In this document: in pieces, positions 1-64,000 of the stretch
Position numbering within the stretch: the stretch's first letter is position 1
How the letters are laid out: each line of letters starts with the position of its first letter
Source of the DNA: an uncultured Phycisphaerales bacterium
Lineage (GTDB): Bacteria; Planctomycetota; Phycisphaerae; Tepidisphaerales; Tepidisphaeraceae
Direction of reading: 5' to 3'
NCBI GenBank assembly: GCA_963755915.1
Contig: CAVWLP010000002.1
Location: 3,008,001 to 3,072,000, forward strand
DNA length: 64,000 bases
Translations under genes and position numbers: made by a program
The notes under the pieces: generated by a model
Database searches by the model: none
What the model was told of the DNA's origin: nothing
Seen by the model: the letters and a program-made list of their open reading frames with translations, nothing else

Positions 1-207
1 CAACTGGGGATCAGTAAAATCTTTGCGGCTGAACTTCGAGCGACCCTTCAGACAGGCCAATCCCAATGCATAAGCCGCATTCAGTACCTTCCGTGGCGAT
101 TTGCAGGTCTCCATCCTGCATGATGTAACAACTCAACGCCGAATGCGCAAATTTCTGCAAGGTCGCTTCGCGTCGAGGATTGAGACAGAGCAAGAGGCAC
201 ACAAAAA

Positions 208-1587
208 ATGATGCTCAATCAATCCATCGATATTCTCCCCCATCTCCCCCCAATCCTCCGCGATTTCTCCACCCAAACCGCCAGTTCTCTCAATCTCGAC
301 CCCCTGGCCCCCATCCTCCCCATGCTCTCCGTTGCCTCCGCCGCCATCGGCAACTCCCGTCCCCTTTCCCCCACCCCCGACCTCCTCATCCGCCCCGTCC
401 TTTGGTCCGCTCTTCTCTCCCCCAAATCCCCGCGTTACGCCCACCTACTCCGTCTCATCCTCAATCCCCTCGCCCTCCACCACGCCCACATCGCCGCCAC
501 TTTTGAAAGAGATCTCGCCGACAACCAAGCCCAGCGCCAAGCCTTTAACGAACTTCCCCCCAAACACCGCCTCTCCCGCCCCCACATCGTCGAGCTCCGC
601 CACCCCATGCTCTACCTATCCGATCCCAATCCCCGCCTCATCGCCCGCAACCTCCACGCAAACCCGCGCGGCCTGCTCCTCTTCCTCGAAAACCTCCATC
701 CCGCTCTCCCCAACCTCCGCGACGAATTCTTCACCCCCTCCCCCCTCAGTTTCGACCAACCCAAATCCCTCCCCCCAACCCTCTTCATCCGCAACCCCTT
801 CCTCTCCATCACCGGCCAATTCCCCATCTCCTCGGATCCCCTGATCACCTGCTCACCTGCTCTAAATTTTCTCCTCTATTTCCCCACCCCTCCCGGCCCC
901 CTCATCCCACTCCCCGCTCTCCCTCTCTCCATCCGCCAATCCTGGCACGACCGCATCCGCACTCTCAGCGACATCCCCATGCCCGGCTTCGGCCACGACC
1001 CCCAGCCCCTTACCCTTGCCCCCGGGTCCAAAAAAATCTACATCTATGCCCACAATCGTCTTCGCCGCCTCGCCGACTCCCAATCCAACCCCATTCTCCG
1101 CGACCACCTCCACAACCTCATTCCCCTCGCCCCGCGCCTCGCCCTCATCTTCCACCTCCTCGACTCCCCCAATCCCGCGCAAGAAACCACCATCCCCACC
1201 CAACAGTTAGAGAATGCCATCACCGTCCTCGAATTCTTCCTCCATCACACCATCCATCTCCACGCCACTCTCCCCCAGCTCGCCCAAAACGACGACCCCG
1301 ACTTCGACCGCCACCTCCGCATCATCCGCTCCCTCGGCGGCGCCATCACCCCGCGCCAACTCGTCCACTCCTCCCGCTTTTTCCGCTCCTCCACCACCAT
1401 CGCCGCCTCCTTCCTCCAAAGTCTAGAAAAAGCCGGCCTCGGCCAAATCACCTGGCCCCACCACAACGGCCACCCCTCCATGCTTTTTAAACTCTTCGAC
1501 CCCGTCAACGGTAACGAAACCCCCCGTAGCACCCCCAAAAACCCCGTTTCACCAAAACCCAACCCCCATTCGCATAAACGAAAGTAG
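208..1587 (+). CDS. DUF3987/YfjI-like protein, degenerate
   Basis: 459-aa ORF. ASAAIGNSR...RPVLWSALL, NPRGLLLFLENL and RLALIFHLL resemble DUF3987 blocks. The Walker A position is eroded and the protein is very P/L/H-rich. Confidence 0.55.
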   Translation: MMLNQSIDILPHLPPILRDFSTQTASSLNLDPLAPILPMLSVASAAIGNSRPLSPTPDLLIRPVLWSALLSPKSPRYAHLLRLILNPLALHHAHIAATFERDLADNQAQRQAFNELPPKHRLSRPHIVELRHPMLYLSDPNPRLIARNLHANPRGLLLFLENLHPALPNLRDEFFTPSPLSFDQPKSLPPTLFIRNPFLSITGQFPISSDPLITCSPALNFLLYFPTPPGPLIPLPALPLSIRQSWHDRIRTLSDIPMPGFGHDPQPLTLAPGSKKIYIYAHNRLRRLADSQSNPILRDHLHNLIPLAPRLALIFHLLDSPNPAQETTIPTQQLENAITVLEFFLHHTIHLHATLPQLAQNDDPDFDRHLRIIRSLGGAITPRQLVHSSRFFRSSTTIAASFLQSLEKAGLGQITWPHHNGHPSMLFKLFDPVNGNETPRSTPKNPVSPKPNPHSHKRK

Positions 1588-1596
1588 ATATGTCCG

Positions 1597-1629
1597 GGAA
1601 CGCCCAACGCGCCGCGGTGGGGCATTTCC
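1597..1629. repeat. REP-like palindrome, intergenic variant
   Basis: GGAACGCCCAACGCGCCGCGGTGGGGCATTTCC, similar to the copies at 3271 and 5055. Confidence 0.55.
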
Positions 1630-1657
1630 ACTATTCTAAAAGACAAAAAAAACGCCC

Positions 1658-3983
1658 ATGTCCAACCCCACAGAATCCAACTTCACTCTCCCCCAGGCCC
1701 TCGCCCTCGCCCTCCAGCATCACCAGGCCGGCCGCCTCCGCGACGCCCAATCCATCTACCAAAAAATCCTCGCCGCCGATCCCAACAACCCCGACGCCCT
1801 TCACCTCCTCGGCCTCCTCTTCTCCCAATCCGGCCATCACCCCCAGGCCCTCGAATTGGTCCGCCGCGCCATCCATCTCCATCCCACCACTCCCACCTTC
1901 CACGCCAGCCTCGCGAGCATCCATCACGCCGCCGGCCAATTCAACGAATCCATCTCCTCCTATCGCCGCGCCATCGAGCTCCGCCCCGACTACGTCGAAG
2001 CCCTCTCCAACCTCGGCGGCCTCTATTTCGAACGCCGTCTCTATAACGACGCCGCCGACTGCTGCCGAGCCGTCTTAAAAATCCGTCCCGACTTCGTCAT
2101 CGCCTGGTCCAACCTCGCTCACATCCTCAACGAGCAGAAAAGATTCTCCGAAGCCCTCGATTGCGCCGACAAAGCCCTCTCCCTCCAGCCCGATTTCCCC
2201 GACGCCGCCGCCCGCGGAAATTCCCTCCGCGAGCTCGGCCGAATCGACGAATCCATCACCTGCTTCAACCAGGCTCTCACCCTCCAGCCCAACGCCCCCA
2301 AAATCCTTAACAACCTCTCCATCTCCCTCACCGCCCGAAAACGTTTCGACGAAGCCCTTTCTGCCCTCGATAAGGCCATCGCCCTCCGCCCCAACTGGCC
2401 CACCCCCTGGGTCAACCGCGCCACCACCCTCCGCGACGCCGGCCGCCCGCACGAAGCCGCCCTCGCCGCCCAGCGCGCCATCGACCTCGATCCCAACCTC
2501 CCCGAGGCCCACATCAACCTAACCGGCTCTCTCCTCATCCTCGAACGCATCGACGACGCTCTCTCCCCCGCGCCGCGCCGTCGAACTCAACCCCCGCTCC
2601 CCCGAGGCCCTCGCCACCCTGGCCTGGGCCCTCAAAGACGCCGGCGACATCCCCGCCTCCATCGCCGCCCTCGATCGCGCCCTGGACCTCGACCCCACCA
2701 ACCCCACCCATCGCAGCAACAAAATCTACACCCTCGAATTCGACCCCCGCGCCGATGCGAAGTCCTTGCTCGCCGAACAACGAAAATGGAACGACATCCA
2801 CCGCATTTCCCCCGCAATTTCCCCCTCTCCGAGTTCTCTGGGAGAGGGCAGGGGTGAGGGCGGTGAAAACCGTCGGCTGCGCATTGGTTATCTCTCCCCC
2901 TATTTCCACGGCCACGCCGAATCCTTCTTCGTCCTCCCCCTCCTGGAATCCCACGACCACGAAAATTTCGAAATCCACTGCTACAGCGACTCCATCCGCA
3001 CCGACGAAATTACCGAGCGCCTGAAGCGCACCGCCAACGTATGGCACATCACCACCGCTCTCACCCACAACCAACTCGCCGACAAAATCCGCGCCGATCG
3101 CATCGACATCCTCATCGACCTCGCCATGCACATGTCCCACAACCGCGCCCTTACCCTCATCCAAAAACCCGCCCCCATCCAGATCGCCTGGCTCGCCTAC
3201 CCCGGCGGCATCGGCCTCGACGCCATCGACTACCGCATCACCGACCCATACCTGGATCCCCCGCAACCCAGGAACGCCCACGGCGCCGCCGTGGGTTCTT
3301 CGATTACTCAAGACGAAAATTACCACGAGCAATCGATCCGCCTTCCCCACACCTGGGCCTGCTACAACCCCCTCACCGACATCCCCGCCGCTCCAATGAA
3401 CGACTCGGGCCCCCCCCGTTTCGGCTGCCTAAACAACCCCTGCAAACTCACCGACCCCACCCTCCGCCTCTGGGCCAAACTCCTCAGCGCAATCCCCGAT
3501 TCCACGCTCCTCCTCCAATCCCTCTCCCGAGAGCAGCGCGACAAAATCACCGCCATCTTCGATTCCGCCGCCGTCTCCCCCGCCCGCCTCCACTTCGTCT
3601 CGCGCCTGAACCGCGATCAATATCTCCGCCTCTACGATCAGATCGACATCGCCCTCGACCCTCTCCCCTACAACGGCATCACCACCACCTGCGACGCCCT
3701 CTGGATGGGCGTCCCCGTCATCACCCTCCCCGGCCGCACCGCCGCGGGCAGGGCGGGCCAAAGCATCCTCACCAACATCGGCCTCAATGAACTCATCGCC
3801 TCCGGCGAAGACCAATTCATCCAAATCGCCAAATCCCTTGCCGCCGATCGCCAGCGTCTGAAAGACCTTCGATCCAATTTGCGCGACCGTCTTCGCCAAT
3901 CGCCCCTGATGGATTTCCCCCAATTCGCCCGCGACATGGAATCCGCCCTTCGGCAAATATGGATCGGGGGAATCGCCCAATGA
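1658..3983 (+). CDS. TPR + O-GlcNAc transferase (SPINDLY-like, GT41); frameshift near 2570
   Basis: TPRs in ORF 1658-2857. GT41 motifs RLRIGYLSP, KPAPIQIAWLAYPG and DIALDPLPYNGITTTCDALWMGVPV in ORF 2766-3983. Confidence 0.9.
2821..2861. repeat. Palindromic element inside GT41 coding sequence (encodes SPSPSSLGEGRGEG)
   Basis: CCCTCTCC-N10-GGAGAGGG hairpin followed by CAGGGGTGAGGG; absent from the two paralogous domains. Confidence 0.7.
3271..3296. repeat. REP-like palindrome in frame within GT41 domain 1
   Basis: GGAACG-CCCACGGC-GCC-GCCGTGGG-T hairpin. Confidence 0.75.
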
Positions 3984-6900
3984 ATCTCCACCAGCAACTA
4001 ACCGCCGCGATGGCCCACCACCAGGCCGGCCGTTTCGGCGAGGCCGAACGCCTCTATCGCGAGGCCCTCGCAACCTCACCCGATTCCCCCGACGCCCTCC
4101 ACCTCCTCGGCGTCCTCCGCGCCCGAAAGGGCGCGCACTCTGAAGCCATCGATCTGATCCGCAAAGCCATCGCCCTCCAGCCCAACACCTCTGGCTTTCA
4201 CATCAATCTCGCCCGCGCCCGAAAATCCGCCGGCGATTCCAAGGGTGCCGTCGAATCCTTTCGCCGCGCCATCCAGCTCCAGCTCACCCCTCCCGAAAAT
4301 TTTGACGCCCATTATCATCTGGCCGTCTGCCTGATGAACCTGGCACAAATCGACGACGCCCTCCCCGTCGCCCGCCGCGCCGTCGAGCTCAATCCCAACA
4401 GCGGCGCCGCCCACAACACCCTTGCTTCCATCTTAAAAGAAGACGGTCAAATCGAAGCCGCCCTTGCGGAAAAGGACAAAGCCCTCGACCTCGAGCCCAA
4501 CCACCCCGTCTTCCTCAGCAACCGCGCCTACCTCCTCGAATTCGACCCGCGCTCCACGCCCCAATCCCTCCTGGCCAACCAGCGAATACTAAACCAGCGA
4601 TTCACCGAATCCCTGAAGATTCAATTCCGCCCCCACGAAAACGATCGCAACCCCAACCGCCGCCTGCGCATCGCCTACGTTTCCCCCTATTTCCGCCATC
4701 ACGCCGAGTCGTTCTTCGTCCTCCCGTTGCTGGAATCCCACGACCCCGCGCAAGTCGAAATCCACTGCTTTAGCGACTGCAACGAGCCCGATGAGATCAC
4801 CAACCGCCTCCAAAAAGCCGCCCACGTTTGGCACGAAACCGCGAGCCTTTCGCACAACCAACTCGCCGAAAAAATCCGCGCCGACCGCATCGACATCCTC
4901 ATCGACCTAGCCATGTACATGTCCCACAACCGCGCCCCGGCCATCGCCCAAAAACCCGCCCCCATCCAAATCGCCTGGCTCGCCTACCCCGGCGGCTCCG
5001 GCCTCGACGCCATCGACTACCGATTCACCGACCAGTATCTCGATCTACAATCCCGGAACGCCCACGGACTTCGGCGAGCTCAGTCGAGCCGCGCCGCCGT
5101 GGGTCCCTCGATCACCCGAGACGAAAAATACCACGAACAATCCATCCATCTCCCCACCACCTGGATCTGCTACAACCCGATGAGCAACGAGCCCCCCGCA
5201 ACCCCGCGCCCTATCGGCCCCATCCGTTTCGGCTCCGTGAACAACCCCTGCAAGCTCAACGACCCGCTCCTCGATCTCTGGTCTAAAGTCCTCCACGCCG
5301 TCCCCGATTCCCAGATATTTCTCCAGGCCAACTCCGCCGCCCATCGCGCCCGCATCCGCGCCTTCTTCGAATCCCGCGGAATCCCCGCCAACCGAGTCAA
5401 ATTCGCCGTCCGCTGCCCGCGCCCCAAATATCTCCGTGCCTACGACCGCATCGACATCGCCCTCGACCCCCTCCCCTACAACGGCATCACCACCTCCTGC
5501 GACGCCCTCTGGATGGGCGTCCCCGTCATCACCCTCCTCGGCCAAACCGCCGCCGGCCGCGCGGGTTCAAGCATCCTCCAAAACGTCGGCCTCCCCGACC
5601 TCATCGCCAAAACTCCCGACGAATTCGTGAAGATCGCCGCGAATCTCGCCGCCGACGCCCCCCGACTCGCCGACCTGCGCCAATTCCTCCGCGCCCGCAT
5701 CGAATCATCCCCCATGATGAACGCAAAAAAATTCGCCCGCGACATCGAAGCCGCCTATCGAAACGTCTGGTCCGTCTGGTGCAACCCGCGTCCCGCCGAT
5801 CCCGATCCCGATCAATTGCACGCCCTGACCGTCAAATTTGTCAATGAAAACCGCTACGCCGACGCCCTCACCACCCTCGACCAACTCCTCGAACTCCGCC
5901 CAAATTGGCCCCATGGCTGGGCCAACCGCGCCTGGCTCTTTCGCCACCTCGCCCGCGCCGAGGACGGCCTCGCCGACGCCCGCCGCGCCCTCGCCCTCGA
6001 CGCAAATTGCTCCGATGCGCATCACATTCTCGCCCTCTGCCTCTACGACCTCGGCCGCATCGACGAAGCCCTCCCCTCCGCCCAAACCGCGGTCAAGCTC
6101 AACCCGCGCGACGCCTCCTACCGAAACACCCTAGGACTCATCCTCAAAGAGGATGGCCAGATCCAACCCGCCGTCGAAGAGTTCAAGCAAGCCGTCGAGC
6201 TCGATCCCCACAACCACATCATCCACAGCGGAATGGTTTACTCCTTGGAATTCGATCCGCGAAGCACGGCCCAATCCCTCCTCGCCGAGCAGCGCCGTTG
6301 GAATCAGTTCCACGCGGTCCCCCTGAAGCACCTCATCCGCCCCCACGAAGATAATCGCGATCCCGATCGCCCCCTCCGCATCGCTTACGTCTCCCCCTAT
6401 TTCTGGGAGCACGCCGAGTCGTTTTTCGTCGTCCCCCTCCTCGAATCCCACAACCCCGCCCAGGTGGAAATCCACTGCTATAGCGACAGCAACCGCCCCG
6501 ACGCCGTCACCCAGCGCCTGAAAAAAGCCGCCCACGTCTGGCACGACGTCGCCGGTCTTTCGCACGAGCGTCTCGCCGAAAAATCCGCGCCGACCGCATC
6601 GACATCGCCATCGACCTCGCCATGCACATGGCCAACAATCGCCCCCTGACCTTCGCCCAAAAACCTGCCCCCGTCCAGATCGCCTGGCTCGCCTATCCGG
6701 GCGGCTCCGGCCTCGACGCCATCGACTACCGCATCACCGATCCCTTCCTCGATCCGCCGGAATTAGGTGATTCGGATTACCACGAAAAATCCATCCGCCT
6801 CCCCAGCACCTGGATCTGCTACGACCCCCTAAGCAGCGAACACTCCGCCGCCCCGCGCCCACCGGGCCCGATCCGTTTCGGTTCCCTCAACAATCCCTGC

Positions 6901-7438
6901 AAGCTCAACGAGCCGCTGCTAAAGCTCTGGTCCCAGGTCCTGCGCCGTCCCCGATTCCCAAATCCTCATCCAGGCCATCTCCAACGCCCACCGCGCCCGC
7001 ATCCTCTCCACTTTCGATTCTCACGGCATCTCCGCCAACCGCGTCCAATTCGCCCCGCGCTGCGCCCGAAACCAATATCTCCGCGCCTACGACCGCATCG
7101 ACATCGCCCTCGACCCCCTCCCCTACAACGGCATCACCACCTCCTGCGACGCCCTCTGGATGGGCGTCCCCGTCATCACCCTCCTCGGCCGCACCGCCGC
7201 CGGCCGCGCGGGTTCAAGCATCCTCCAAAACGTCGGCCTCCCCGACCTCATCGCCAAATCCCCCGAAAATCTCATCCAAATCGCCTCCACCCTCGCCGCC
7301 GACACCGCCCGCCTCACAGATCTCCGCTCAACCCTCCGCGCAAAATTCCAATCCTCCCCCCTCATGAACTTCCCAAAATTCGCTCGCGACATGGAAGCGG
7401 CTTACCACCAGGCCTGGAAAACCTGGTGCGCACGATGA
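3980..7438 (+). CDS. TPR-GT41-TPR-GT41 tandem O-GlcNAc transferase-like protein; frameshifts near 6580 and 6945
   Basis: ATGA overlap with the upstream stop. Two full sets of GT41 motifs across ORFs 3959-6649, 6622-7467 and 7160-7438. Confidence 0.85.
5055..5104. repeat. REP-like palindrome with nested 24-bp insert within GT41 domain 2
   Basis: GGAACGCCCACGG[ACTTCGGCGAGCTCAGTCGAGCCG]CGCCGCCGTGGGT. Confidence 0.8.
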
Positions 7439-7440
7439 CT

Positions 7441-7498
7441 ATTTCGAATTTCGGGTTTCGAATTTGATTCGAATTTCGAGTTTCGTCATTCGAATTTC
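7441..7498. repeat. TTCGAA-rich short repeat tract between convergent genes
   Basis: ATTTCGAATTTCGGGTTTCGAATTTGATTCGAATTTCGAGTTTCGTCATTCGAATTTC; overlaps the hrpB stop. Confidence 0.7.
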
Positions 7499-9967
7499 CT
7501 CCTGGCCTTCCCCTTTGCCTCCGGCTTCGCCCGAAGCGGATCATCCGGCCAGGAATGTTTCGGATACCTCACCCTCAGGTCCTTCCGCACCTGAAAATAC
7601 GTCGTTTTCCAGAAGCTCCCCAGATCATCCGTGATCTGCACCGGCCGAAAATTGGGTCCAAGCAAATGCAAAACCACCGCTACTCTCCCCGCCGCGATTC
7701 TCGGCGTATCCTGCCAGGAGAAAACCTCCTGCAAACGCACCGCCAATATCGGCGCCTGCTCCCCGCGATACTGCAGCCGAATCGCGGCTCCCGCTCGGAA
7801 CCTCCAGCGCCTCCGGTGCTTCGCGGCGAAGAACCTGATCCAGCGGATATTGAAGCCGCGCCTCCAGCGCCGCCCCAGCCCGGATCGGCGAACCTCCTCC
7901 ACGCTCCGCCTTCCCGCGCAAAGTTCGCTCAGAATCTCCCCAAGCTGCACCTCGTCGAACGTCGGCCAGGCATGCTCCGGCATCGCCCGCCGAAGCAGCG
8001 CCACGCGACTCAAAAAATTCCCCGCCTCTTCATCCGTGCCAAAAAATTCCCCCGCCCGCGCCCAAGCGCCTCAGCCAGCTTTTTCCCCGCTTTGGCCGGA
8101 TCTACCGCCGCATCCATTTCTTCGGACAGAACCAGGTCGCGATACCGCACGATCCGCCGCCCGACCACCGCCTCGCGCTGAGGATCAAACTCCGCAACCT
8201 GCTCCCGAACGATCGACTGCGGGAACATTTCCACCAGCCACCCCGACTCGATCGCACTCGCGATCCTAACCGCCGCCTCCCGGCTCGACATCCGCGGATC
8301 GCTCCGCGCATCCAGCGCAGAAAAAATTCCCCCTGCCGCACCACCGATTCCCGATCCAGCCTCACACCCCCTCCGCCCACCATCACCGCCGCCGCTGGGT
8401 CCCGCTGTCTCCGCCGGCAAACCCGATCCGGATAGCCGAAAAGCGGCAGCTTCAAAAGCGTCTCCCGATCCGGCGATCTTCGCGCCGATCCCCCCAATCT
8501 CCGCCCAATTCGCAGCAACTCCGCGCTTACCCGCCGTACATCGGGGTCCTGCGAACCATCCATCATCACCAACAAATCGCTATCCCCGATCGTCGCCGGC
8601 GCACCCTTCTTCGCCTGCCTCACCTCCTCCGAAAGTATCGCCGCCAGAATCGCCCCCTCCTCCACGCACCCTCGATCCGCAGCCTCGCACAGCATCCTTC
8701 CGATCCGCGGATGCACCGGCAATTTCATCAGCCGCCCGCCCAATTCCGTCACGCCTCGCGAATCAACCGCCCCCAGCATCTCCAGCAAATTCCTCGCATG
8801 TTCCAGCGCCTCCGGCGGGGGGGCTTCAAACCACCCGAACTCCCCCGGATCGGATTTCCCCCAGGCATGCAGATCCAGAACCGCCCCGCACAGATCGACG
8901 CGCTGGATCTCGGGCAATTCAAAATCCTCCAGCCCCGCCTGCTCTTTCGCCGACCACAGCCGCAAACATTTTCCCGGCGCGGTCCGGCCCGCGCGCCCGC
9001 TCGCTGCGTGGCCGAAGCCTTGCTGAGCCGCTTCAACTCCAGCCGATCCAATCCCCGCCGCACGTCAAACATCGGTACCCGCGCCAATCCCGCGTCGATC
9101 ACCCAGCGCACCCCTTCAATGGTCAGCGAAGTCTCCGCGATGTTCGTCGCCAGAATGATCTTCCGCCGGCTCGATGGCTCAAGCGCCGCCATCTGCTCCT
9201 CAGCCGGCAAACTCCCATACAGCGGCAGCACCGCCAAATCGTGCCGCTGCCCAATACCAGCCAGCTCGCGCTGCGCCCCCGAATCTCCTGCGCCCCCGGC
9301 AGAAAAACCAGCACATCCCCCGCGCTTTCCTTCCGGCCCACAACCTCTTCCACCGCATCCCTCACGCGCTCCACAGCCGAAACTCCGCCACCCGCCCGAT
9401 ACTCTATCTCCACCCCAAACGTCCTCCCCGGCACATCGATAATCGGGCAATCCCCCAGAAACTTCGCCGCCGGCCCCGCGTCCATCGTCGCCGACATCAC
9501 CACGATCAGCAGGTCCGGGCGCACCGTCTGTCGCATCTCCCGCAGCATGGCGATCGCCAGATCCACATGCAGCGACCGCTCATGAAACTCGTCCAGAATC
9601 ACCGCACCCACGCCCTCGAGAAACGGATCGTCCAACATCTGCCGGGTGAGCACCCCCTCCGTCAAAACCCGCAGCCGGGTCTGAGGAGTGATTCGCCTTT
9701 CAAAGCGTATCTGATACCCCACTTCCCGCCCCAGGTTCCAGCCGTTTTCCTGCGCGATTCGCGCCGCCGCCGCCCGCGCCGCAACCCGCCGCGGCTGAAG
9801 CATCACGATATTCGGATGCTCGCGGGAAAGAATCCCGTCCCGCAAAATCCCCGGCGGCACCCGCGTCGTCTTCCCCGCCCCCGGCTCAGCCACCACCACC
9901 ACCGATTTCGCTCCCGCAGCGCATCGACAATCTCCCCCAGATACCCATCAATCGGCAGCGGAATCAT
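7486..9967 (-). CDS. hrpB: ATP-dependent RNA helicase HrpB (several frameshifts)
   Basis: LPID start, AEPGAGKTT, DEFHER, MSAT, ATNIAETSLTI, and HrpB C-terminus PVQITDDLGSFWKTTY...RYPKHSWP across ORF pieces. Confidence 0.92.
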
Positions 9968-10021
9968 CTTCGCATCTTGACCGAAACGCGGCCCGATTTC
10001 ACCGCCCGCTGCGCTAGCAGC

Positions 10022-11140
10022 CTATTTCAGTTTTTCCGGATTCAGTCCCAGCAGTTCCTTTACGACAAACCGCCCATCCCGCCGGATCACTTTGCCGTCG
10101 AACCACACTTCCCCTCCGCCCGCTTCCGGCGTTTGCCGCATCACCAGGTCCCAGTGGATCTTGCTCTTGTTCCCGTTGCTCGCATCGTCGTAACAGGCGC
10201 CGGGCGTGAAGTGAATGCTGCCGGCGATTTTCTCGTCAAAGAGAATGTCCTTCATCGGCTTCGTCACGTAGGGGTTGAACCCAATCGCGAACTCGCCGAC
10301 GTACCGCGCGCCGGGATCGGTGTCGAAAATTTCGTTCAGTTTCTCGGTCGCCGAGCTGGTAGCTTCAACGATTTTTCCGTTGCGGAAAACCAGCCGCACG
10401 TCGTTGAACGTCGTGCCGCGGTAGACGGTCGGGCAGTTGTAATGGATGACGCCGTTCACGCTCGTTTTCACCGGGGCGGTAAAAACCTCGCCATCGGGGA
10501 TGTTGACCTTGCCGTCACACGGAATCGCGGGAATGCCCTTGATGCTGAAGCTAAGGTCCGTATCCCCCGGTCCCTTGAGCCGCACCGCGTCCGTCTTCTC
10601 CATCAGCTTTTTCAACGGCTGCATGGCCCGGCTCATCTTCGCATAATCCAGCGTGCAGACGTTGAAATAAAAATCCTCGAACGCCTCCGTGCTCATCTCC
10701 GCCATCTGCGCCATCGAAGGCGTCGGCCAGCGCAAAACGCACCAGCGGGTCTTCGCGATCCGCACCTCGCGATGAACCTTTTCCCACACCGTCGATTCAT
10801 AAAGCTTTTGCTTGTCCGCATGGACATCCGAAAGCTCGGAAACGTTCTGGCTGCCCCGCGCGCCGATGTAGCACTGCACCCCTTCCATCTGCAATCGCTC
10901 GACGCGGGAGATCAGGTCCCACTGCTCCTTCTGGCCCACAAGCTGGAGAGCGCGCGTGATCGGATTGCTCTTGAGCAGAACCAGCGGATGGCCGCCGGCT
11001 TTGGCCGCGTGATTGATCAGAGCGATGGTGAATTCCTCCGGCACGTCGATCGCTTCAATCAGAATCTTTTCCCCTTTTTTCACCGCGCAGGAGTAGTTGA
11101 TGAGCATATTCGCGAAGTGGTCAATGCGTGGGTCTAGCAT
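10022..11140 (-). CDS. Aminopeptidase, M29 family (AmpS/aminopeptidase T-like)
   Basis: MLDPRI start; NIPDGEVFTAP, GEFAIG, LFDEKIAGSIHFTPG and IHWDLV motifs. Confidence 0.92.
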   Translation of the reverse strand: MLDPRIDHFANMLINYSCAVKKGEKILIEAIDVPEEFTIALINHAAKAGGHPLVLLKSNPITRALQLVGQKEQWDLISRVERLQMEGVQCYIGARGSQNVSELSDVHADKQKLYESTVWEKVHREVRIAKTRWCVLRWPTPSMAQMAEMSTEAFEDFYFNVCTLDYAKMSRAMQPLKKLMEKTDAVRLKGPGDTDLSFSIKGIPAIPCDGKVNIPDGEVFTAPVKTSVNGVIHYNCPTVYRGTTFNDVRLVFRNGKIVEATSSATEKLNEIFDTDPGARYVGEFAIGFNPYVTKPMKDILFDEKIAGSIHFTPGACYDDASNGNKSKIHWDLVMRQTPEAGGGEVWFDGKVIRRDGRFVVKELLGLNPEKLK

Positions 11141-11204
11141 GGCGGTTATATACTGGAGGGGAGAGGAAGTTGCGAGTGCCGCACGTGAACGTGTGAGCGG
11201 CAGA

Positions 11205-11405
11205 TCAGCGCTGTACAGCGCCTTTGACGAGCTCTTTGGCAAGCTCATCCCCGAGCGAGCTTAGATCGAACTGGATCAGCCCTTTTCGCACCAGGGAAAG
11301 GAGGACAGGCTCCGGCGTCCGGATCGAATTGCGTCTTCGATCCGCCAGTTCAAGGAGGAACTTGCGCTCTTCGTCGGTGATGTTGATCCCGGTCGCGATT
11401 CGCAT
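11205..11405 (-). CDS. Small hypothetical protein, possibly winged-helix-like
   Basis: 66-aa ORF with GAGG upstream of the ATG; LVRKGLI...LSSLGDELA. Confidence 0.45.
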   Translation of the reverse strand: MRIATGINITDEERKFLLELADRRRNSIRTPEPVLLSLVRKGLIQFDLSSLGDELAKELVKGAVQR

Positions 11406-11465
11406 GGCCTCATAATAAATCGGTCCGATTTGTGCTGTGCTTTATTTCCAAAAACCGCCCCCCGC

Positions 11466-11494
11466 TTGAAGGGCGGCGGGTGTCGCGATACCAT
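11466..11494 (+). promoter_or_regulatory. Original host tRNA-Val promoter, displaced to the left junction
   Basis: TTGAAG-17 nt-TACCAT, 11 nt upstream of the tRNA 5' fragment at 11506. Confidence 0.7.
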
Positions 11495-11504
11495 CAAAAA
11501 GCCT

Positions 11505-11527
11505 CGGGCGATTAGCTCAGTTGGCCA
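11505..11527 (+). repeat. attL core of element 1 (tRNA-Val 5' fragment)
   Basis: CGGGCGATTAGCTCAGTTGGCCA, identical to 23040-23062. Confidence 0.95.
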
Positions 11528-11714
11528 ACACACGGCAAATGTAAGCGGGGGCGACTCCAAGCAGTTACAATCCACTGATGTTGCGAGCGCAGCATATTTG
11601 ACAGCAGTTGGTCCGGATCAGGGACTCGCAATCGTCTGCGAACGCTGGACAGCCCTACCGGCGATCTTGCGAAAAGTAATCGTGGCAATGGTCGAGGCAG
11701 CCGTGGAAAAGTAA
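11505..11714 (+). other. Orphan reading frame that becomes the integrase C-terminus in the excised circle
   Basis: RAISSVGQ-HTANV...GLAIVCERWTALPAILRKVIVAMVEAAVEK*, in the same phase across the core as int 21669. Confidence 0.7.
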
Positions 11715-11736
11715 CAGCACATTGCAGTCCTATCGG

Positions 11737-12057
11737 TCAGGGAGATAGTTTAGCCGTGCTCTTTCCGGCGAGCTCGACACCGGCCTTCGAAAGGATTTCT
11801 GCTACTTCACGGGCGTTCTTCAAAATGACTCTGTTCTCATCAGTATCGGTAAGCCCAAAATTCTCAGGCTTCGCCCCCACAGCAACTAAACAGTGCTTTA
11901 ATAGCACCTGTTCCTGATGTCCTACACCGAAGATAGCCAATTCGTTGCTCTTTTGCGAAAACTGGATTTGACCGCCGTAATAGTTCAATACCTCGATCGC
12001 AGTATTCACCGAGATTTTGCCACCACGCAACTTGCTCTTCCCGCCCCAGCCTGACAA
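11737..12057 (-). CDS. Hypothetical protein (low-GC cargo)
   Basis: 106-aa ORF, TTG start preceded by GAGG. Confidence 0.55.
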   Translation of the reverse strand: MSGWGGKSKLRGGKISVNTAIEVLNYYGGQIQFSQKSNELAIFGVGHQEQVLLKHCLVAVGAKPENFGLTDTDENRVILKNAREVAEILSKAGVELAGKSTAKLSP

Positions 12058-12394
12058 TCAATCCTCAAATGCAATCAATATACCGTGCTTAGCAACTATA
12101 AAACTACACGTGGTGAATGTAAAGACAAATCGATTTCCACAAATAAGTTAAATACCGGCCCAAATCAGTAATCCGCGCTTGCGTCAAAGATTTGAAGTAT
12201 TCTGGTCACTAGGCTTGGGTGGCCAAATACCTTCGATACTTCCCGTGTCTTGGTGACCACGGTGCGTTAGAAGGAGTTTGAGGCTGTGTGCCTCTCATCT
12301 GGCAAGTATGTGAGACGCCGCCGTCGCCAGCGTTTTGGGCGCGCTCGGCGGCGGAGTTTCGATAGACCTTTTAAGTATAAGAAAGAGGAACCAC

Positions 12395-12560
12395 TTAACA
12401 CTTTGATTTATATAAACCGCGACGGACAGTTTTTGTCCGAAAACGGACAATTTGTGGTTTTCGACGGCCAAAAAACCGTTGCAATATTGGCCAAATAGTG
12501 ACAGGGTGCTGGTAGTTCCTGACCAAAAAAGCGGGGGTAAGATGGCCGAAAACGGACAAA
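12395..12560. other. Putative plasmid replication origin (AT-rich stretch plus short repeats)
   Basis: TTTGATTTATATAAA, palindrome CGGACAGTTTTTGTCCG, and repeated CCGAAAACGGACAA / GGCCAAA just upstream of rep. Confidence 0.45.
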
Positions 12561-13162
12561 CATCGCGAGCGGAAACGAATCAGGTCGCCACGAAACGTGG
12601 GCTTCCGGTTTACCGCGTCAATCCCAGCATCCCGCCGTCGAATGGCTTGGCAACGCGACAGAAGCGTTTTGAAGTGCCAGGCGGCAAAGCTGCCGTCATC
12701 GTGGACAACGGCACCGGCGAAATCAAAGGCATCGGCGGCATGGGTTTCTGGTGGCAAGAGGAAGTGGATGCCAGCCGGTTCGTGAAACTGTTTCTGGATG
12801 GCATCAAGCAAGCCTGCGGGCTTTCCAAATCCGGCATGGCGGTCTTTGAATTGGTGTACCACCAAATCAGGGAAAATCCCGGCAATGACAAGATCGAACT
12901 GAGCCAATACATGGCACAGGATCGCGGCCTGAATGAACGAACCTTCCGCCGGGGCCTGCGGGAATTGCTCGAAAAGGAATTCTTGTACCGCAGCACCAGC
13001 GACGGCGTTTTCTTCATCAACATCCGGTTCATGTTCAACGGCGACCGGCTCGCGTTCGTGCGGACGTACCATTTGAAAGGTGCGAGCCGCCAACAGGAAT
13101 TGCCGCTTGGCGATGCCCCCGCGTTGCCCGGTCCAACCGTGCGCGAGCCGACGGGCGACTGA
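12542..13162 (+). CDS. Plasmid replication protein, RepL-like
   Basis: EEVDASRFVKLF...TFRRGLRELLEKEFL...FFINIRFMFNGDR pattern typical of RepL-type HTH initiators. Confidence 0.75.
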   Translation: MAENGQTSRAETNQVATKRGLPVYRVNPSIPPSNGLATRQKRFEVPGGKAAVIVDNGTGEIKGIGGMGFWWQEEVDASRFVKLFLDGIKQACGLSKSGMAVFELVYHQIRENPGNDKIELSQYMAQDRGLNERTFRRGLRELLEKEFLYRSTSDGVFFINIRFMFNGDRLAFVRTYHLKGASRQQELPLGDAPALPGPTVREPTGD

Positions 13163-13206
13163 ACGCTACGTCGTCGCAATTGATTTGCGCGTTACAATTC
13201 CACCCG

Positions 13207-13781
13207 ATGAAACGTTTCCGTCGAGGGCTATTCAACGGGGTGGCCGGGATCTCGCTGGTCCTTTCTCTCGCCGGGGCGGCATATGGGCACGCAGTTACAG
13301 TTACGCCGAAGACCTCATCTATTACGGACACTCCGGGGGCGTCGCCATGCACGACGCGAAAGGCCGACTCGCGTTCGTATTCGAAAATGTGATGTCGATG
13401 AGCCCGCATTTTGAGTATTACTCTTCGACGCCCGTTCGCGGACTCGATTACGCGGACCCCCGGAGGACCCCTACGCTGTGGAACCGTCTGGGCTTCTACA
13501 TCGTTCGATTCACCAGAGCGCGCGATATCCAGAAGATGACTCCTCCACCGGGCATGAGTTGGCCGCCGGTGGTTCGGTACACCGACGTCGTCGTCCCCTT
13601 CTGGCTCGTGCTTCTGGTGCTGGCATTGCTGCCTTTCTGGAACTTCGTGCTGCCTATTCTCCGGGGCGCCCGCCTCCAGCCGGGCTATTGCGCGAAATGC
13701 GGCTACGATCTTCGCGCCACGCCCGACCGTTGCCCAGAGTGCGGGACAATCCCGCCGAAAAAGGAAATCATTTCAAGCTAA
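13207..13781 (+). CDS. Membrane protein with C-terminal zinc ribbon (frameshift near 13275)
   Basis: MKRFRRGLFNGVAGISLVLSL N-terminus, TM helix VPFWLVLLVLALLPFW, CAKCGYDLRATPDRCPECG. Confidence 0.7.
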
Positions 13782-13819
13782 ACGAATCGCCGCAATTGCG
13801 GAAAATCGGAAAATCGCAT

Positions 13820-14053
13820 TTACGACGGCGTTCCGCCGGGCGGGAATCGTTTTTCCAGCAAGTCGCGGACGACATCCGCCATGATGAGGTTTTCAATCGC
13901 ACACTGGCTCTTGATTCGCTTATGCAGGCCCAGCGGCACGTCGATGGTAAGCCGCTTCATTGGCTGGCCCGCATTCTTGTCGTTAATCCATTCATCCGGC
14001 GATAGTCGTGCGGGCGATCCGGCGGGTTTGGAGCGAAAGGCAACTTTCTTCAT
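13820..14053 (-). CDS. ParG-like ribbon-helix-helix partition protein
   Basis: 77 aa, KRLTIDVPLGLHKRIKSQCA...MADVVRDLLE; overlaps the parA stop. Confidence 0.8.
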   Translation of the reverse strand: MKKVAFRSKPAGSPARLSPDEWINDKNAGQPMKRLTIDVPLGLHKRIKSQCAIENLIMADVVRDLLEKRFPPGGTPS

Positions 14054-14679
14054 GCCCCAAACTCCAAAACTTCGTTTACGAGCGCGGTTAACTCATCCCC
14101 TGCCTGGCTGTCGGGTGATGTCTCGAAAACGCTCTGGCCATGCCCTGCCGACTCGGCAAATGCCACTCGCTGGCAGATTGCGGATTTCAACACCGGCACC
14201 GGGTATTCAGCCAACGCGTCCACCACGTCGCGGCCCAACGCCGTATTTACGATTTTACGATTAATTACAAATGCCGATTTCAGGCCGGGCTTGAATACCA
14301 TCGCCTCCTGCAACAGGTCCACGATTTCCTTCGCGGCCCACACGTCGTAAGGCGACGGCTGCACAGGAATCAATACAACATCGCTGGCCATGATGGCCGA
14401 CCGGGCGACTTCGTACACCCGTGGCGGACCATCGATCAGAACATGCTCATAGCCCTGGGCCAACGCGGGCAATTCCTTGTGGATGGATGACCGGGGCAAT
14501 CCAGCCACGGGAAACAGCGGATCGCTATTTCGTGACGCCGCCCAATCGAGTGCCGAACCTTGCGGGTCGGCATCGACCAGCAACACCTTTTTCTTGCGTC
14601 GGGCCAGTGCATCGGCGATGTGAACGGCCAGCGTCGTTTTGCCGACGCCGCCCTTCTGATTCAGTAGTCCGATGATCAT
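14050..14679 (-). CDS. parA: ParA (ParF-type, type Ib) partition ATPase
   Basis: MIIGLLNQKGGVGKTT, DADPQGS, IDGPP, PVQPSPYD. Confidence 0.93.
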   Translation of the reverse strand: MIIGLLNQKGGVGKTTLAVHIADALARRKKKVLLVDADPQGSALDWAASRNSDPLFPVAGLPRSSIHKELPALAQGYEHVLIDGPPRVYEVARSAIMASDVVLIPVQPSPYDVWAAKEIVDLLQEAMVFKPGLKSAFVINRKIVNTALGRDVVDALAEYPVPVLKSAICQRVAFAESAGHGQSVFETSPDSQAGDELTALVNEVLEFGA

Positions 14680-14689
14680 ATTTTCACCG

Positions 14690-14781
14690 TGAAATTCGCG
14701 ATTGGGCGGAATTGCGATTTCACGGTTATCACGAATTGCGGAAGTGCGCAAATACAGAATTGCAGATTTACGATTTACAGG
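14690..14781. promoter_or_regulatory. Putative centromere/operator repeats upstream of parA
   Basis: GAATTGC occurs three times and GATTTAC twice; related CAATTGCGGAAAATCGGAAAATCG lies downstream of parG (13790-13818). Confidence 0.45.
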
Positions 14782-15036
14782 AGTTTCCCGGGGAAATTCC
14801 TCCTTAGCAGTGCTAAGGGAAGATGTCTGTGGGTACTCAAGAATTTTCCACTCATTATGTCTAAACGGGGCCATGGGTTCCGAAGGGCATCTCGAATCGG
14901 TGCGAATCCGCCACAAATCGGTTGCCGACACATGAAATAATCCGCTCTTTCAAGCCAATAGATGGTAGGTGGCTGGCGTGCATCGGCACACCTCTGGTTT
15001 AACGATTTGTAAAGCAATCTTGGGGTAAACTGGCAG

Positions 15037-17673
15037 ATGCTTCGCATCATTCAAAGCAATTCCGCTGCCGGGGCCATGAGCTATTACAGCACGGCGGACT
15101 ATTACAGCGAGGGCCAAGAGCTACTCGGCCAATGGCGCGGGCAGGGTGCCGAACGGCTTGGCCTGACCGGCGGCATCGACAAGGCGGCGTGGGACGCCCT
15201 GTGCGATAACCGCGACCCGGCAACGGGGCTGCCTCTTACGGCCCGCCGCAATCAGGATCGTACCGTCGGCTATGATTTCAATTTCCACGTCCCCAAGAGC
15301 GTGTCTGTGCTCTACGGTCTGACACGGGATGATCGCATCCTCGATGCATTCCAAGCGTCCGTCGATGAGACGATGCGGGATATCGAGCGCGATATGAAAA
15401 CCCGCGTGCGGGTGAACGGTAAGAACGAAGAACGCACGACCGGCAATATGGGCTGGGGCGAGTTCACGCATTTCACGTCGCGGCCCGTGGACGGCGTACC
15501 TGATCCCCACCTCCACGCCCATTGCTTCGTTTTCAATGCGACGTTCGACGAAAGCGAAGATCGTTGGAAGGCGGGTCAGTTCCGGGAACTCAAGCGTGAC
15601 GCTCCTTTCTTTGAGGCCGCGTTTCATTCTCGGTTCGCCCGGCGAATGGAGGAATTGGGCCTTGAGGTCGAGCGAACGAAAGCCGGATGGGAGTTGGCCG
15701 ATATGCCCAAATCAGTCCTCAAAACCTTTTCCCGCCGAACGGCCCAGATTGAGCAAACGGCGAAAGAGGCGGGCATTACAAATCCGGCGGATAAAGATTC
15801 CCTCGGTGCCCGGACGCGGGAAAGCAAAAAGAAGGATATGCCGTTTTCGGAACTACAGGCCGAATGGCGGTCCCGGTTGCCCGTCGAGGATCAGGACGCC
15901 ATTAACCGCGTTGCGGCAAGCATCGGTGGTCCGGCATTGCCGGAAGATCCCACGCTCGGCAAAGAGGCGGTGACGTTCGCCGCCAATCACTGGTTCGAGC
16001 GCAATTCGGTCGTACCGGAGCGAACGGTGTTGGCAAAGGCACTGAAGCACGGGGTAGGGAAGGCGAGTTTGCAATCGGTGGAGTCCGCCTTTCGGAAACA
16101 CGATCTGGTCTTCGGCGAGCGGGATGGCCGGAAATTGGTTACGTCCAATGACGTGCTGATGGAAGAATCGCGGATGCTGAAATTTGCCCGCGATGGACGG
16201 GGCACGTGTCCACGGCTATACGACGGGCCGCATTCCTTCAACGATGCCAAGCTCAACGCCGGGCAATGTCGGGCGGTTGAGCATGTGCTGAATTCCTCCG
16301 ACCGGGTCATCATCGTCAACGGCGCTGCCGGCGTCGGCAAAACCACAATGATGCGTGAAGCGGTGGCCGGTATCGAAATCGGCGGCAGCAAAGTTTTCAC
16401 CTTCGCCCCTTCTGCCGACGCCAGTCGCGGGGTGCTCGCCCAAGAGGGATTTGAGAATGCCGACACGGTTGCCCGGCTCCTCGTCGATGAGAAATTGCAG
16501 CAACAAATCAGGGATCAAGTTATCTGGATCGATGAGGCCGGTCTGATTGGAACCAAAACTATGGGCCGGGTATTCGACTTGGCCGACAAACTGGATGCCC
16601 GTGTAATCCTCTCCGGCGACCGCAGGCAACATGGATCGGTGGAACATGGTGCGGCACTGCGTTTGCTCGAAACTGAGGCCGGGTGCCTTCCCGCTGAAAT
16701 CAGGGACATTCAACGGCAAAAAGGGGAATACAAACAGGCCGTGCAATCGCTTAGCGATGGCCGCACCGAAAAGGGATTCCAGCAACTCGACCATTTGGGC
16801 TGGATTAAAGAGGTTCCCGAAGGCGAACGGTACAAGGCCCTGGCCGATGAATACGTTGCGACCGTCGCCGCCGGGAAATCAGCTCTGGTTGTCAGCCCTA
16901 CGCATTCTGAAGGCGAGCGGATTACGGGTCACATCCGCGAATCGCTCAAAGATTTGGGACGGGTGAATACGGATGAACGCGAGGTTTCGATTCTGGAAAG
17001 ATCGAACCTGACGCAAGCGGAGCGTGGCGACGCGGTGAATTACGCTCCCGGCGACGTGCTGGTGTTTCAGCAGAACGGCAAGGGATACCGCAAGGGCGAG
17101 CGAATCGTAGCCGGAGAGGGTGCGTTGCCGCTCGATCAGGCAAGCAAATTTCAGAAGTATCGCACCCGAAAGATCGCAATTGCTGAGGGTGATCTCCTCC
17201 GCGTCACGCAAAATGGGAAAACCGCCGATGGCAAGCACCGGCTCAATAACGGCGCGCAATATGTGGTGGAGGGATTCACCCGCCAAGGCGACATCCGGCT
17301 CAACAATGGGTGGACCATCGACAAAAACTTCGGGCATCTGGATTATGGGTACGTCGTCACGAGCCATGTGAGCCAGGGCAAGACGGTGGATCGCGTTTTC
17401 ATCGGGCAATCGTCCGAATCGTTCCCCGCGTCATCGCGGGAGCAATTCTACGTGTCCGTCTCGCGTGCCCGGCAGCAGGCGACGATTTACACCGATGACA
17501 AGGAATCGCTGCTCGATGCGGTGAGCCGTTCCGATGATAGGATAACGGCGACGGAATTCGTCATGGATCGGGGCTATCATGCACGCGGGATGCACATTCA
17601 GCGGATCGCGGCGATGACGCCCGCACGGGATGAACGCACGCCAACACGCGAGGGGATCGAATATGACAGATAA
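15037..17673 (+). CDS. MobF (TrwC-like) relaxase-helicase
   Basis: YYSTADYY, GYDFNFHVPKSVS, HFTSR..DPHLHAH, GAAGVGKTT, IDEAG, HVSQGKTVD. Confidence 0.95.
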   Translation: MLRIIQSNSAAGAMSYYSTADYYSEGQELLGQWRGQGAERLGLTGGIDKAAWDALCDNRDPATGLPLTARRNQDRTVGYDFNFHVPKSVSVLYGLTRDDRILDAFQASVDETMRDIERDMKTRVRVNGKNEERTTGNMGWGEFTHFTSRPVDGVPDPHLHAHCFVFNATFDESEDRWKAGQFRELKRDAPFFEAAFHSRFARRMEELGLEVERTKAGWELADMPKSVLKTFSRRTAQIEQTAKEAGITNPADKDSLGARTRESKKKDMPFSELQAEWRSRLPVEDQDAINRVAASIGGPALPEDPTLGKEAVTFAANHWFERNSVVPERTVLAKALKHGVGKASLQSVESAFRKHDLVFGERDGRKLVTSNDVLMEESRMLKFARDGRGTCPRLYDGPHSFNDAKLNAGQCRAVEHVLNSSDRVIIVNGAAGVGKTTMMREAVAGIEIGGSKVFTFAPSADASRGVLAQEGFENADTVARLLVDEKLQQQIRDQVIWIDEAGLIGTKTMGRVFDLADKLDARVILSGDRRQHGSVEHGAALRLLETEAGCLPAEIRDIQRQKGEYKQAVQSLSDGRTEKGFQQLDHLGWIKEVPEGERYKALADEYVATVAAGKSALVVSPTHSEGERITGHIRESLKDLGRVNTDEREVSILERSNLTQAERGDAVNYAPGDVLVFQQNGKGYRKGERIVAGEGALPLDQASKFQKYRTRKIAIAEGDLLRVTQNGKTADGKHRLNNGAQYVVEGFTRQGDIRLNNGWTIDKNFGHLDYGYVVTSHVSQGKTVDRVFIGQSSESFPASSREQFYVSVSRARQQATIYTDDKESLLDAVSRSDDRITATEFVMDRGYHARGMHIQRIAAMTPARDERTPTREGIEYDR

Positions 17674-18076
17674 GTTTCTGCATCATCGCCCCGGGCGTGT
17701 GCTTGACGACAGATTTGATTCGGGCCCGTCAGCGGATTCCGGCGGTGTCGATGATTTTCATTCGTTTGGCTGGCTACGCGGTATTCGCGAGCGGGCCACA
17801 ATGCTCGAGCTGCGGAAGAAATCGGGCGATGTCCTGGCCATTGGCTATAGCTGGATTGAGTGTGTGGAATTCAATCCAACCCAAGGGATTACGTTGCACG
17901 TTCATGGCGACAAGATTCACATCAAAGGCCGCAATCTGAACGCCGAAGTCCGGCCCGAAGTTCGACTGTTTCAAGGAATCGCCCGTCACCGCGTGGCATG
18001 GGTGCAGGAAGCGGACAGGCCGCGAAACCTGACGGGGGACAAGCAACTGACGATTATTGACCAAATCGCCTGGTGA
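17663..18076 (+). CDS. Hypothetical protein coupled to the relaxase
   Basis: ATG overlaps the relaxase end; GAGGGG upstream. Confidence 0.65.
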   Translation: MTDKFLHHRPGRVLDDRFDSGPSADSGGVDDFHSFGWLRGIRERATMLELRKKSGDVLAIGYSWIECVEFNPTQGITLHVHGDKIHIKGRNLNAEVRPEVRLFQGIARHRVAWVQEADRPRNLTGDKQLTIIDQIAW

Positions 18077-18160
18077 CGCTTGATCAAGCCTCAGCCAAAT
18101 CTTGTCGATGCCAATAAATGATAAGAGTTCCGCGTTCGTGGTTATCAACCGGATTTAGAA

Positions 18161-18670
18161 ATGTGGTTACCCAAGGACGAACGGCGTTTGCTTGCCGGTT
18201 ACTTCAAGATAATTGGCGAAATTGATAAGGAACGCATTTATCGCGAATCTGATCTAATTCCTCTACTGTGGTGGCGACAAAAGATTGAATCCATCAAGAC
18301 ATATCGAGAATCAGTAGGCAGGTCGGATGGTTCGGCCAGCATGGAAAATATGACGGCGTTCAAGCGCGAGGTCAAACAGCTACTCGCCGATATGGCACGG
18401 ATAAAGAGAGCCAACAAGTTGTTGGTCGCCCGGAAGATGGTGGCGATTCGACCACATGCCCACGAGCAGAATGTCATCCTAATTTCATTGACCGTTAAGG
18501 GATTCGACTTTGGAAGGCGATATGGCAATTGACTAGATTCAACGGGACTTTGGTTTGCCTATTACAAGAATCACTGGATTTGGCTAATTGTGGCTGCCGT
18601 CGCGGGCGGCATTATTCCGAAATTAATTGATCGTATCGGAGCGATTATTGCCGCCTTGCACCGACCGTAG
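18161..18670 (+). CDS. Hypothetical membrane-anchored protein with an internal TGA at 18530-18532
   Basis: 123-aa ORF; the frame stays open after TGA (LDSTGLWFAYYKNHWIWLIVAAVAGGII...) to TAG 18670. Confidence 0.5.
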
Positions 18671-19297
18671 CTAGACCCCGTGTCCATGAATGAGCCGCCG
18701 CACAGAAGTTCTCCCAATACCGAGCCGTTTGGCGATCTGGCTCTTGCTGATTCCCGAAAGAAACAGCTTGTTTGCCTCATCCGCAAGTGCTGTCACTGTC
18801 GCGGGTCTTCCGTGCGGCTTCCCGTTCTTCCTGGCCTCTGCGATTCCGGCTTTGACGCGATCCCGCAGGATGTCACGCTCGTATTGTGCAAACACTGCCA
18901 GCATCCCGGCCATTGCCTGGCCGCTCGGTGTCGTGAAATCCAACGAATCGTTCGGCGAAACAAAATTGACGCCCACTGCGTGCAATTCCTTCAATGTCGT
19001 CACAAGGTCGAGCAACGAACGGCCCCAGCGATCCAGCTTCCAGACCAGGACGATATCAATCTCCCGTCGCATTGCAGCGTGCAGCACTTCATTCCTTGCC
19101 GGACGATCTTTCGCCCCGGACCCGACTTCCTCAATCTGCATGGCGACAGTCCAGCCCCGTCGCTCGGCGTATTCCCGCATCGCCGAAATTTGCAGCGGCA
19201 ATGTCTGCTGGTCGTGGGTCGAAACACGTGCGTACAACCCGACGCGTAAACGGTCGCCTGCCCCCTGGCCAAAAACCTCCCCCCGATTTTCGGTCAT
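18671..19297 (-). CDS. Serine resolvase/invertase with C-terminal HTH
   Basis: YARVST, VWKLDRWGRS, GRP, IAKRLGIGRTSVRR. Confidence 0.93.
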   Translation of the reverse strand: MTENRGEVFGQGAGDRLRVGLYARVSTHDQQTLPLQISAMREYAERRGWTVAMQIEEVGSGAKDRPARNEVLHAAMRREIDIVLVWKLDRWGRSLLDLVTTLKELHAVGVNFVSPNDSLDFTTPSGQAMAGMLAVFAQYERDILRDRVKAGIAEARKNGKPHGRPATVTALADEANKLFLSGISKSQIAKRLGIGRTSVRRLIHGHGV

Positions 19298-19416
19298 GCC
19301 CCCTCGATAATTCAACTGCTTGCAGAAAACCCTTTACACCGGCCAAAAACTATAGTTTATGGTCAGGTCAGGACGTATCACGATTCAGCAAAAGGGACAA
19401 GAGAAATTCTCGCCGC

Positions 19417-19857
19417 ATGGAAAACCTGCTCACGATTGCACTGGAAGCCCATAACAATGATCTCAATCATCACCGCCGCTATGAAATTACCGTCGGTCGG
19501 GATTTGCTGGACGATTGGACGCTGAGCATCCGCTACGGTCGCGTCGGCGGCGGATATCAAACGCAAAAGTTTTCCGGGAAAGACAAGCATCAAATCCGTG
19601 CTATCATTCGGGAACGGTTACGGCGTAGGCGATCCGCCCCAAAACGGATTGGATGTGCATACCGGGTAACGACATTCGACGCTGTTGCGGAATTCGACAC
19701 ATCCGCATGGTTGCCGAATGATTCGATTGTCTTTCTTCCTGACCCACCATTTTCCCTGACCCCGATGGTGGACAAAATTGCTTTCAGCGGAGCGAAGCGG
19801 GGTCAAGGTGGAACCGTCGGAGAAGAGGCTCCATGTACTCATGGAGTAGCACCTTGA
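19417..19857 (+). CDS. WGR-domain protein
   Basis: RRYEITVGRDLLDDWTLSIRYGRVG. Confidence 0.75.
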   Translation: MENLLTIALEAHNNDLNHHRRYEITVGRDLLDDWTLSIRYGRVGGGYQTQKFSGKDKHQIRAIIRERLRRRRSAPKRIGCAYRVTTFDAVAEFDTSAWLPNDSIVFLPDPPFSLTPMVDKIAFSGAKRGQGGTVGEEAPCTHGVAP

Positions 19858-19969
19858 GGCCGATTCGTGGAGCGTACAATGTCGGAATTGGGGGCAGGGA
19901 AAGCTTGCCCTAGAAATCGCTCCTCCCTCAGAAATAATTGCTCTACGCTTTTAATCAACTTCTGCTGGA

Positions 19970-20422
19970 TCACTTACGCGGGTCGAACGGAACCGGCCTA
20001 CCACATTTTTCACAGAAGCGTGATTCGGGGTGAAAATTGAATGGAAACGCGTGAACCATGGTGGAGTTTTCAGTCAGGACCGCCATGACTCCACTGCATG
20101 TTGATGCAAACACACCATTGTTGTACTGCATTCCTGTTGTGCTACCCGCGAAAAGGATAAGGTTCTTGCGTCCCCAGTCGTCAATTTCAAGACATCCAGA
20201 CGCCATTGCTGACACCATGTGATGTTGATAGCTGTTCCAAGTCGAATTAAGGAATACCGAGTTGATCGAATAAATCTCAGTTGGGACGGTATGTTTTACA
20301 TATTTTTCCAACTGGTAGTCGTAGGGATATTTGCCTCCTGCATTGGCCTCAAGCGTTGAAGAATCGACGGGCACTATGAGACCTGAATTCCGTGCGCATT
20401 CATGGCAATAATATTTAGACAT
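19970..20422 (-). CDS. Hypothetical protein with terminal CxxC pairs (low-GC cargo)
   Basis: 150 aa, CHEC at the N-terminus and CEKC at the C-terminus. Confidence 0.7.
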   Translation of the reverse strand: MSKYYCHECARNSGLIVPVDSSTLEANAGGKYPYDYQLEKYVKHTVPTEIYSINSVFLNSTWNSYQHHMVSAMASGCLEIDDWGRKNLILFAGSTTGMQYNNGVFASTCSGVMAVLTENSTMVHAFPFNFHPESRFCEKCGRPVPFDPRK

Positions 20423-20520
20423 GGCGAAGGTGGTTTTGTAACACGCCGCCGCTAACAGGCTGCCCGTGCAGTTATCCGAGCACCTAACTCTATCGGCTGG
20501 ACCGCAAAAATAGCAAATAC

Positions 20521-20859
20521 TTACGGCATTTCTTCCCGAAGTTTGTTTTGCCAGTCCTGGGCGGTATGGAAGACGTGCAGGATATGGACCTCTTTATCGT
20601 CGAAATTGTAGACGGCCACATGGCCATGCCCGCTGGTCCTCCGCCTGATGACGACATAACGCAAATCGGGCCGTGTGCTGACTTTCTTGCCCCTGGCATA
20701 GCTGCTGGCCAGACCGGCGATGCTTTCCTTTAGATACCGGAGATAAGCATCGGCATGGGGGACGCCGTAACGTCCAGCGTTCCATCGCCAAACATCGTCG
20801 AGTTCATCAATCGCCGTCGGGGAGCGAATGACCGTCAGCGGGGATTGTTCCGAAGCCAT
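20521..20859 (-). CDS. Type II toxin, RelE/ParE family
   Basis: SPTAIDELDDVWRW...HVAVY...VHILHVFHTAQDW. Confidence 0.8.
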   Translation of the reverse strand: MASEQSPLTVIRSPTAIDELDDVWRWNAGRYGVPHADAYLRYLKESIAGLASSYARGKKVSTRPDLRYVVIRRRTSGHGHVAVYNFDDKEVHILHVFHTAQDWQNKLREEMP

Positions 20860-21113
20860 TCCGCCCTACGTTTCGCAAGTTCCGCGTCCGCTTGGTCTGC
20901 CGTATAGAAATTCCCGGCTTTGATTTCCGCTTCCGCCTTGTCAATGTGGGCAAGCCGTTCGGGCGTGAAAAGATGGTCGAGGTTTTCGGTTCCCTCGTGA
21001 AGATCATAGCTCAAAACGTCGGCGATGTATTCGTCAACGGTCGAGAACCCGGCTTCCGTCGCCCGGCGTTGGACCTCTTTGTAAAGATGATCGTTGAGTT
21101 GGACTTGTTGCAT
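20835..21113 (-). CDS. Putative antitoxin (RHH/ParD-like)
   Basis: Acidic small ORF upstream of and overlapping the toxin; EAGFSTVDEYIADVL. Confidence 0.7.
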   Translation of the reverse strand: MQQVQLNDHLYKEVQRRATEAGFSTVDEYIADVLSYDLHEGTENLDHLFTPERLAHIDKAEAEIKAGNFYTADQADAELAKRRAEWLRNNPR

Positions 21114-21417
21114 AGGCAATCTTTCTGAACGGCTGTCCGACATTATAACGGCATTTGAGGCCGATTGTCATTGAGAAATTGGCCCCTGGCATTGCAGGAT
21201 TCGACCCGAACAGGCACACGCCGCGTTGCGGCGGCCGGAGATTTGCCGGTCTATTCAGGTCGCTTGAAGATTTTTGGTGAAAGATTTCGGCCCTTTGACG
21301 CAAATAGTCTTAGGGTGTGTTCTGCGGCCACGGGCAGCGTCCGACCCCATTGTACAGTCAATGGAAATAAGGCCGCGCGCTCCCGCGCGGTCGGTGTCGA
21401 ACAACGGAGATTTCACG

Positions 21418-21648
21418 ATGCAGATTCAAACAATCCAAACGCAAACGGAAAATCCTCCCGCTTTGCTGACTCTGGCGATGATCCGGCGATATTATGTTCC
21501 GATTGCTTCCCGCACCCTGTTCCGGCTGATTTCGTCGGGGCGATTCCCCAAGGCGGATATCGGCATCGGCGGGAAGCTGCGGCTATGGAAGCGTGAAACG
21601 GTTGAAGCGTGGATCGCGTCCAACGCGGTGCGGGTGGGCGTAGAATAG
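21418..21648 (+). CDS. Excisionase/AlpA-like HTH protein
   Basis: ASRTLFRLISSGRFPK...GGKLRLWKRETVEAWI; directly upstream of int. Confidence 0.8.
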   Translation: MQIQTIQTQTENPPALLTLAMIRRYYVPIASRTLFRLISSGRFPKADIGIGGKLRLWKRETVEAWIASNAVRVGVE

Positions 21649-21668
21649 CGTGAAAGCGATGGTGCTTT

Positions 21669-23306
21669 ATGGCCAGTGTTTTCAAACGTGGCGGCAAGAA
21701 AAACCGCGAAGGAAAGTACGTCGCATCGTTCTTCGATGAGAATGGGAAGCGTGTCAGCCGAAGCACGGGCACGACGGATTACGATGCCGCTTGCCAGGTT
21801 GCGGCACGATGGGACACCGACGTTGCCCTGCGGCGCCATGGCGTGATTGACGCGACGCAAGCCCGCATCGCCGATCAGAACCGGCAGCATATCAGGGAGC
21901 ATGTCGCCGATTATCTGGCCCATTGCAGGCATGTCGGGCAGGACAAAGCCCACATTGCCATCAAAACATCGCAGTTGGCCAAGCTCGTGGCTGGAATCAA
22001 CGCAACCCGGCTGTCCGATCTTGAGCCGAACCGGGTAGAGCGCTATCTGGCCAATCTGGTGACAGCGGGCAAATCACACAGAACGCACAACCAAAATCGG
22101 GCCACGGCAGTCGCGTTCATGCAATGGTGTTTCGAGCAAGGGCGAGTAGCGTCCAACTTGCTGAAAATCGTCCCGACGCTCAATGAAGCCAAGGATCGAA
22201 GACGTGTGCGGCGGGCGTTGAGCGAAGATGAATTGTCCCGACTGCTCGCGGTATCCGATGAACGTCGGCCCTACTACCTGTTTGCCTATTACACCGGCTT
22301 GCGGGTCAAGGCCGTCAAAGCCGCTATGTGGGGCGACGTGGATTTCGACAGTGCTTTGATTCGCGTAAAAGTCGGCAACGCCAAGGGCAAAAAGGATGAC
22401 ATTTATCAGCCTTTGCATCCCCGATTGCTGCAAGAATTGCGGCGGATGAGAAGTGAAATGCCGTTTGCATCCCAGGCTGATCCGATTTTTCCCGGTGTGC
22501 CGCTGGTCAAGACGTTTCACCGGGATTGCCAGCGGGCCGGAATCGAGCGATATGACGCGGACGGCAGGCAACTGGACCGTCATGCCCTCCGCACCACGCT
22601 CGGCACTCACCTGGCCCGTGCGGGCGTTCTGCCGCAACTGGCGATGAAGGTGATGGGCCACAACGACGTGCAGACCACGATGAAGCATTACACGGCGTTA
22701 CGTCTGGCGGACACGGCCAAGGCGATGAACGCTCTGCCGTCCATCGAACCGAACGCCAATGCGAATGCCGCGGCCCTGCGGGCGACGGGAACGGACCCGG
22801 CTAATGTGCCGTCAAATTTGTCGGGTTTCGGCGCACAGCATGTTCGACAGCAGTTGTGCGGCTCGGATACGCAAAATCTGACACCCACTGTCGCTGATAG
22901 CGAAACGACAAAATCGTCCGCACAAAAAACTGTGGTGTTCATTTCGCCCCAGAAAAACAGGGGTTTTGGCGATATTCAGCAGCGTGCGACAGCCATCGAC
23001 TTGAAGGAAATCGCCGCTCGCGATACCATCGAAAAAGTACGGGCGATTAGCTCAGTTGGCCAGAGCGTACGGATCACACCCGTGAGGTCACAGGTTCGAG
23101 CCCTGTATCGCCCATTTCCACTTCTTCGCACTGCGTCGCATTATCTCGCACAGAGTCGCAAGGCCCCGCAAGCGTGGGACTTACGGAATCTTCGCCGGAA
23201 CTGGGTGCGATATCCTGCGACGCCTTGCGAGCAGATGCTGCACCGGATTCTGCACCGCCTGTCTCAGACGCTGCTTCCGCCGCCTTTGCAAAATGCTCAT
23301 CGGTGA
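21669..23306 (+). CDS. int: Tyrosine integrase; frame reads through attR and tRNA-Val
   Basis: YTGLR, HALR, MGH and HY catalytic motifs; no stop before the att core at 23040. Confidence 0.93.
   Translation: MASVFKRGGKKNREGKYVASFFDENGKRVSRSTGTTDYDAACQVAARWDTDVALRRHGVIDATQARIADQNRQHIREHVADYLAHCRHVGQDKAHIAIKTSQLAKLVAGINATRLSDLEPNRVERYLANLVTAGKSHRTHNQNRATAVAFMQWCFEQGRVASNLLKIVPTLNEAKDRRRVRRALSEDELSRLLAVSDERRPYYLFAYYTGLRVKAVKAAMWGDVDFDSALIRVKVGNAKGKKDDIYQPLHPRLLQELRRMRSEMPFASQADPIFPGVPLVKTFHRDCQRAGIERYDADGRQLDRHALRTTLGTHLARAGVLPQLAMKVMGHNDVQTTMKHYTALRLADTAKAMNALPSIEPNANANAAALRATGTDPANVPSNLSGFGAQHVRQQLCGSDTQNLTPTVADSETTKSSAQKTVVFISPQKNRGFGDIQQRATAIDLKEIAARDTIEKVRAISSVGQSVRITPVRSQVRALYRPFPLLRTASHYLAQSRKAPQAWDLRNLRRNWVRYPATPCEQMLHRILHRLSQTLLPPPLQNAHR
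23001..23029 (+). promoter_or_regulatory. Element-encoded replacement promoter for tRNA-Val, inside int
   Basis: TTGAAG-17 nt-TACCAT; same boxes and spacing as 11466-11494. Confidence 0.75.
23041..23114 (+). tRNA. tRNA-Val(CAC)
   Basis: Acceptor GGGCGAT/ATCGCCC+A, D-arm GCTC/GAGC, anticodon arm TACGG-ATCACAC-CCGTG, T-arm ACAGG-TTCGAGC-CCTGT; CCA not encoded. Confidence 0.96.
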
Positions 23307-23500
23307 TCTGCAGGTAGTGATCGCGCGCTACCACCTCGCTGTTGCCAATCCAGGCACACACCACGTGAGCAGGCCAGCTTTCCGTCAGTTCCGTCTGGCG
23401 TGAAGACCGAAGATTCTGAAAAAGCTTTGGTTACGGCTCGATCCCTGCCTTGGCAAGAATCCAGAGAAATTGTGTGCGAATGTTCATCTGTTCCGACGTT
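23074..23500 (-). pseudogene. C-terminal remnant of a second tyrosine integrase, reading into the tRNA antisense strand
   Basis: ILAKAGIEP*PKLFQNLRSSRQTELTESWPAHVVCAWIGNSEVVARDHY...MGDTGLEPVTSRV*; in-frame TAA, N-terminus missing. Confidence 0.8.
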
Positions 23501-23577
23501 CATCTGTTCTGATTCTCGGAATTTCCACGCGACATTTTGCATATTACATCGGCCGGTCGATTTCCGTAGTCCCGTCG

Positions 23578-24968
23578 TCAGAAGCTCAAATTCAGGCGCA
23601 TGCCCAGGATCACCGCCGTACTTGTGTTCGGCAGGGAGGGGTCATTGACTTGCACATCAAGAGCAAGGTGAGTCGCCGGCGTGATTGCTATGTTGTAGAA
23701 GGCCTCAAACCCTTGCCCGAAATCGTCGATACCCAGCAGACCGTTGATGCGCGTGTCCTGGAATCCGGTGTAGTAGTAGCCGACGCCAAAGACGTCGTTG
23801 CCGCGCGATGGAATCATTCCGCGTCCGCCCAGGCCAATGCTGGCAGACCATTCGACCGGATTGGTTTGCTGATCGGCGAGGCCGGCGCGGGCAAAAAAGC
23901 CAAAGCCCTGATGATCGGGCACGCCGTCGGCAAGATTGATCAGGTTGTTGGTAGGGTCTTTGACAAAGAGATATTGCCAGGTACTCCAGTAGACCGCCCA
24001 TGTGCTGTTCTTTTGAGCAACTGACAATTTCTGGCCCGGCTGTAATATCAGCTCTCCACCAACCTGGTTAAAGTTCTGATCGAAGGAGTAGAGTCCGCCG
24101 ATGTTCATTCCCCCAGGCAGCGTAACCAAGCGATATTGAAAGTCCGCCTCCGCACTCCACGACGCGCCTTTTCCGAAGTCTTCGAAACCGGTGGTCGTGG
24201 AGGAATCAGTCGTGTTGATCAAGCTGCTGCTGACGGAGATATTCCGCGTCGGCATCCACCGAACTGCCAGGCCCAGACTGCTATATGGCAGCCTTAACGC
24301 CATCGCGGAATTGAAGAGAAAGTTGGCGTTCATGAACTGGCTCTTGCCGCGGCCGGAGGCGAATTCGTTGAGGTCGCCATCGAGCGTGTCGAATTTTCCG
24401 ACGGATACCGCCAATTTCTCGCAAAGGACCTGTGTGTAATTCAGATCCGTGACGGTGATAGGGACACCTTCATCAAGCTGCGGTGTCAGCGGGAAAAACG
24501 CGGTGGTATTGACCGGCAGGATCGTCCCGGCGATTCCATTAACCGAGTTGCCGTAGCGCGACTCTGCCCGAATCGTCACCAGCGCACCGGCAGAATTCCC
24601 ATGCGCATCAGGTCCAGGTCGAGCAGGTAGTCGAGGTGCCCGCCGTACTCCGTGCCGCTCTCCGATCCACCACTGACGACGCTCTGCATGTACTGCGTCC
24701 AGTCCACATCAAGTTGGACCCCCTTATTGGCTAGTTTGGTCCGCGCACCGTACCAATCGCCGGTGAGATATGAGCGATTCCAAAGATCACCGCCATAGTC
24801 GGGAACGGACAATAAGCCTTCTGGCTGGGTTGTAGTCGCAGTTGCACGCAACGTCGTCGCCGGGGGCGATTCGCCGTCGGCCGCGAACGTGGGTGAGGCC
24901 ATCACAAGCAACATTGCCAAAGCGGGCCCGCTCAACCAGCCGCTCACCGATGAACTGATTCGCATCAT
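23578..24968 (-). CDS. Carbohydrate-selective porin, OprB family (frameshift near 24580)
   Basis: Signal peptide, YLTGDWYGARTKLANKGV, FEAFYNIAITP, C-terminal F. Confidence 0.85.
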
Positions 24969-26411
24969 GTCGGCTCCTCACCGAATGGCGGTTTCCATCT
25001 CCGAACGCGAGGTTTCTGTCGGGAATCGGCCGGCGCAAGTCGCGGCGCGGAACGCCTCGTAGTCCGTTTCCACCTGGTCGGCGTAGACGACCGCGTAGTC
25101 CATGACTGCGGCATCGAACTTCCCCCCGGCACCGAGATACCCGCTGATCTCCGCCGCTTTCCCTGATTTAGCATGCGCGAGCCAGCGTTCGCCCGCAGAG
25201 CCGCGCATAGCCCAGCAGAAGCTCCTCGTTGACAGTCGCGATGTCCGGAGAGACCTTATGATCCCGCAGTTGTCGAACGTAATAGTCGTTCCCGTGCGGG
25301 CCGCGCGACCAGCCGAGAAAAACGTCACTGGCGGATTGCATCACCCGCTGTCCAACAACCACGCGCTCGCCGTTATTCTCGCTCTTCGACCGGCCGGCCA
25401 ATCCTTCGAGCACCGAAGGTCGCGTCTCTTTCACCTGAAGAAAGAGGGGATCGTTCGTGTCCGCCATCCAGAGTGTCACAAAACAACGAGTTCCCACAGA
25501 GCCGACGCCGACGACTTTGTACGCAACATCGACGAGCCGATAGCGATCGAAGAGAATGCGCCGCTCGGGCGGTAAAGTCGTCCTGTATGCGTCGAAGAAC
25601 TGGATGATGTCCTTCTTCATGGTGTGGTCGGATAGATTGCCGTGATAGAGAAGCGGCGGCTGGTCCACGATTCGCGGCTGGTCGTTTACATTCATCGTCA
25701 TCTTGTGAAAGATCGCCTCCGACGTGCTCTTCGTGGCGCTGCGGACGAGCCGGTTAAGCCGTTTGCGCAGCACCGGATCTTTCCGCACAGGTTCCATTAC
25801 ATCGTCAAATGTGATGCGCGCATACCAGACATCCAGCACGCTCATCCCGGCGAACTTGGCAATCTTTTCGCGGTATGCCCGCACGACTTTCGTTGCGGAG
25901 TCCCGCGCATCGCGCTACCGAAGTTGCGCCACCGGGCCGCCAACACAAAACTCGCCGCCAATCGCTTCAGGTCCCACTCGAAGGGCGCGGGGAACGTCTC
26001 ATCGAAATCATTGATGTCGAAGATCAGGGTACGCTCCGGCGAGGCGAATCCGCCGAAGTTCAACAGGTGACAATCTCCGCATGATTGCACGATGATCCCG
26101 GCCGACGACGTGCGGTACAGATCCTGCGCCTGAACTACGGCCGTGCCGCGAAAAAATGCGAACGGCGATTCCAGCATTCGTGAGAACCGGACGGGTAATA
26201 GATTCTCGAGGCGCCCGCCATTGGATTTCTCGATAAGCGAAAGCGGATCACGCTTCGGATAGTCTAGGCCCGCTTTCGAATGACTAGATCGCGGACACTT
26301 GGAGCGCAGCGATCGCCCTTTGGATTGCCGTGCCGTGCGCGATTCCGGCATATCCCGCGGCATTCCTGCCCGCTTTGTGCGCTTGCCACCTGATGTCTTC
26401 TTTAACCGCAT
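24965..26411 (-). CDS. DUF2252 family protein (frameshifts)
   Basis: RMLESPFAFFRGTA, CGDCHLLNFG, DINDFDE, KVVGVGSVGTR, YYVRQLRD. Confidence 0.88.
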
Positions 26412-26584
26412 GGAAATCCGTCCGCGTTGTTGCTCAAAACTCCATCCATCTTCAACTTGCCTCGCGGGCCTCGGGTAACTTCCAAATTCAGTCGAGGATT
26501 TCCTTGCGCGGGCAATACAGCCGCACCATGTAATTCCAGCCGGGCACGATCGCTCCATCCCGGAAAGGCGGAGCCGCTCGACTA

Positions 26585-28203
26585 TCAGTCGTTGCCATTG
26601 GCCTTTCCCATGTCCTCCATCTTCCGCATCACCTCATCGAGGTTGAAGCTCGCGGGTTTTTGACGCGGCGGGAACTCCTTGAAACTTGCCAGCCACTTGG
26701 CGGCGAAGGTCTGCATCGGCACCTGCACGAACGCCCGGCGGAACATCCAGTCGGCGTAATAGATGCTCTCGGGGCCACGCTCGAAGGGGTCGGTGCGCAG
26801 GTTGTAGAGTTTCGGCAGACGCAGCCTGGTGAACTGGCCCTGCCACACGCCCACGGGCGCTTCGGGGGACATGTGCGTGTTCTGCTCCATGAACGTGGTC
26901 TTCCACATCTCGTAGCGAATGGCCATCAGGTCGCCGTCGTCGGACCAATAGATGAATTCCTTGCGCGGCGACTCTTTCACATCGCCCTTCAGGAACGGCA
27001 TGAGGTTGTAGCCGTCGAGGTGAACCTTGAACGTCTTGCCGTCGGCGTCGTAGCCTTTCATCACTTTGGCGACGAGATCGGGCTCGCCAGCGGCGGCGGC
27101 GAACGTGGGGATGAGGTCTTCGTGGGCGCAGATGTCGTTGATGACAGTGTTGGGCTTGATCACGCCGGGCCAGCGGATGAGCGTGGGCACGCGGAACCCA
27201 CCTTCCCAGTTGGTCGCCTTCTCGCCTCGGAAAGGCGTGGTGCCGCCGTCGGGCCAGCTGATCAGCTCCGCGCCATTGTCGGAGGTGTAGACGACGATGG
27301 TGTTGTCGGCGATGCCGAGGTCGTCGAGTTCCTTAAGAAGCTGGCCGACATGCGCATCGTGCTCGACCATGCCGTCGGGATAGACGCCCAACCCCGTCTT
27401 GCCCTCGCTCTCTTTCTTGAGATGCGTGATGATGTGCATGCGGGTGGAGTTATAGTAGCAGAAGAACGGCTTGTTGGCCTTGGCCTGCTTGTCGATCCAC
27501 CCGACGGCGGCATCAGTGAACTCATCGTCGATGGTTTTCATTCGCTCGACGGTGAGCGGGCCGGTGTTTTCGATCTTCTGCTTGCCGACGCGGCCCCACT
27601 GGGGATCGACGGTGGGGTCGTCGGTATCGGTGGCCCAGGTGTGCATGACGCCGCGCGGGCCGAACCTTTGTTTGAATGCAGGGTTCTTCGGGTAGTCGGG
27701 GTTTTCGGGCTCTTCCTCGGCGTTGAGGTGGTAGAGGTTGCCGAAGAATTCGTCGAACCCGTGGACGGTGGGGAGGAACTTGTTGAGGTCGCCCAGGTGG
27801 TTCTTGCCGAATTGGCCGGTGGCGTAGCCGAGGTTCTTCATGAAGTCGGCGACGGACGGGTCCTTGGGATCCAGGCCGATGTCCGCGCCCGGCAGGCCGA
27901 CCTTGGTCAGCCCGGTGCGAATCGGGGACTGCCCCGTGACGAACGCCGCGCGACCGGCGGTGCAAGATTGCTGGGCATACCAGTCGGTGAAGCGGCACCT
28001 TCATTGGCGATGCGATCAATGTTGGGCGTACGATAGCCCATCATCCCGCTGTTGTAGCAACTGGGATTAAACCAACCGATGTCATCGCCCATGATGACGA
28101 GGATGTTGGGCTTGGCCTGCTGGCGCGCGCCACTGGCCGGGCGCAAAAGCATGATAAAGACTGCCCCAAATATGGCGGCGATCAACGGTTTAGGCGTACG
28201 CAT
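26585..28203 (-). CDS. Arylsulfatase (frameshift near 27990)
   Basis: KPNILVIMGDDIG, SCTAGRAAF, GYATGQFGKNHLG, SDNG, WEGGFRVP. Confidence 0.93.
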
Positions 28204-28228
28204 GACGGTCTCCTTGTAAAAATGTCCG

Positions 28229-29218
28229 TTACCTGGCTGGGAAAATCGTTTTCCAATCATTTTTCATATCAACGACGGTCCATCCGCGGTGCTGGGCCTC
28301 GTCGAGGGCTTTATCCAGTTTTCCAATGGACGATTGGCGGTCGTAGGCGAACTCGCGGACGGCATCGGTGTGATGCACGATCATGCCGAAGCGAGCGCCT
28401 TCGCCCGTCGTCGTCCACTGGAGCATTTGCAGATCGCCATCGGAGTTGCCGAAAGCCATGACCGGACGCCGGCCGATGAAGCGGTTGATGCCGATCGGCT
28501 TACCCGGGCCGTCGTCCACAAATTCGATCTTCGGTTCCTTCACCAGAACCGGCGTCCCCTCGCGCATCTCAAAGCGCACCTCGCCACTGCTGCCGATGAC
28601 CTGCTCCGGAGGAATGCCGTAGGTTTCCTCCGCGAAGGCGCGCATGAACTCCACGCCGCCGCCGGAAACGATGAAGGTCTTGAATCCGCTGGCCCGCAGA
28701 TAATTCAGGACTTCGAGCATCGGCTGATAGATGCACTGGTTGTAAGGCCGGTCGTATTTCGGATGCTTTGCCGTGGCGATCCATTCCCTCACGATGCGAT
28801 TGAACTCGTCGGTGGTCATGCCCGCGTGCGTGGCGGCGATGATTTCGAGCAATCCTTTTTCGCCTGTGGCGGCGAGCCCCTTCATGTCGCCTGCGAGGAT
28901 CGATTTATACGGCTCGGCGTCCTTCCACTCCGGATGGACATCTGCCATCGCCTTGATGCGATCGATGGCGAAGAGAAGCTCGAAATACATCGGCTGCTCG
29001 CACCAGAGCGTGCCGTCGTTGTCGAAAACCGCGATGCGATCAGCGGGCTTGACGAAATCCGGCGAACCATCCTTCGTCACCCTGGTGACGAAATCGATGA
29101 TCGCGTTCTTCGATGCACCGTCATTCCATGACGGCAATACATCGTCTGGCTGGGCCCATGTCGCGCGATTCACCAACAGGACAAGCGCTATCGCTATGGA
29201 AATCATCCGTTTCATCAT
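28229..29218 (-). CDS. Secreted HAD-family phosphatase/hydrolase
   Basis: Signal peptide, FDNDGTLWCEQP, IVSGGG, FGNSDGD. Confidence 0.9.
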   Translation of the reverse strand: MMKRMISIAIALVLLVNRATWAQPDDVLPSWNDGASKNAIIDFVTRVTKDGSPDFVKPADRIAVFDNDGTLWCEQPMYFELLFAIDRIKAMADVHPEWKDAEPYKSILAGDMKGLAATGEKGLLEIIAATHAGMTTDEFNRIVREWIATAKHPKYDRPYNQCIYQPMLEVLNYLRASGFKTFIVSGGGVEFMRAFAEETYGIPPEQVIGSSGEVRFEMREGTPVLVKEPKIEFVDDGPGKPIGINRFIGRRPVMAFGNSDGDLQMLQWTTTGEGARFGMIVHHTDAVREFAYDRQSSIGKLDKALDEAQHRGWTVVDMKNDWKTIFPAR

Positions 29219-30326
29219 TTGCCTTCATCAATGGAAATCACGCAGCGAAACCCGATATGCTCCGCCCCGGTATCCGGCGGCGTGCCTCGGCGAGCGGTGG
29301 GTCGATAACTTTCGCAATAGCTCACGCTGCACAGGAACGAGCCACCCTTAATGACCCGCCGGGTGGAGTACGGATCGCTGGGGTCGAATGTGTCGGCGGG
29401 ACCGGCGGGATTGATGCAGCAGATCGACTTTTGGCTGTAAAGCGATGCGATCGATTGGGCATGAGCGTCGGCGCGATACCAGTCCGCGGTCCATTGCCAG
29501 ACGTTGCCGGCCATGTCGTAAAGGCCATATCCATTGGCGGGGAATGCTTTGACCGGACTGGTGCCGGCGTAGCCGTCTTCGCCGGTGTCTTTCACCGGGA
29601 ATTCGCCGGTGAAGGTGTTGCACATGAATTGTCCACCGGGGCGGAATTCGTTGCCCCACCAGTAGCGCGTGTTGGTCTTGCTACCGCCGCGCGCGGCGAA
29701 TTCCCATTCGGCTTCGGTCGGCAGGCGCTTGCCCGCCCATTTTGCATAGGCGACGGCATCGTACCAACTCACCTGCACGACGGGATAATCCCCCTTGCCG
29801 TCGATACTGCTGCCCGGCCCCCGTGGATGACGCCAATTCGCGCCGCGCGTCCAGGTCCACCATTGCGACAAATCATTCAGGTCAACCGGATGATCCGTCT
29901 GAGTGAAGACCAGCGATCCAGGCTGGAGCATCTCATCCGGCGGCTTGGGCGTGCCGGGCGGAACCTCTTTCTTCATCTCATCCCAATTCACCGGACGTTC
30001 GGCGGTGGTGACATATCCGGTCGCGTCGACGAATTTCTGGAATTCGGCATTGGTGACATCGTGCTCGTCCATCCAGAATCCGTCGAGCTTGACCTGATGG
30101 GCGCCATGCTCGTTGGCCGGGGTGTTCAAATCTTCGGTGCCCATGAGGTACTGGCCCGCGGGAATCCAGCGCATCCCCGCCGGTGCCGTGCCGGGCCGCG
30201 TCGAGCCATTCGTGCGATGCGATAGCATTCCCCAGCGCCGGCGGCGAACAGACCCACGCCGACGATCGATAGGATGGCGAATCGTTTCATCACACGACTT
30301 CTTGAATGGGATTCTTTTGGTTTCAT
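29215..30326 (-). CDS. Formylglycine-generating enzyme (SUMF1 family); frameshift near the N-terminus
   Basis: RLPTEAEWEFAARGG, NGYGLYDMAGNVWQW, RVIKGGSFLCSVSYC, HIGFRCV. Confidence 0.92.
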
Positions 30327-30823
30327 GGTTTGCTCCATGGGTAAAATTTCGGAAAACCATTCCATGCCCTGAGTGCCGTCGTTTTCCCATTGGGCTTTGA
30401 CAATTCCGAGACACGATTAACGCCAATGCCCGGTTGCCACAGCAACCTTTGTTCCGATGGAATCTCCGGTGGGCATTATCTCGGTTGGAAATGAAGGAAA
30501 ACACAGGATTTTTACGGGGATAATGGTCAGAAATCTTACGCGCGTGGACCGCTGGGCGAGCGCCGACGCATCGCACGCGGCTATGCGACTGGCGTGTGGG
30601 GAAAGAGGCATCTCGGCAGCAGCGAAGGACGATAGCCGAAATCAACGCAATGCTCAGGTGGAAAAGTGCGAGGCAATGCAGCGCCTGCAGGAATAGCTGA
30701 CGAGTATGTCACTCCGTATTTTTACCGAGTCTCCGGTCCGGTCATTTTCGCTTATCCCAATTTCACTATTCGATACCATGGAACTAAAGCTAATCCACAT
30801 GACTCTATGCGAATGGAGGAGCC

Positions 30824-33521
30824 ATGAACCCCGAATCGACCAGGCTGGAAGAAGCCAGGACGCATGGAACCCCCTGGCGGAAGTGGGGACCGTATCTCAG
30901 CGAGCGGCAATGGGGAACCGTGCGCGAGGACTACAGCGAATCGGGCAATGCGTGGGATTACTTCACTCATGACCAGGCCCGCTCGCGCCTATCGACGCGG
31001 TGAGGATGGATTGGCGGGATTTTCCGATAACAAACAATACCTCTGTTTTGCCCTGGCCTTCTGGAATGGAAAGGATCCAATTCTCAAAGAGCGTCTCTTC
31101 GGACTGACCAATAGCGAAGGTAATCATGGCGAGGATGTAAAGGAATACTATTACTACCTCGACAGCACTCCGACGCATTCGTACATGCGCTATCTATACA
31201 AGTATCCGCAGTTGGCCTATCCCTATGGCGACATCATCACGACTAACCACAATCGCAGCCTGACCGAGCCGGAATACGAACTGATCAGCACCGGCGTATT
31301 TGATAAAGACCGCTACTTTGATGTCTTCGTCGAGTATGCCAAAGCGGCGCCAGAAGACATTCTGATCAGAATTACGGTCGCCAATCGCGGAAGTGAACCG
31401 GCGACCCTGCACATCCTGCCCACGATCTGGTTTCGTAACACTTGGTCTTCGCGGCAGCAGTCCGAAAAACCCGCCATGCACATCATTGATGGCCCGCGCA
31501 GATTGCGCACCATCGTTGCGGCCCATGAAACCCTGGGCTCACGCTGGTTCTACTGCGACGGCGAGCCAGAGCTGCTCTTCACCGAAAACGAGACCAACAA
31601 CGCGAAAATCTTCAACACACTTAACTCTTCGCCTTTCGTCAAGGACGGCATCAACAATTACGTTGTCGGTGGAGACCGCAATGCGGTAAACCCGTCGCAC
31701 ACCGGGACCAAGGCTGCCGCTCACTACGTCGTGGAAGTGCCTGCTAATGGCGAATCGATCATCCGGCTTCGGCTGCGCGATACGGCGCCAAGCTCCGAAC
31801 CGCCCTTCGGCATCGGATTCGACAACGATTTCCGAACACGCAAACGCGACGCCGACGAATTTTACGCCAGCGTCCTGCCTGCAAAGGCCACAAAGGACGA
31901 GGCGCTGGTAATGCGTCAAGCCTTGGCCGGGATGCTCTGGTCCAAGCAGCATTATAATTTCAATCTAAATGAATACCTGCTCGAACGCGGCGTGGATCCG
32001 CTCCGCCCAAACAAGCCTCTCCGCAATCGGGACTGGTTCCACATGAACAATAACGACATCATCTCGATGCCTGATAAGTGGGAATATCCCTGGTACGCGG
32101 CATGGGACCTGGCTTTTCATTGCATTCCGCTATCGATGGTGGATATCGACTTTGCTAAAAGTCAGCTCGACCTGATGTTCTGCGAAATGTACATGCATCC
32201 CACCGGGCAGATCCCCGCATACGAGTGGAACTTCGGGGACGTCAATCCACCGGTTCACGCCTTTGCAGCGCTTTATGTCTATCGGACAGAGCAATCAGAG
32301 CGAGGCGAGGGCGACCGGGCATTCCTGGGTCGCATCTTTGCCAAACTCATGCTCAACTTCACGTGGTGGGTCAACCGCAAGGATCGCGCTGGACGGAACG
32401 TCTTCGAAGGCGGATTTCTGGGGCTGGACAACATCGGCGTCTTCGATCGCAGCGCACCGCTGCCGACCGGCGGTTATCTGGAGCAGGCCGATGGAACCGC
32501 GTGGATGGCTCTCTTCTGCCAGAACATGCTCGAAATGGGAATCGAACTGGCCGCCCACGATTCGGCATTCGACGACATGGCGATCAAATTCGTTGAACAC
32601 TTTCTTTGGATCGCAAACGCGCTGAATCGTATCGGCGACGATGGAATGTGGGACGAGGAAGACGGGTTCTACTACGACCTGCTGCGCATGCCGGATGGGC
32701 GCTCTCAGCGATTGAAAGTTCGGTCGCTTGTCGGGCTTCTACCCATGGCCGCCACCACCGTTCTTGAACCCTGGCAGCGCGAGCGCGTGCCAAAATTAGC
32801 GGTGCATTTGGGAGAGCGGATTCGGGAGATGCCTCATCTGGTGGACGCCATCCACCCAACGGGCACGAAGCATCGCGGCCATGGTGACCGCGGCATCCTG
32901 GCCCTGGTCAATCCCCAACGCCTCCGCCGAATACTCATGCGAATGCTTGACGAAAACGAGTTCCTTAGCCCCTACGGATTGCGCAGCATCTCTCGATATC
33001 ATCTCGATCATCCTTATTCCATCGGCGTCGATGGACATGAATATCGGGTCAGCTATTTGCCCGCGGAGTCGGATACGGGAATGTTCGGCGGCAATTCCAA
33101 CTGGCGCGGCCCGATCTGGTTCCCCATGAATGTCATCATCCTCCGCTCCCTTTTGCATTTCTATTTGTATTACGGCGACGAATTCAAGATCGAGTGCCCG
33201 ACCGGCTCTGGAAAAATGATGAACCTCTTTGAAGTAACCATGGAGATCACGTCGCGGCTGGCGAGCATTTTCCTGCGGGACAACAGCGGCCGGCGCGCCG
33301 TTTTCGGTAACGTGGAGAAATTTCAGAACGATCCGAATTTCCGCGACTATCTATGGTTTTACGAATATTTCCACGGGGACAATGGCGCCGGAATCGGCGC
33401 CAGCCACCAGACTGGATGGACCGGTGTGATCGCCAAGCAACTCGATTTGCTTAAACGGCTCGATGCAAAGGCAATCCTGGAGGCAGGCCGCATGGGCGCA
33501 TTCATGCCGGCAAAAAGCTAG
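30824..33521 (+). CDS. GH63 / MGH1-like glucosidase (frameshift near 30980)
   Basis: [61 protein letters not shown]. Confidence 0.92.
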
Positions 33522-33546
33522 GTAGGGAGAATGGAATGCGACTTCA

Positions 33547-34767
33547 TCAAGCACCGCCAATTTCCCTGTTGCGCCGCAAGCGACGGCTTATATATTTGTA
33601 AACCAGTAGCACCAGCGCGGGCCACGCGAATCCGATGACAACCAACGCGGTCGCGAAAACGAACGCCCGGTCCAAAATTCGTTCGCTGGCATTCTGAGCC
33701 GCATAAATCGTTTGAGTCGTGTCCGCATTAATTGACGCGGCGGCGTCCCTGGCCGTCCCGATTGATTGGCGGGCGTCCAGAAACAGGCCGTGAACTTTGT
33801 TCGATTCCGAATCCACGTCCTTCATAAGCGCGACCCGCTGCTGACTCGTCGCCGCACCGAACTGATCGATGGCGATTTGCACAGCTCGGGAGAAATCGCT
33901 CGGGTACTTCGAGATGATGTCGTTGAAACGATCACCCACCCGGGCATATTCCTCCGACGTTCCGATGATTCGCTGGACTTGCGGATCGTTGAGAACTCGG
34001 TCCGTCGCTTCCTCGATCTGGATATTCATTAACTCCGGCACCCTCAGGGCGATAAACACTATTCTTTCCGAGAGCATTCGGATATTGCGCGCTTCCTGCG
34101 TCGCCGGGTCGAGGTGCGACAGCGGACCGACATTCAATATGCCGATCAAATCGCTGTATATTTTCGGCGATTGCTTCTTGGACGGTCCGGACGATTTTTC
34201 AGTGAAATCCGTAAAACGTATGAATCCGGTGTAGTAGGCTTTGGCGTTATTCGCCACTATGTCCGCGATCGCGGCGTGGAGTTCGGTGATTTGCTGTGGC
34301 GTAAAGACCCTGCCCGCCAATTCCCATACTTCGGTCTCGCTCTGCTGGTAGGCGGCCAGAAGATCTCTTCCGTCATCGTGCAGGACATTGGGAATCCAAT
34401 AATTCTCGATGCTCATGCGGGTCAGCGTTACAAGCACGACAACATTAAGAAGATTTGCCCCGGGATTTGGGCTAGAGGCGTCGGTTAACGCCGCAAGTCC
34501 CTGGCCCAACTTATGCTGTAGCGCCCAGGTTCGCTCCGCGGGATTTTTCGCGTTGAGGGCGATCTGATCGTAGTGCAGCGCCACTCGGGAAATGAAAGTA
34601 TCCGTGAAGCCGCGGACGTGCTCGTCAACTTCTTCAACGCGCTCAATGGCAGCGGTTTTCGCATCCGAATCTTTCTGAGAGGCGCATGCGGATAATAGGA
34701 ACGGGACCAACATTATCAGGCCCAAGGCTGCAATATCGCGGAGGATTTGAGATTGACGGTTTACCAT
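33547..34767 (-). CDS. Hypothetical lipoprotein with C-terminal TM helix
   Basis: LSAC lipobox, helical body, hydrophobic C-terminus. Confidence 0.75.
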   Translation of the reverse strand: MVNRQSQILRDIAALGLIMLVPFLLSACASQKDSDAKTAAIERVEEVDEHVRGFTDTFISRVALHYDQIALNAKNPAERTWALQHKLGQGLAALTDASSPNPGANLLNVVVLVTLTRMSIENYWIPNVLHDDGRDLLAAYQQSETEVWELAGRVFTPQQITELHAAIADIVANNAKAYYTGFIRFTDFTEKSSGPSKKQSPKIYSDLIGILNVGPLSHLDPATQEARNIRMLSERIVFIALRVPELMNIQIEEATDRVLNDPQVQRIIGTSEEYARVGDRFNDIISKYPSDFSRAVQIAIDQFGAATSQQRVALMKDVDSESNKVHGLFLDARQSIGTARDAAASINADTTQTIYAAQNASERILDRAFVFATALVVIGFAWPALVLLVYKYISRRLRRNREIGGA

Positions 34768-34785
34768 TCATCACTCGCGCTGATG

Positions 34786-35730
34786 TCATTTTTCCGGGAA
34801 GACAAAGGTGGCGGTAAGGCGAAGTCCCCATTCGGGCGTGCCGTGAGGTCCGCACGCGTATGCACGCGCACCGAATCCAAGGCTTACGGGATGCCCCGCC
34901 AGGGGAATGATCTGAGAGACCGCCGCATTGATAGGCACCGTCCACTCCCACGCCTTCCAGTTAAACGTCGATTCGCAATTCAGGGTCGCGGAAAAACCAT
35001 GGCCAAAGTTGTACGAGACGAAAGGCTGAAGAAACGTGTTGGAGACATCCGGGTTGCCGGCGATCGTGTTAAAGGAAATGTCTCTGCCGATCGACCAGAT
35101 GTGGTCGAAGAGGATGCCGTAAGTCCACGGACCTTGCTGCCTAAGAAGGAGCGCTGTCGGACCGAGGCCCCAGCGATGGGCTCCGAGAAATGCGGCGGTA
35201 GAGGTCGGCAGCAGAAAAACCGGTCCAACTCCCCAAATCAAACCACCCGGACCTGGATTTGCGGGGGAAAAGAAGAAGCTCGAGTCCGTATCGCCGAGCC
35301 CAAACTGGTCAGAATTGTTGAACATCTTGTTTTGATAGATTACAGGTAGAATCGTTCGAGTGATCAAATTCCAGTTATCGGAGAGTTTGACGGGAATGAC
35401 GGGTTGAATGTTGAGCGTATATCGAAACCCTTCGTGATTGAATCCGCCGCCAAAATCGAAGTTGCTCTGAAGCGGAAACGAGATCAATGAAGCGACCGGA
35501 TTCGCCAATTGCGTCGCCAACTGGTTGACATCCGGGCCGGCGTTTTGTTGGGTGGCCGCGATGTCCATCAGGAGGCGCGGCGCGAAATTGGGGGCATTCG
35601 AGTCGACGCTCGGTAGCGCCGCATCGAAGTTGATATCACCCGCTCCATCCCCGGCCGACACGCCTGCGGCTGGGATGGCAAAGAACACGAGTGAGAAGGC
35701 AAAAAGGTTAAGTCTAAGATTTATGCGCAT
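34786..35730 (-). CDS. Putative outer-membrane beta-barrel (family often annotated neuromedin U / transporter)
   Basis: LATQLANPVASLIS, NIQPVIP, WGVGPVFLLPT, WGLRLTATFVFP. Confidence 0.8.
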   Translation of the reverse strand: MRINLRLNLFAFSLVFFAIPAAGVSAGDGAGDINFDAALPSVDSNAPNFAPRLLMDIAATQQNAGPDVNQLATQLANPVASLISFPLQSNFDFGGGFNHEGFRYTLNIQPVIPVKLSDNWNLITRTILPVIYQNKMFNNSDQFGLGDTDSSFFFSPANPGPGGLIWGVGPVFLLPTSTAAFLGAHRWGLGPTALLLRQQGPWTYGILFDHIWSIGRDISFNTIAGNPDVSNTFLQPFVSYNFGHGFSATLNCESTFNWKAWEWTVPINAAVSQIIPLAGHPVSLGFGARAYACGPHGTPEWGLRLTATFVFPEK

Positions 35731-35754
35731 TGGTTCGCCGCTTTCTACAGGTTG

Positions 35755-36690
35755 TTACTCCCGCCCTGGAAGTAGGTATTCGAGCGTAAACCGGAACGTC
35801 CAAGCCGATGCGCCCGATGCATTGACGAAGTTGTATTCCGATTCCGCGCTGAGTTTCAGACGCTGGCCAAACAACTCGAAGTTTTTGCCGAGTGAAAGTC
35901 CGAGGGGAATGTTGGTTGACCGTCCTTTGATCCAGTCGTATGTGAAATTCATCTGGGACGTACCGATGCTCCAGCCGCGCCGCAGCGAATAGTTGATGAT
36001 CGGTTGCAGCTTGATTTTCGCCACGCTTGGGCTGGACGAATCGCCGGCGAAAGAAAAGTAGCTCAGACTGAGAATACCCAAACGCCAGTTGCCCGTTCCG
36101 GTATTGAGTCCAATGGCCGGACCGATGGTCCACTTTCCTCCACCAACTTCTGAGCGGGTTCCCGTCGGTAAGAGCAGTACCGGGCCGAGGTCGAAATCGC
36201 CCCAGGATGTTGGCAGTTCAGCCAGGTCGTAAAACTCCATGTCTCCGAATCCACTTGGACCTGTCGGATCGTCGGTAATCGCGCTCTCGGTCAAAGTTCC
36301 AGCCGAGGACGTTGTGAAGGGAATCGTCAGCCGAGTCATTTGCGGAATATTCGCGACGCTCCACGGGACATACGTTCGGAAGACAACCTGATTGCCCGGA
36401 ACGTTATTCGGTGCGTAATAACTGGGAGAAAACCAATCGGCGATCGTGATTCGAATCGGTGGAAGGTGGGCGGGATGTTCGCTCTGATCATGCGGCTGCG
36501 CGAGGAGCGTACCACTCCGACTCGCTACGGTGCGCCCGGACGCATCATCGGTTTTCGTTGATGTTGGGAGGGGAGCCATAAAATTATCATCCTGCGACGC
36601 ACATCCACACATTGCGATCATCAGCACGGACGCAAGCAGACACCTTTGAAATTGCGGCTTCTTCACGGCTGTTCCCGGTACATGACCCAT
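35755..36690 (-). CDS. Paralogous outer-membrane beta-barrel, lipoprotein-like N-terminus
   Basis: GPVLLLPTGT...GKWTIGP, QPIINY, WTFRFTLEYLLP. Confidence 0.75.
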   Translation of the reverse strand: MGHVPGTAVKKPQFQRCLLASVLMIAMCGCASQDDNFMAPLPTSTKTDDASGRTVASRSGTLLAQPHDQSEHPAHLPPIRITIADWFSPSYYAPNNVPGNQVVFRTYVPWSVANIPQMTRLTIPFTTSSAGTLTESAITDDPTGPSGFGDMEFYDLAELPTSWGDFDLGPVLLLPTGTRSEVGGGKWTIGPAIGLNTGTGNWRLGILSLSYFSFAGDSSSPSVAKIKLQPIINYSLRRGWSIGTSQMNFTYDWIKGRSTNIPLGLSLGKNFELFGQRLKLSAESEYNFVNASGASAWTFRFTLEYLLPGRE

Positions 36691-36694
36691 GCGT

Positions 36695-37184
36695 TCATTG
36701 AGCCGGTTTCCACCGGGAATCGGGATTGAAAGCGGTCATGGATTGGGCGGTTGCGGCAGTGTTCGCGCCGAGGTCCTTCTGATAGACGACCCCGTCTTGA
36801 TTGACGGCAAAAGTCATGATTCCGGAATTGCCGTAATGTCCAGAACCTCAACGAAGTTGACCAGCGACTTCACGCTGGGATCCCACTGCTGCTTTTTCCA
36901 GTTCTATTGCCAATTCGTCTCCCTTCAAGTTGGATTTCTGCTTGATCCATTGATCCGCCTCGGCAATTTCTACGGGGTAAGCCGATGCCATGAGAACTTG
37001 CGTAAGCAGAGTGTCGGGATAGAGGGCCACGGGTGAAAGCATCTGATCGAACTCCTCTTGCTTGAACGGAGGCGCTGCTGACTGCGCCGCGGGTGCAGGG
37101 GTGGTTGCATCCGAAGCCGCAGAGCTACCCGTGGAGGAAGAGCAACCCGCCAACAAGACAAGAAGAATAAGACCAAAATCGCAT
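36695..37184 (-). pseudogene. DUF3300 N-terminus joined to DUF2950 C-terminus (deletion scar)
   Basis: FDQMLSPVALYPDTLLTQVLMASAYP...WDPSVKSLVNF, then in another frame YGNSGIMTFAVNQDGVVYQKDLG...FNPDSRW. Confidence 0.75.
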
Positions 37185-37186
37185 GA

Positions 37187-37588
37187 CTATTCCTTGAGCA
37201 CGAAGATAGCTTGATTAATAGCGGTATTCGGATTGTGGCGGACGGGGACCGTGTAAATAGTCCCGTGGTATCCCGCCGCCACATAAACATCGCCGCCCAG
37301 CGTCTTGGGATCGACTAACAGGCCGTTCGCGCCGTACGATGCCGCCGCCTCCTTCATCCGATCGAATGCCGCGTCGGCATTGCCGTAGGCGTCCCACTGC
37401 AAGTCGGGCGTTATGACCAGGCCGAGTGTAGCGAGAATTTCGTATTTCGCCGGAGGATTTTGGTAGATCTTCACCTGGTCCGGCGAGGTGGGCATATGTA
37501 CCCCGGTCGTCGGCACGACATGATTGCTCGAGCAGCTCGCCAGAATCAACAGGCAAGCCGCGCCGACCGAAACGAAAATTGACTTCAT
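37187..37588 (-). CDS. Small lipoprotein
   Basis: GGAG RBS, LASC lipobox, MKEAAASYGANGLL. Confidence 0.75.
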   Translation of the reverse strand: MKSIFVSVGAACLLILASCSSNHVVPTTGVHMPTSPDQVKIYQNPPAKYEILATLGLVITPDLQWDAYGNADAAFDRMKEAAASYGANGLLVDPKTLGGDVYVAAGYHGTIYTVPVRHNPNTAINQAIFVLKE

Positions 37589-37853
37589 CGCATCTCCTTT
37601 GGTTAAAAGGTTCGCATCCACTATGTCGCTGGCTCCTCACGGGAAAAACATTCGATGGCTTCCTCGAAGAGATCGAACGCACGAACATGCCAACCGCGTA
37701 TTTCCGCGAACGTCGCGAACAATTCGGCTTTTCTCGCCGTCCCGGTAACGATGCAGAATCGCCAGATGATGTTTCTCGCGAAAACCCATTTCGTGAAACG
37801 CGCGGGCTAGGTCGTGCAATCAAAGACGCGCGAGTTCGGTGCGAAATCCGTAC

Positions 37854-40140
37854 TTAGTGACGGCCTTTCAATCCGCCACCGTGTGAATGGAATCTGCTCG
37901 AGCCTCCAGCGTTCTGGAAGCGTTGCTCGCCGAGATCGCGTGAGGATCGTTGCGAATCCAAATTCTGCTGCTGGGAAAATGACTGGTTGCCGGATCGATC
38001 CGCTGATTGCCAGCCACCGGCTGTGCGCTGCTGCCAGCCGTCGTTGGTATGACGGTATACGTTTCCGTCGTGGCCGGCATAGACATCGCCGTCATGGTAC
38101 CCAACACCATTACCGGTGTTTGTGTTGTATTTGAAGCCCGATCTTTCGGCGACACCGCTGCCGTTGTAGATGTTGCCGGCGGCCTGAGCGCTATGCCCGC
38201 TGATAACACCCGTATTGGGATTGTAGGTTGCGCCGCCGGCCCTCACATCAAAGTTGCCGTTGGAGCGATCGAGATAGTTTGAATATCCGCCGACGGAGGA
38301 GCGGCCAGTGTACGGATTGAATGATGCCGCGGCAGCCTTGTAATTCGAGCGGCCGGTCCAGGGATCATAATCGTAATGACGACTGACGCTGGTAACCCCA
38401 CCGTGCCAGTTCGCGTAAACGCTATGGGAATTGAGATCGACGCTGGCGAAACCGTGACATGGGCCCCAATACGGACGAGACCAGCAATCGCCGATGATCG
38501 CGCCCGCCGCAAATCCAAATGCAAATCCCGTTGCCGCGCCGCATGCGAACCCCGCACCGTACCCGTATGTTGGCGGATATCCGACCCATACCTGGCCCAC
38601 ATACGCCGGGTAGTAATACCCCGTCCCATAGACGACGACGCCATCGGGCGAAATGCATGTCCCCATGTAGCCCGGCGTATAGCCGACGTAAACTACCTCG
38701 TTCGTGTAACCATAGATGCGAACGTATGTCACGTAATGAATCGGACTGCTGACTGGAATCGTGTAGATGATCGGCGGCACGACGGTCGCGACGGCCCACG
38801 TCCCCAGCGGCGACGCAGAATAGAACCAGATGCCGTTGTTTACACAGTAATAGGTCTTTGTCGCCTCGACGAACACGACCGGACTTACGGCATTAACCGC
38901 GTATTTCAATCCTTTGTCGTTGTCGATGTCCTCGAACTTCGGTGTGCCATCGTAACTGACCGTCAAATTGGCCTGGGAGATATTCACAGTAGCCGTTTGC
39001 GGAATCGAATTGGCAATGACAGCCTCGTTCGCCTGCGGGGTGCCGGGCACCGAAACAAGCACATTGGCTTTGGCGCTATCCGGTGGAATCTCGGCAAAAT
39101 CCGCCGGCAACGCATTGCCGGGCACAAATTTCCAGGGGCCATTCAGCGAACCTGACTTGAACCAACGCCCCGAAACCAATACATAAAAATCGCATGTTCC
39201 GAGCATTTCGAAGACCGCGTTCTCGCTGTTCTTCATGTCAAGCAGGTTAGTCCCGAAGATCGGAGCATATTCCGGCTCACCCCGCGATTGGATCAGTTCG
39301 GCAGGTTTGTCGGAGGTGTAAATGACGGGCAGCCCCAGAGGCGCGCCATCAGGATTGCCCGGCACAAGAAGATCGACCGCCCCGGCCTTTGCGAGGGAAT
39401 CTTTCAGTGCATCAAATCCATCCGGCGCGTGGGGTACTATAACCCATGGTCCCAGAGGAGAATCGCCGCTCACCCAGCAGTCCATCAGAAATAGGTAATA
39501 CTTCTTTGAGGTTTGATCGAGCAGAATAAGCTGTCGTGTATTGACGACGCGCATCACATGCGCCTGCGCGGTAGCCCGCAACACGGGATCGCCATCGATC
39601 AGGATCAAAATGGATGGCCGCGTGTCGAAGATGATGCGCGGAACATCGTTTTTTACATCCATGGCTGCGGTTTTCCTGCCTGCCTGTGTGATTTCGAGAT
39701 TGGCCTCGAGATGGTCCAGCGGCACGTCCGTTGCCGTATCCGGAACCGCTTGATTGATTTGGGTCAAATATTGCGGCTCGTTTACGCGGTCCTGCGGAAC
39801 CGACACCTTGTTTATCGTGATGTTTTCCAGCGTTACTATGCGCGACTTTATCCACATCCGTGCGGGCACTGATCCAAATCACGCCATATTCGGGGCTGGT
39901 CGCGGCTTTGGGTGTAATTGACACCGCCGCCTGAGCCGCCAGTTGATTTCCGTCCCAGGTCTCAATCTGGGGCTGATAGATCAAAAGAGTCGCGTCCTTC
40001 AGCTCGTGTTTGCGAGGCCAGGTGAGGTTAGCTCCACTTTCCGTGCTGTTATCCTGTGCGCACGCCGCTGGGATCGACATAAACATCGTCAAGAAGAGCA
40101 ATCTGGCCAAGAGCTTGAACATAAAGGTTCTCCGGGGCAC
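37854..40140 (-). CDS. Large secreted protein with Gly/Tyr-rich C-terminus (frameshift near 39840)
   Basis: Signal peptide, WPR...IYQPQIETWDG, YVLVSGRWF, VVYGTGYYYP, YAGHDGNVYR. Confidence 0.8.
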
Positions 40141-40177
40141 TCAGCCAATACGACCAACTCGACACCACGCGGCTTCC

Positions 40178-40588
40178 TCATCCCGGTCGCGATGGTGATC
40201 GGAGCATCGCCGAGACGTATTGCTCACCTCGCTGTGCCCCGTAGACAGCAGGCAACAATTCATCGCCCGCGGTCGGCTTGAGCACATAGCCCATCGCTCC
40301 GATTTCCATGGCGCGCCGCATCAGCTCAGGCTCTCGATGGACGGTCACGAATACAATTCGCGCGGTTGATTCCGATTTGAGAATCCATTGCGCCGCGGCT
40401 ATGCCATCCATGCCGGGCATCGCGATGTCCGCCACGATGACGTCCGGCTTAAGCACGAGCGAGGCCCCGATCATTCCGTATCCGTCGGTCACCCTTGCAA
40501 CAACGTCCATTTCCGACTCGAGTAGGGCCTGCAATTGCTTTGCAACTACATCGTGATCTTCGACGAGGATCACTCGAATGCGATTCAT
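40178..40588 (-). CDS. Single-domain response regulator
   Basis: VILVEDH, PDVIVADIAMPGMDG, GYVLK. Confidence 0.88.
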   Translation of the reverse strand: MNRIRVILVEDHDVVAKQLQALLESEMDVVARVTDGYGMIGASLVLKPDVIVADIAMPGMDGIAAAQWILKSESTARIVFVTVHREPELMRRAMEIGAMGYVLKPTAGDELLPAVYGAQRGEQYVSAMLRSPSRPG

Positions 40589-41507
40589 GCCCTGCTCCAA
40601 TCCGCCGATCCGCGACAAATCGCCTCGAAATCGGGCGGGGTAGGCCGAAACGAGTCGAAACGATCAGACGAGACTGAATCCTCATCAATCGAGACCTGCT
40701 GAATAATAATTTAGAATCCAAAGGACGCGCAAGAGAGAGGAAATGACCGGATTCCGGGGTCCGAATTTTTGCGGAGGGATACGGCTCCAATCCAAACTGA
40801 ACACTGCACCCAAAGCGAATCTCAGGCGTTGGTCCACTGATCTTCCACGAGGTTGTGGCGGAAGGCGTATTGGACGAGCTCCGCGGTGGTCACGACGCCT
40901 AACGTCTCCATCATATCGTACTTATGCGTTTCCACAGTCCGCCGCGATAGATTGAGCGACGCTGCCACTTCCTTCATGGTCAGGCCTTTCACGACGAGCT
41001 GAAGCACTTCCCGTTGCCGTGGTGTAATGGATTCGATCGGACTGTCCTTACCCGATCGCAGAGCGGAAAGAACGCTTCGCGCGATCTTGGATGAGATGTA
41101 AATATTCCCGCTCAGCACCTGCGTTACCGCAGCCAGAAGCTCTTCACCGGCAGAGTCCTTCAGAACGTATCCGGAGGCTCCGGCCAGGATCGCCTCGCGG
41201 GCAAGCATTGGATCATCATGCATCGTCAGGAAAATCATTTTGACGCGATGGCCCTCGCTGCAAAGTTGCCGCAGCGCCTGAATGCCGCTCATTTTCGGCA
41301 TGCCGAGGTCGGCAATAATCACGTCCGGCTTATGTTTGCGGACGTGTTCGATTAGTTGCAGCCCGTCGGCAACAATCCCCTCAACTGTCACGGGGCGCAC
41401 CAAAACCAGCCAGGGCGGGGCGCTTCAAAACCGGCCAATGTGCTGACGTATTCTATACCGCATCCGTTCTATCCGACGCAACTGTTCCTTGAGTTATTGG
41501 TCCCCGT

Positions 41508-42398
41508 TCACGCCGTCTGGCCGGCGGATACCCCCACATCAGAAGACAACGGCGGCTCTGTCACGGTGTCTTCCGGGGGGGAGCACCCTTCATCGCCGGC
41601 GGTACTCCGCCGTCCTTTTGGATTTGTCTTTTCCGGTGTCCCGGATTGGCCTGCCGTGAGCGAAGTCGAATGGCCCCCATGCCGAAGGCGGTAGCTCTTG
41701 CCGGTGATGTTGATGATCGTGGCGTGCTGCAGGAACCGATCCAGAATGGCCGTGGCCGCCGGCACGTCGCCGATCAGCTTGGCCCAGTCCTCCAGTGGAC
41801 GGTTGCTGGTCATCATCGTCGAGCGGTTCTCGTGCCGGCGCATGACGATCTCCAGCAGGCATTCGCCGCTGCGCCGCGGAAGCTGCTTCATTCCCATGTC
41901 GTCGATGATAAGCAGATCAGGCTTGAGATACCGGGCCAGCGTCTTGTCCTGGGCTCCCAGATCCTCGTCGCCTAAAAAGTCGCGGGCCAGGTCGAAGATG
42001 GATCGGTACAGGACCACCAAGCCGCTCTTGATCGCCTGGTGTCCGATGGCCTGGGCCAAAAACGATTTGCCCACGCCGGGCGGACCCAGCAAGAGCACGT
42101 CACGTTTGTCACGAATGAACTGGCCGGCGGCCAGATCGTGAATCTGTTTGCGTTTGATGGAGGTGTTGAAGGAGAAGTCGAACTCGTCGAGGTTTTTGGT
42201 GTCGCGGAACATCGCCGCCTTGACGCGCCGGCCGATCTGCCGGCTGGATCGGACGTTCAGTTCATCCTGAAGGATCAGTTCCAAAAACTCACTGTGGTCG
42301 AGCCGATTGCCGGCCGCCTCGCTCAGGCGAACTTCAAGGCTGCTCGCCAGACCTGAAAGCCGAAGTTGCTTGAGCGTCTGCATCAACGAAGGTCTCAT
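41508..42398 (-). CDS. istB: IS21 helper ATPase IstB
   Basis: GPPGVGKS, LLIIDDMG, TSNRP..W, AILDRFLQH, GKSYR. Confidence 0.95.
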   Translation of the reverse strand: MRPSLMQTLKQLRLSGLASSLEVRLSEAAGNRLDHSEFLELILQDELNVRSSRQIGRRVKAAMFRDTKNLDEFDFSFNTSIKRKQIHDLAAGQFIRDKRDVLLLGPPGVGKSFLAQAIGHQAIKSGLVVLYRSIFDLARDFLGDEDLGAQDKTLARYLKPDLLIIDDMGMKQLPRRSGECLLEIVMRRHENRSTMMTSNRPLEDWAKLIGDVPAATAILDRFLQHATIINITGKSYRLRHGGHSTSLTAGQSGTPEKTNPKGRRSTAGDEGCSPPEDTVTEPPLSSDVGVSAGQTA

Positions 42399-44122
42399 GG
42401 GGTGGACTCCCTTCGGCTCTGCTCAGGGCAGGCCTGTAAAGGTTGTGCGGCAGGCAAAGCCTCCGCTTGGGTGATTGCGTCGCGTACGAACTGTCCGTAA
42501 TCGGCCAGTCCGCGGATGATTGGATGTTCCTGAACAAACTCGAAGTGTTGTTGAACCGGTGCGCCGTTTTGGTGTTCGATGAGCTGCCGCAGGGAGCGCA
42601 GGTGATACGCGCCATGCCCCAGAGCAATCTCGCAGGCTCGTTCCACGGCCGGTCGCGGCTGCTGATTGGCCAGCGACAGCAGCCCCATCAACACGCGCAC
42701 GCCTTCGATGCCGCGATGCTGAAGCATTGACTGCGCCCACTGCGTGGCGTGCGGCCCGATGCATTCGATCCGCTGGAGAAGCCAGGTCGTTCCACGCTCG
42801 ATGCCGCTGATCTTCTCCGGCAGGATATGGGCGTCTTGCGTCGAGAACCTGCCCGGCGGACGCTGCGCGTGCAGAGCGATCGCACGCATCTTCTGATCGA
42901 ACAGCCGGACCGTGCGCCGTCCCACCGCGCCCAGACCCGCTGGCCCAAAAACTCCGGCGGGACCGAATAGTACGCCCCCTTGATCTCCACGTGCCCGTCG
43001 CGGTGAACACTGCGCAACGCCTCGGTGAAAAGATCGAATCGCACCGGCGGCAGAGCCAACAGTGCCGGCTTCTCTACCTGCTCGAAGACTTCCTTCACCT
43101 GCCGCCGCGTCGTGCCGTGGATGCGCGTGTCGGCCACGCTCTTCTCCCACGTCAGCAGATGCGCGTTCTGATCCGAGAGCGAGGCGAATTGCCGGCCTTT
43201 GAGAGCATTGCTCTTCACATAGCCGATGCCCCGCTCGATCTTCCCCTTGTGCCGCGGCGTGTACGGCTTGGTGGGCAGAATGGCGATTCCATAATGTTCG
43301 GCGAACGACCGGACCTTGGGACACAACTCCGCCTCGAACCAGTCCGCCCGCGTCACCGCCGCGCGAAGATTGTCGATCACCAGCGCTGACGGCATCCCGC
43401 CGAAGTGCGTAAAGGCATTTTCCAGACAACGCAGAAAATCATCGGTCGTCTGCCGCTCCACCGCCTCGGCGTACCCCTTGCGGCTGTGGCTCAGCACAAT
43501 GCGGAAGACCCAGGTTGCTTTGCGTTTGCCGTCAGGACCGACCAGGGCGCACCCCGGCCGAAGTCCACCTGCGCCTCGGCTCCCGGCTCGCATTCCATCC
43601 GGCGAAAGGGCGCCGGCGCGGCAGCCGAGAGCTTCTTGATGAACCGGCGCACGCTGTAATAGCTGCCGGCATAGCCGTGATCGCTGGAGATGTCTTGATA
43701 AATCCGCTGGGCCGTCAGCCCGGCTTCCAACTTCTGAACAATGACCTCACGCCAGGGCGATGCCGTACTGACCGACCCGATGGGCGCGCCGGATAACCCG
43801 GTGGCGCGCTCTCCGAGCCGCCTGCGGCGAGCACCGTCGAGCCGCCTGCGGCGAGCACCGTCGAGCCGCCTGCGGCGAGCACCGTCGAGCCGCCTGCGGC
43901 GAGCACCGTCGAGCCGCCTGCGGCGAGCACCGTCGAGCCGAGGGCGCGCTGGCCGGTTTTGAATCCGATCCGGGCGCCGCAGGATCGCCGCCCGACAACC
44001 GGATGTGGCGTCCAACGGTCTCCCGGTGAACGCCGAGTTGGCGGGCGATGTTCCGATTGGACCAGCCGCTGCGCAAGTGCCAAAATTGCTTGTACTTCCG
44101 CCATCTTGAGTTGATTGGCCAT
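42395..44122 (-). CDS. istA: IS21 transposase IstA (frameshifts)
   Basis: MANQLKM...SNRNIARQLGVHRETV HTH, PGAEAQVDFG, LSHSRK, DNLRAAV, KGKIER, YSVP. Confidence 0.92.
43814..43940. repeat. 24-bp tandem repeat, 5.3 identical copies, within istA
   Basis: Unit CGAGCCGCCTGCGGCGAGCACCGT at 43814, 43838, 43862, 43886, 43910 plus a partial copy. Confidence 0.95.
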
Positions 44123-44334
44123 CCCACCATTGGCTTGCGGCAACCGCCGAAAGCCAAGGTCGATAACCCAATCTCCTGTGCCTCAAAATGGCCGGTTTTG
44201 GCGCGCCCTCAATTGGCCGGTTTGTGCACCCCATGACACTCAACCTCGAACAATTTCTCGAGATAGCTGGAAAGCGCCTGCGCAACCATCAGATGGTCGT
44301 CCGCCAGAAGGATTTTGAATTTATGCATAGGACC

Positions 44335-46406
44335 CTACTCCCGTGGAACCCAAGCTCGAATGGTGGTCCCCTTTTTGGGCTGGCTGTCGATTTGCAGACG
44401 ACCGCCAACCAGTCTAACCCGCTCGTCCATGCTGATGAGGCCCAATCCGCGCCGGGCGTCGGGACTGGTGGAATCGAAACCTCGTCCATTGTCACTTACG
44501 CTGAGTTCCAAACCGCCGTCCCGCGCGCAACTCGACCGTTGCGCCGGCCGCTTGAGCGTGCCGCAGCACATTGGTCATGGCTTCTTGAACGATGCGATAA
44601 AGGCAAACCGAGACGTTGGCCGGAACTTCCGAAATATCCTCATCCTTAGAAAACAAGACATCGATTCCGTGTTTTTGATGAATCTCTTCGCAACACGCGC
44701 GCAGTGCCGGAATGAGTCCCGCGTGCTGGAGCACCCCGGAATGGAGCCCGTGCGACAACTTACGGACTTCATCGGTCAAATCGCTGGCACGGGCCTGGAC
44801 AGCCTCAAGATCCCTGCGAACTTCCGAATTTTCGGGCATCCGGCGTTTTTCAGACTGCTGATGGCCATCGACAGGGCGGCAATCTGTTGGTTTACGTCGT
44901 CATGCAATTCACGCGCAACACGGGTTCGCTCAACCTCCTGCATTTCAATCAGCCGACCCGCGAGGTCACGATCACGATCCAGACTGGCGCGAGCGCCGCA
45001 TGACTGACGTGGATTCCTTCTTCGGCCTGTTTTCTCTCCGTGATGTCTTGAACTATAACGCTCACGCCAATGATGCCCGCGTCATCGCGAACCGGATAAT
45101 GACTTACCAGCAAGCAAAAATATTCCTTGTAATCCGGTCCGCGTCGGCCACTTACTTCGCGATTGATATCCGGCTCGCCCGACTCGATCACTCGCTTTTG
45201 CGTTGCCTCAGCGTGCTGAGCAAGGCTGGGGGGAAGAATCTCGTAGACCGAACGGCCGATATGTTCTTCCACGCTCAGCCCATGCGTCCGGGCCAAAAAC
45301 TCGTTGATGCCGACGTAAACTTGTTTGGTATTGAGAAAAGCCAGCCCGATCGGAGCGTGCCGATAAAGACCGGATAACTCCGCGAATTGCCGCTTAGATA
45401 CGGCGTCGCTGCGGTGAAGAACCGCGATGAGGTCCGTACGTTCATGGGCGAGCGCGGCGAGAGAAAGCATGGGCAACAAAACCGCCAGCAGAAAACACTG
45501 AATCGCAATAGCGCCATCGGCGGGCGGACCCATCGCGAAAGGACCTGATCCGGACAACATGCTGCGAATGGACAACACGCCGATCGGCAGAATTGCAAGG
45601 CATACCTCGGCAGGACCAAATCGCTTCGCTGCCCAGAGAACAAAAGGAAGAAACAAATAAAATAATGTCGGAAATGCAAGCGGCTGAAATCGTTCAAGCG
45701 ACTGAAACACAAGCCACGTCGTTAATATCAATCCCCCGAACACGATCATGTATTCGATCGCCCAGCCGATCGACCACGATTGTAACCAGATGTCGCCATC
45801 GATCAGTGGAGAAAACAACGCCATCAGAGGCGGCGTTAATAGGCTCAACGAAAGCGAACTGGATAACGCAATGGAGCGCCAGCATAACCAGAAATGAGGA
45901 GCCAGATGCCAGTAATAGCGGTAGGCCGCGGGCAGGATCGCGGAAACGATCGGGGCAACCCCGGCGCCGAATATGAAAAAGACGATGACGTTTCGAGGTT
46001 GTAAAAAAGAAAACCGCTTCGGACCGGAGAATTGCCGGATACTTATGGCGGCCAGCGACGCCAGGATGCAGTTATGGCCGAACTGAACGACCATAAGGGG
46101 ATACGGTGTTTCGTGCATCCATTGGGACAGGAGATGTGCCGGCAGCGCCGCGAGTAGAACATTCGGCCATCGCGCGACCGGCAACAATAAAAGCAAACTC
46201 ACCAGGACGGCATTCGGAGGCCAAACGATCCCGATCTGCCCTGAATACGGCGCGGCGGGAAGCTGCATCGCAAAACCCGCCAACGATCCGAGGAAGTATG
46301 TTATGAATGTGATTGCTGGAAATACAAACTTTGATGGTATTCCATACGGCGTGATCTTCCTCCGCTGTCCCCCAATGGCCTCGACCTGGATGGCCATGTG
46401 GCTCAT
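44335..46406 (-). CDS. MASE1-PAS-HisKA_3 sensor histidine kinase (frameshifts)
   Basis: IVWPPNAVL and multi-TM region, PAS ending QDITERK, ARELHDDVNQ, YRIVQEAMTNVLRH, DNGRGF, GLGLISMDER. Confidence 0.9.
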
Positions 46407-46774
46407 TTGAAACTCCGATCCGCCACGATTCACCCGCAAAAGAATAGTTAATATACTTTTGTTGCCGCGGATGTCACGAAATAAGTTCTCTGGCGACAGC
46501 GATTTAGCGTTACGTTGGCTCTCCAACCTGCGATGATGGGTTGACGCATCTTGAACCAGGTGATGAATTCCCACGCGAACCTCGCCCCCCAACAACGACC
46601 TGCCACGACGATCAGTCTCGATCCAATATCATCTAATTTCTCACTCACAGCCATGACTTCCGTAAAATTTCGGATAACGCATTCCGCATATTTCCGCTGT
46701 GATGCACAATTATAAATCCATATCCTCCATTGGGTTCGTTCAGGTCCTTGGTCAGTTCATAACGAGGTGCATCC

Positions 46775-47433
46775 ATGCCACGATTTGCATTTCTGATCGG
46801 TCTGTTCCTCGCGCCTGGCCTCGGATTGCGCAAATCATAGTTGAACCAACCACTCAAAACCAAGATTACAATTTCCAAACACCGACGTCGTCCTGGCAAG
46901 ATGAGGGGGGCGTCTCCGCCGGTTATTCCTATCTCGTCTTTGACCACGCACAGAACAATGCCTTCTATAATCGCAGCGGGCCCTATATCGACGTCAACGC
47001 CGATGTGCCAATCCGGAGCTTGAACCTGCCCATCATCATTGGGATCGGCATCACCGCCTCTGGGTATTTCGCGAGCTCCGGCTATTACGGCTTCGAAGAT
47101 CTTTACTCCAGAGTGGATCTCATTTCGTTGGAGCCGCGAATCGCTCTCCCGATTACTCTTTTAGGCGACCAAGATGGCGGCCTGTTTGTGATGCCGCGCA
47201 TCGGTGCGGGAGTTATGTTCGATGATTATAGCGTTCAAACACCTTTCGACACCACCGATTATCACACCGGCGTGGCATTCGAAGTGCGGCCATCCATCGA
47301 ACTAGGTTATCGCTGGCGACTGGCCACTTTCGCTCTTGAAGGTTCTTACATGGCGGCTTGGGGAAGTTTCGGAGCGTTTGGAACCGTTGCCGAGGAACTT
47401 CGAGCCGGCTTGGTGTTTTCGTATCGGTTCTGA
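46775..47433 (+). CDS. Putative outer-membrane beta-barrel protein (signal peptide frameshifted)
   Basis: GAGG RBS and MPRFAFLIGLFLAPG, amphipathic strands, C-terminal GLVFSYRF. Confidence 0.65.
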
Positions 47434-47752
47434 TTCAAGCAAGTGATTTGGAAGATCGCGCAGTCAACGCGATCTGTTGCCATTAACTCGGTCTAATGCA
47501 AGACAGTGTGAGGTTTATTGATCCCAAATCTCCCAATTCGTGCCTTGCCCGCGTCGTCCCTGATCTGCTGCATTGCTCTGCTCGCGATCGCGCAGACCGC
47601 GCCCACTACACAGCCGACAACACTCGCGCGAATTCCCGCGGGCCTGAGTAGGATCGCGCGAAGCTTAAGCCGCGGTCCTCGCCCGCATGATTAACGTGAC
47701 GAGAGGAATAGTGCGATTGCCGGCAAGCTCTGGCAGAGAAAGGAGGCCGAAA

Positions 47753-48942
47753 ATGAGCATGTCGTCTGCGGCCGCGGCCCATGACTCGTCGGATTATTCG
47801 ATGGTCCTGGGAGGTCCGCTTTACCAGTTATATTTGCGGGCGCATCGTGCGGCCCCCCTTGGAGCTGTTGGCGCTGCGCATCGTCGTCATCACCCTAGTT
47901 ACCTGGGTGCCGTTGCTCGTACTCAGCGTGATTTCCGGGCTCGCTTGGCGGGGCGCGGGTGCCATTCCTCTACGACATTGAGGTTCAGGTCCGTTTTTTG
48001 GCTTCCCTCCCTCTGTTGATCTTCGCCGAGGTGCTGGTCCATCGGCGGATTCGCCCGATCATTATGGAATTCGTCGAACGCGGGATCATCACTCCGGAAG
48101 TGCGGCCATCGTTCGACAGAATCATCGACTCGGCGATCCGGTGGCGGAACTCCGTCACAGCCGAAGTCGTGTTAATTCTGCTCGTATCGACGGCCGGGTA
48201 TATGCTGTGGCGGAACCAGGTTGCGCTGCGGACGACCACTTGGTACGCCGACCCAACCGCCTCGGGCATGCACCTGACCCTACCGGGCATTTATTATGCG
48301 TACTTCAGCATGACGATTTACCGGTTCATGCTGTTCCGGTGGTATTACCGGCTGATCATCTGGTTCATCTTTCTATGGCGCGTGTCGCGCCTGCCCCTGA
48401 AGCTGATTCCGACGCATCCGGACCGTACGGGCGGACTGGAGTTCCTGCAAGGCGGCGCATACGCGATCACGCCGGTGTTCGTTGCTCAATCCATGTTTAT
48501 GGCCGGCGTATACGCAAATCGCATCTTTTATGAGGGCGCCAGCTTCTACACGTTTCGGATCGAAATCGTGGCCATCATGTTGATCTTCATGCTGCTCGCC
48601 CTCGGACCGCTGATGGTGTTCGCGTCACGGATCATGGACTGCCGACGCAAAGGGCTGATCGAATATGGGAAACTGGGCAGCGACTACGTTCGCGACTTCG
48701 AGCGAAAGTGGATCTCCGACCGGAAGGAAGTCCATGAGCCCCTGCTCGGCACTGACGACATTCAATCCCTGGCCGATCTGGCTAACAGCTTTGAAATCAT
48801 CCGTAGTATGACCGGCCTGCCGTTCGGAAAAGAGACCGTTCTCAGGCTGGCCCTCATGATCTTGCTGCCCTTATTGCCGCTGGTGCTCACCGTCATCCCG
48901 CTTAGCGAGGTGATCAGTCGGTTGTTCAAGGCGATGCTCTAA
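47753..48942 (+). CDS. Conserved multi-pass membrane protein (frameshifts)
   Basis: AAGGAGG RBS, SMVLGGPLYQL, PTHPDRTGGL, DIQSLADLANSF. Confidence 0.8.
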
Positions 48943-48997
48943 CAGAAAAAGACGACCTGGATCGATGGAAGACAATTCAGTCGGGAGGATCTATGCG

Positions 48998-50205
48998 ATG
49001 CGTCATTTTCAGATGGGCGGCCTGTTTGCTGCCTCTGTTTGCCGTTGCCGGATGCATTCTGAACGGTTGCACGAGCGAGACGCGCGCTCCGCAAACCCAG
49101 GCGCAGCTTTTGGAACTGGCGCCAACACGGATGCGAGTTTCGCGACGGAAACCCGGGAGATGATGGGCCGCCTGCTCGCCCGCACCAAGGCCCAATACGA
49201 CCAATACACCTCAGGCAAGAGGCTGCGGCCGCCCCAAATCGATATGCTGATCATTTCCGGCGGCGGGGATTGGGGCTCCTTTGGGGCGGGATTCCTCAAA
49301 GGGTGGGAAAGAATCTCGGCTGACGATCCGATGGCGATGCCGCAATTCACCGCCGTGACTGGCGTCAGCACCGGCACGCTGATCGCGCCATTCGCGTTCC
49401 TCGGAGACCCGCAATCCATCGAGACAATCGATCACCTTTATCGAAATCCCCAGCCCGACTGGGTGAAGCGCGCGGCTGGCTTTACTTCCTGCCCAACAAC
49501 ACCTCATTCGACGAAATCCCCGGACTCGAACGTGAGCTTCGTCAGCATGTGACCGACGACCTGGTTCGCCGCATCGCGCATGCTGGCGCCGACGGGCGCG
49601 TGTTGGTAGTCGGGGCGTCGAATATCGACGATGATAGTCCGCGCGTTTTCGATCTCGTCGCCGAGGCCCACCGCGCTGTCGAAGAGAACGACTTCGAGCG
49701 GATCAGGGAAATCCTGCTCGCCTCGGCCGGGATTCCTGGAGTGTTTCCGTTTCGAATCATCGACGGCCAGATGTACGTTGACGGCGGCATAACAGGCAAC
49801 ATCGTTTACGGTGGGCGCATTGAGGAGAAGGACAGTTTCCAGGCCACGTGGCAGAACGCCTATCCGAACACGCCGATCCCCAGGATGCGGATCTGGGTGA
49901 TCTTCAACAATCAATTTCGTCCGCCGCCGCAGGTGATAGAACCACGTTGGCCGGCGGTCATTCAGCGCAGCTTGGAGTTGGGGACCCGCGCTTCCACGGC
50001 GACGGCGCTGCGGCACCTCCTGGCTATCGCGGAGATCTCGCGGCTGAAACGCAACGCGGACATCGAAGTACGAATCGTCTCGATTCCGGAGGACTGGTCC
50101 CCGCCCGTGGAGGGGACCTTCGTCAAGAAAAGCATGAATGCCTTGGCCGACCTAGGAGAGAAGATGGGCGCCAACCCCGCAAGTTGGCAAACCGAGGTGC
50201 CCTAA
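48998..50205 (+). CDS. Patatin-like phospholipase (frameshifts)
   Basis: SGGGDWGSFGAG, GVSTG, ASAGIPGVFP, YVDGG. Confidence 0.88.
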
Positions 50206-50522
50206 ATGCCTCGACTGTTACGACGACGGCGACCACAAATCGACGATAATAGCACGCTTTGCAGCAGACCGTTGATGCAGCCAAACCTTATTTACAGAGT
50301 GGCAGGGACTAGAATTTCGACCGCGAAATTTAAGGAATGGCGCGTCTTATCCAGCACGCTCATTTGGAAATGTTCGAAATTAAGAAGAACGTTGAGCGCT
50401 ACTTTCGACTGGGAACCGGCTACTGTTGCCCGATAAAACTACATATATGAGCAATTGCTGCTTGAGGAGCGGGGAAAATGAATTTGCGTAGGCGCACCGC
50501 TGGCCAAGATGAATATGGGCTA

Positions 50523-50696
50523 TCAAAATGAACAGTCAGAAGGCAGTCCGGACCACCCGGCAATGATTTCCATCAACGCTGATGGCAGAGGCGTCGCTGC
50601 AGAAGACGAAACTGCACCAGATTCTGCACCACCCTTGAATACGACCCCTTGTTTTTCCGGCGATTCTTGAATAAGTTCAAATCCTGTATCGCCCAA
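50523..50696 (-). other. Orphan reading frame that becomes the C-terminus of the second integrase in the excised circle
   Basis: GDTGFELIQESPEKQGVVFKGGAESGAVSSSAATPLPSALMEIIAGWSGLPSDCSF*, same phase as MGDTG of the int remnant. Confidence 0.65.
50675..50695 (+). repeat. attR of island 2 (tRNA-Val 3' fragment)
   Basis: 18/21 identity to 23094-23114; the last 13 bp are exact. Confidence 0.88.
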
Positions 50697-50893
50697 TCCG
50701 GCAATTCGACCTCCCCGGCCAAAGGGGCGGAAAATCCGATTGCCGCGCGGGCATCCGGATGCCCCGGTTTTGCGGCATTTACCCCGCTCACGATCGCGAA
50801 CGAATCTTGCTTGCGAGCGCCCCTCTGAACCTGCTAAAATAGCTGAATATTCAGAGGGTTTCGCGTTTTTCGGTTTCTTGCAACTGGAGCAGC

Positions 50894-53269
50894 ATGACGA
50901 TCGGCAGGGCCATCCGGTGGTTGCTCGCCTGGGGGGCTGCTTTGGTCGTTATCGGGTCGTTTATTTCAGTCGGTATTCGCGTCTGGCGGGAGCATGATCC
51001 GTCCGATCGCCGCACCAATATTATCGTCCTCCAGTGGGGCGATCCGTCCGAAGAGGCGATCGTCCGCAATATGGTCGCCCAATACGAGCGCGATCATCCC
51101 AACATCAAAATCACCCGCGTTCACGCGGATGGGCCCGATTATGCTTCGAAACTCAAGACGATGCTGGCATCGGGAGATCCGCCGGATTTGTTTTATCTCA
51201 GCTACGAGTTCGTTCCGGAATTTGCCAGGATGCACCTGTTGGCCGACCTTGGGCCGCAGATCGCAGGGTTGGCGGATGGCAAGCAGTGGCTGGGCGGATT
51301 TTATCCAATTCTGCTCGACGCCTTCCGGTTCGACGGACAGAAAATCGGTCGGGGGCCTCTGTATGGCATACCCAAAGATTTCTCGACGATGGTGATGTAC
51401 GTGAACTGCGACCTGTTTGCCCGCGCGGGCATCTCGGTTCCGTATGGCGGCTGGACCTGGGACGAGTTTGAAGTGGATTGCCGCAGGATTTCCGCGCTTC
51501 CGCCCGACGCGGCAGGGCCGAATTACGGGGGGGCGCTCAACACCTGGCCCCTGATGCTTCAGAACATCGTGCAGTGCTACGGCGGAGATTTTTTCAACGG
51601 GTCTGACTTCCGCCACATGATCATCGATTCCCCACAGGCAGTTGCGGCGCTCGGCATGATTCAGCGGACACGCTTCCAGGACCGCTCGGTCTATCCTGCG
51701 GCGGGCCCGGCGGCGGCGGATAACAATGTCCAGCTTTTCTATACCGGTAAGATTGCCGCCATCGGACCGGTGGGGCGGTGGGAAACGCCCCATTTCCGGG
51801 GCACCGGACCAGGCGATCCCGGCATTACCAAGTTCCACTGGGACATCGTTCCCCTGCCGCACCAAAAGCGAACGATTTCCGATATTGCCGTGGTCGCCTG
51901 GGTCATGTCCTCACAGGCCAGGCACCCGAAAGAAGCCTTCGATGTGCTGCATTTCCTCACCGGCCCGGATGGACAGGCGATGGCGGCGCACCTGGGGCTG
52001 GCCATTCCCTCGCTGAAAGCGGTCGCGCACAGCGACGCGTTTCTCAATGGCAAGCCAGATCACACTCAGTTGTTCCTCGACGCCGTAAATGACGGACATA
52101 TCTCCCAGTTTCCTGCCGAGCAGGAATACGAGCAGGACATGACCGATGAACTCGCCGGATGCATCGAGCTGAATACGCTTCCGCCGGCGCAGGCGGCCAA
52201 AAACCTTGCCGCGCGGTGGGATCGGGAGATGTCCTCGCCGCTGAAGCGCGACGATTATCCACGGATGAACTGGCGGCTGGTGGAGATCGTCGCCGGGCTG
52301 GCGATTCTGGCCGTGGGCTCTATCGCCTGGCTCGCCAGCCGGCGGCAGAAACTGGGCGTCCTGGATAAAAAAATCGAGCGCACCGGGTGGCTTTTCGTTT
52401 CGCCCTGGGTGATTGGTTTTCTGGCGCTGACCCTGGGGCCGATGGTGATGTCGCTGCTCCTTTCGCTGACGCGGTGGACGGCGATGACGCCGATCAGTGA
52501 CGCGAAATTTGTCGGCCTGGACAACTACAAGGTGATGGCCCACTTCGACGAGGATTTAATCCCGTCGCTGCGCGTGACCGCCTACTTTGCGCTGCTTGCC
52601 GTTCCCCTCGGACAAATCGCGGCGCTGGGCGTGGCAATGCTGATGAATACCAGGGTGAAGGGTATTACGGCATTCCGCACCATTTATTATGTTCCGACGC
52701 TCGTTGGCGGCGTGACGATGGCTACGATCTGGCTTTGGCTTTTCGACAAAGATTACGGCCTGATCAATCACCTGCTGATGCCGATCGCGCGGTTCTTTGG
52801 CACTACGCCGCCCGACTGGTTGCATCAGGATGCCTATCGGTGGGGGGTTCCGGCGTTTGTCATCATGAGCCTCTGGACGGTGGGCGCCGGGATGCTCACC
52901 TATCTGGCGGCCCTGAAAAATGTGCCGGGCTCGCTTTATGAAGCGGCCCACATCGACGGGGCGGGGATGATCCGGCAATTCTTTGCCGTGACGATCCCGA
53001 TGATCTCGCCGCTGATCTTTTTTAACCTCATCATGGCGATCATCGGCAGCTTCCAGGTCTTTGCCCAGGTCTACGTGATGACCAAGGGTGGGCCCAATGA
53101 CGCCACGCTCTTTTATGTGCTTTATCTCTATCGCCAGGCGTTTGATTTCCACAACATGGGATATGCCAGCGCGCTGGCCTGGTTGTTGTTTGTGCTGGTG
53201 CTGCTGCTGACCCTGGCGGTGATCCGCGGCAGCCGGCGGTTTGTGTATTACGAGGGTTTGAAAGCATGA
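50894..53269 (+). CDS. Sugar ABC transporter: solute-binding protein fused to permease
   Basis: ASGDPPDLF, YGIPKDF, then FVSPWVIGF, FRTIYYVP and LYEAAHIDGA in one uninterrupted ORF. Confidence 0.92.
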   Translation: MTIGRAIRWLLAWGAALVVIGSFISVGIRVWREHDPSDRRTNIIVLQWGDPSEEAIVRNMVAQYERDHPNIKITRVHADGPDYASKLKTMLASGDPPDLFYLSYEFVPEFARMHLLADLGPQIAGLADGKQWLGGFYPILLDAFRFDGQKIGRGPLYGIPKDFSTMVMYVNCDLFARAGISVPYGGWTWDEFEVDCRRISALPPDAAGPNYGGALNTWPLMLQNIVQCYGGDFFNGSDFRHMIIDSPQAVAALGMIQRTRFQDRSVYPAAGPAAADNNVQLFYTGKIAAIGPVGRWETPHFRGTGPGDPGITKFHWDIVPLPHQKRTISDIAVVAWVMSSQARHPKEAFDVLHFLTGPDGQAMAAHLGLAIPSLKAVAHSDAFLNGKPDHTQLFLDAVNDGHISQFPAEQEYEQDMTDELAGCIELNTLPPAQAAKNLAARWDREMSSPLKRDDYPRMNWRLVEIVAGLAILAVGSIAWLASRRQKLGVLDKKIERTGWLFVSPWVIGFLALTLGPMVMSLLLSLTRWTAMTPISDAKFVGLDNYKVMAHFDEDLIPSLRVTAYFALLAVPLGQIAALGVAMLMNTRVKGITAFRTIYYVPTLVGGVTMATIWLWLFDKDYGLINHLLMPIARFFGTTPPDWLHQDAYRWGVPAFVIMSLWTVGAGMLTYLAALKNVPGSLYEAAHIDGAGMIRQFFAVTIPMISPLIFFNLIMAIIGSFQVFAQVYVMTKGGPNDATLFYVLYLYRQAFDFHNMGYASALAWLLFVLVLLLTLAVIRGSRRFVYYEGLKA

Positions 53270-54176
53270 GCAGCCTGACGACGGCATTTCCGCATGGCCG
53301 CGAAATTGAGGGCGTTCTGCGCCGGCGCAGGTTCGGGAATCTGGCGCGCCGAAATTTTCCACCTGTCTGACTTATGGGCTTCTGATCGCCGGGGCAATCG
53401 CGATGCTCGTGCCGTTTGTTTTCATGATCAGCAGCAGTCTGAAGACCGACCCGGAGATTCAGCAGGTCCCACCGACGATTTTGCCGCAGACGATCCAGTG
53501 GCATAACTACATCGACGCGATGGGCAGGGACAAAATGGATTTCTCCCACACGCTGCCCAATACGGTGGTGATCACATTCTGCTGCGTGGTGGGGCAGATT
53601 ATTTCCAGCAGTTTGGTGGGGTTTGGATTTGCGCGGTTTCGGTTTCGGGGGCGAAACGCGCTGTTCCTGCTGATGCTCAGCACGATGATGCTGCCGGCGC
53701 AGGTGACGATGATCCCGCTGTTCGTCATGTTCAAAAAACTGGGGTGGATCGACACATTTTTGCCGCTGATCGTTCCGGCATTTTTTGGCGGGCCGTTCTT
53801 TGTGTTTATGTTCCGGCAATTTTTCGCGGCGATTCCCGAGGAGCTCATGGAAGCCGCCCGCATCGATGGGGCGGGGGCACTGCGGGTTTACTGGCAGATC
53901 ATGATGCCGCTGTGCGGGCCGGTGATCGCCATCACGGCGATCTACACCTTCATGAACACGTGGAACGATTTTCTGAATCCGCTGATTTATCTGAATTCGC
54001 CGCAGAACCAGACGCTGGCGCTGGCGCTGGCGTCTTTCAATGGACAGTACGGCGTTTCGCACGTGAACCAGCTCATGGCGGCAAGCTTTGTCACGATGCT
54101 CCCATGCCTGCTGCTCTTCGCGGCGGCGCAGCGGTATTTCGTGGAGAACATCGCGATGACGGGCGGGAAGAATTAG
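53266..54176 (+). CDS. Carbohydrate ABC permease (frameshift near the 5' end)
   Basis: ATGA overlap, GFGFARFRFRG, ELMEAARIDGA, WNDFLNPLIY. Confidence 0.92.
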
Positions 54177-54604
54177 TCTTGGGCTTGGGCTTAGATCCAA
54201 TCCGCCCGCATTTTCCGCGATTGCGTCAACATATTTACCGGGGTGAAAATCATGAGAAGTTAGTGATCGCAAATGCGTTGCCGTGGGGGTGCGGTGGGGG
54301 GTTTCGTTACCGTTGACAGTTTCGATTTTTTTCAAGACGGGGGCGTAGGGTGTACGTTTTCTTTCGCGAATTACGACAGGGGATTGAAGGGGGTTTGGGG
54401 CGATCATCAACATGTTGTGCCTCTATATACAGGTCCAAAAGGTGTACGTTTTGTACCTATTTTGTACGTATGGCGCAGGATTTTTTTTAGTTTATTCACC
54501 GCGGAGAACGGGGAGGGAAATACAAATGCATTATTGGGAAATCAATTTTGTCGTGCGGGCAGAGGGGATATGAATTTTCTGGTATTAGAGGTTTTGCGGA
54601 TCAA

Positions 54605-54641
54605 TAAAAAAAGCCACAGGACCTTGCCCTGTGGCTTCATT
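54605..54641 (-). terminator. Intrinsic terminator (possibly bidirectional)
   Basis: AAGCCACAGG-7 nt-CCTGTGGCTT with an A-run on the left (U-run on the minus strand). Confidence 0.8.
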
Positions 54642-54653
54642 TTCGCCCCTGGA

Positions 54654-56261
54654 TCATCTGCTTTTGCTCCGCCGGGAAAGCATGCCGATTCCGGCGAAAC
54701 CTAGAAGTGCGAGCGAAGCCGGTTCAGGGACCGCGCCGATCGTTGGCAATGGCAGACCGTTAGCGACGGCAAAGGCATCGAGCGCTGCCACGTCTGCCGG
54801 GGTGACGGCGGCGCCGCTGTCGCCCTGGCCAAAATTGGCGGCCAAGGCGCTGAAGTCGGAGCCGTTGACGGAGGAGCCGTAGAGGAAATTGCCCTGGTCC
54901 CAGTTGGTGGCGCCGGTGCCGAAGTTGGCGGCGAGGATGCTGAAGTCGGACCCGTTGACGGTGCCGTCGAGGTTGGCGTCGCCGAGGAGGGTAAATTTCA
55001 GTTCGATCTGTCCGCTGGAGAGTCCTGCGACGACCTTATCTGCGCCGTCGGCCCAGCCGATGCCGTATTTGGCGCCGCCGGTGGCGTTCTGGGTTGCGGC
55101 CGCGGAGGAGATGATGCCGGTTCCGTTCCACGCGCCGTTGTTAAATCCGGAAAGGAGATAGGCCCGAATGGCGGCGATGGGATCGCTGGTTGTGTAGTCG
55201 ATGATGAGGTGGTTGTTGTTGATGTCCATCACGCCGTTGCCGGTGATGACGAGCGAGGAAATATTGATGTTGCTGGTGGCGTTGCCGGTGCCGGCGGTGG
55301 CGTCGGATTGGAGTTGGACGAGGCCTTCGTTGATGATGAACTCGTTGGCGGTGAGTCCCGTGCCGAGGACCAGCGCGCCGCTACCGGTCTTGTAGAAAAA
55401 GCCGGTGTCAACGATCAGGCCGGTCGGAGTTCCCGATACGGTGGTTGTACTACTGGTGATTTCGTAGTTGCCATTGCTGTTGTTGACGAGGATGGCCCCC
55501 GGGCTCACGGTGGAGTTTAACGTCACATTGTAATTGCCGTTGTTGTTATCGTTAAACTGCACCTGATCGCCGTCGGAGTACGTCTGTGCGGATGTGTTAT
55601 TGTTCCAGTTGTTGTTCACGCCGTCCCAGGTTGCGCCGTCGGCCGGGGCGGTGGCGCCGGTGTTGTTCCAGTTGAGCGTGAACACACCCGAGAGATTTTG
55701 CCAGGTCATGTCATAGCTTTTATTGGTTCCGGGATCGGCTTCCAGATTAAAACCTGAGATCGTGGTGAAATCGAACCCGCCGGGTGTTGGGGGAGACGCC
55801 GTCATCGGCGTGCCGTAAGGAGCATTGAAGGGGACGTCCACGATATATATGCCGGGGTTGTATCCAAAGCCGAAAGAATATTGCCATTCATCGCCTTCGC
55901 CGTCGTCGAGATCGACAAGCGGTCCGACTCCCTGGGTGTAACCGGCGGGGACTTCGGCGCTGTCATTGTTCACGGTGAACATAAGCTGAAGGTCATTGTC
56001 TGTGCCGCAGTTGATAACGGTTGGATATAACTCGTAGTAGCAACTTCCATAGGCACTGGGATACTGCCAATCCGAAAATGTTTCCCAGCCGGTCGCAGTT
56101 GAGGTTAAGACCGTGTAGGGCGCCGGGATGGTCCAGGCGGCGTATTTTGAATAACCGGAAAAATCGTCAAAGCCCTCGATGACCTGAGCGCTGGCCGCCG
56201 ATGTAGCCATGGCTGCAACCGACGCCGTCGCGGCGAGAATTAGTGATCGTTTCCTGGGCAT
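54654..56261 (-). CDS. Secreted PEP-CTERM protein with dockerin-like domain
   Basis: Signal peptide, GDANLDGTVNGSDF repeats, VPEPASLALLG...RRSKSR. Confidence 0.9.
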   Translation of the reverse strand: MPRKRSLILAATASVAAMATSAASAQVIEGFDDFSGYSKYAAWTIPAPYTVLTSTATGWETFSDWQYPSAYGSCYYELYPTVINCGTDNDLQLMFTVNNDSAEVPAGYTQGVGPLVDLDDGEGDEWQYSFGFGYNPGIYIVDVPFNAPYGTPMTASPPTPGGFDFTTISGFNLEADPGTNKSYDMTWQNLSGVFTLNWNNTGATAPADGATWDGVNNNWNNNTSAQTYSDGDQVQFNDNNNGNYNVTLNSTVSPGAILVNNSNGNYEITSSTTTVSGTPTGLIVDTGFFYKTGSGALVLGTGLTANEFIINEGLVQLQSDATAGTGNATSNINISSLVITGNGVMDINNNHLIIDYTTSDPIAAIRAYLLSGFNNGAWNGTGIISSAAATQNATGGAKYGIGWADGADKVVAGLSSGQIELKFTLLGDANLDGTVNGSDFSILAANFGTGATNWDQGNFLYGSSVNGSDFSALAANFGQGDSGAAVTPADVAALDAFAVANGLPLPTIGAVPEPASLALLGFAGIGMLSRRSKSR

Positions 56262-56701
56262 CTCTCACCTCAAAAACATTGGGAAGGGTGTTTGAAAAAG
56301 CGGAATTACAGAAAGGACACCTGACCATTTCCTCCGCCGTTCAAATTACCTCAATGGATAATAAAGGTCAAGCAAATTTTAACAGTAGTGTTATAGTCTT
56401 TTGCTCCAAAAAAAATCACCGCTTCGATCGTAGAAATACGCATCTTTTGTCTTAGGGTTCGACGGGAACCGCGTCGTTTGAACTCGTCCCGTCGGGGCAC
56501 TTCAAGAGCATCACTTGCATGACCGTCAAGACCTTGCTAACCGGAATCCAAACCTTGTCCTCGAGCCGCTTCACCTTCCGACCGCCCACACGCGCGCCCT
56601 GTTCTTCGCTCCTCTCGCTCGCAGCGCTGCTCGACCGAATTTCCAATGCCTGCTTCGCTCCCGGTGTGAATCGTTCCAGGTCGGCAACAAACTTGCTGCC
56701 A

Positions 56702-57754
56702 TCATGGCAAGTCGTAGTTGAGTTCGTCTTGCTTATTGAACCAATGCAGATCGTTGGGGCGCGTATCGTCGAGCATGAAGTTCTTAAACTGCAAGTCGGT
56801 TCCCCCAGACCCAGGCTTCTTCCAATGGAACGAATCCACATGTCCGTCAACGAACAGGAAATTGGCCGTCGTATTGTTCAGATGCCGGAAACGCAGATCA
56901 TTTCCAAGCGAGCCGTTGGGGCCCGTTGCGCCTTCCATCGCCGCGTAGTTCTGCCAATCCTGGTTCAGACCCGCGTCGGGACCCTGCGGATACGCCGCGT
57001 TCTGCATTGTTTCGAGAATGTTAATCGGCGTGGGCCAATAGAGCTGCCACCGATTGGGCTGAAGGTACCAGAAATCAGCGTCAGCCTGCCATGTTCCGGT
57101 CAGACTGCCGGTGAGACCTTCGTTCCCGATCAGCGCCGCGTCTCCCAGCATGATGATCTCACCCGGTCGTTTTACCTGCTCAAGCTTCATGGGAACCGCT
57201 CCCGGATTCATGGGCGCCCCGCCCAACGGGTTGCATGTCGTCGGATTGGTCAGAAGATTAGGCTGGAAGCGGAACAGAACGGAGAGCACGCTGTAGGTGT
57301 TCGCTTGGGACGGATCCCAAGTCGGATACGGGGCCGTCGGCCCAGAAGGCACATACGTGCTATCAATCGTGTCTTTGTCCTTGAAGAGCGCCCCAACGAC
57401 TGTGCGCCCTGGCCGCTGTATAAACCGTTCGAGCCTCCCTTAATGAACGGCAGAATCAGATAGTGCCAATCGGTCGCGCCCTGATCGTTGAGACTACCGT
57501 CGCCGGTCCAATAGTAAAGCGGGAAATGATCGTTATACGCTTCGGCGTATTCAATGATCGCCATCCCAATCTGCCGCTCGTTCGAGGCACATGAGATAAG
57601 ATTAGCCTGCTGCCGCGCGCCCCAGCGCCGGCAAAATGATGCCAATCAGAATCGCTATAATCCCAATGACCACCAGCAACTCAACGAGCGTAAACCCAGC
57701 TTTCTTTCGCATGCCTGCCTCCGGCATAGGGGTAAAATTCGAACTCTGAATCAT
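56702..57754 (-). CDS. Prepilin-type N-terminal cleavage / H-X9-DG (DUF1559-like) protein (frameshifts)
   Basis: GFTLVELLVVIGIIAILIGIILPAL, CASNERQIG, FRH..ANFLFVDGHV. Confidence 0.88.
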
Positions 57755-59475
57755 GGTGTCACCGATGCATGTTGGATGCCGACCTCGTTCGCCGCGGCGG
57801 CGTCTGTGCTTGCTACGAAATTGAACGTGGCGGGTGCGGCATTCTTGATATTCACAGACTGAGCGCCAGCGATGGACACATCGACCATCGCTGCCGACCC
57901 CACGGCTCCCGCATCCGCCAATACGCCATAGCCCACCCCGGACAATCCGGGATTTATGATCCGCACCCGATCGAACGTAATGTCGTTTATGGGCAGGCAC
58001 TTAACGCACGTGAACTTGATCCCATCGGTGGGGCTATCGAGCACGTCGATGTCCTGGAATCTCACGCCGGAGAGGCTGCGAAGATTCGTCATGACCGCAA
58101 TCGCACCGTCGCGGTCGCCGGCGCGGGTGATGTGAACATCGCGAAAATTCGTGACTCCGTGGAAGCCGGATTCCGTGGGGAACATGGTGCTGACTAGCAG
58201 GCCGGCGCCGTAGGGGATGTCGATGGCTTGGCAGTCTTCGACGCTGTTTCCACTTCCGCCGTAAACTGAAAACGCCTGGGCCAGGGTGGGGAGCTGTGCC
58301 GCGCAATGGACGAAGCGGTTATTGCCGGCAAGATATGTCGCATCGGCATAGGTGGCGGGCCACATGGCGAAGCAATCATCCCCCGTGTTTCGGGCGGTGC
58401 AGTTGCGGACGATGGTATTTCGCATCCCCAGGCAGAGGTTGATTCCATCGGCGATGGTGTCGCGGAAGCGGCAGCCTTCGACGAGCAGGCCATCGGAATT
58501 GACGAGCCAGGCACCGGTCTTTGTGTGTTCGACCCAGATTCTGCGGATTGACGATCCTGTGCCAAAGGTTCCGCATAGGCCGTCGTTGGGCTCGGAATCG
58601 TTGCGATAAGTGAGATTGCCGATGATCGCGAAATCGGACAGCGATACGTTCGACCCATTGCCGAGAATGGCGAGGCGATTTACGGGTGAGTAGTCATCGA
58701 CGCCGCGCAGGGTCGAATACCACATCCCCGCGCCGGCAATGGCGACATCGCTGACCTGGAGCGGTCCCTTGACCTGATATTCACCCGGGGGGATCCAGAC
58801 CGTTTTGTGCGTGGATTTCGCAGCGGAAATGGCGGCAATAAAGGCATCGTGGGCGTCGGCCTGCCCGGCGGCATTTGCGCCGAAATCCGTGACTGACAGG
58901 GAATTCATCGGTCTGGGCAGTGGGGCGGGGACGGCTTCGAGATCGATGAAATCGATCAGGTATTGGCTGGCGAGATCGCCGGGGTCTTTCTCCAGGCGAA
59001 TGGTGTCCCCGGCATGAATCTGGCCGGGCATTTGCCTGACCTCATCCCAGAAATGCCGAGGGGAGCCCGAGGCCGGATTGTTGTTAAATGGATATTTGCC
59101 ATAGACATAGCAGTATTTCGAGGTCATCGGCAGGCGGGAGCGGAGTGTGCCGTTGACGTATAGGCTGAGGGTGGCGGCGTCCGTGCCAGGCGGGAGGCAG
59201 TAACGGACGACAATTCCGTTGGCGTCGGCTTTGGCGTTAAACTCGATAAAGTCACCGGTTTGGGAGAGGCGGATGCATTGTCTGCCGCTGGCTTCTCTCG
59301 GGGGGGTTTGGCCAATATAATCCGGTCCGAGAACCAGGCCGTTGTTTTTGACTGCTTCTGCTTCGTAGGTAGTCCAAGGGAGGACCGCCCCCGGGCGGCT
59401 GGTTTGAACCGCCGTGCAACCGCCAAGCAATGTCAGCATGGCTGCAAGTCCAACCGCCGCGCACCAAACGTTCAT
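57751..59475 (-). CDS. Beta-helix glycoside hydrolase, GH87 alpha-1,3-glucanase/mycodextranase-like lipoprotein
   Basis: LGGC lipobox, PWTTYEAE, EASGR, ANGIVVRY, AGAGMWYS, ADGIN, RNTGDD. Confidence 0.78.
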   Translation of the reverse strand: MNVWCAAVGLAAMLTLLGGCTAVQTSRPGAVLPWTTYEAEAVKNNGLVLGPDYIGQTPPREASGRQCIRLSQTGDFIEFNAKADANGIVVRYCLPPGTDAATLSLYVNGTLRSRLPMTSKYCYVYGKYPFNNNPASGSPRHFWDEVRQMPGQIHAGDTIRLEKDPGDLASQYLIDFIDLEAVPAPLPRPMNSLSVTDFGANAAGQADAHDAFIAAISAAKSTHKTVWIPPGEYQVKGPLQVSDVAIAGAGMWYSTLRGVDDYSPVNRLAILGNGSNVSLSDFAIIGNLTYRNDSEPNDGLCGTFGTGSSIRRIWVEHTKTGAWLVNSDGLLVEGCRFRDTIADGINLCLGMRNTIVRNCTARNTGDDCFAMWPATYADATYLAGNNRFVHCAAQLPTLAQAFSVYGGSGNSVEDCQAIDIPYGAGLLVSTMFPTESGFHGVTNFRDVHITRAGDRDGAIAVMTNLRSLSGVRFQDIDVLDSPTDGIKFTCVKCLPINDITFDRVRIINPGLSGVGYGVLADAGAVGSAAMVDVSIAGAQSVNIKNAAPATFNFVASTDAAAANEVGIQHASVTP

Positions 59476-59631
59476 TAATCCCTCGAGTGAAGGGGCGTCC
59501 CATGGAACTATAACACTGGTGTACTAGTCTACCGGCGATCTAACCAATGTCAACGGTTTTTTCTAGTGAATCGGTAAATTCAAGGGTAAAATAGCACACG
59601 GGTGAGATAGCTTAGAGAGAAAGTTTCTAAC

Positions 59632-60695
59632 ATGCCTCAGCGGCAAAAGTTCCGAGACGTGATGTCGGTGATCGAGCGGCGGATACGCCAGGGCGATTAT
59701 GTGTTGTCGCCCATTCCCGGTGAGCGAAAGATCGCCGAGGAGACGGGCGTGAGCCACATGACCGCGCGAAAGCGGTGCGCGGACTGCTGGAGAGAAAGGT
59801 CCTGATCCGGCGGCCCAACGGGTCGCTCGATGTTCATCCCCGGCAGCAGAGCAACGCGGGTGGGGCACACTTCCTTCTGCTTTATCCGGCGTATGCGTCG
59901 ACTTATCTGACGCATTTACGGCAGACGGTTGATGAAGCGGCTCAGAAGTATGGTCTGGCGATGCGGCCGGTGCAGTATGTGCATTGGGATGATCCGGTGG
60001 TCGCGAGCGCGGCGGGGAATCCGGCTGGGGTGATCTTTATTCCCAGCGCCGTCAATGTGCCTGAGCATGTGATGGCCATGCTGCGGATGAGCAAGAGCGT
60101 ATCGCTGGACCTGGACCTGAGCGACCGGGCGATTCCATCGATAAGCGTTTTCCCCGATGCCCACATCGTGAGGGTTTTTGACCATCTTCGCCAGCTTGGG
60201 CATCAGCAGGTTTGGTGCGTCAGCACGCAGGCTCACAACCCGGAAATCGAGCGGCGGATTTGCCTGTGGCGCCGTTACCTGGAAGAGCACCAGATGAGCG
60301 GCGAGCTTCTTGAGCGTCCCACGACTTCGTTTCAGGATGCGACGCCGACGGGATACGACCTGATGCGCGAACTGCTCGAGCAGGGGCCGCTGAAATCGAC
60401 GGCCTTTGTCGGCACGACGTTTCCGGCGGCGGTTGGCGCGATGCGCGCCTGCTGGGAGCAGGGATTGGTGGTTGGAAAGGACGTTTCGATTTGCGCGATC
60501 AATATTGAATCGCCGGCGCGGTTCATGACTCCGTCGGTGACAGGGCTGGAGATTCCAAATCTCTCCAAATTGCTGGGGCAATGCTTTGACTGGTTCACCG
60601 AAGATTATGAGTGGACGGGGGCGAGGCGAATGGAGCCTGGCCGGGCCGAATTCATCGAGGGGGAGTCGACCGGTCCGGCCAACATGCCTTCCTGA
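59632..60695 (+). CDS. GntR-type HTH + periplasmic-binding-fold transcriptional regulator (frameshift near 59770)
   Basis: IPGERKIAEETGVSHMTARK HTH; GAMRACWEQGLVVGKDVSI. Confidence 0.85.
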
Positions 60696-60897
60696 AAATC
60701 GCCTGAACTTTATAAATAGTTCTGTGACGTTATATCCTAAATTGCGTCATTTGGGACCGCATTAGCGACCTAGCGATTTTGGGATCCCCGCATTTTTTCG
60801 GGATCAAATCCTTTTATCTTCCGAACCCAAAAAACCGCTTTTCATCCCGCAAAATCTTCGGTTTTTGCGACATATAACATGCGCGTTAAAATTTCGC

Positions 60898-60926
60898 TTG
60901 ACGCCCGCCAAAAACAGCGGTATTTT
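60898..60926 (+). promoter_or_regulatory. Sigma70-type promoter for the gene at 61011
   Basis: TTGACG-17 nt-TATTTT. Confidence 0.55.
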
Positions 60927-61010
60927 TAGCCGTCGAGGAAATGATTTCGGGTCATTTCGAACTGCCTATCATGCCCTTACGGGCGCGAATCCTTTGAGGG
61001 AGAAAAACGC

Positions 61011-61781
61011 ATGAAACGGTTCTCAATCCTGGCGGCGAGCGGCATCGGTTTGGCAATATTGGCATCCACGGCGAATGCCCAATACAACCCAATCGCTAAT
61101 TTTGACTCGCCCTATCCGCCGATCGGCCAAGTAGGTCCCAACGGTCCCTTCCCTTCTTACGCCTACGCCAACTACGGCGCCTGGGCAGATTCGTCCCCGA
61201 CGACGGTGATTACTTCCAATCCCACCAATTGGGAGGTCGCTTCAAGCGCCGGCTACGGCAGCAACTTCTTCAATATCTATTTCGCCAGCTATGGTCCCAC
61301 GGTTAACGCCAGCGCTGACAACACACTGCTTCTTCAGGTAAACGTTGTCTCCGGCACCGTTCAGGGCGGCGATTTCTTCGTCGATCTGACCGACGGCGAC
61401 AGCGGTGGCAATGAGGGCTTCCAGTACAACATCAGCGGTAACCCGGTTTTGGGCCCCGGCTCGTATACCTTCACCATTCCCCTCGACGACCCGACCGCTC
61501 CATTTGGAACTTACGGCGCCGAGTCAGCCGAGCCTACGAATCCGTCCCAGCTCTCCGCCAACTTCGGCGGTCTGACTTGGTACCTCGATATTTCATCGCT
61601 CATCGGATATCACCTGGAGCTCGATCCCGGCGTCCTCCCCGGCACCAACACTCCCAGTCCCTACGATGTTCAGTACGTCGCGCTTGCGGCTGTCCCCGAG
61701 CCCGCAAGCCTGGGAATCGGCGCAATGAGCGTGATTTACCTGGCCGGTCGGCGTCGCCGGGCAGTCGCGAAAACCGCCTAA
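61011..61781 (+). CDS. Secreted PEP-CTERM protein
   Basis: GAGGGAG RBS, signal peptide ending ANA, VPEPASLG...RRRR. Confidence 0.9.
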   Translation: MKRFSILAASGIGLAILASTANAQYNPIANFDSPYPPIGQVGPNGPFPSYAYANYGAWADSSPTTVITSNPTNWEVASSAGYGSNFFNIYFASYGPTVNASADNTLLLQVNVVSGTVQGGDFFVDLTDGDSGGNEGFQYNISGNPVLGPGSYTFTIPLDDPTAPFGTYGAESAEPTNPSQLSANFGGLTWYLDISSLIGYHLELDPGVLPGTNTPSPYDVQYVALAAVPEPASLGIGAMSVIYLAGRRRRAVAKTA

Positions 61782-61819
61782 ATCGCCTCACATTCAGGCA
61801 CAGCGATGTTCAGAAATTC

Positions 61820-61853
61820 GCCTCCTCATCAGAAATGGTGAGGAGGCTTTTTT
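61820..61853 (+). terminator. Intrinsic terminator
   Basis: GCCTCCTCATCA-GAAA-TGGTGAGGAGGC-TTTTTT. Confidence 0.88.
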
Positions 61854-61890
61854 GTTGAAATGAAATTTACCGGAAGGATGCCGTGGGCGT

Positions 61891-63731
61891 TCAGGGGCGC
61901 AACGCGTGTTGCCGGGAGCGGCGGCGGACGCTCAAGACAGCCATGATTGCAAGTGCCGGCAGGGCGACCGGTTCGGGGACATCGGCAAGAAGTCCGTTAG
62001 CGGCGGCGAAGGCTTGGAGGGCGGCGCGGTCTTCGGAAGTGACGTTGCTGGCGCCGCTGTCACCCTGCCCGAAATTAGCGGCCAGGGCGGCGAAATCGCT
62101 GCCGTTTACGGTGGTGCCGTAGAGGAAATTTCCCTGGTCCCAGTTGGTGGTTCCGAGCCCGAAGTTTGCGGCCAGGATGCTGAAGTCGGTTCCGTTGACG
62201 ACGCCGTCGAGATTTGCATCGCCGAGCAGGGTGTACTTGATTTCGATCTGTCCGGAGGAGAGACCGGCGACGACGCCGTCTTTTCCGTCGGCGAAGCCAA
62301 GTGCATAGGCGTGATTGGCGGCGGCGTAGGATGAATCGATTCCCAGGCCGTTCCATCCGCCGTTGTTAAATCCGGAAACCAGGTAGGCGCGGATAGCTGC
62401 GATGGGATCCGAACTGCCGTAGGTGACGGTGAGCTGATCATTCGTGAGGTCGAGGCTGGCGGTGCCGTTCAGCGTGTAGGTGTTGATGGAGGTGATCGTG
62501 GCGGTGGTCGATGTAATCGCATCCGCAAGCGTCTTGAGCGCATCGGGAAAATCCAGGTTATTGATGTCGCTGGACGTCTGGCTGAGTATGGCTTCCTCGG
62601 TGGTGTCCAGAGTTGAGTTGCCGAGAAACTGCTCGCGCGCTTCGTAGAGCTGGTAGACGAGTTGCAATTGAGAGAGGCCGTAGGGAACGCCGGTGAACTG
62701 CTGGATCTGCTGGAGCGATGAAAATCCGTTCTGGACGGTCGGCTCGATCATGGTTCCTTCGCCGTAGTCGTTCCAGGTGGCGATCTGGATTCCTCCGCCG
62801 ATATTTTTGGCGTAGGTTTCATCCTCATCGAGGGTTTCGGTGAGGGTTGAGCCGTTGCTGTCGCTTTCAGGGATGACGAATCCCGCCGCGGCGGAGGGGT
62901 CGCCGCCGGCGGTGTAGAAGTCGTTGTAGCCCACGAAGGCGTCGCCGATGGAATTGCTGAAGGTGCCCGCCTCGTACTGGAGAAAGTTCTGCTGAACGGT
63001 GTGGTAGTTGATCGTAGAGTTTTCATAGATCCAGCCCATTTCGCCGACGGCGGGGGGACGCCGACTTCGTAGGATTGATATTGGAGCGGGACGATCGCGG
63101 GGGTCTGGCTGACGCCGGAGAGAATCGAGGTCCACTCGGTGGATGTGTTGTCTACGCTCGAGATGGGGCCGAACAGGGGCAACAATGGGGCATTGCCGAC
63201 CTTGATGTAGTTGGACTGGGTGGCGTAGTTTTGCTCCATGTAGTTGATGTTGGTGGTGACCTCGCTGGCGGAGGTTGCGAAGCGATCTTCGAGTTGGACG
63301 GCGACTTGCAGGCCGTAGGTTTGGGTGGCGGGGATGATTTTGTTGGAGGCGTCGAAGAGAGATAGTTCGTCGCTGTTGGAGCCTTGCTCGCCGTACCAGT
63401 CGACGATGGTGCCGCTGATTCCGGAGAGTTTCATCAGTAGCATCTGGTATTCGATGACGTAGGGATCGCTGGAGTCGTAGGGGCCGATGAGAGGGTAGTA
63501 GTAGGAGGCGATGTTGCGCTCGCCGTTGGGTTCGATGACGTTGGGGTTTTGGTTGTTCATGGTCCAGTGCCAGCCCCAATTGGTGCCGTTGAGGGTTTCG
63601 GGGGTCTGGAACCAGGGCATGAGCTGGACGTAAACGGGGGTGGGATTTGTCTTGGGGACGGTGGCTTGAGCCAGCAGGGCGGAGGGGAAACCGAGTAAGC
63701 AGCCGGTTGCGACAACCCGATGCTGTTTCAA
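61891..63731 (-). CDS. GH71/GH99-like glycoside hydrolase + dockerin-like + PEP-CTERM (frameshift near 63060)
   Basis: VYVQLMPWF, ASYYYPLIGPYDSSD, VDWYG, IATWNDYGEGTMIEP, GDANLDG, VPEP. Confidence 0.82.
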
Positions 63732-64000
63732 CTGAGCTCCTTGTGGGTGGCTTGGAATTCCTCGGGGAATACTCCGCGGGGGGAGTATAACAGTGTTGTT
63801 CTAATCAAACAATTGAAAGGTGCCGGCGAGAGTTGGGCAGGGGGGAAATTATATTTGTCGATTGGGTTTTGCATTTTGGTTTTCTGCGCTCGCGGTACAA
63901 AAGGTTAATCCCGTTCGGCACGCAGGCTTCATCGGAGCATTCCAAAGCTGTGGAGGACGCGAAACAATTGAAGCTTAGATACTTTTACTTTCCCCTGCTG

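Follow-up and report, generated by a model that had tools for sequence, protein, structure and literature searches.

An integrative mobilizable element in the D-arm of a tRNA-Val gene and the probable resupply of the tRNA promoter from within its integrase gene

The element and its insertion site

The window, a stretch of 64,000 nucleotides from an uncultured Phycisphaerales bacterium, carries an insertion of about 11.5 kb (11528..23040) directly to the left of a tRNA-Val(CAC) gene. Given its gene content and its absence from genome G001, we classify the insertion as an integrative mobilizable element (IME); its GC content is 0.51-0.59 versus 0.59-0.65 leftward. It encodes a MobF relaxase, ParA, a resolvase, ParE with a partner ORF, an excisionase-like HTH protein and a lambda-like tyrosine integrase. 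The relaxase (15037..17673, + strand; PF08751 TrwC, E 1.1e-70) includes an SF1 helicase domain (PF13604, E 7.7e-45) and matches the NCBIfam MobF model NF041492 (202.8 bits, cut-off 100). On the minus strand lie the ParA/MinD-type ATPase (14050..14931; PF13614, E 1.4e-24; PF01656, E 7.3e-21), the serine resolvase/invertase (18671..19315; PF00239, E 1.1e-42; PF02796 HTH_7) and the ParE toxin (20521..20859; PF05016, E 3.4e-12), which is overlapped by a small upstream ORF (20835..21143, - strand) that has no Pfam match and is a putative antitoxin by position only. A RepL-like protein (12452..13162, + strand) is a weak match to PF05732 (E 3.2e-4; 20.7 bits, cut-off 20.3) and has no NCBIfam match. 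Immediately upstream of the integrase gene (int), an excisionase-like protein (21274..21648, + strand) matches HTH_17 over residues 77-117 (PF12728, E 6.8e-5), below the gathering score (23.5 versus 27); its true start is probably internal, near 21415.

The tRNA-Val(CAC) gene (23041-23114, + strand), identified by ARAGORN and Rfam (RF00005, 62.1 bits, gathering score 29; the sole Rfam match in 11000-24000), is reconstituted, with nt 1-22 derived from the element and nt 23-74 from the host. A repeat search found one 74-nt direct repeat of 76% identity (11454-11527 and 22989-23062), inside which lies an exact 23-bp block representing the attL core (11505..11527, + strand) and the attR core (23040..23062, + strand). 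The original prediction equated these 23 bp with the tRNA 5' end, which holds for 22 of them, the remaining one being the nucleotide upstream of the tRNA. The 22 nt cover the 5' strand of the acceptor, the 5' strand of the D-stem and most of the D-loop, and BLAST recovers them at 100% in the attL core as a displaced tRNA-Val(CAC) 5' fragment (C2:3019506-3019527). The element is inserted within the D-arm of tRNA-Val(CAC) and bounded by this exact repeat. Mismatches in the cores of other copies, at tRNA nt 19 and 21 (G000 'mid'), nt 21 (G112 attL) and nt 19-21 (G010 C69), limit the position of the crossover, which would lie in the D-arm, at or before tRNA nt 18-22.

The predicted empty allele is present in G001, which belongs to the same genus (93% identity over a 1,228-nt left-flank query). 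There, the M29 aminopeptidase gene, the promoter and the complete tRNA-Val(CAC) are contiguous and the insertion is absent, supporting the role of the 23-bp repeat, which in the window flanks that insertion, as an att arm. The left-flank gene, tRNA and right-flank sequence are also contiguous in G003 and G012. Contigs from run X1 bridge both attL (11371-11927, 0 differences) and attR (22141-23114, 1 difference); X1 is possibly the source sample and its support for the junctions is therefore not independent.

The integrase gene and its C-terminal module

In the integrated state, the tyrosine integrase ORF (21669..23306, + strand; PF00589, E 1.5e-19, aa 184-344) encodes 545 aa and, as had been proposed, contains the attR copy of the repeat. 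Residues 1-355 comprise the arm-binding, core-binding and catalytic domains, with R212, H305, R308 and Y341 invariant in 77 relatives; residues 356-464 form a linker that spans the promoter and tRNA nt 1-22, and residues 465-545 correspond to the tRNA body and host DNA. The D-loop of the window's tRNA reads GGCCAG, whereas that of relatives reads GGCTAG; with CAG instead of TAG at this codon, the ORF continues to 23306, so that its last 81 codons (from 23063) are read-through into host DNA and no part of the design. Among 12 co-directional copies, the ORF ends at the D-loop TAG in five, reads beyond it in three and is truncated or broken in four, being open through the promoter into the tRNA in eight.

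In the excised form (attP), the last part of int would be 11528..11714 (+ strand), which holds a linker and the C-terminal module. It is in frame with 21669-23062: the two are offset by 11535, a multiple of 3, and RAISSVG is common to both translations. The C-terminal module, ...ERWTALPAILRKVIVAMVEAAVEK, occupies about 11610-11711 on the + strand and is followed by a stop codon (11712-11714). It aligns with the C-termini of seven full-length database integrases, with W73, L76, P77, R81, A86, V88 and A90 invariant in that alignment, and is found in seven of eight peptides encoded at attL. Both the frame and the module are conserved, and the ORF that stays open in eight of the 12 copies together with a module in frame past the core supports the coding role ascribed to this DNA. 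A comparison of the window with L023 gave 0.06/0.05/0.23 differences per site (codon positions 1/2/3) for the domains and 0.29/0.29/0.38 for the linker, which thus shows almost no protein-level constraint; that the linker is translated is suggested by the conserved frame and the module beyond it. The AF2 model of a full-length relative, P0118, is folded to residue 379 and disordered over residues 380-500, and has C-terminal helices with pLDDT of about 80; the top PDB hit for this model is lambda Int at full length (1z1b, E 5e-11).

Two candidate arm-type Int-binding sites, CAGCATATTTGACAGCAGTTG in the P' arm (11590..11610, + strand) and CAGCATGTTCGACAGCAGTTG in the P arm, within the int linker (22836..22856, + strand), are the only two matches in the window, a number reached in none of 100 shuffles. 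The segment with the P-arm candidate is conserved in L023 and L024, and since the two candidates are read in different frames, their conservation is at the DNA level.

The use of the tRNA 5' side, for which a survey of int homologues had been suggested, is clade-wide. The D-arm C-terminal peptide signature, from which rather than from their DNA the 5'-side label of database proteins is taken, occurs in 33 of 116 database relatives, and 28 of the best 120 end in ..SVG or ..AVG. When trees are inferred solely from the N-terminal 365 aa, these 33 form one clade on one side of a branch with FastTree support of 100, and IQ-TREE in quick mode needs one change for the signature. Across 29 family loci, int is co-directional with tRNA-Val or tRNA-Arg(CCT) in nine and convergent with the tRNA 3' end in 15.

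Putative promoter boxes and alternative readings

The sequences CTTGAAGG and TCGCGATACCATC occur at 11465-11472 and 11483-11495, and again at 23000-23007 and 23018-23030. They contain a -35 box, TTGAAG (11466-11471 and 23001-23006), and a -10 box, TACCAT (11489-11494 and 23024-23029), separated in both copies by 17 nt and followed after 11 nt by tRNA +1 or the tRNA fragment, which bears out the arrangement described in the original prediction. The boxes are identical between the copies (8/8 and 13/13) and the spacers, as also claimed, differ. The copy left at attL (11466..11494, + strand) is the native (host) tRNA-Val promoter, which has the same arrangement before the intact tRNA in G001, and the element-borne copy (23001..23029, + strand) now precedes the tRNA from within int codons (...DLKE...DTIEK...).

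The promoter geometry is conserved among native and element-borne copies. Among element-borne copies, 11 of 12 show TTGNNN-17-TANNNT-11 (the exception being L037), and among native copies, 14 of 17 show the -35/-10 geometry (absent from L010, G024 attL and G010 C69; 13 of 16 without L017, from the unpublished genome G014). The counted rows are not independent, however, as the window is closely related to L023 and L024, and G000 element 1 to L033. By comparison, TTGNNN-N16-18-TANNNT ending 9-14 nt before the position was found at 237 of 200,000 random positions of the window's genome (0.12%). All five G000 sites show TTGnnn-17-TA(C/G)CAT-11, and a similar promoter lies within 70 nt of 21 of the 58 other tRNA genes of the window's genome. 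This conservation supports the proposed promoter role and suggests that the boxes are active; one RNA run, X11, gave no usable signal at 23000-23114. The word mimic, used in the original prediction for the element copy, is less apt: from 22997 onwards, this copy agrees at 89% with the native sequence upstream of the tRNA in G003, indicating a homologous, captured copy of the tRNA-Val upstream region.

The boxes could instead be P-arm sites for Int or a host factor, or encode needed linker residues, with the tRNA released by RNase P from transcripts reading through int. They do lie in a reading frame that stays open, and int and the tRNA point the same way, inspection by eye showing no terminator between them. 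However, genomes without the element show this geometry too, ahead of the tRNA at native sites that are intergenic and lie beside the M29 gene. In G000 element 2, where the int ORF ends 178 nt short of the tRNA and nothing else upstream of the tRNA is similar, the boxes are still present, and the linker is without apparent amino-acid constraint. Core-type sites of tyrosine recombinases reach less than about 55-60 bp from the crossover, and the -35 box, about 55-60 bp away, falls past that reach. We consider this explanation improbable. Even further from likely is that the 74-nt similarity is a decaying remnant of longer attP/attB homology with boxes under no selection: the homology to G003 would fit a captured remnant, but divergence is patterned, sparing the boxes and not the spacer, and every one of the 11 positive element-borne copies has spacings of exactly 17 and 11, a set in which Int identity falls to about 30% and two tRNA species are represented.

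A further possibility, compatible with promoter resupply, is that the window's copy is trapped, the resident Int being inactive through removal of the module and the addition of 81 codons of foreign DNA, so that excision needs the intact Int of a related element. The module is 11.5 kb away, four family elements that could act in trans co-reside in G000, and the same logic is described in a review of archaeal 'suicidal' integrases (PMC8371274). The low-depth run contigs examined contain neither an attP nor an attB junction, but such an absence is no evidence. The catalytic domain and the excisionase-like gene are intact, however, and the prophage-form Int of phage Mx8 is less active, not dead (PMC4701971). 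Trapping thus seems doubtful, if clearly more plausible than the two preceding explanations.

Known systems and the proposed mechanism

Integration on the 5' side of a tRNA gene, attP inside int and promoter replacement have each already been published. Reverse-orientation (5'-side) tRNA-integrating elements were reportedly described by Zhao and Williams in 2002; the window's system differs from these in the involvement of a whole integrase clade, the D-arm crossover and attP inside int, and a replacement promoter is here backed explicitly by comparison among copies. The original prediction contrasted the element with usual 3'-side insertion, correctly in that 5'-side use is rarer, but 5'-side insertion was already in the literature. 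Krupovic et al. (2019; PMC6563490) call it 'considerably less frequent' than 3'-distal use. Klebsiella pneumoniae islands, from a different phylum, likewise lie upstream of a tRNA gene (arg2), at a D-loop position named a novel sublocation, and the available part of their description mentions neither attP inside int nor a replacement promoter (bioRxiv 10.1101/2020.11.02.365908).

As in the window, int contains attP and is split upon integration in pTN3/TKV4 and other SSV-type archaeal 'suicidal' integrases, and the rebuilt tRNA-Leu of pTN3 is 'separated from its original promoter' (Cossu et al., 2017; PMC5495485). The window's system is bacterial, whereas the review cited above (PMC8371274) treats self-disrupting recombinases as exclusive to archaea and gives PF16795 for the SSV type; the window's Int matches PF00589 and, weakly, PF02899, without PF16795. 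The SSV-type split parts Int(N) from the catalytic Int(C), whereas here a small C-terminal module is lost and promoter, start and catalytic domain stay together. In phage Mx8 of Myxococcus xanthus, too, the integrase is large (533 aa) and the 3' part of int contains attP (NC_003085); upon integration, 13 residues take the place of the 112 C-terminal ones, yielding the less active form (PMC4701971). A MerR/HTH gene (uoi) directly precedes int, in the position of the window's excisionase-like gene. The Mx8 tRNA piece is a 3' end, antisense to int as in the convergent group of the window's integrase family, so that no promoter need be supplied. No close homology was detectable between the two integrases (BLASTP E 0.059), and no Myxococcus phages appear in the by-organism tally of 45 matched phage records.

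Islands in dusA similarly insert in the 5' end of their target and replace it with element sequence, with putative -10/-35 boxes before and after integration; their target is protein-coding, and attP inside int is unreported in the available part of the description (Farrugia et al., 2015; PMC4482086). With lambda Int-type heterobivalent integrases, the window's family shares the three-domain fold (P0118 model), direct repeats in both att arms and an excisionase-like partner gene; unlike lambda Int, it includes an additional, disordered linker (about 110-120 aa) and a C-terminal helical module, and its gene overlaps its own attP.

Overall, we find it quite likely that this IME, with attP in int, integrates in the D-arm, resupplies the promoter and 5' end of the tRNA and splits off the C-terminal module. 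The attP within the 3' part of int would recombine with the D-arm of tRNA-Val(CAC); with the crossover at or before tRNA nt 18-22, the element would come to lie 5' of the tRNA, and integration would cut the gene off from its own promoter. To offset this loss, the element carries tRNA nt 1-22 and, just upstream of the core, a putative sigma70-type promoter of native geometry (TTGAAG-17-TACCAT-11), from which the rebuilt tRNA is most likely transcribed, its leader being only a few nucleotides long. Promoter, tRNA 5' end and arm-type Int sites would all be encoded in the long int linker, its sequence poorly constrained and its frame kept open; the original view of the same DNA as int coding sequence, tRNA promoter and att arm is supported on all three counts. 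In the excised form, the linker would join the catalytic domain to the C-terminal module, a conserved helical segment of about 30 aa (11610-11711), which integration would separate from the integrase, leaving a prophage-form ORF that stops at the D-loop TAG in relatives and, with CAG, reads on to 23306 in the window's genus. By analogy with phage Mx8, loss of the module may alter the activity of the integrase.

Insertion at the 5′ end of a tRNA-Val gene

The tRNA-Val(CAC) gene is located at 23041-23114 on the plus strand (ARAGORN) and is the sole Rfam match within 11000-24000 (tRNA model, 62.1 bits versus a gathering score of 29). The repeat search yielded a single direct repeat of 74 nt (11454-11527 and 22989-23062, 76% identity), within which the exact block comprises 23 bp (11505-11527 and 23040-23062), namely, one upstream nucleotide followed by tRNA nt 1-22, ending in the D-loop. 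The duplication thus involves the 5′ end of the tRNA, as the original prediction held, and across the host genome (G000) this 5′ end is present at these two places only. To the left, the flank (10300-11527) was compared with 61 genomes, G000 and 60 relatives. The same-genus genome G001 covers the whole query at 93% identity, and at the corresponding locus (L004) the gene for an M29 aminopeptidase is followed directly by the promoter and by tRNA-Val(CAC) in complete form, with the 11.5 kb absent; there is no interruption in G003 and G012 either, where the aminopeptidase gene leads on to the tRNA and then to the sequence found behind it in the window. Given these empty or contiguous sites, 11528-23040 represents an insertion. 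Host DNA holding the original promoter lies to the left of 11505, and the promoter now preceding the tRNA, together with tRNA nt 1-22, is derived from the element. The predicted empty allele hence exists in a member of the same genus. Downstream of the tRNA, the sequence of G001 differs, but a second island is rejected as the cause, because the G000-type downstream sequence, a C-terminal remnant of another recombinase gene, is common to G003 and G012; the empty-site test is unaffected by this difference, since it rests on the left flank and the tRNA.

The locus displays the features of an Islander-type tDNA island, that is, an intact tDNA, a displaced fragment in the same orientation, an integrase inside and an empty site in G001, and the Islander configuration filter admits a 5′ fragment upstream of the tDNA. 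The classical sublocations of integration within tDNA are the anticodon loop, the T-loop and the 3′ end (Williams 2002, as summarised in bioRxiv 10.1101/2020.11.02.365908), with crossover there and duplication of the 3′ part; here, it is tRNA nt 1-22 that is duplicated, and the cores cease to be identical within the D-loop, at nt 18-22. Between partner cores, identity ends at nt 22 in most pairs, at nt 20 in the attL of G112 and at nt 18 in two pairs (G000 'mid' and G010 C69). As identity ends at nt 18 in some pairs, strand exchange must take place at or before this position, the D-stem and the beginning of the D-loop being the likeliest site; its left limit is unreadable because the 5′ end of the tRNA is kept for function. 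A different arrangement is found in G005 (locus L023, 18189-19170), where an attL-like copy, consisting of the core and the P′ arm, lies inverted together with the aminopeptidase gene approximately 9.5 kb downstream of the int-tRNA junction, with an isolated 3′ part of a tRNA between them, an arrangement resembling the outcome of inversion between att sites.

The element encodes a weakly matching RepL-like protein (12452-13162, Pfam), ParA (14050-14931, minus strand, Pfam), a MobF relaxase with a helicase (15037-17673; NCBIfam NF041492, 202.8 bits versus a cut-off of 100), a serine resolvase (18671-19315, minus strand, Pfam), ParE (Pfam) and, overlapping it upstream, a small ORF (together 20521-21143, minus strand), an HTH_17 excisionase-like protein (21274-21648, below the Pfam gathering score) and the tyrosine integrase (int; 21669 onward, PF00589, E = 1.5e-19). 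Among the 14 element ORFs scanned against Pfam, none matched type IV secretion or conjugation-pore families, and we therefore read the relaxase and the integration module as those of an integrative mobilizable element. What it has in common with relatives in two named Phycisphaerales MAGs is limited to the xis-int module, the resolvase region and a single small ORF (82-92% DNA identity); judging by these comparisons, elements of this kind are mosaic.

Several features of the surrounding DNA deserve mention. Immediately beyond the tRNA (23116-23424, minus strand), another tyrosine recombinase is represented by a remnant of its C-terminal part (...LRSSRQTEL...AWIGNSEVVARDHYLQ...), which faces the 3′ end of the tRNA. 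It is one of three copies in G000, with approximately 90% identity; the other two continue as full-length ORFs of 436 and 453 aa, one of them behind tRNA-Val(GAC), so that tRNA-Val genes of G000 are flanked by mobile elements on both sides. Over positions 1-10000 of the window, GC skew is very strongly negative (-0.33 to -0.54 per kb), despite which the ORF at 3959-6649 (plus strand) appears by eye to encode an ordinary TPR and glycosyltransferase-type protein. The 89-nt tRNA-Gly(TCC) reported by ARAGORN at 27175-27263 (minus strand) is of odd length, the 70 nt upstream of it look coding, and it may be a false call. Outside the window, 26 tRNA genes are packed into 2.9 kb on a single strand (G000 C2:3699152-3702079).

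A probable promoter copy within the integrase gene

Both copies of the tRNA 5′ end are preceded by the same boxes, CTTGAAGG at 11465-11472 and 23000-23007 and TCGCGATACCATC at 11483-11495 and 23018-23030, giving in each case TTGAAG, 17 nt, TACCAT and 11 nt before tRNA +1, with the two 17-nt spacers largely unlike. The sequence thus bears out the shared boxes, the differing spacer and the position of the right copy inside the int ORF (21669-23306). At tRNA genes, G000 uses sigma70-like promoters, as judged from the pattern TTGNNN-N16-18-TANNNT, which occurs within 70 nt upstream of 21 of its 58 tRNA genes (the big tRNA cluster left out). All five sites in G000, two native and three element-borne, read TTGnnn-17-TA(C/G)CAT-11-tRNA, and the second element of this genome keeps the boxes although its upstream sequence is otherwise unrelated.

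Across integrase homologues, which reach down to approximately 30% identity and target tRNA-Val and tRNA-Arg(CCT), the geometry is found in 11 of 12 element-borne sites, in every one with spacings of exactly 17 and 11 nt, and in 14 of 17 native sites (13 of 16 without L017, from the unpublished genome G014), compared to 237 of 200,000 random genome positions; the sites are not independent, as several are close kin. It is missing from one element-borne site (L037) and from three native ones (L010, the attL of G024 and G010 C69). The native copies sit in intergenic DNA, indicating that the boxes are a host signal reproduced by the elements rather than a by-product of int coding. This conserved geometry supports a role of the element-borne boxes as a tRNA promoter, an activity that we infer from sequence conservation. 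The survey therefore supports the proposed conservation of the boxes and the reading of the right-hand copy as a promoter, but not the term 'mimic': from 22997, that is, from the -35 box onward, the element copy is 89% identical to the native upstream region of G003, so that 'captured homologous copy' is more exact. Along this stretch, the native promoter of G003 (L006/L053) is closer to the element-borne version than to the native versions of G000 and G001, and is either where the captured copy came from or a leftover from a lost element.

An integrase gene interrupted by its own reaction

The catalytic domain of the integrase (PF00589, aa 184-344, 70.9 bits versus a threshold of 27.1) contains R212, H305, R308 and Y341, invariant among 77 relatives, as well as K239 and H331, conserved in at least 90% of them; by their order along the sequence, we take R212/K239/H305/R308/H331/Y341 to fill the roles of the R..K..H-x-x-R..H/W..Y catalytic set. 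An AlphaFold2 model of the full-length relative P0118 (77-row alignment, mean pLDDT 80.6) has folded domains up to residue 379, including an N-terminal three-stranded sheet (13-38), followed by a disordered stretch (380-500, pLDDT 40-50) and two C-terminal helices (pLDDT ~80), with full-length lambda integrase (1z1b, E = 5e-11) as the best PDB match.

In the window, a linker of approximately 110 codons extends from the end of the catalytic domain, near residue 355, to the core. When the window is compared with L023, the domains differ at codon positions 1/2/3 by 0.06/0.05/0.23 per site and the linker by 0.29/0.29/0.38, and three other pairs, with G000 element 1 against L033 left out, show a similar pattern, indicating that the amino acids of the linker are barely constrained, yet its frame is open. 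A 21-nt motif, CAGCATNTNNGACAGCAGTTG, occurs twice in the window, once per att arm (22836-22856 and 11590-11610), a count reached in none of 100 shuffles. The two copies are read in different frames, and conservation thus acts at the DNA level; we regard them as candidate arm-type Int sites. Holding a candidate arm site, a probable promoter and a tRNA 5′ end, the linker would be a carrier of DNA signals.

The offset between the cores is 11535, or 3 x 3845, and the ORF that crosses attL (11430-11714) is in the int frame, with RAISSVG read across the core in both copies. Consequently, int in the excised circle would run from 21669 through the core to a stop at 11712-11714. When contigs of four sequencing runs (X1, X2, X3 and X11, from a set of 20 of which three are RNA, with shares of 0.07-0.11) were aligned to 11000-23600, they proved fragmentary and contained neither the attB junction (11527 to 23063) nor the attP junction (23062 to 11528), a result that bears neither on excision nor on promoter activity. 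Seven of the eight attL-encoded readings (the window and seven other elements) end in D.L..(I/V)(I/V)..W..LP..(I/L)R..I.A(M/L)V.AA, and the module of the window can be aligned with the C-terminal ends of seven full-length integrases from the database, W, L, P, R, A, V and A being the same throughout. On the tRNA side, 5 of 12 co-directional int copies stop at the D-loop TAG (nt 20-22; GGCTAG or GGATAG), 3 read past the D-loop (the window, element 1 of G000 and L023) and 4 are truncated or broken; among the best 120 of 375 database relatives (E <= 1e-20), 28 end exactly in ..SVG or ..AVG. In the genus of the window, the D-loop reads GGCCAG, the stop is accordingly lost, and the ORF, having read a further 81 codons of tRNA and host sequence, ends at 23306. 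These codons lie outside the design; in the close relatives P0003-P0005, the ORF ends differ and are unrelated. In the window, the read-through codons run antisense to the recombinase remnant at 23116-23424.

Relatives of the integrase (E <= 1e-20) are encoded in 55 of 141 genomes of the family, and a tRNA is present at 26 of the 29 loci fetched from other genomes. At 15 loci, int is convergent with tRNA-Lys, Gln or Gly, and the ORF runs antisense through the 3′ part of the tRNA; two loci are empty tRNA-Val sites. At nine, int is co-directional with tRNA-Val (CAC, GAC or TAC) or tRNA-Arg(CCT), the tRNA lying at the ORF end. Trees were built from the N-terminal 365 residues only, for the 116 sequences that remained after removal of P0002 and of five proteins shorter than 380 aa. 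The 33 sequences with the D-arm signature, a label based on C-terminal peptides rather than DNA, are all grouped on the same side of one branch (support of 100 in FastTree; one change in the quick IQ-TREE analysis). Targeting of the 5′ end, for which a survey of homologues had been proposed, therefore extends beyond the window, and the D-arm signature marks a single group.

The family is represented four times in G000. Besides the element of the window, tRNA-Val(GAC) has a tandem pair on its 5′ side, which lies outside the window (C2:3529165-3566837), with 5′ fragments of 22 and 18 nt at 3529165 and 3538784, integrases 63% and 44% identical to that of the window and a TTGnnn-17-TAnCAT-11 promoter of their own at each junction. 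The fourth, also on the 5′ side and outside the window (C2:2207046-2214801), carries a 476-aa family integrase ORF that ends at nt 24 of tRNA-Cys(GCA), with an 18-nt copy of tRNA nt 2-19 located 7.7 kb upstream; no clear -35/-10 pair was seen by eye. Furthermore, 11 of the 116 relatives, including P0042, P0052, P0062, P0070, P0071, P0088, P0105, P0112 and P0118, read in sense through a whole tRNA-Gly-like sequence (AGVTQLVECQPSKLNVEGSSPF), and in the full-length P0088 and P0118 the tRNA-Gly-like part ends after the anticodon loop and is followed by the C-terminal module. This peptide-based label suggests a second kind of 5′-side integration, at the anticodon loop.

Precedents and implications

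Every ingredient of this arrangement has precedent, and both 5′-side integration and attP within int are known. For integration on the 5′ side of tRNA genes, Krupovic et al. 2019 (PMC6563490) cite Zhao & Williams 2002 as well as archaeal cases. The literature nearest to an int-embedded promoter comprises a preprint on Klebsiella arg2 islands (bioRxiv 10.1101/2020.11.02.365908), in which the D-loop is termed a novel sublocation; work on dusA islands, which replace the dusA 5′ end, with putative -10/-35 boxes present before and after integration (Farrugia et al. 2015, PMC4482086); and the report on the archaeal element pTN3, where the rebuilt tRNA-Leu is parted from its original promoter and int is disrupted (Cossu et al. 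2017, PMC5495485). In the literature searched, we found no description of a promoter within the integrase ORF for a 5′-targeted tRNA, although preprint supplements may hold more, no comparative evidence for such a promoter, no use of a D-loop TAG as integrase stop and no bacterial clade combining all these features.

Two known systems in which integration alters int are relevant for comparison. In SSV-type 'suicidal' integrases, the catalytic part is parted from the promoter and N-terminus, whereas in the integrase of the window the catalytic domain stays with the gene start; moreover, this protein yields PF00589 and a weak PF02899 match only, with no PF16795. The arrangement of the Myxococcus xanthus phage Mx8, in which attP lies inside int (PMC4701971) and the C-terminus is exchanged on integration, is also that of the window. 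However, the tRNA piece of Mx8 is a 3′ end antisense to int (NC_003085), a layout shared with the 15 convergent loci of the family, whereas that of the window is a 5′ end. Sequence kinship with Mx8 Int was considered and rejected, given a BLASTP E-value of 0.059 and the lack of a Myxococcus phage in the by-organism tally of 45 matched phage records (E <= 1e-5).

We tentatively propose, as a possible rather than a probable reading, that the Phycisphaerae integrase family acts as a self-cutting switch that overwrites tRNA promoters, a bacterial counterpart to the archaeal 'suicidal' integrases. Under such a scheme, the gene would always span attP, and integration would always remove the conserved C-terminal helical module, the new stop of the D-arm clade, the D-loop TAG, being supplied by the host tRNA itself; the free linker would double as the carrier of the arm sites and the tRNA promoter. 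The truncated prophage enzyme might then be biased against re-integration or excision, such that the recombinase would itself carry a record of the state of the element; as suggested by the promoter of G003, repeated visits could gradually put copies derived from elements in place of the tRNA promoters of the host.

There are practical consequences for annotation: mapping tools that seek 3′ fragments or bar overlaps between tRNA and CDS will miss or mis-call such elements, and gene callers will report spurious integrase C-termini. The usual account of the preference for tRNA genes is that the 3′ end is used and the host promoter thereby kept. The locus and its clade show the opposite solution, with the promoter and the front of the tRNA carried in a linker of int that is preserved in frame and dispensable in sequence, and argue, at the level of a clade, for the D-arm as a sublocation of tRNA integration, besides offering a testable case of three functions, coding, promoter and recombination site, on one stretch of DNA. 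According to a review (PMC8371274), self-disrupting recombinases are exclusive to archaea. A widespread bacterial family in which int is split by its own reaction bears on this claim and, for the elements themselves, on the bias between integration and excision.

Follow-up and report, generated by a model that had tools for sequence, protein, structure and literature searches.

How should an integrase gene be read when it runs without a stop across its own attachment core into the target tRNA gene, and what protein would it encode once its element has been excised? The question is raised by a single tRNA-Val(cac) gene, called by ARAGORN at 23041-23114 (+) of the window (the whole 64,000-nt stretch of DNA analysed, whose numbering is used throughout), which is the target of two elements:

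11505-23062, element 1, using the tRNA 5' end
11505-11527 (+), attL core of element 1: displaced tRNA-Val 5' end (22 nt) plus one base
23040-23062 (+), attR core of element 1: start of the intact tRNA-Val
23094-50695, island 2, using the tRNA 3' end
23094-23114 (strand unspecified), near core of island 2: tRNA-Val 3' end
50675-50695 (strand unspecified), far core of island 2: displaced tRNA-Val 3' fragment

The two cores of element 1 show an exact 23-nt identity, and the 74-nt repeat surrounding them is 76% identical; the far core of island 2 matches tRNA-Val at 18 of 21 bases, with the 13 at the tRNA end all identical. Island 2 is a decayed relic from a second integrase subfamily, and element 1 is an intact mobilizable, plasmid-like element, its cargo genes together indicating an integrative mobilizable element of plasmid type:

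12452-20859 (strand unspecified), cargo region of element 1
12452-13162 (+), RepL-like gene (Pfam, weak)
14050-14931 (-), ParA-type ATPase (Pfam)
15037-17673 (+), TrwC relaxase-helicase (Pfam)
20521-20859 (-), ParE-family toxin (Pfam)
20835-21143 (-), probable antitoxin beside the ParE-family toxin

The integrase gene of element 1 and its surroundings comprise the following parts:

21274-21648 (+), candidate excisionase-type HTH gene adjoining the start side of int1, its true start probably later in the ORF
21669-23306 (+), int1 in the integrated state, 545 aa, the ORF spanning the core and the entire tRNA
11528-11714 (+), detached C-terminal segment of int1 (61 codons and a stop), continuing the int1 phase beyond the core
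11616-11711 (+), two-helix W-x-x-L-P tail of int1, within the detached part

The int1 product has a Pfam Phage_integrase domain (PF00589) at aa 184-344 (E 1.5e-19), and in a 70-sequence alignment its catalytic residues R212, H305, R308 and Y341 are invariant and H331 nearly so. The core at 23040-23062 corresponds to int1 codons 458-465, downstream of Tyr341, and the frame enters the tRNA as ...RDTIEKVRAISSVGQ with no stop. At the left core copy (11505) the codon phase is that of int1, and the frame reads ...RDTIKKPRAISSVGQ and ends in ...LAIVCERWTALPAILRKVIVAMVEAAVEK with a stop at 11712-11714. When the attP junction of element 1 was built in silico by script, a single open frame of 526 aa was obtained, with 61 residues past the core, as compared with 545 aa and 80 residues past the core in the integrated gene; an earlier note on this DNA, which had described int1 as reading through its core into the tRNA, had arrived at the same figures. 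Against the tail profile the int1 tail scored 25.8 bits (E 4.6e-5 at genome scale), and a profile search with a model built only from seven foreign unsplit integrases found it among 161,779 six-frame genome segments at E 1.9e-4.

On the other side of the tRNA, island 2 retains two pieces of an integrase gene:

23077-23430 (-), int2 remnant, ~118 codons left from the end of a 437-aa integrase gene, running into the tRNA 3' end
50523-50674 (-), detached, truncated int2 tail, in phase, stopping after W-S-G-L-P-S-D, second helix absent

The remnant ends in ...MGDTGLEPVTSRV, with its stop inside the tRNA 3' end, and the far core reads on in phase as GDTGFELIQ...ALMEIIAGWSGLPSDCSF, followed by a stop. 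Joined in silico, the two give a frame that is open for 162 codons, which bears out the claimed phase, and the motif L-x2-[VI]-x3-W-x2-L-P, which had been proposed as common to both tails, is indeed present in tails 1 and 2 alike; taken alone, tail 2 is not significant against the tail profile (6.5 bits, E 52). The description of the two integrases as unrelated has to be corrected, as they are distant members of one superfamily: int1 is 28% identical over 74 aa (E 0.002) to P0125, an unsplit relative of int2. Likewise, a C-terminal switch had been ascribed to both elements; element 1 has the open junction, but island 2 cannot switch, with int2 reduced to its remnant and tail 2 cut after L-P. 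Elsewhere in the genome int2 has two full-length, near-identical paralogues, and a far core was not detected within 80 kb of them.

Comparison of tail and integrase phase, as the earlier note had proposed, gave a uniform outcome: int/tail pairs were in phase across a tRNA-derived core in all 21 evaluable cases (5 from the genome itself, 14 from elsewhere in the phylum and 2 from metagenome contigs), against one in three expected by chance, and this agreement is thus not a chance result. Within this genome, a tRNA-derived core of 18-30 nt is common to both members in five of six int/tail pairings, on one strand and 6-15 kb apart, and all five are in phase; in front of the sixth tail a tRNA fragment is absent. 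The foreign sample consisted of all 55 foreign tail matches with E ≤ 1e-5, for which 52 regions were fetched. Fifteen of these regions had an integrase of the family downstream on the same strand, 14 of them with a 17-67-nt core, and all 14 were in phase, with the att core within the integrase ORF, past the codon of the catalytic tyrosine, as in int1. Both evaluable pairs on metagenome contigs were in phase as well. The tail model matches 63 of 401 sampled genomes of the phylum, and an integrase gene that runs across its own attP is apparently routine in planctomycete elements.

The W-x-x-L-P two-helix tail is conserved and common to distant integrase subfamilies, with a consensus of about 30 aa (D-P-x-L-x2-V-x2-A-W-P-x-L-P-x-A-V-R-A-G-I-V-A-M-V-x-A-A). 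Across 52 tails the entropy at the three codon positions was 1.12, 0.81 and 1.56 bits, with a median dN/dS of 0.39, a codon-position signal that is partly built in by selection because the tails were found with a protein profile. AlphaFold2 modelled the unsplit integrase P0119 confidently over residues 1-380 and below pLDDT 50 over residues 386-500, and predicted two helices in its tail (503-514 and 517-531, pLDDT 74-92). The predicted fold has a three-strand sheet plus helix at its N-terminus, and its best Foldseek match is full-length lambda integrase 1z1b (E 3.8e-11, 377 columns). Past the second helix, the extreme C-terminus varies in both length and sequence, which makes a degron at the terminus less likely.

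Unsplit forms, with core and tail in one integrase ORF, occur naturally in both integrase subfamilies. Seven of the 120 int1 homologues among the matches listed are of this kind; three of the four matches of the tail profile to longer proteins are PF00589 integrases, two of which, P0125 and P0127, belong to the int2 subfamily. At 80 metagenome loci, 5 of 93 integrase ORF segments were unsplit; no tRNA was called at the loci of these five, the three larger contigs extend 1-10 kb past the integrase stop, and the ends of the five contigs do not overlap, so that they cannot be taken as circles. Another 34 of the 93 segments read into a called tRNA, and 35 end without one, 23 of the latter less than 60 aa past the catalytic domain, so that some relatives may either be fragments or terminate ahead of the core. 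Contigs of four soil-metagenome runs covered the integrated junctions, and an attP or attB joint was not found in them. At least 93 of the 120 int2 homologues among the matches listed end in a tRNA-antisense peptide, and among the 120 int1 matches listed 30 stop immediately after the core peptide and 3 continue through it. The 80-aa tRNA-derived tail of the integrated int1, presented earlier as an alternative form of the protein, is incidental; what is kept across the family is the loss of the tail, not the gain of another one.

Candidate arm-type sites and a promoter-like motif lie around the cores:

11600-11610 (+), candidate P' arm-type site GACAGCAGTTG, 95 nt past the core start
22846-22856 (+), candidate P arm-type site GACAGCAGTTG, 194 nt before the core, within the int1 ORF
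23239-23256 (strand unspecified), candidate island 2 arm-type site TGCACCNGATTCTGCACC, 125-142 nt from the core, within the int2 remnant
50613-50630 (strand unspecified), island 2 arm-type motif, second copy, lying 65-82 nt from the far core
11466-11494 (+), promoter-like TTGAAG-17 nt-TACCAT on the chromosomal side, 11 nt upstream of the displaced tRNA 5' fragment
23001-23029 (+), second copy of TTGAAG-17 nt-TACCAT, in the int1 coding sequence, 11 nt upstream of tRNA-Val

In 16 of 19 pairs the core sits between copies of a direct repeat of at least 10 nt, one copy 128-197 nt ahead of it and the other 66-123 nt past its start, and the two copies are often read in different frames. GACAGCAGTTG has only two copies in the window, read in different frames, and TGCACCNGATTCTGCACC also has two, its motif type recurring in L003 and L009; in the shuffled control, which comprised these two motifs of the window, two copies were reached in 0 of 100 shuffles for either. 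With such short direct repeats flanking each core inside the ORF, the whole attP thus seems to be translated. Judged by sequence and position, the motif at 11466-11494 is probably the native tRNA-Val promoter and that at 23001-23029 is probably a tRNA promoter supplied by element 1. Of the 83 tRNA genes of the genome, 21 have the loose pattern TTGnnn-16..18-TAnnnT upstream, as opposed to 0.66% of 5000 random 70-mers; a strict consensus scan called neither copy, 8 of 12 consensus positions matching. An element that displaces a tRNA 5' end has to provide the gene with a promoter. According to PMC4383910, 159 of 3919 Islander islands carry a 5' fragment.

The architecture, phase, conservation and unsplit forms are direct observations, and the reading that we hold to be very probable is that the tyrosine-integrase gene of these planctomycete mobile elements holds a whole attP in its 3' part, with integration removing the tail and excision rejoining it. 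The excised-form ORF would encode, in order, arm-binding, core-binding and catalytic domains, then a poorly conserved, predicted disordered linker of ~120-180 aa representing the translated attP (P-arm repeat, tRNA-derived core, P'-arm repeat), and then the two-helix tail. Recombination with the tRNA would break this ORF at the core; the integrated gene would retain every catalytic part, lose the P'-arm-encoded stretch and the tail, and stop wherever the tRNA supplies a stop, while the tail would remain at the far element end, in phase, until precise excision rejoined it to int. Element 1 appears to carry a replacement tRNA promoter within int. By analogy with Int and IntX of phage Mx8, the tail-bearing enzyme made from a circular or episomal copy may be the form suited to integration, and the tail-less prophage form may have lower activity or another directionality and would thereby stabilise the integrated state. 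The suggestion made at the outset, namely that the catalytic domain stays whole and a conserved helical tail is attached only upon excision, is supported by the phase in 21 of 21 pairs and by unsplit forms in both subfamilies.

Neutral read-through would offer a simpler account, with attP happening to adjoin int, the open frame a historical accident and the tail peptide roleless. The linker is poorly conserved and predicted disordered, the high G+C (59%) favours long chance ORFs, int1 itself running through 80 meaningless codons, and a partner or activity of the tail was not found. We nevertheless regard this as highly improbable, considering that all 21 pairs are in phase, that the tail is recognisable in 63 of 401 genomes with change biased to third positions, that it ends unsplit integrases of two subfamilies, and that tails are 26/27 identical although the cores bearing them are only 28% identical.

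It also seems very unlikely that the tail is a separate small gene whose expression would start at the end of the integrated element (the displaced tRNA promoter being one possible source), and no part of Int: in most cases the tail follows in frame on a tRNA-derived peptide, in the integrase phase and without a start codon of its own, the tail is fused to Int in unsplit forms, and the 3'-end type has no tRNA promoter pointing into the tail. These points outweigh, in our opinion, the nearest ESM Atlas clusters, which are 38-54-aa Planctomycetota 'hypothetical proteins' (a lead only), and the promoter-like motif and tRNA 5' fragment that point into the tail at attL of element 1. A role as DNA, in which attP would bind an additional protein (such as an excisionase or a host bending protein) at the conserved stretch and the amino-acid pattern would be a by-product, deserves little credence; the region does lie inside attP, and elsewhere in the linker the conservation is clearly of the DNA itself (arm repeats in differing frames, the promoter-like motif), but in the tail the third codon positions vary most and the second least, the conserved pattern is a confidently predicted amphipathic helix-turn-helix, and the arm repeats are upstream of the tail with none in it.

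An integrase whose attP lies within its gene invites comparison with known systems. PMC7253208 describes SSV-type ('suicidal') archaeal integrases as having the recombination site in the integrase ORF, so that integration splits the gene. That split separates parts needed for activity, whereas here the catalytic domain (aa 184-344) and Tyr341 are upstream of the core; as all conserved catalytic residues stay in the integrated ORF, an SSV-type split integrase was ruled out. For mycobacteriophage BPs and its relatives, PMC4557955 describes attP inside a gene and a protein C-terminus altered by integration. BPs-type integration-dependent immunity was ruled out, since the gene crossed by the core here is a PF00589 integrase and not a repressor. 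In BPs-type systems that gene is the repressor, and its tail is reported to act as a degradation tag. The PF00589 domain, the R-H-R-H/W-Y residues and the fold match all identify int1 as a lambda-type tyrosine recombinase, the fold predicted for its relative P0119 being closest to full-length lambda Int and the repeats flanking the core like arm sites; in lambda itself, attP is outside int and the short C-terminal tail is not exchanged by recombination.

A mechanism of this kind was already known. Its closest precedent, Myxococcus phage Mx8 with its Int (phage) and IntX (prophage), makes the tail-switch claim much less novel and had been missed by the earlier note, whose own precedents, SSV1 and BPs, hold insofar as the site lies in a gene. 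In the accounts of PMC6070905 and PMC4383910, the Mx8 attP is within int, and integration gives int a new 3' end. As in Mx8, attP lies in the 3' part of a tyrosine integrase gene, a tRNA gene is targeted, the C-terminus is exchanged upon integration with the catalytic domain kept intact (here as computed in silico), and an HTH gene is found just upstream of int, here the candidate at 21274-21648 (Pfam HTH_17, E 6.8e-5, 23.5 bits, weak against the curated cut-off of 27). The Mx8 record shows Int (L001:5208-6809) with a tRNA-antisense peptide plus about 110 further residues, and uoi upstream. Magrini 1999 reportedly placed Mx8 arm sequences from both sides of the core within int, and here candidate arm repeats flank the core inside the int ORF. 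BLASTP of P0001 against P0124 gave a best E of 0.057, and homology to Mx8 Int was not detected beyond the fold; int1 would work like Mx8 Int and is not a close relative of it. The Mx8 tail lacks the W-x-x-L-P motif, Mx8 is one phage whereas the trait here belongs to two large subfamilies, and the elements here look mobilizable and plasmid-like rather than phage. What is distinct from Mx8 is thus the conserved W-x-x-L-P tail across distant subfamilies, together with the targeting of tRNA 5' ends by some of these elements and a promoter-like motif inside int.

The reading frame of int1, the integrase gene of element 1, contains no stop codon ahead of tRNA-Val and enters the tRNA gene as ...RAISSVGQ. 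The Pfam integrase domain occupies aa 184-344 of the protein, and in a 70-sequence alignment the catalytic residues R212, H305, R308 and Y341 are invariant and H331 nearly so. The features of element 1 are as follows.

21669-23306, plus strand: int1, 545 aa, on the 5' side of tRNA-Val
23041-23114, plus strand: tRNA-Val(cac)
21274-21648, directly upstream of int1: weak excisionase-type HTH ORF
Between the cores: weak RepL-like gene, ParA-type ATPase and TrwC relaxase-helicase
Between the cores, continued: ParE-family toxin and probable antitoxin

The junction at 23040-23062 has an exact 23-nt copy, the second att core, at 11505-11527, past which the int1 frame runs on for 61 codons and ends ...LAIVCERWTALPAILRKVIVAMVEAAVEK. 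When element 1 was joined in silico, the excised int1 became a single open frame of 526 codons, as compared with 545 in the integrated state, and the figures that the earlier note had given for this element all proved correct. Element 1 is an 11.5-kb integrative, mobilizable, plasmid-like element, bordered on its left by an M29 peptidase gene of the chromosome; since the viral contigs searched yielded one weak match only, there is no sign of a phage nature for these elements. In the sequencing data searched, low-depth soil-metagenome contigs alone contain this region, and no RNA run is among the matches; placed on 10800-23700, these contigs span both integrated junctions, attL (11371-11927) and attR (22141-23114), and none of them contains an attP or attB joint. 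The alternative that the tail at 11505 is the 3' remnant of an older integrase in a tandem array was rejected because the tail follows the core rather than preceding it, an order found in all pairs described below.

To follow the tail, the two-helix C-terminus with the W-x-x-L-P motif, whose W, L and P are invariant, we built a profile from seven foreign integrases in which core and tail lie in one ORF. Among 161,779 six-frame segments of the genome, six matched at E<1e-3, including the tail of int1 (E 1.9e-4). The same genome holds six ORFs of the int1 family, and five int/tail pairings could be made, each on one strand, 6-15 kb apart and in the order that circularisation expects, with a common core of 18-30 nt that in four cases lies at a called tRNA gene (Val, Gly, Cys, Met) and in the fifth at a tRNA-like site without a called tRNA. 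All five are in phase and open. The planctomycete search with the tail profile that the earlier note had proposed gave matches in 63 genomes of a phylum-wide sample of 401. We retrieved all 55 foreign matches at E<=1e-5 as 52 regions, none longer than 20 kb, so that longer elements fall outside. None of these 55 tails is fused to an integrase domain, and a tRNA-derived peptide precedes most of them in frame. A family integrase lies downstream on the same strand in 15 of the 52 regions, and in 14 of these 15 int and tail have a 17-67-nt core in common, situated at a called tRNA gene (Lys, Glu, Asn, Leu, Gly, Ala or Ser) in 10 of the 14. All 14 pairs are in phase, one of them (L040) with a stop codon right where the core begins; the fifteenth region (L017) was left out of the phase count, as its integrase ORF runs past the retrieved stretch. 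Two further pairs from metagenome contigs are also in phase. The total of 21 out of 21, against one in three by chance, overstates the independence of the cases because it includes kin pairs, namely two tRNA-Ala loci of one genus and two tRNA-Asn loci. The phase of the tail relative to int, which the earlier note had singled out for comparison across elements, is thus not random, and the comparative evidence supports its interpretation that the tail is attached only in the excised state. We consider it very probable that the int ORF of this family runs across attP and that integration detaches the tail.

A sixth good tail in the genome (G000 C2:3575371-3575712, minus strand; E 3.1e-6) has neither a tRNA fragment in front nor an in-phase partner that we could find, and may be a relic or part of an element with a non-tRNA site.

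Proteins in which the split has not taken place were sought among int1 homologues. The best 120 of the 421 found at E<=1e-5, from 7997 scored candidates, include 7 in which a single protein has the W-x-x-L-P tail after a tRNA-derived peptide, 30 that end right after ...VG of the core peptide and 3 that read through like int1; about 47 have other tRNA-like peptide endings by a rough pattern, and 33 are unclassified. When a profile of 44 tails was run against longer proteins, 4 matches passed at that database size, 3 of them PF00589 integrases of 497-596 aa, among which P0125 and P0127 belong to the int2 subfamily. For int2 itself, at least 93 of the 120 homologues listed (685 at E<=0.001) end in a tRNA-antisense peptide according to our own pattern, and none of the 120 listed has a tail by profile. 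A metagenome survey provided 93 integrase ORF segments in 80 loci: 34 enter a called tRNA (31 on the opposite strand at its 3' end, 3 on the same strand at its 5' end), 35 end without a called tRNA, 23 of these less than 60 aa past the catalytic domain, 12 are fragments, 7 run off the contig and 5 are unsplit with a tail. None of the five unsplit loci has a tRNA gene, none of their contigs has a terminal overlap, and the three larger contigs extend 1-10 kb beyond the int stop. These five loci are non-integrated configurations, circular or otherwise.

Two metagenome contigs deserve separate mention. L118 has an unsplit integrase together with three more detached tails (6531-6669, 10059-10392 and 13210-13306), an arrangement suggestive of successive insertions or of tandem relics. 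On the short contig L087 (54-1861), the integrase ORF and the tail frame overlap in different frames, which a frameshift or sequencing error in an unsplit form might explain.

On the 3' side of tRNA-Val, the minus-strand int2 remnant retains the last ~118 codons of its gene and ends ...MGDTGLEPVTSRV inside the tRNA; two near-identical, full-length paralogues (437 aa) exist elsewhere in the genome, neither with a far core within 80 kb. The far core of island 2, at 50675-50695, is a weaker copy of the tRNA 3' end (18 of 21 bases, 13 exact) that reads on in phase with int2 into ...ALMEIIAGWSGLPSDCSF, the joined frame being open for 162 codons. The tail of int2 ends after L-P and scores 6.5 bits only against the tail profile. 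The 18-nt motif TGCACCNGATTCTGCACC has exactly two copies in the window, a number reached in 0 of 100 shuffles; one is 125-142 nt away from the near core, the other 65-82 nt away from the far one, and the order core, motif, tail is that of unsplit relatives such as P0125. On account of this motif pair and this order, we regard the far site as real. The contents of the island are:

Island 2, 27.6 kb: sulfatase, sulfatase-modifying enzyme, HAD hydrolase, glycoside hydrolase, porin and sensor protein

A scan of 10 large ORFs turned up no gene for mobility, and island 2 is therefore an old, immobile relic. The same double occupancy was seen at tRNA-Val(gac) (G000 C2:3566764-3566837; region 3565429-3568110), where an int1-family gene on the 5' side stops 180 nt before the tRNA and a full-length int2-family gene reads into the 3' end.

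The stretch between catalytic domain and tail appears to be attP itself in translated form. Of 19 pairs, 16 have a direct repeat, 10 nt or longer, with one copy in the integrase part, 128-197 nt ahead of the core, and one in the tail part, 66-123 nt beyond the core start; it is often tandem-doubled and often in different reading frames in the two places. In element 1 this repeat is GACAGCAGTTG, whose copies at 22846-22856 and 11600-11610 are the only two of the window. This layout fits candidate arm-type sites, with the reservation that some foreign 10-mers may be chance, and such a reading agrees with the predicted three-strand N-terminal domain and with the best fold match, full-length lambda integrase. 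In the AlphaFold2 model of the unsplit integrase P0119, residues 1-380 are confident, 386-500 fall below pLDDT 50, and the tail forms two helices (503-514 and 517-531, pLDDT 74-92). The linker is both poorly conserved and low in pLDDT, so that the middle of the protein is DNA signal translated incidentally; beyond it, nothing but the tail is conserved as protein. Across 52 tails, which were picked by protein profile, variation by codon position is 1.12, 0.81 and 1.56 bits (the third varies most and the second least), with a median dN/dS in the same profile-picked set of 0.39. Where the attP-encoded linker begins, just past the catalytic domain (int1 aa 371-376), an A-T-G-T motif is near-invariant in all family members of three alignments (A2, A4, A5); it is followed by a Q-Q-rich stretch that in element 1 coincides with the arm-type repeat.

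An element inserting at the 5' end of a tRNA gene must supply a promoter. The similarity between the core copies of element 1 reaches 52 nt upstream of the tRNA (76% over 74 nt), and both contain TTGAAG-17 nt-TACCAT ending 11 nt ahead of the tRNA start. A loose form of this pattern is present upstream of 21 of the 83 tRNA genes of the genome as opposed to 0.66% of random 70-mers, TACCAT stands at the same distance from tRNA-Val(gac), and a strict consensus promoter scan made no call at either core copy of element 1. We infer that element 1 carries a putative copy of the tRNA promoter within the int coding sequence. Because the int message of such a 5'-end type overlaps the tRNA precursor, tRNA 5' processing could possibly strip the message of its stop codon and so reduce how much of the prophage form is made. 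On the minus strand (window 11455-11480), a hairpin that resembles a terminator, has a T-run and faces the element side overlaps the -35-like hexamer upstream of attL.

As to what the tail does, its end beyond the second helix differs in both length and sequence from one tail to another, and this speaks against a degradation tag at the terminus. The tails of P0102 (int1-like, 515-541) and P0125 (int2-like, 475-501) are identical at 26 of 27 positions, while their cores are 28% identical over 116 aa, suggesting that an attP-tail module may move between elements or that the tail may act on a partner common to them. Because such nearly identical tails are held on divergent cores by a disordered attP linker of ~120 aa or more, the comparison would suggest docking on something common to the cell or to the elements, perhaps a factor of the host, an element-encoded partner protein or a second tail. 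A complex prediction for the int1 core (aa 1-365, 70-row alignment) with the tail (44-row alignment) scored 0.00 and is silent on binding. Pfam returned nothing for either tail at E<=1, and the ESM Atlas matched the tail to short, unnamed planctomycete clusters only (scores 0.88-0.89).

A precedent exists in phage Mx8, whose attP lies within int so that integration makes a new 3' end, modifying rather than inactivating the enzyme, as a myxophage review (PMC6070905) describes it. In the Mx8 record, Int includes a tRNA-antisense peptide with ~110 residues following it, and the HTH gene uoi lies upstream. The prophage form, IntX, reportedly differs in activity from the phage form, Int. Sequence comparison detected no relation between Mx8 Int and int1, and Mx8 Int lacks a W-x-x-L-P tail. 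Given Mx8, the mechanism proposed in the earlier note is established in kind; what sets the planctomycete family apart is a conserved tail common to its subfamilies, a variant that uses the 5' end, and a wide spread through the phylum. In contrast to the planctomycete family, SSV-type integrases are destroyed by the split (PMC7253208), and in BPs the gene crossed is the repressor, whereas here it is the integrase (PMC4557955). Within the literature covered by our search, no paper treats planctomycete integrases that span attP. We favour the reading by analogy with Mx8, in which the tail-bearing Int would be the integration-competent enzyme of the free element and loss of the tail would stabilise the integrated state; the chances of such a regulatory effect appear to us evenly balanced. 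A more specific and rather doubtful proposal is that the tail would serve as a portable licensing module, marking Int molecules that stem from an excised copy as integration-competent, with its loss on insertion locking the element in.

What was a curiosity of one phage seems to be a general rule among many mobile elements within a single phylum, in which a recombinase is rewritten by its own reaction, so that the enzyme "knows" whether its own gene is integrated. A short, conserved tail common to subfamilies offers a clean target for studying the directionality of tyrosine integrases. For annotation, family integrases are called with meaningless tRNA-derived ends and detached tails as orphan small ORFs; the tail profile together with the tRNA fragment pinpoints the far end of an element at single-base precision.

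Two minor features of the window were also recorded. A tRNA-Gly(tcc) of 89 nt called by ARAGORN (27175-27263, minus strand) lies inside a sulfatase ORF (26585-27841, minus strand; Pfam Sulfatase, E 1e-34) and is probably a false call. At 43790-43964, a 24-nt unit is present in six tandem copies, four of them exact.

Follow-up and report, generated by a model that had tools for sequence, protein, structure and literature searches.

A tRNA-Val(CAC) gene inside a Phycisphaerales integrase reading frame as the attR junction of a mobilizable element with an apparently integration-split integrase

Results

Integrase reading frame and tRNA-Val(CAC)

The window analyzed here is a 64,000-nucleotide stretch from an uncultured Phycisphaerales bacterium, the assembly of which comprises 3 contigs and is 81% complete, with an estimated contamination of 8%. 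An integrase (int) ORF of 545 aa on the plus strand (21669-23306) encloses a tRNA-Val(CAC) gene at 23041-23114 on the same strand, identified with ARAGORN and matched by Rfam RF00005 at 62.1 bits (gathering score 29). As the earlier note had claimed, the tRNA lies within the last 89 codons of int, the stop codon being counted; 457 complete int codons precede it. One copy of this tRNA gene was found in the 81% complete assembly. The features of this region are as follows.

21669..23039, plus strand: integrase body, 457 codons, with an intact catalytic domain (Pfam, alignment A2)
23041..23114, plus strand: intact tRNA-Val(CAC), the regenerated target gene (ARAGORN, Rfam)
23063..23306, plus strand: junction-specific read-through tail of the integrated int ORF, made up of the tRNA body and 64 codons
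23074..23484, minus strand: remnant 3' end of a different, classical-orientation tyrosine integrase, reading into the tRNA 3' end (...AHVVCAWIGNSEVVARDHYLQ...GDTGLEPVTSRV, then stop; ORF 23074-23364 and sequence reading)

The int product is a tyrosine recombinase with the R...H-x-x-R...Y signature: the Phage_integrase domain (PF00589) spans aa 184-344 (E=1.5e-19), and in alignment A2 residues R212, H305, R308, and Y341 are invariant and H331 nearly so. The linker motifs ATGTD, RQQLCG, and KNRGFG are also conserved. The minus-strand remnant shares 88-91% identity with DNA adjoining tRNA-Val(GAC) and with a tRNA fragment at another place in the genome.

The overlap of int and tRNA is not a matter of chance. 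Across the 84 tRNA and tmRNA genes of this genome, the in-sense open frame running into the 5' end of the gene has a median length of 49 codons, and only two such frames exceed 400 codons: those at tRNA-Val(CAC) (463) and tRNA-Cys (469), the latter likewise adjoining an integrase-like ORF. The same arrangement recurs in relatives. Among 29 family loci with an adjacent tRNA or tmRNA, the int stop codon lies inside the tRNA or past it in 26, the remaining three being frame-broken. A TAG in the D-loop provides the stop codon in 13 other int homologues, and metagenomic loci (37 returned, 15 examined) place it at tRNA +20 in all 12 that are complete. The read-through beyond the tRNA is unconserved in sequence and differs or is absent in close homologues (P0001, 521 aa; P0002, 475 aa; P0003, 494 aa).

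Element boundaries and gene content

An 11.5-kb integrative mobilizable element is inserted in this Phycisphaerales genome, and the tRNA inside the int ORF marks its attR junction. The element is flanked by a 23-nt direct repeat, 11505-11527 being identical to 23040-23062, and contains the following features.

11528..23062, no strand: integrative mobilizable element, 11.5 kb (Pfam scan, direct repeats, empty site in the same-genus genome G301)
11505..11527, plus strand: left direct repeat (attL core), 1 nt plus tRNA-Val positions 1-22 (100% over 1-22), the displaced 5' fragment
12452-13162, plus strand: RepL-like (Pfam scan)
14050-14931, minus strand: ParA (Pfam scan)
15037-17673, plus strand: TrwC relaxase/helicase (Pfam scan, E=1.1e-70)
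18671-19315, minus strand: resolvase (Pfam scan)
18994-19857, plus strand: WGR-domain ORF (Pfam scan)
20521-20859, minus strand: ParE toxin (Pfam scan)
20835-21143, minus strand: putative antitoxin of ParE
21418..21648, plus strand: putative excisionase (HTH_17), 20 nt 5' of int (PF12728, E=2e-5, 25.2 bits, curated cut-off 27)
23040..23062, plus strand: right direct repeat (attR core), encoding R-A-I-S-S-V-G-(Q) in the int frame

As the repeat is made up of a single nucleotide followed by tRNA positions 1-22, recombination was with the 5' part of the tRNA gene. The displaced fragment lies upstream and int lies at the regenerated gene, which is the 5' (reversed) orientation of a tRNA-targeting element. 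In one genome of the same genus (G301) the site is empty: an aminopeptidase gene is followed by ~77 nt and then by tRNA-Val(CAC), with no int match. An unoccupied target is less clear in genomes G372 and G382 than in G301.

The combination of a TrwC relaxase, Int, and an Xis-like protein is that of an integrative mobilizable element; no T4SS families were detected among 16 ORFs scanned with Pfam, a set that took in part of the small ORFs. Contigs of sequencing run X1 span attL (11371-11927, 0 differences) and the int-tRNA region (22141-23114, 1 difference), though this run is possibly the source sample and thus not independent. Among 15 of the 18 joints from short Logan contigs, none corresponded to the empty site or the circle (11527->23063 or 23062->11528). 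Contigs of one RNA run matched relatives only.

Predicted promoters of the tRNA

Two promoter-like sequences are associated with the displaced fragment and the regenerated gene.

11466..11494, plus strand: predicted native tRNA-Val promoter, displaced by the insertion; TTGAAG (11466-11471), 17-nt spacer, TACCAT (11489-11494) (sequence reading)
23001..23029, plus strand: predicted replacement tRNA promoter within the int ORF; TTGAAG (23001-23006), 17-nt spacer, TACCAT (23024-23029) (conservation in alignment A1)

The displaced promoter ends 11 nt ahead of the tRNA fragment. Its predicted replacement stops 11 nt short of tRNA +1, and the same bases encode integrase residues D-L...D-T-I. The ~15 final int codons ahead of the tRNA hold a conserved TTGNNN-N17-TANNNT, in which TTG and TA..AT are invariant across the 10 tRNA-Val upstream regions of alignment A1; this pattern occurs at 7/8 int-embedded Val sites, as compared with 0.16% of 20,000 random sites. 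A consensus scanner did not call the replacement promoter because it matches at 8/12 positions, under a threshold of 9. Conservation and position suggest that the embedded sequence would serve as a promoter in place of the displaced native one. A tRNA with its own conserved predicted promoter would therefore be independent of read-through from xis-int.

A conserved tail at the opposite end of the element

Followed past the repeat, the int frame enters the left end of the element and reaches one further feature.

11529..11714, plus strand: detached int C-terminal tail, 61 codons plus TAA (11712-11714), ending ...GLAIVCERWTALPAILRKVIVAMVEAAVEK (frame arithmetic; in frame with int across the repeat)

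Codon 465 of int begins at 23061, and the equivalent base in the left repeat, 11526, begins a codon of ORF 11430-11714. The att core thus lies in the int ORF with the frame running into the other attP arm, where it stays open for 61 codons and encodes a conserved motif (DPxL..W..LP..R..I.A.V, 11529-11711). As the int frame continues over the repeat into the opposite end of the element, an intact gene would exist only in the circular form; integration, as read from the frame, splits int, and only the circle could carry it uninterrupted. The att-core peptide R-A-I-S-S-V-G-(Q) terminates or interrupts 17/18 fetched homologues.

The same split architecture was recovered in five sense-type and three classical antisense-type elements, with homologous tails at the far end of the four sense-type elements other than that in the window. 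An upstream copy of the repeat was found in 4/16 sense-type elements scanned, and in all four the frame remains open for 61-80 codons past it; these tails share the end motif, with invariant L, A, A, D, L, W, L, R, and I. The fifth sense-type case lies in the same genome (C2:3529191). The antisense-type cases are at tRNA-Ala in genomes G017 and G027 and at tRNA-Met in an element on contig C3 of the genome studied here. A profile of the tail matched 7016 cluster representatives at E<=1e-3, the best 150 of which are 53-223 aa long, and the tail is present in 42/301 Planctomycetota genomes sampled. Body, tRNA-derived linker, and tail occur as a single ORF in 7/120 listed Int homologues, among them proteins of 532 and 550 aa.

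Searches with single sequences and established families recovered less. The window tail alone gave no matches in a word-based homologue search; BLASTP against the tail of homologue P0019 gave E=6.2, and the local profile missed P0019 as well. No Pfam or NCBIfam family matched the tail (0/8 small tail-bearing proteins in each), and tblastn of a tail-bearing protein found no match in phage records or PLSDB plasmids. Two open frames holding a tail match proved not to be uninterrupted integrases: that in G007 (468 aa) is an orphan tail in an antisense open frame, and that in G611 (481 aa) is a different protein ending in the motif. A reading of the tail as non-coding was rejected on the strength of the multi-element comparison and the profile search.

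The tail could instead be a small gene in its own right at the left end of the element, expressed in the integrated state from the displaced native tRNA promoter and not part of Int. Gene callers do annotate it as stand-alone proteins of 53-223 aa, and in 5'-type elements the predicted native tRNA promoter lies directly 5' of it. The motif also terminates two non-integrase ORFs (in G611 and at C2:3575386), and it is therefore a module that is not exclusive to Int. However, 15/16 fetched tail-bearing representatives begin with a tRNA-derived peptide, and tRNA-derived sequence is implausible as a conserved start. The window tail has no in-frame ATG or GTG, and its one TTG has no evident ribosome-binding site. 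The tail frame always matches the int frame across the core, and uninterrupted fusions of Int and tail exist. We regard an independent gene as very unlikely.

A neutral origin deserves more weight: the att core may overlap the 3' end of int for compactness, with both the read-through and the loss of the tail being without effect. Read-through after the core does vary in length and sequence among close relatives. In a tandem array of the same genome, one attP-like junction (int 3537400-3538821) stops just 7 codons past the core, without the tail. The excisionase-like gene could alone give directionality, and in integrated copies the int body retains its catalytic residues and is well conserved, which argues against simple inactivation by the split. 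Against neutrality, the tail keeps both its sequence and its frame among elements with Int bodies of just 41-70% identity, it is found in thousands of representatives, and it is fused to Int in uninterrupted genes. This conservation, spread, and fusion point to selection acting on the tail as translated sequence, which could be joined to Int only in the circle, and we consider the neutral reading unlikely on balance.

RNase P and tmRNA

It is established that RNase P processes co-transcripts of mRNA and tRNA and that tmRNA rescues mRNAs lacking a stop codon. The earlier note had built on these a possible off-switch for the integrated state, in which RNase P would cut the xis-int mRNA at 23040/23041, the stop codon would be lost, and tmRNA would tag Int for proteolysis, with the circle escaping. 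Such an arrangement would amount to an evolved off-switch. The geometry is as that model described it: no in-frame stop codon precedes 23041, so cleavage at 23040/23041 would yield an int message that lacks one. In relatives, the D-loop TAG at tRNA +20 is likewise 3' of the RNase P site. The claim that the circle carries just 22 nt of the tRNA also held, as follows from the identity of the two repeats; there the frame ends at its own stop, which lies 62 codons beyond the repeat. RNase P RNA (294 bits) and tmRNA (138 bits) are encoded in the genome, and no convincing terminator separates int from the tRNA (3 terminator-like sites vs 2.7 expected). Read-through of int that folded the tRNA would, as in known co-transcript processing, give a stop-less mRNA and tagged Int. 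The predicted RNA fold of 22961-23194 (z=0.23), which retained the acceptor stem but did not reproduce the D and T arms, weighs on neither side.

Other observations make this off-switch an improbable account of the feature. The tRNA has its own predicted promoter, and ribosomes would translate 88 further codons through the tRNA, which should oppose its folding. Moreover, the tRNA is antisense to int in 18/29 family loci with an adjacent tRNA or tmRNA, and the same layout of int spanning attP is kept, so RNase P is not what maintains it. A literature search found no case of an integrase controlled by RNase P and tmRNA.

Because attP lies inside int, the overlap of int and tRNA instead arises throughout the family. 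It can be explained without the RNase P/tmRNA route, which cannot apply to antisense members; in sense-type members this route is a possible add-on, not the explanation of the feature. As a switch of state, detachment of a conserved tail upon integration appears better supported by the comparative data than RNase P and tmRNA.

Discussion

Comparison with known systems

The closest known parallels are the integrase of Myxococcus phage Mx8 (IntP/IntX) and the archaeal suicidal integrases. In Mx8, attP lies within the int coding sequence, and the gene recombined by integration ends in a new 3' sequence; the enzyme is described as modified, not destroyed (PMC6070905). Both Mx8 and SSV integrases are described as extending across attP (PMC4383910). 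As with Mx8 IntP and IntX, the C-terminal part alone is exchanged here and the catalytic domain stays whole. The present element differs in being a mobilizable island, whereas Mx8 is a phage, and in having its crossover in the 5' part of the tRNA, so that the ORF contains a sense tRNA along with its predicted promoter. No sequence relationship to Mx8 Int was detectable, and a tblastn search of the Int body against 50,697 phage records returned 46 weak matches, with identities of at most 26.3% and none named Myxococcus among the matches listed.

The suicidal integrases of SSV, pTN3, and pT26-2 likewise have the recombination site in the ORF, with the att site translated and the gene split to opposite ends of the element (PMC7253208, PMC8371274); such recombinases are said in one of these accounts to occur exclusively in archaea (PMC8371274). 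The likeness is that an att core in the integrase ORF leads to a gene split by integration. In the archaeal enzymes, however, the split separates a short N-terminal from a catalytic C-terminal part and is thought to be inactivating, whereas here the whole catalytic domain precedes the core, and the catalytic body stays intact with the loss of just a ~60-aa tail. The Int(N)/Int(C) split with Phage_integr_3 that characterizes archaeal suicidal integrases was not found here. The Pfam families also differ (PF16795 in the archaeal enzymes, PF00589 here), as does the host, which here is bacterial; PF16795 gave no match in the window integrase at E<=0.01, and homologue P0019 scored E=0.16.

Recombination with the 5' part of a tRNA gene has been described as "considerably less frequent" than with the 3' part (PMC6563490). 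In the present family the sense orientation is common, being seen in 11/29 loci and, by ad hoc peptide patterns, in at least 48/120 Int homologues. Zhao and Williams reportedly described in 2002 an element recombining with the 5' part of a tRNA gene, and some archaeal elements are said to do so too. As in such 5'-part elements, insertion here pushes the tRNA 5' fragment upstream, and the 5' end of the gene has to be rebuilt by the element.

A model for the integration-split integrase

The best explanation, and in our judgment the probable one, is that this locus combines an attR junction, an int gene split by integration, and a replacement promoter. The attP core would consist of tRNA-Val positions 1-22, reaching as far as the D-loop, and would sit in the int frame between the catalytic body and a conserved tail of ~60 aa. 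Once this core recombined with the 5' part of tRNA-Val(CAC) on the chromosome, the native promoter and 5' fragment would come to lie at the left end of the element, and the last int codons would supply a promoter and the 5' 22 nt in their place, keeping the tRNA intact and expressed. The int body would thereby be fused to the tRNA and the DNA downstream of it, acquiring a junk read-through tail, and the true tail-coding segment would be left 11.5 kb away. Full-length Int would then be made solely from the circle. Loss of the tail may alter Int activity and so act as a record of the integration state, as with Mx8 IntP/IntX or the archaeal suicidal integrases.

A broader proposition is possible, and we advance it tentatively, as something short of probable: that Planctomycetota harbor a large family of self-splitting tyrosine integrases, in which a tRNA core is translated between body and tail (DPxL-WxxLP-RxxIxAxV) and the integration state is written into Int itself. 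Tail loss would serve as a built-in switch of directionality or stability; in sense clades, int would have to carry the tRNA promoter and 5' end as coding sequence, and RNase P and tmRNA would act as a second layer of shut-off.

Implications

These data point to a widespread bacterial family with an integration-split integrase. The "hypothetical small proteins" whose sequence opens with a tRNA-derived peptide, which number in the thousands, probably represent the distal halves of integrase genes, and the positions of such tails would mark element ends exactly. In Planctomycetota, integration at the 5' end of tRNA genes may far exceed what the literature would lead one to expect. The coding of protein, promoter, and tRNA 5' end in one stretch of DNA would be a compact natural case of overlapping codes. 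The system would allow a direct test of whether a C-terminal tail sets the directionality of recombination, as well as of whether RNase P and tmRNA can silence a gene fused to a tRNA.

Overlap of the integrase gene with tRNA-Val

We explain the overlap between the integrase gene int and a tRNA-Val gene as the place where a self-splitting integrase gene joins a tRNA that is targeted at its 5' end. The earlier note placed the tRNA within the last 89 codons of int, on the same strand; this holds with the stop codon counted, 457 whole codons (the int body) preceding the tRNA.

21669-23306, + strand: int ORF, 545 aa, spanning tRNA-Val(CAC) on the same strand (ORF call)
int residues 184-344, + strand: Phage_integrase domain (Pfam, E=1.5e-19)
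23041-23114, + strand: tRNA-Val(CAC) (ARAGORN; Rfam tRNA model, 62.1 bits, gathering score 29)
23074-23484, - strand: 3'-terminal remnant of a second tyrosine integrase in classical orientation, whose frame runs into the 3' end of tRNA-Val(CAC)

Among the 84 tRNA/tmRNA genes of the source genome the arrangement is unusual: the in-sense open frame into the 5' end has a median of 49 codons, and it exceeds 400 at only two, tRNA-Val(CAC) (463) and a tRNA-Cys (469) behind another integrase-like ORF. The latter, tRNA-Cys(GCA) at contig C2:2213319-2214801 (also locus L032), is a second sense-type case, with the tRNA on the int strand and downstream of it; its frame stops at a D-loop TAA, at tRNA +21, and neither the tail nor the promoter pattern described below was detected there.

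The element and its target site

A 23-nt direct repeat at 23040-23062, comprising one base plus tRNA positions 1-22, recurs at 11505-11527, and the right limit of repeat identity falls in the tRNA D-loop. The repeat corresponds to the leading end of the tRNA, with the element on the upstream side, so recombination involved the 5' part of this gene, an orientation that PMC6563490 describes as considerably less frequent than recombination at the 3' part. The int-bearing unit is an integrative mobilizable element of ~11.5 kb, with the following genes between the repeat copies:

RepL-like, ParA, resolvase and WGR-domain ORFs (Pfam)
TrwC relaxase-helicase (Pfam, E=1.1e-70)
ParE toxin and putative antitoxin (Pfam scan)
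excisionase-like gene, HTH_17 (Pfam, 25.2 bits, just under the cut-off of 27)

In G301, a genome of the same genus without a match to the window integrase, tRNA-Val(CAC) directly follows the aminopeptidase gene that is the element's left neighbour in the window, a gene order that marks an empty site. No circle or empty-site joint was found among the joints listed from public contigs. The RepL-like (E=3.2e-4) and ParA genes lie at 12452-14931, and the excised element may be maintained as a plasmid; the uninterrupted int genes found in metagenomes would agree with such a form. DNA 88-91% identical to the second-integrase remnant also occurs beside tRNA-Val(GAC) (C2:3566764) and a 43-nt tRNA fragment (C2:3646106); tRNA-Val genes thus have elements on both flanks.

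Elsewhere in the window, ARAGORN called an 89-nt tRNA-Gly(TCC) at 27175-27263 (- strand), absent from Rfam at gathering score and possibly a pseudo-tRNA or fragment. Three tandem paralogous gene copies (2800-7400; ~1.7-1.8 kb, 66-89% identical) carry TPR-like internal repeats, GC skew is strongly negative over 1-10000, and a perfect 24-nt tandem repeat occupies 43790-43964 (6 registers listed, 4 identical copies, 66% GC stretch).

Division of int and the detached tail

An int codon starts at 23061, and ORF 11430-11714 has a codon start at the matching repeat base, 11526. With these codon starts, the int frame in the circle would pass from 23062 to 11528 and end at TAA 11712-11714, giving 526 codons. 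The earlier note's figure of 22 nt of tRNA in the circle agrees with the extent of the repeat, and the circle frame has its own stop. A view of this left-end extension as meaningless was dropped after multi-element comparison showed a shared frame and motif. The window's extension itself gave no match in a word-based homologue search, and E=6.2 in BLASTP against the long homologue P0019.

Each of 16 sense-type loci was scanned upstream for a second copy of the first 22 nt of its tRNA; one was present within the available DNA at four (the window, L069, G387, and G277). In every one of these elements the frame across the repeat is open for 61-80 codons and shares a tail-end motif, ...LTAVG...DPDLxxhIxxWxxLPxxhRxxIhAhV; identity to the window is 31-39% for the tails and 41-70% for the matching Int bodies. 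A fifth case, likewise in the source genome, directly follows a displaced tRNA-Val(GAC) fragment at C2:3529165. Classical (antisense) members, in which int reads into the tRNA 3' end, split as sense-type ones do. In genomes G017 and G027 int terminates as ...GLEPTTSSLQSW/HSTS (stop) within antisense tRNA-Ala, and the far-end tRNA copy reads in a single frame ...LERPTSSLQSW/QP...DPRLAVLLEAWPDLPEPIRRAVVAMVEA (stop); on contig C3 of the source genome, an antisense tRNA-Met peptide is followed by the tail from the anticodon loop on. The Int bodies of integrated copies are well conserved and retain every catalytic residue, so the truncated, tail-less enzyme is probably still used.

Two 5'-type elements lie apparently in tandem upstream of tRNA-Val(GAC) in the source genome (C2:3529165-3566837); at the attP-like junction of this array the stop comes 7 codons beyond the core, without a tail.

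3529165-3529358: displaced promoter, 22-nt fragment and tail
3537400-3538821: int paralogue ending in the 18-nt core plus 7 codons
3565501-3566586: shorter int, then tRNA-Val(GAC)

In a related MAG (L005, 18189-19040), an attL-like remnant and aminopeptidase gene are inverted ~9 kb downstream of the int-tRNA junction, the remnant comprising the promoter, a 22-nt fragment with 2 mismatches, and a frameshifted tail ending ...YWTMLP (stop). An att-to-att inversion or an assembly error could account for this.

Distribution of the tail and of uninterrupted genes

A profile built from four tails and searched against 1.84 billion cluster representatives yielded 7016 protein matches at E<=1e-3, of which 43 reach E<=1e-10; the best 150 of the 7016 are 53-223 aa long with the tail C-terminal. 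Fifteen of the 16 tail proteins fetched start with a tRNA-derived peptide: one is the sense form RAVSSVG, and the others are antisense T-arm readings (GLEP/GFEP/GESNP-type) or a sense T-arm reading, as checked against the window's minus-strand ORF over 23074-23114 and the tRNA-Ala and tRNA-Met cases. The exception, P0164, has four tandem tail motifs and no tRNA peptide. These starts identify the tail-bearing "small proteins" as far halves of split int genes. By local profile search, the tail ends one uninterrupted ORF in 7 of 120 listed Int homologues (P0046, P0086, P0087, P0090, P0099, P0114, and P0116), so whole genes of body, tRNA-derived linker, and tail exist in nature; the local profile missed the tail of P0019.

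At E<=1e-5, 42 of the 301 sampled Planctomycetota genomes carry the tail; of the 190 high-quality ones, 30 do. None of eight tail-bearing proteins matched Pfam or NCBIfam, and the phage and plasmid records searched contained no match to the tail. The WxxLP tail motif also closes two non-integrase ORFs, one of 481 aa (L094, G611:C40) and one of 114 aa with a hydrophobic N-terminus (source genome, C2:3575386-3575490, - strand); it resembles a portable module.

Layout across the family

The survey of integrase relatives covered 32 loci: the window, two named MAGs, and 29 loci drawn from 401 genomes of the class. A tRNA or tmRNA adjoins the 3' end of int at 29 of the 32, in sense orientation at 11 and in antisense at 18. 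The int stop lies within or past it in 26 of these 29; the remaining three are frame-broken. In metagenomes (15 of 37 loci examined), int stops at +20 of a sense tRNA-Val in all 12 complete loci. Seventeen of the 18 closest homologues fetched contain the translated tRNA start R-A-I/V-S/G-S/A-V-G: 13 end exactly there at a D-loop TAG, three read through the tRNA like the window, and P0019 goes on into another tail. The eighteenth, P0012, reads a tRNA start in another frame. In a tree of 28 rows (omitting frame-broken L006 and three loci without a tRNA), the window, L005, G277, G129, and G387 are monophyletic (support 100/99), and other sense-type loci are scattered.

A putative tRNA promoter within int

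Insertion at the 5' end severs the tRNA from its native promoter. Identical hexamers are embedded in int, with the native spacing and distance to the tRNA and a different spacer sequence.

11466-11471 TTGAAG, 17 nt, 11489-11494 TACCAT, then 11 nt to the tRNA fragment: displaced native hexamers (read from sequence)
23001-23006 TTGAAG, 23024-23029 TACCAT: int-embedded hexamers

Alignment of 10 tRNA-Val upstream regions, native and int-embedded, shows invariant TTG and TA..AT positions. The pattern TTGNNN-N16-18-TANNNT-N8-14, ending at the tRNA, occurs at seven of eight int-embedded Val sites (L012 being the miss), six of seven other tRNA-Val upstream regions, one of five non-Val sense-type sites, and 0.16% of 20,000 random sites in the source genome. 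In the Int protein alignment, the hexamers supply the sole conserved residues of a variable stretch, D-L ... D-T/S/N-I/M. A generic consensus promoter scanner, which requires 9 of 12 positions, did not call the int-embedded site with its 8 matches. The conservation of the int-embedded hexamers suggests that they serve as the tRNA promoter.

The earlier note proposed that RNase P, cutting at the tRNA 5' end, leaves a stop-less int mRNA whose product is tagged through tmRNA, switching off integrated int. No in-frame stop precedes 23041, so such a cut would indeed strip the stop codon; the source genome encodes both RNase P RNA and tmRNA, and the int stop of relatives likewise lies downstream of the RNase P site. 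However, the tRNA has its own putative promoter, the int-over-tRNA layout also holds for most of the family, in which the tRNA is antisense and RNase P plays no part, and ribosomes translating through the tRNA should impede its folding. Another state-dependent change, tail loss, is directly supported. A literature search returned nothing relevant joining RNase P, non-stop mRNA, tmRNA, and integrase. A regulatory role for this route seems improbable to us. RNase P cutting of some read-through int transcripts is plausible, with the chances roughly balanced, and the route may legitimately be kept as an add-on, separate from the explanation of the overlap as the junction of a split gene.

Relation to known systems

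As described in PMC6070905 and PMC4383910, attP of Mx8 lies within int, and integration gives the gene a new 3' end and modifies the enzyme; in archaeal "suicidal" integrases, according to PMC7253208 and PMC8371274, Int includes the translated att site and integration splits the gene. On these descriptions, the window family shares with Mx8 an attP inside int and an int 3' end altered by integration, and with the archaeal enzymes a translated att site and a gene split on integration. No sequence relation of the window Int or tail to Mx8 was detected among the phage-record matches listed, and a literature search returned no paper on a Planctomycetes integrase with attP and a tRNA gene together. 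Unlike in the SSV type, the cut point spares the entire catalytic body and takes off a conserved tail; unlike in both Mx8 and the archaeal systems, in the sense clades a complete tRNA, its 5' end and its putative promoter all serve as int coding sequence. PMC8371274 describes self-gene-disrupting recombinases as confined to archaea; to that statement, the window family is, in a qualified sense, a bacterial counter-example.
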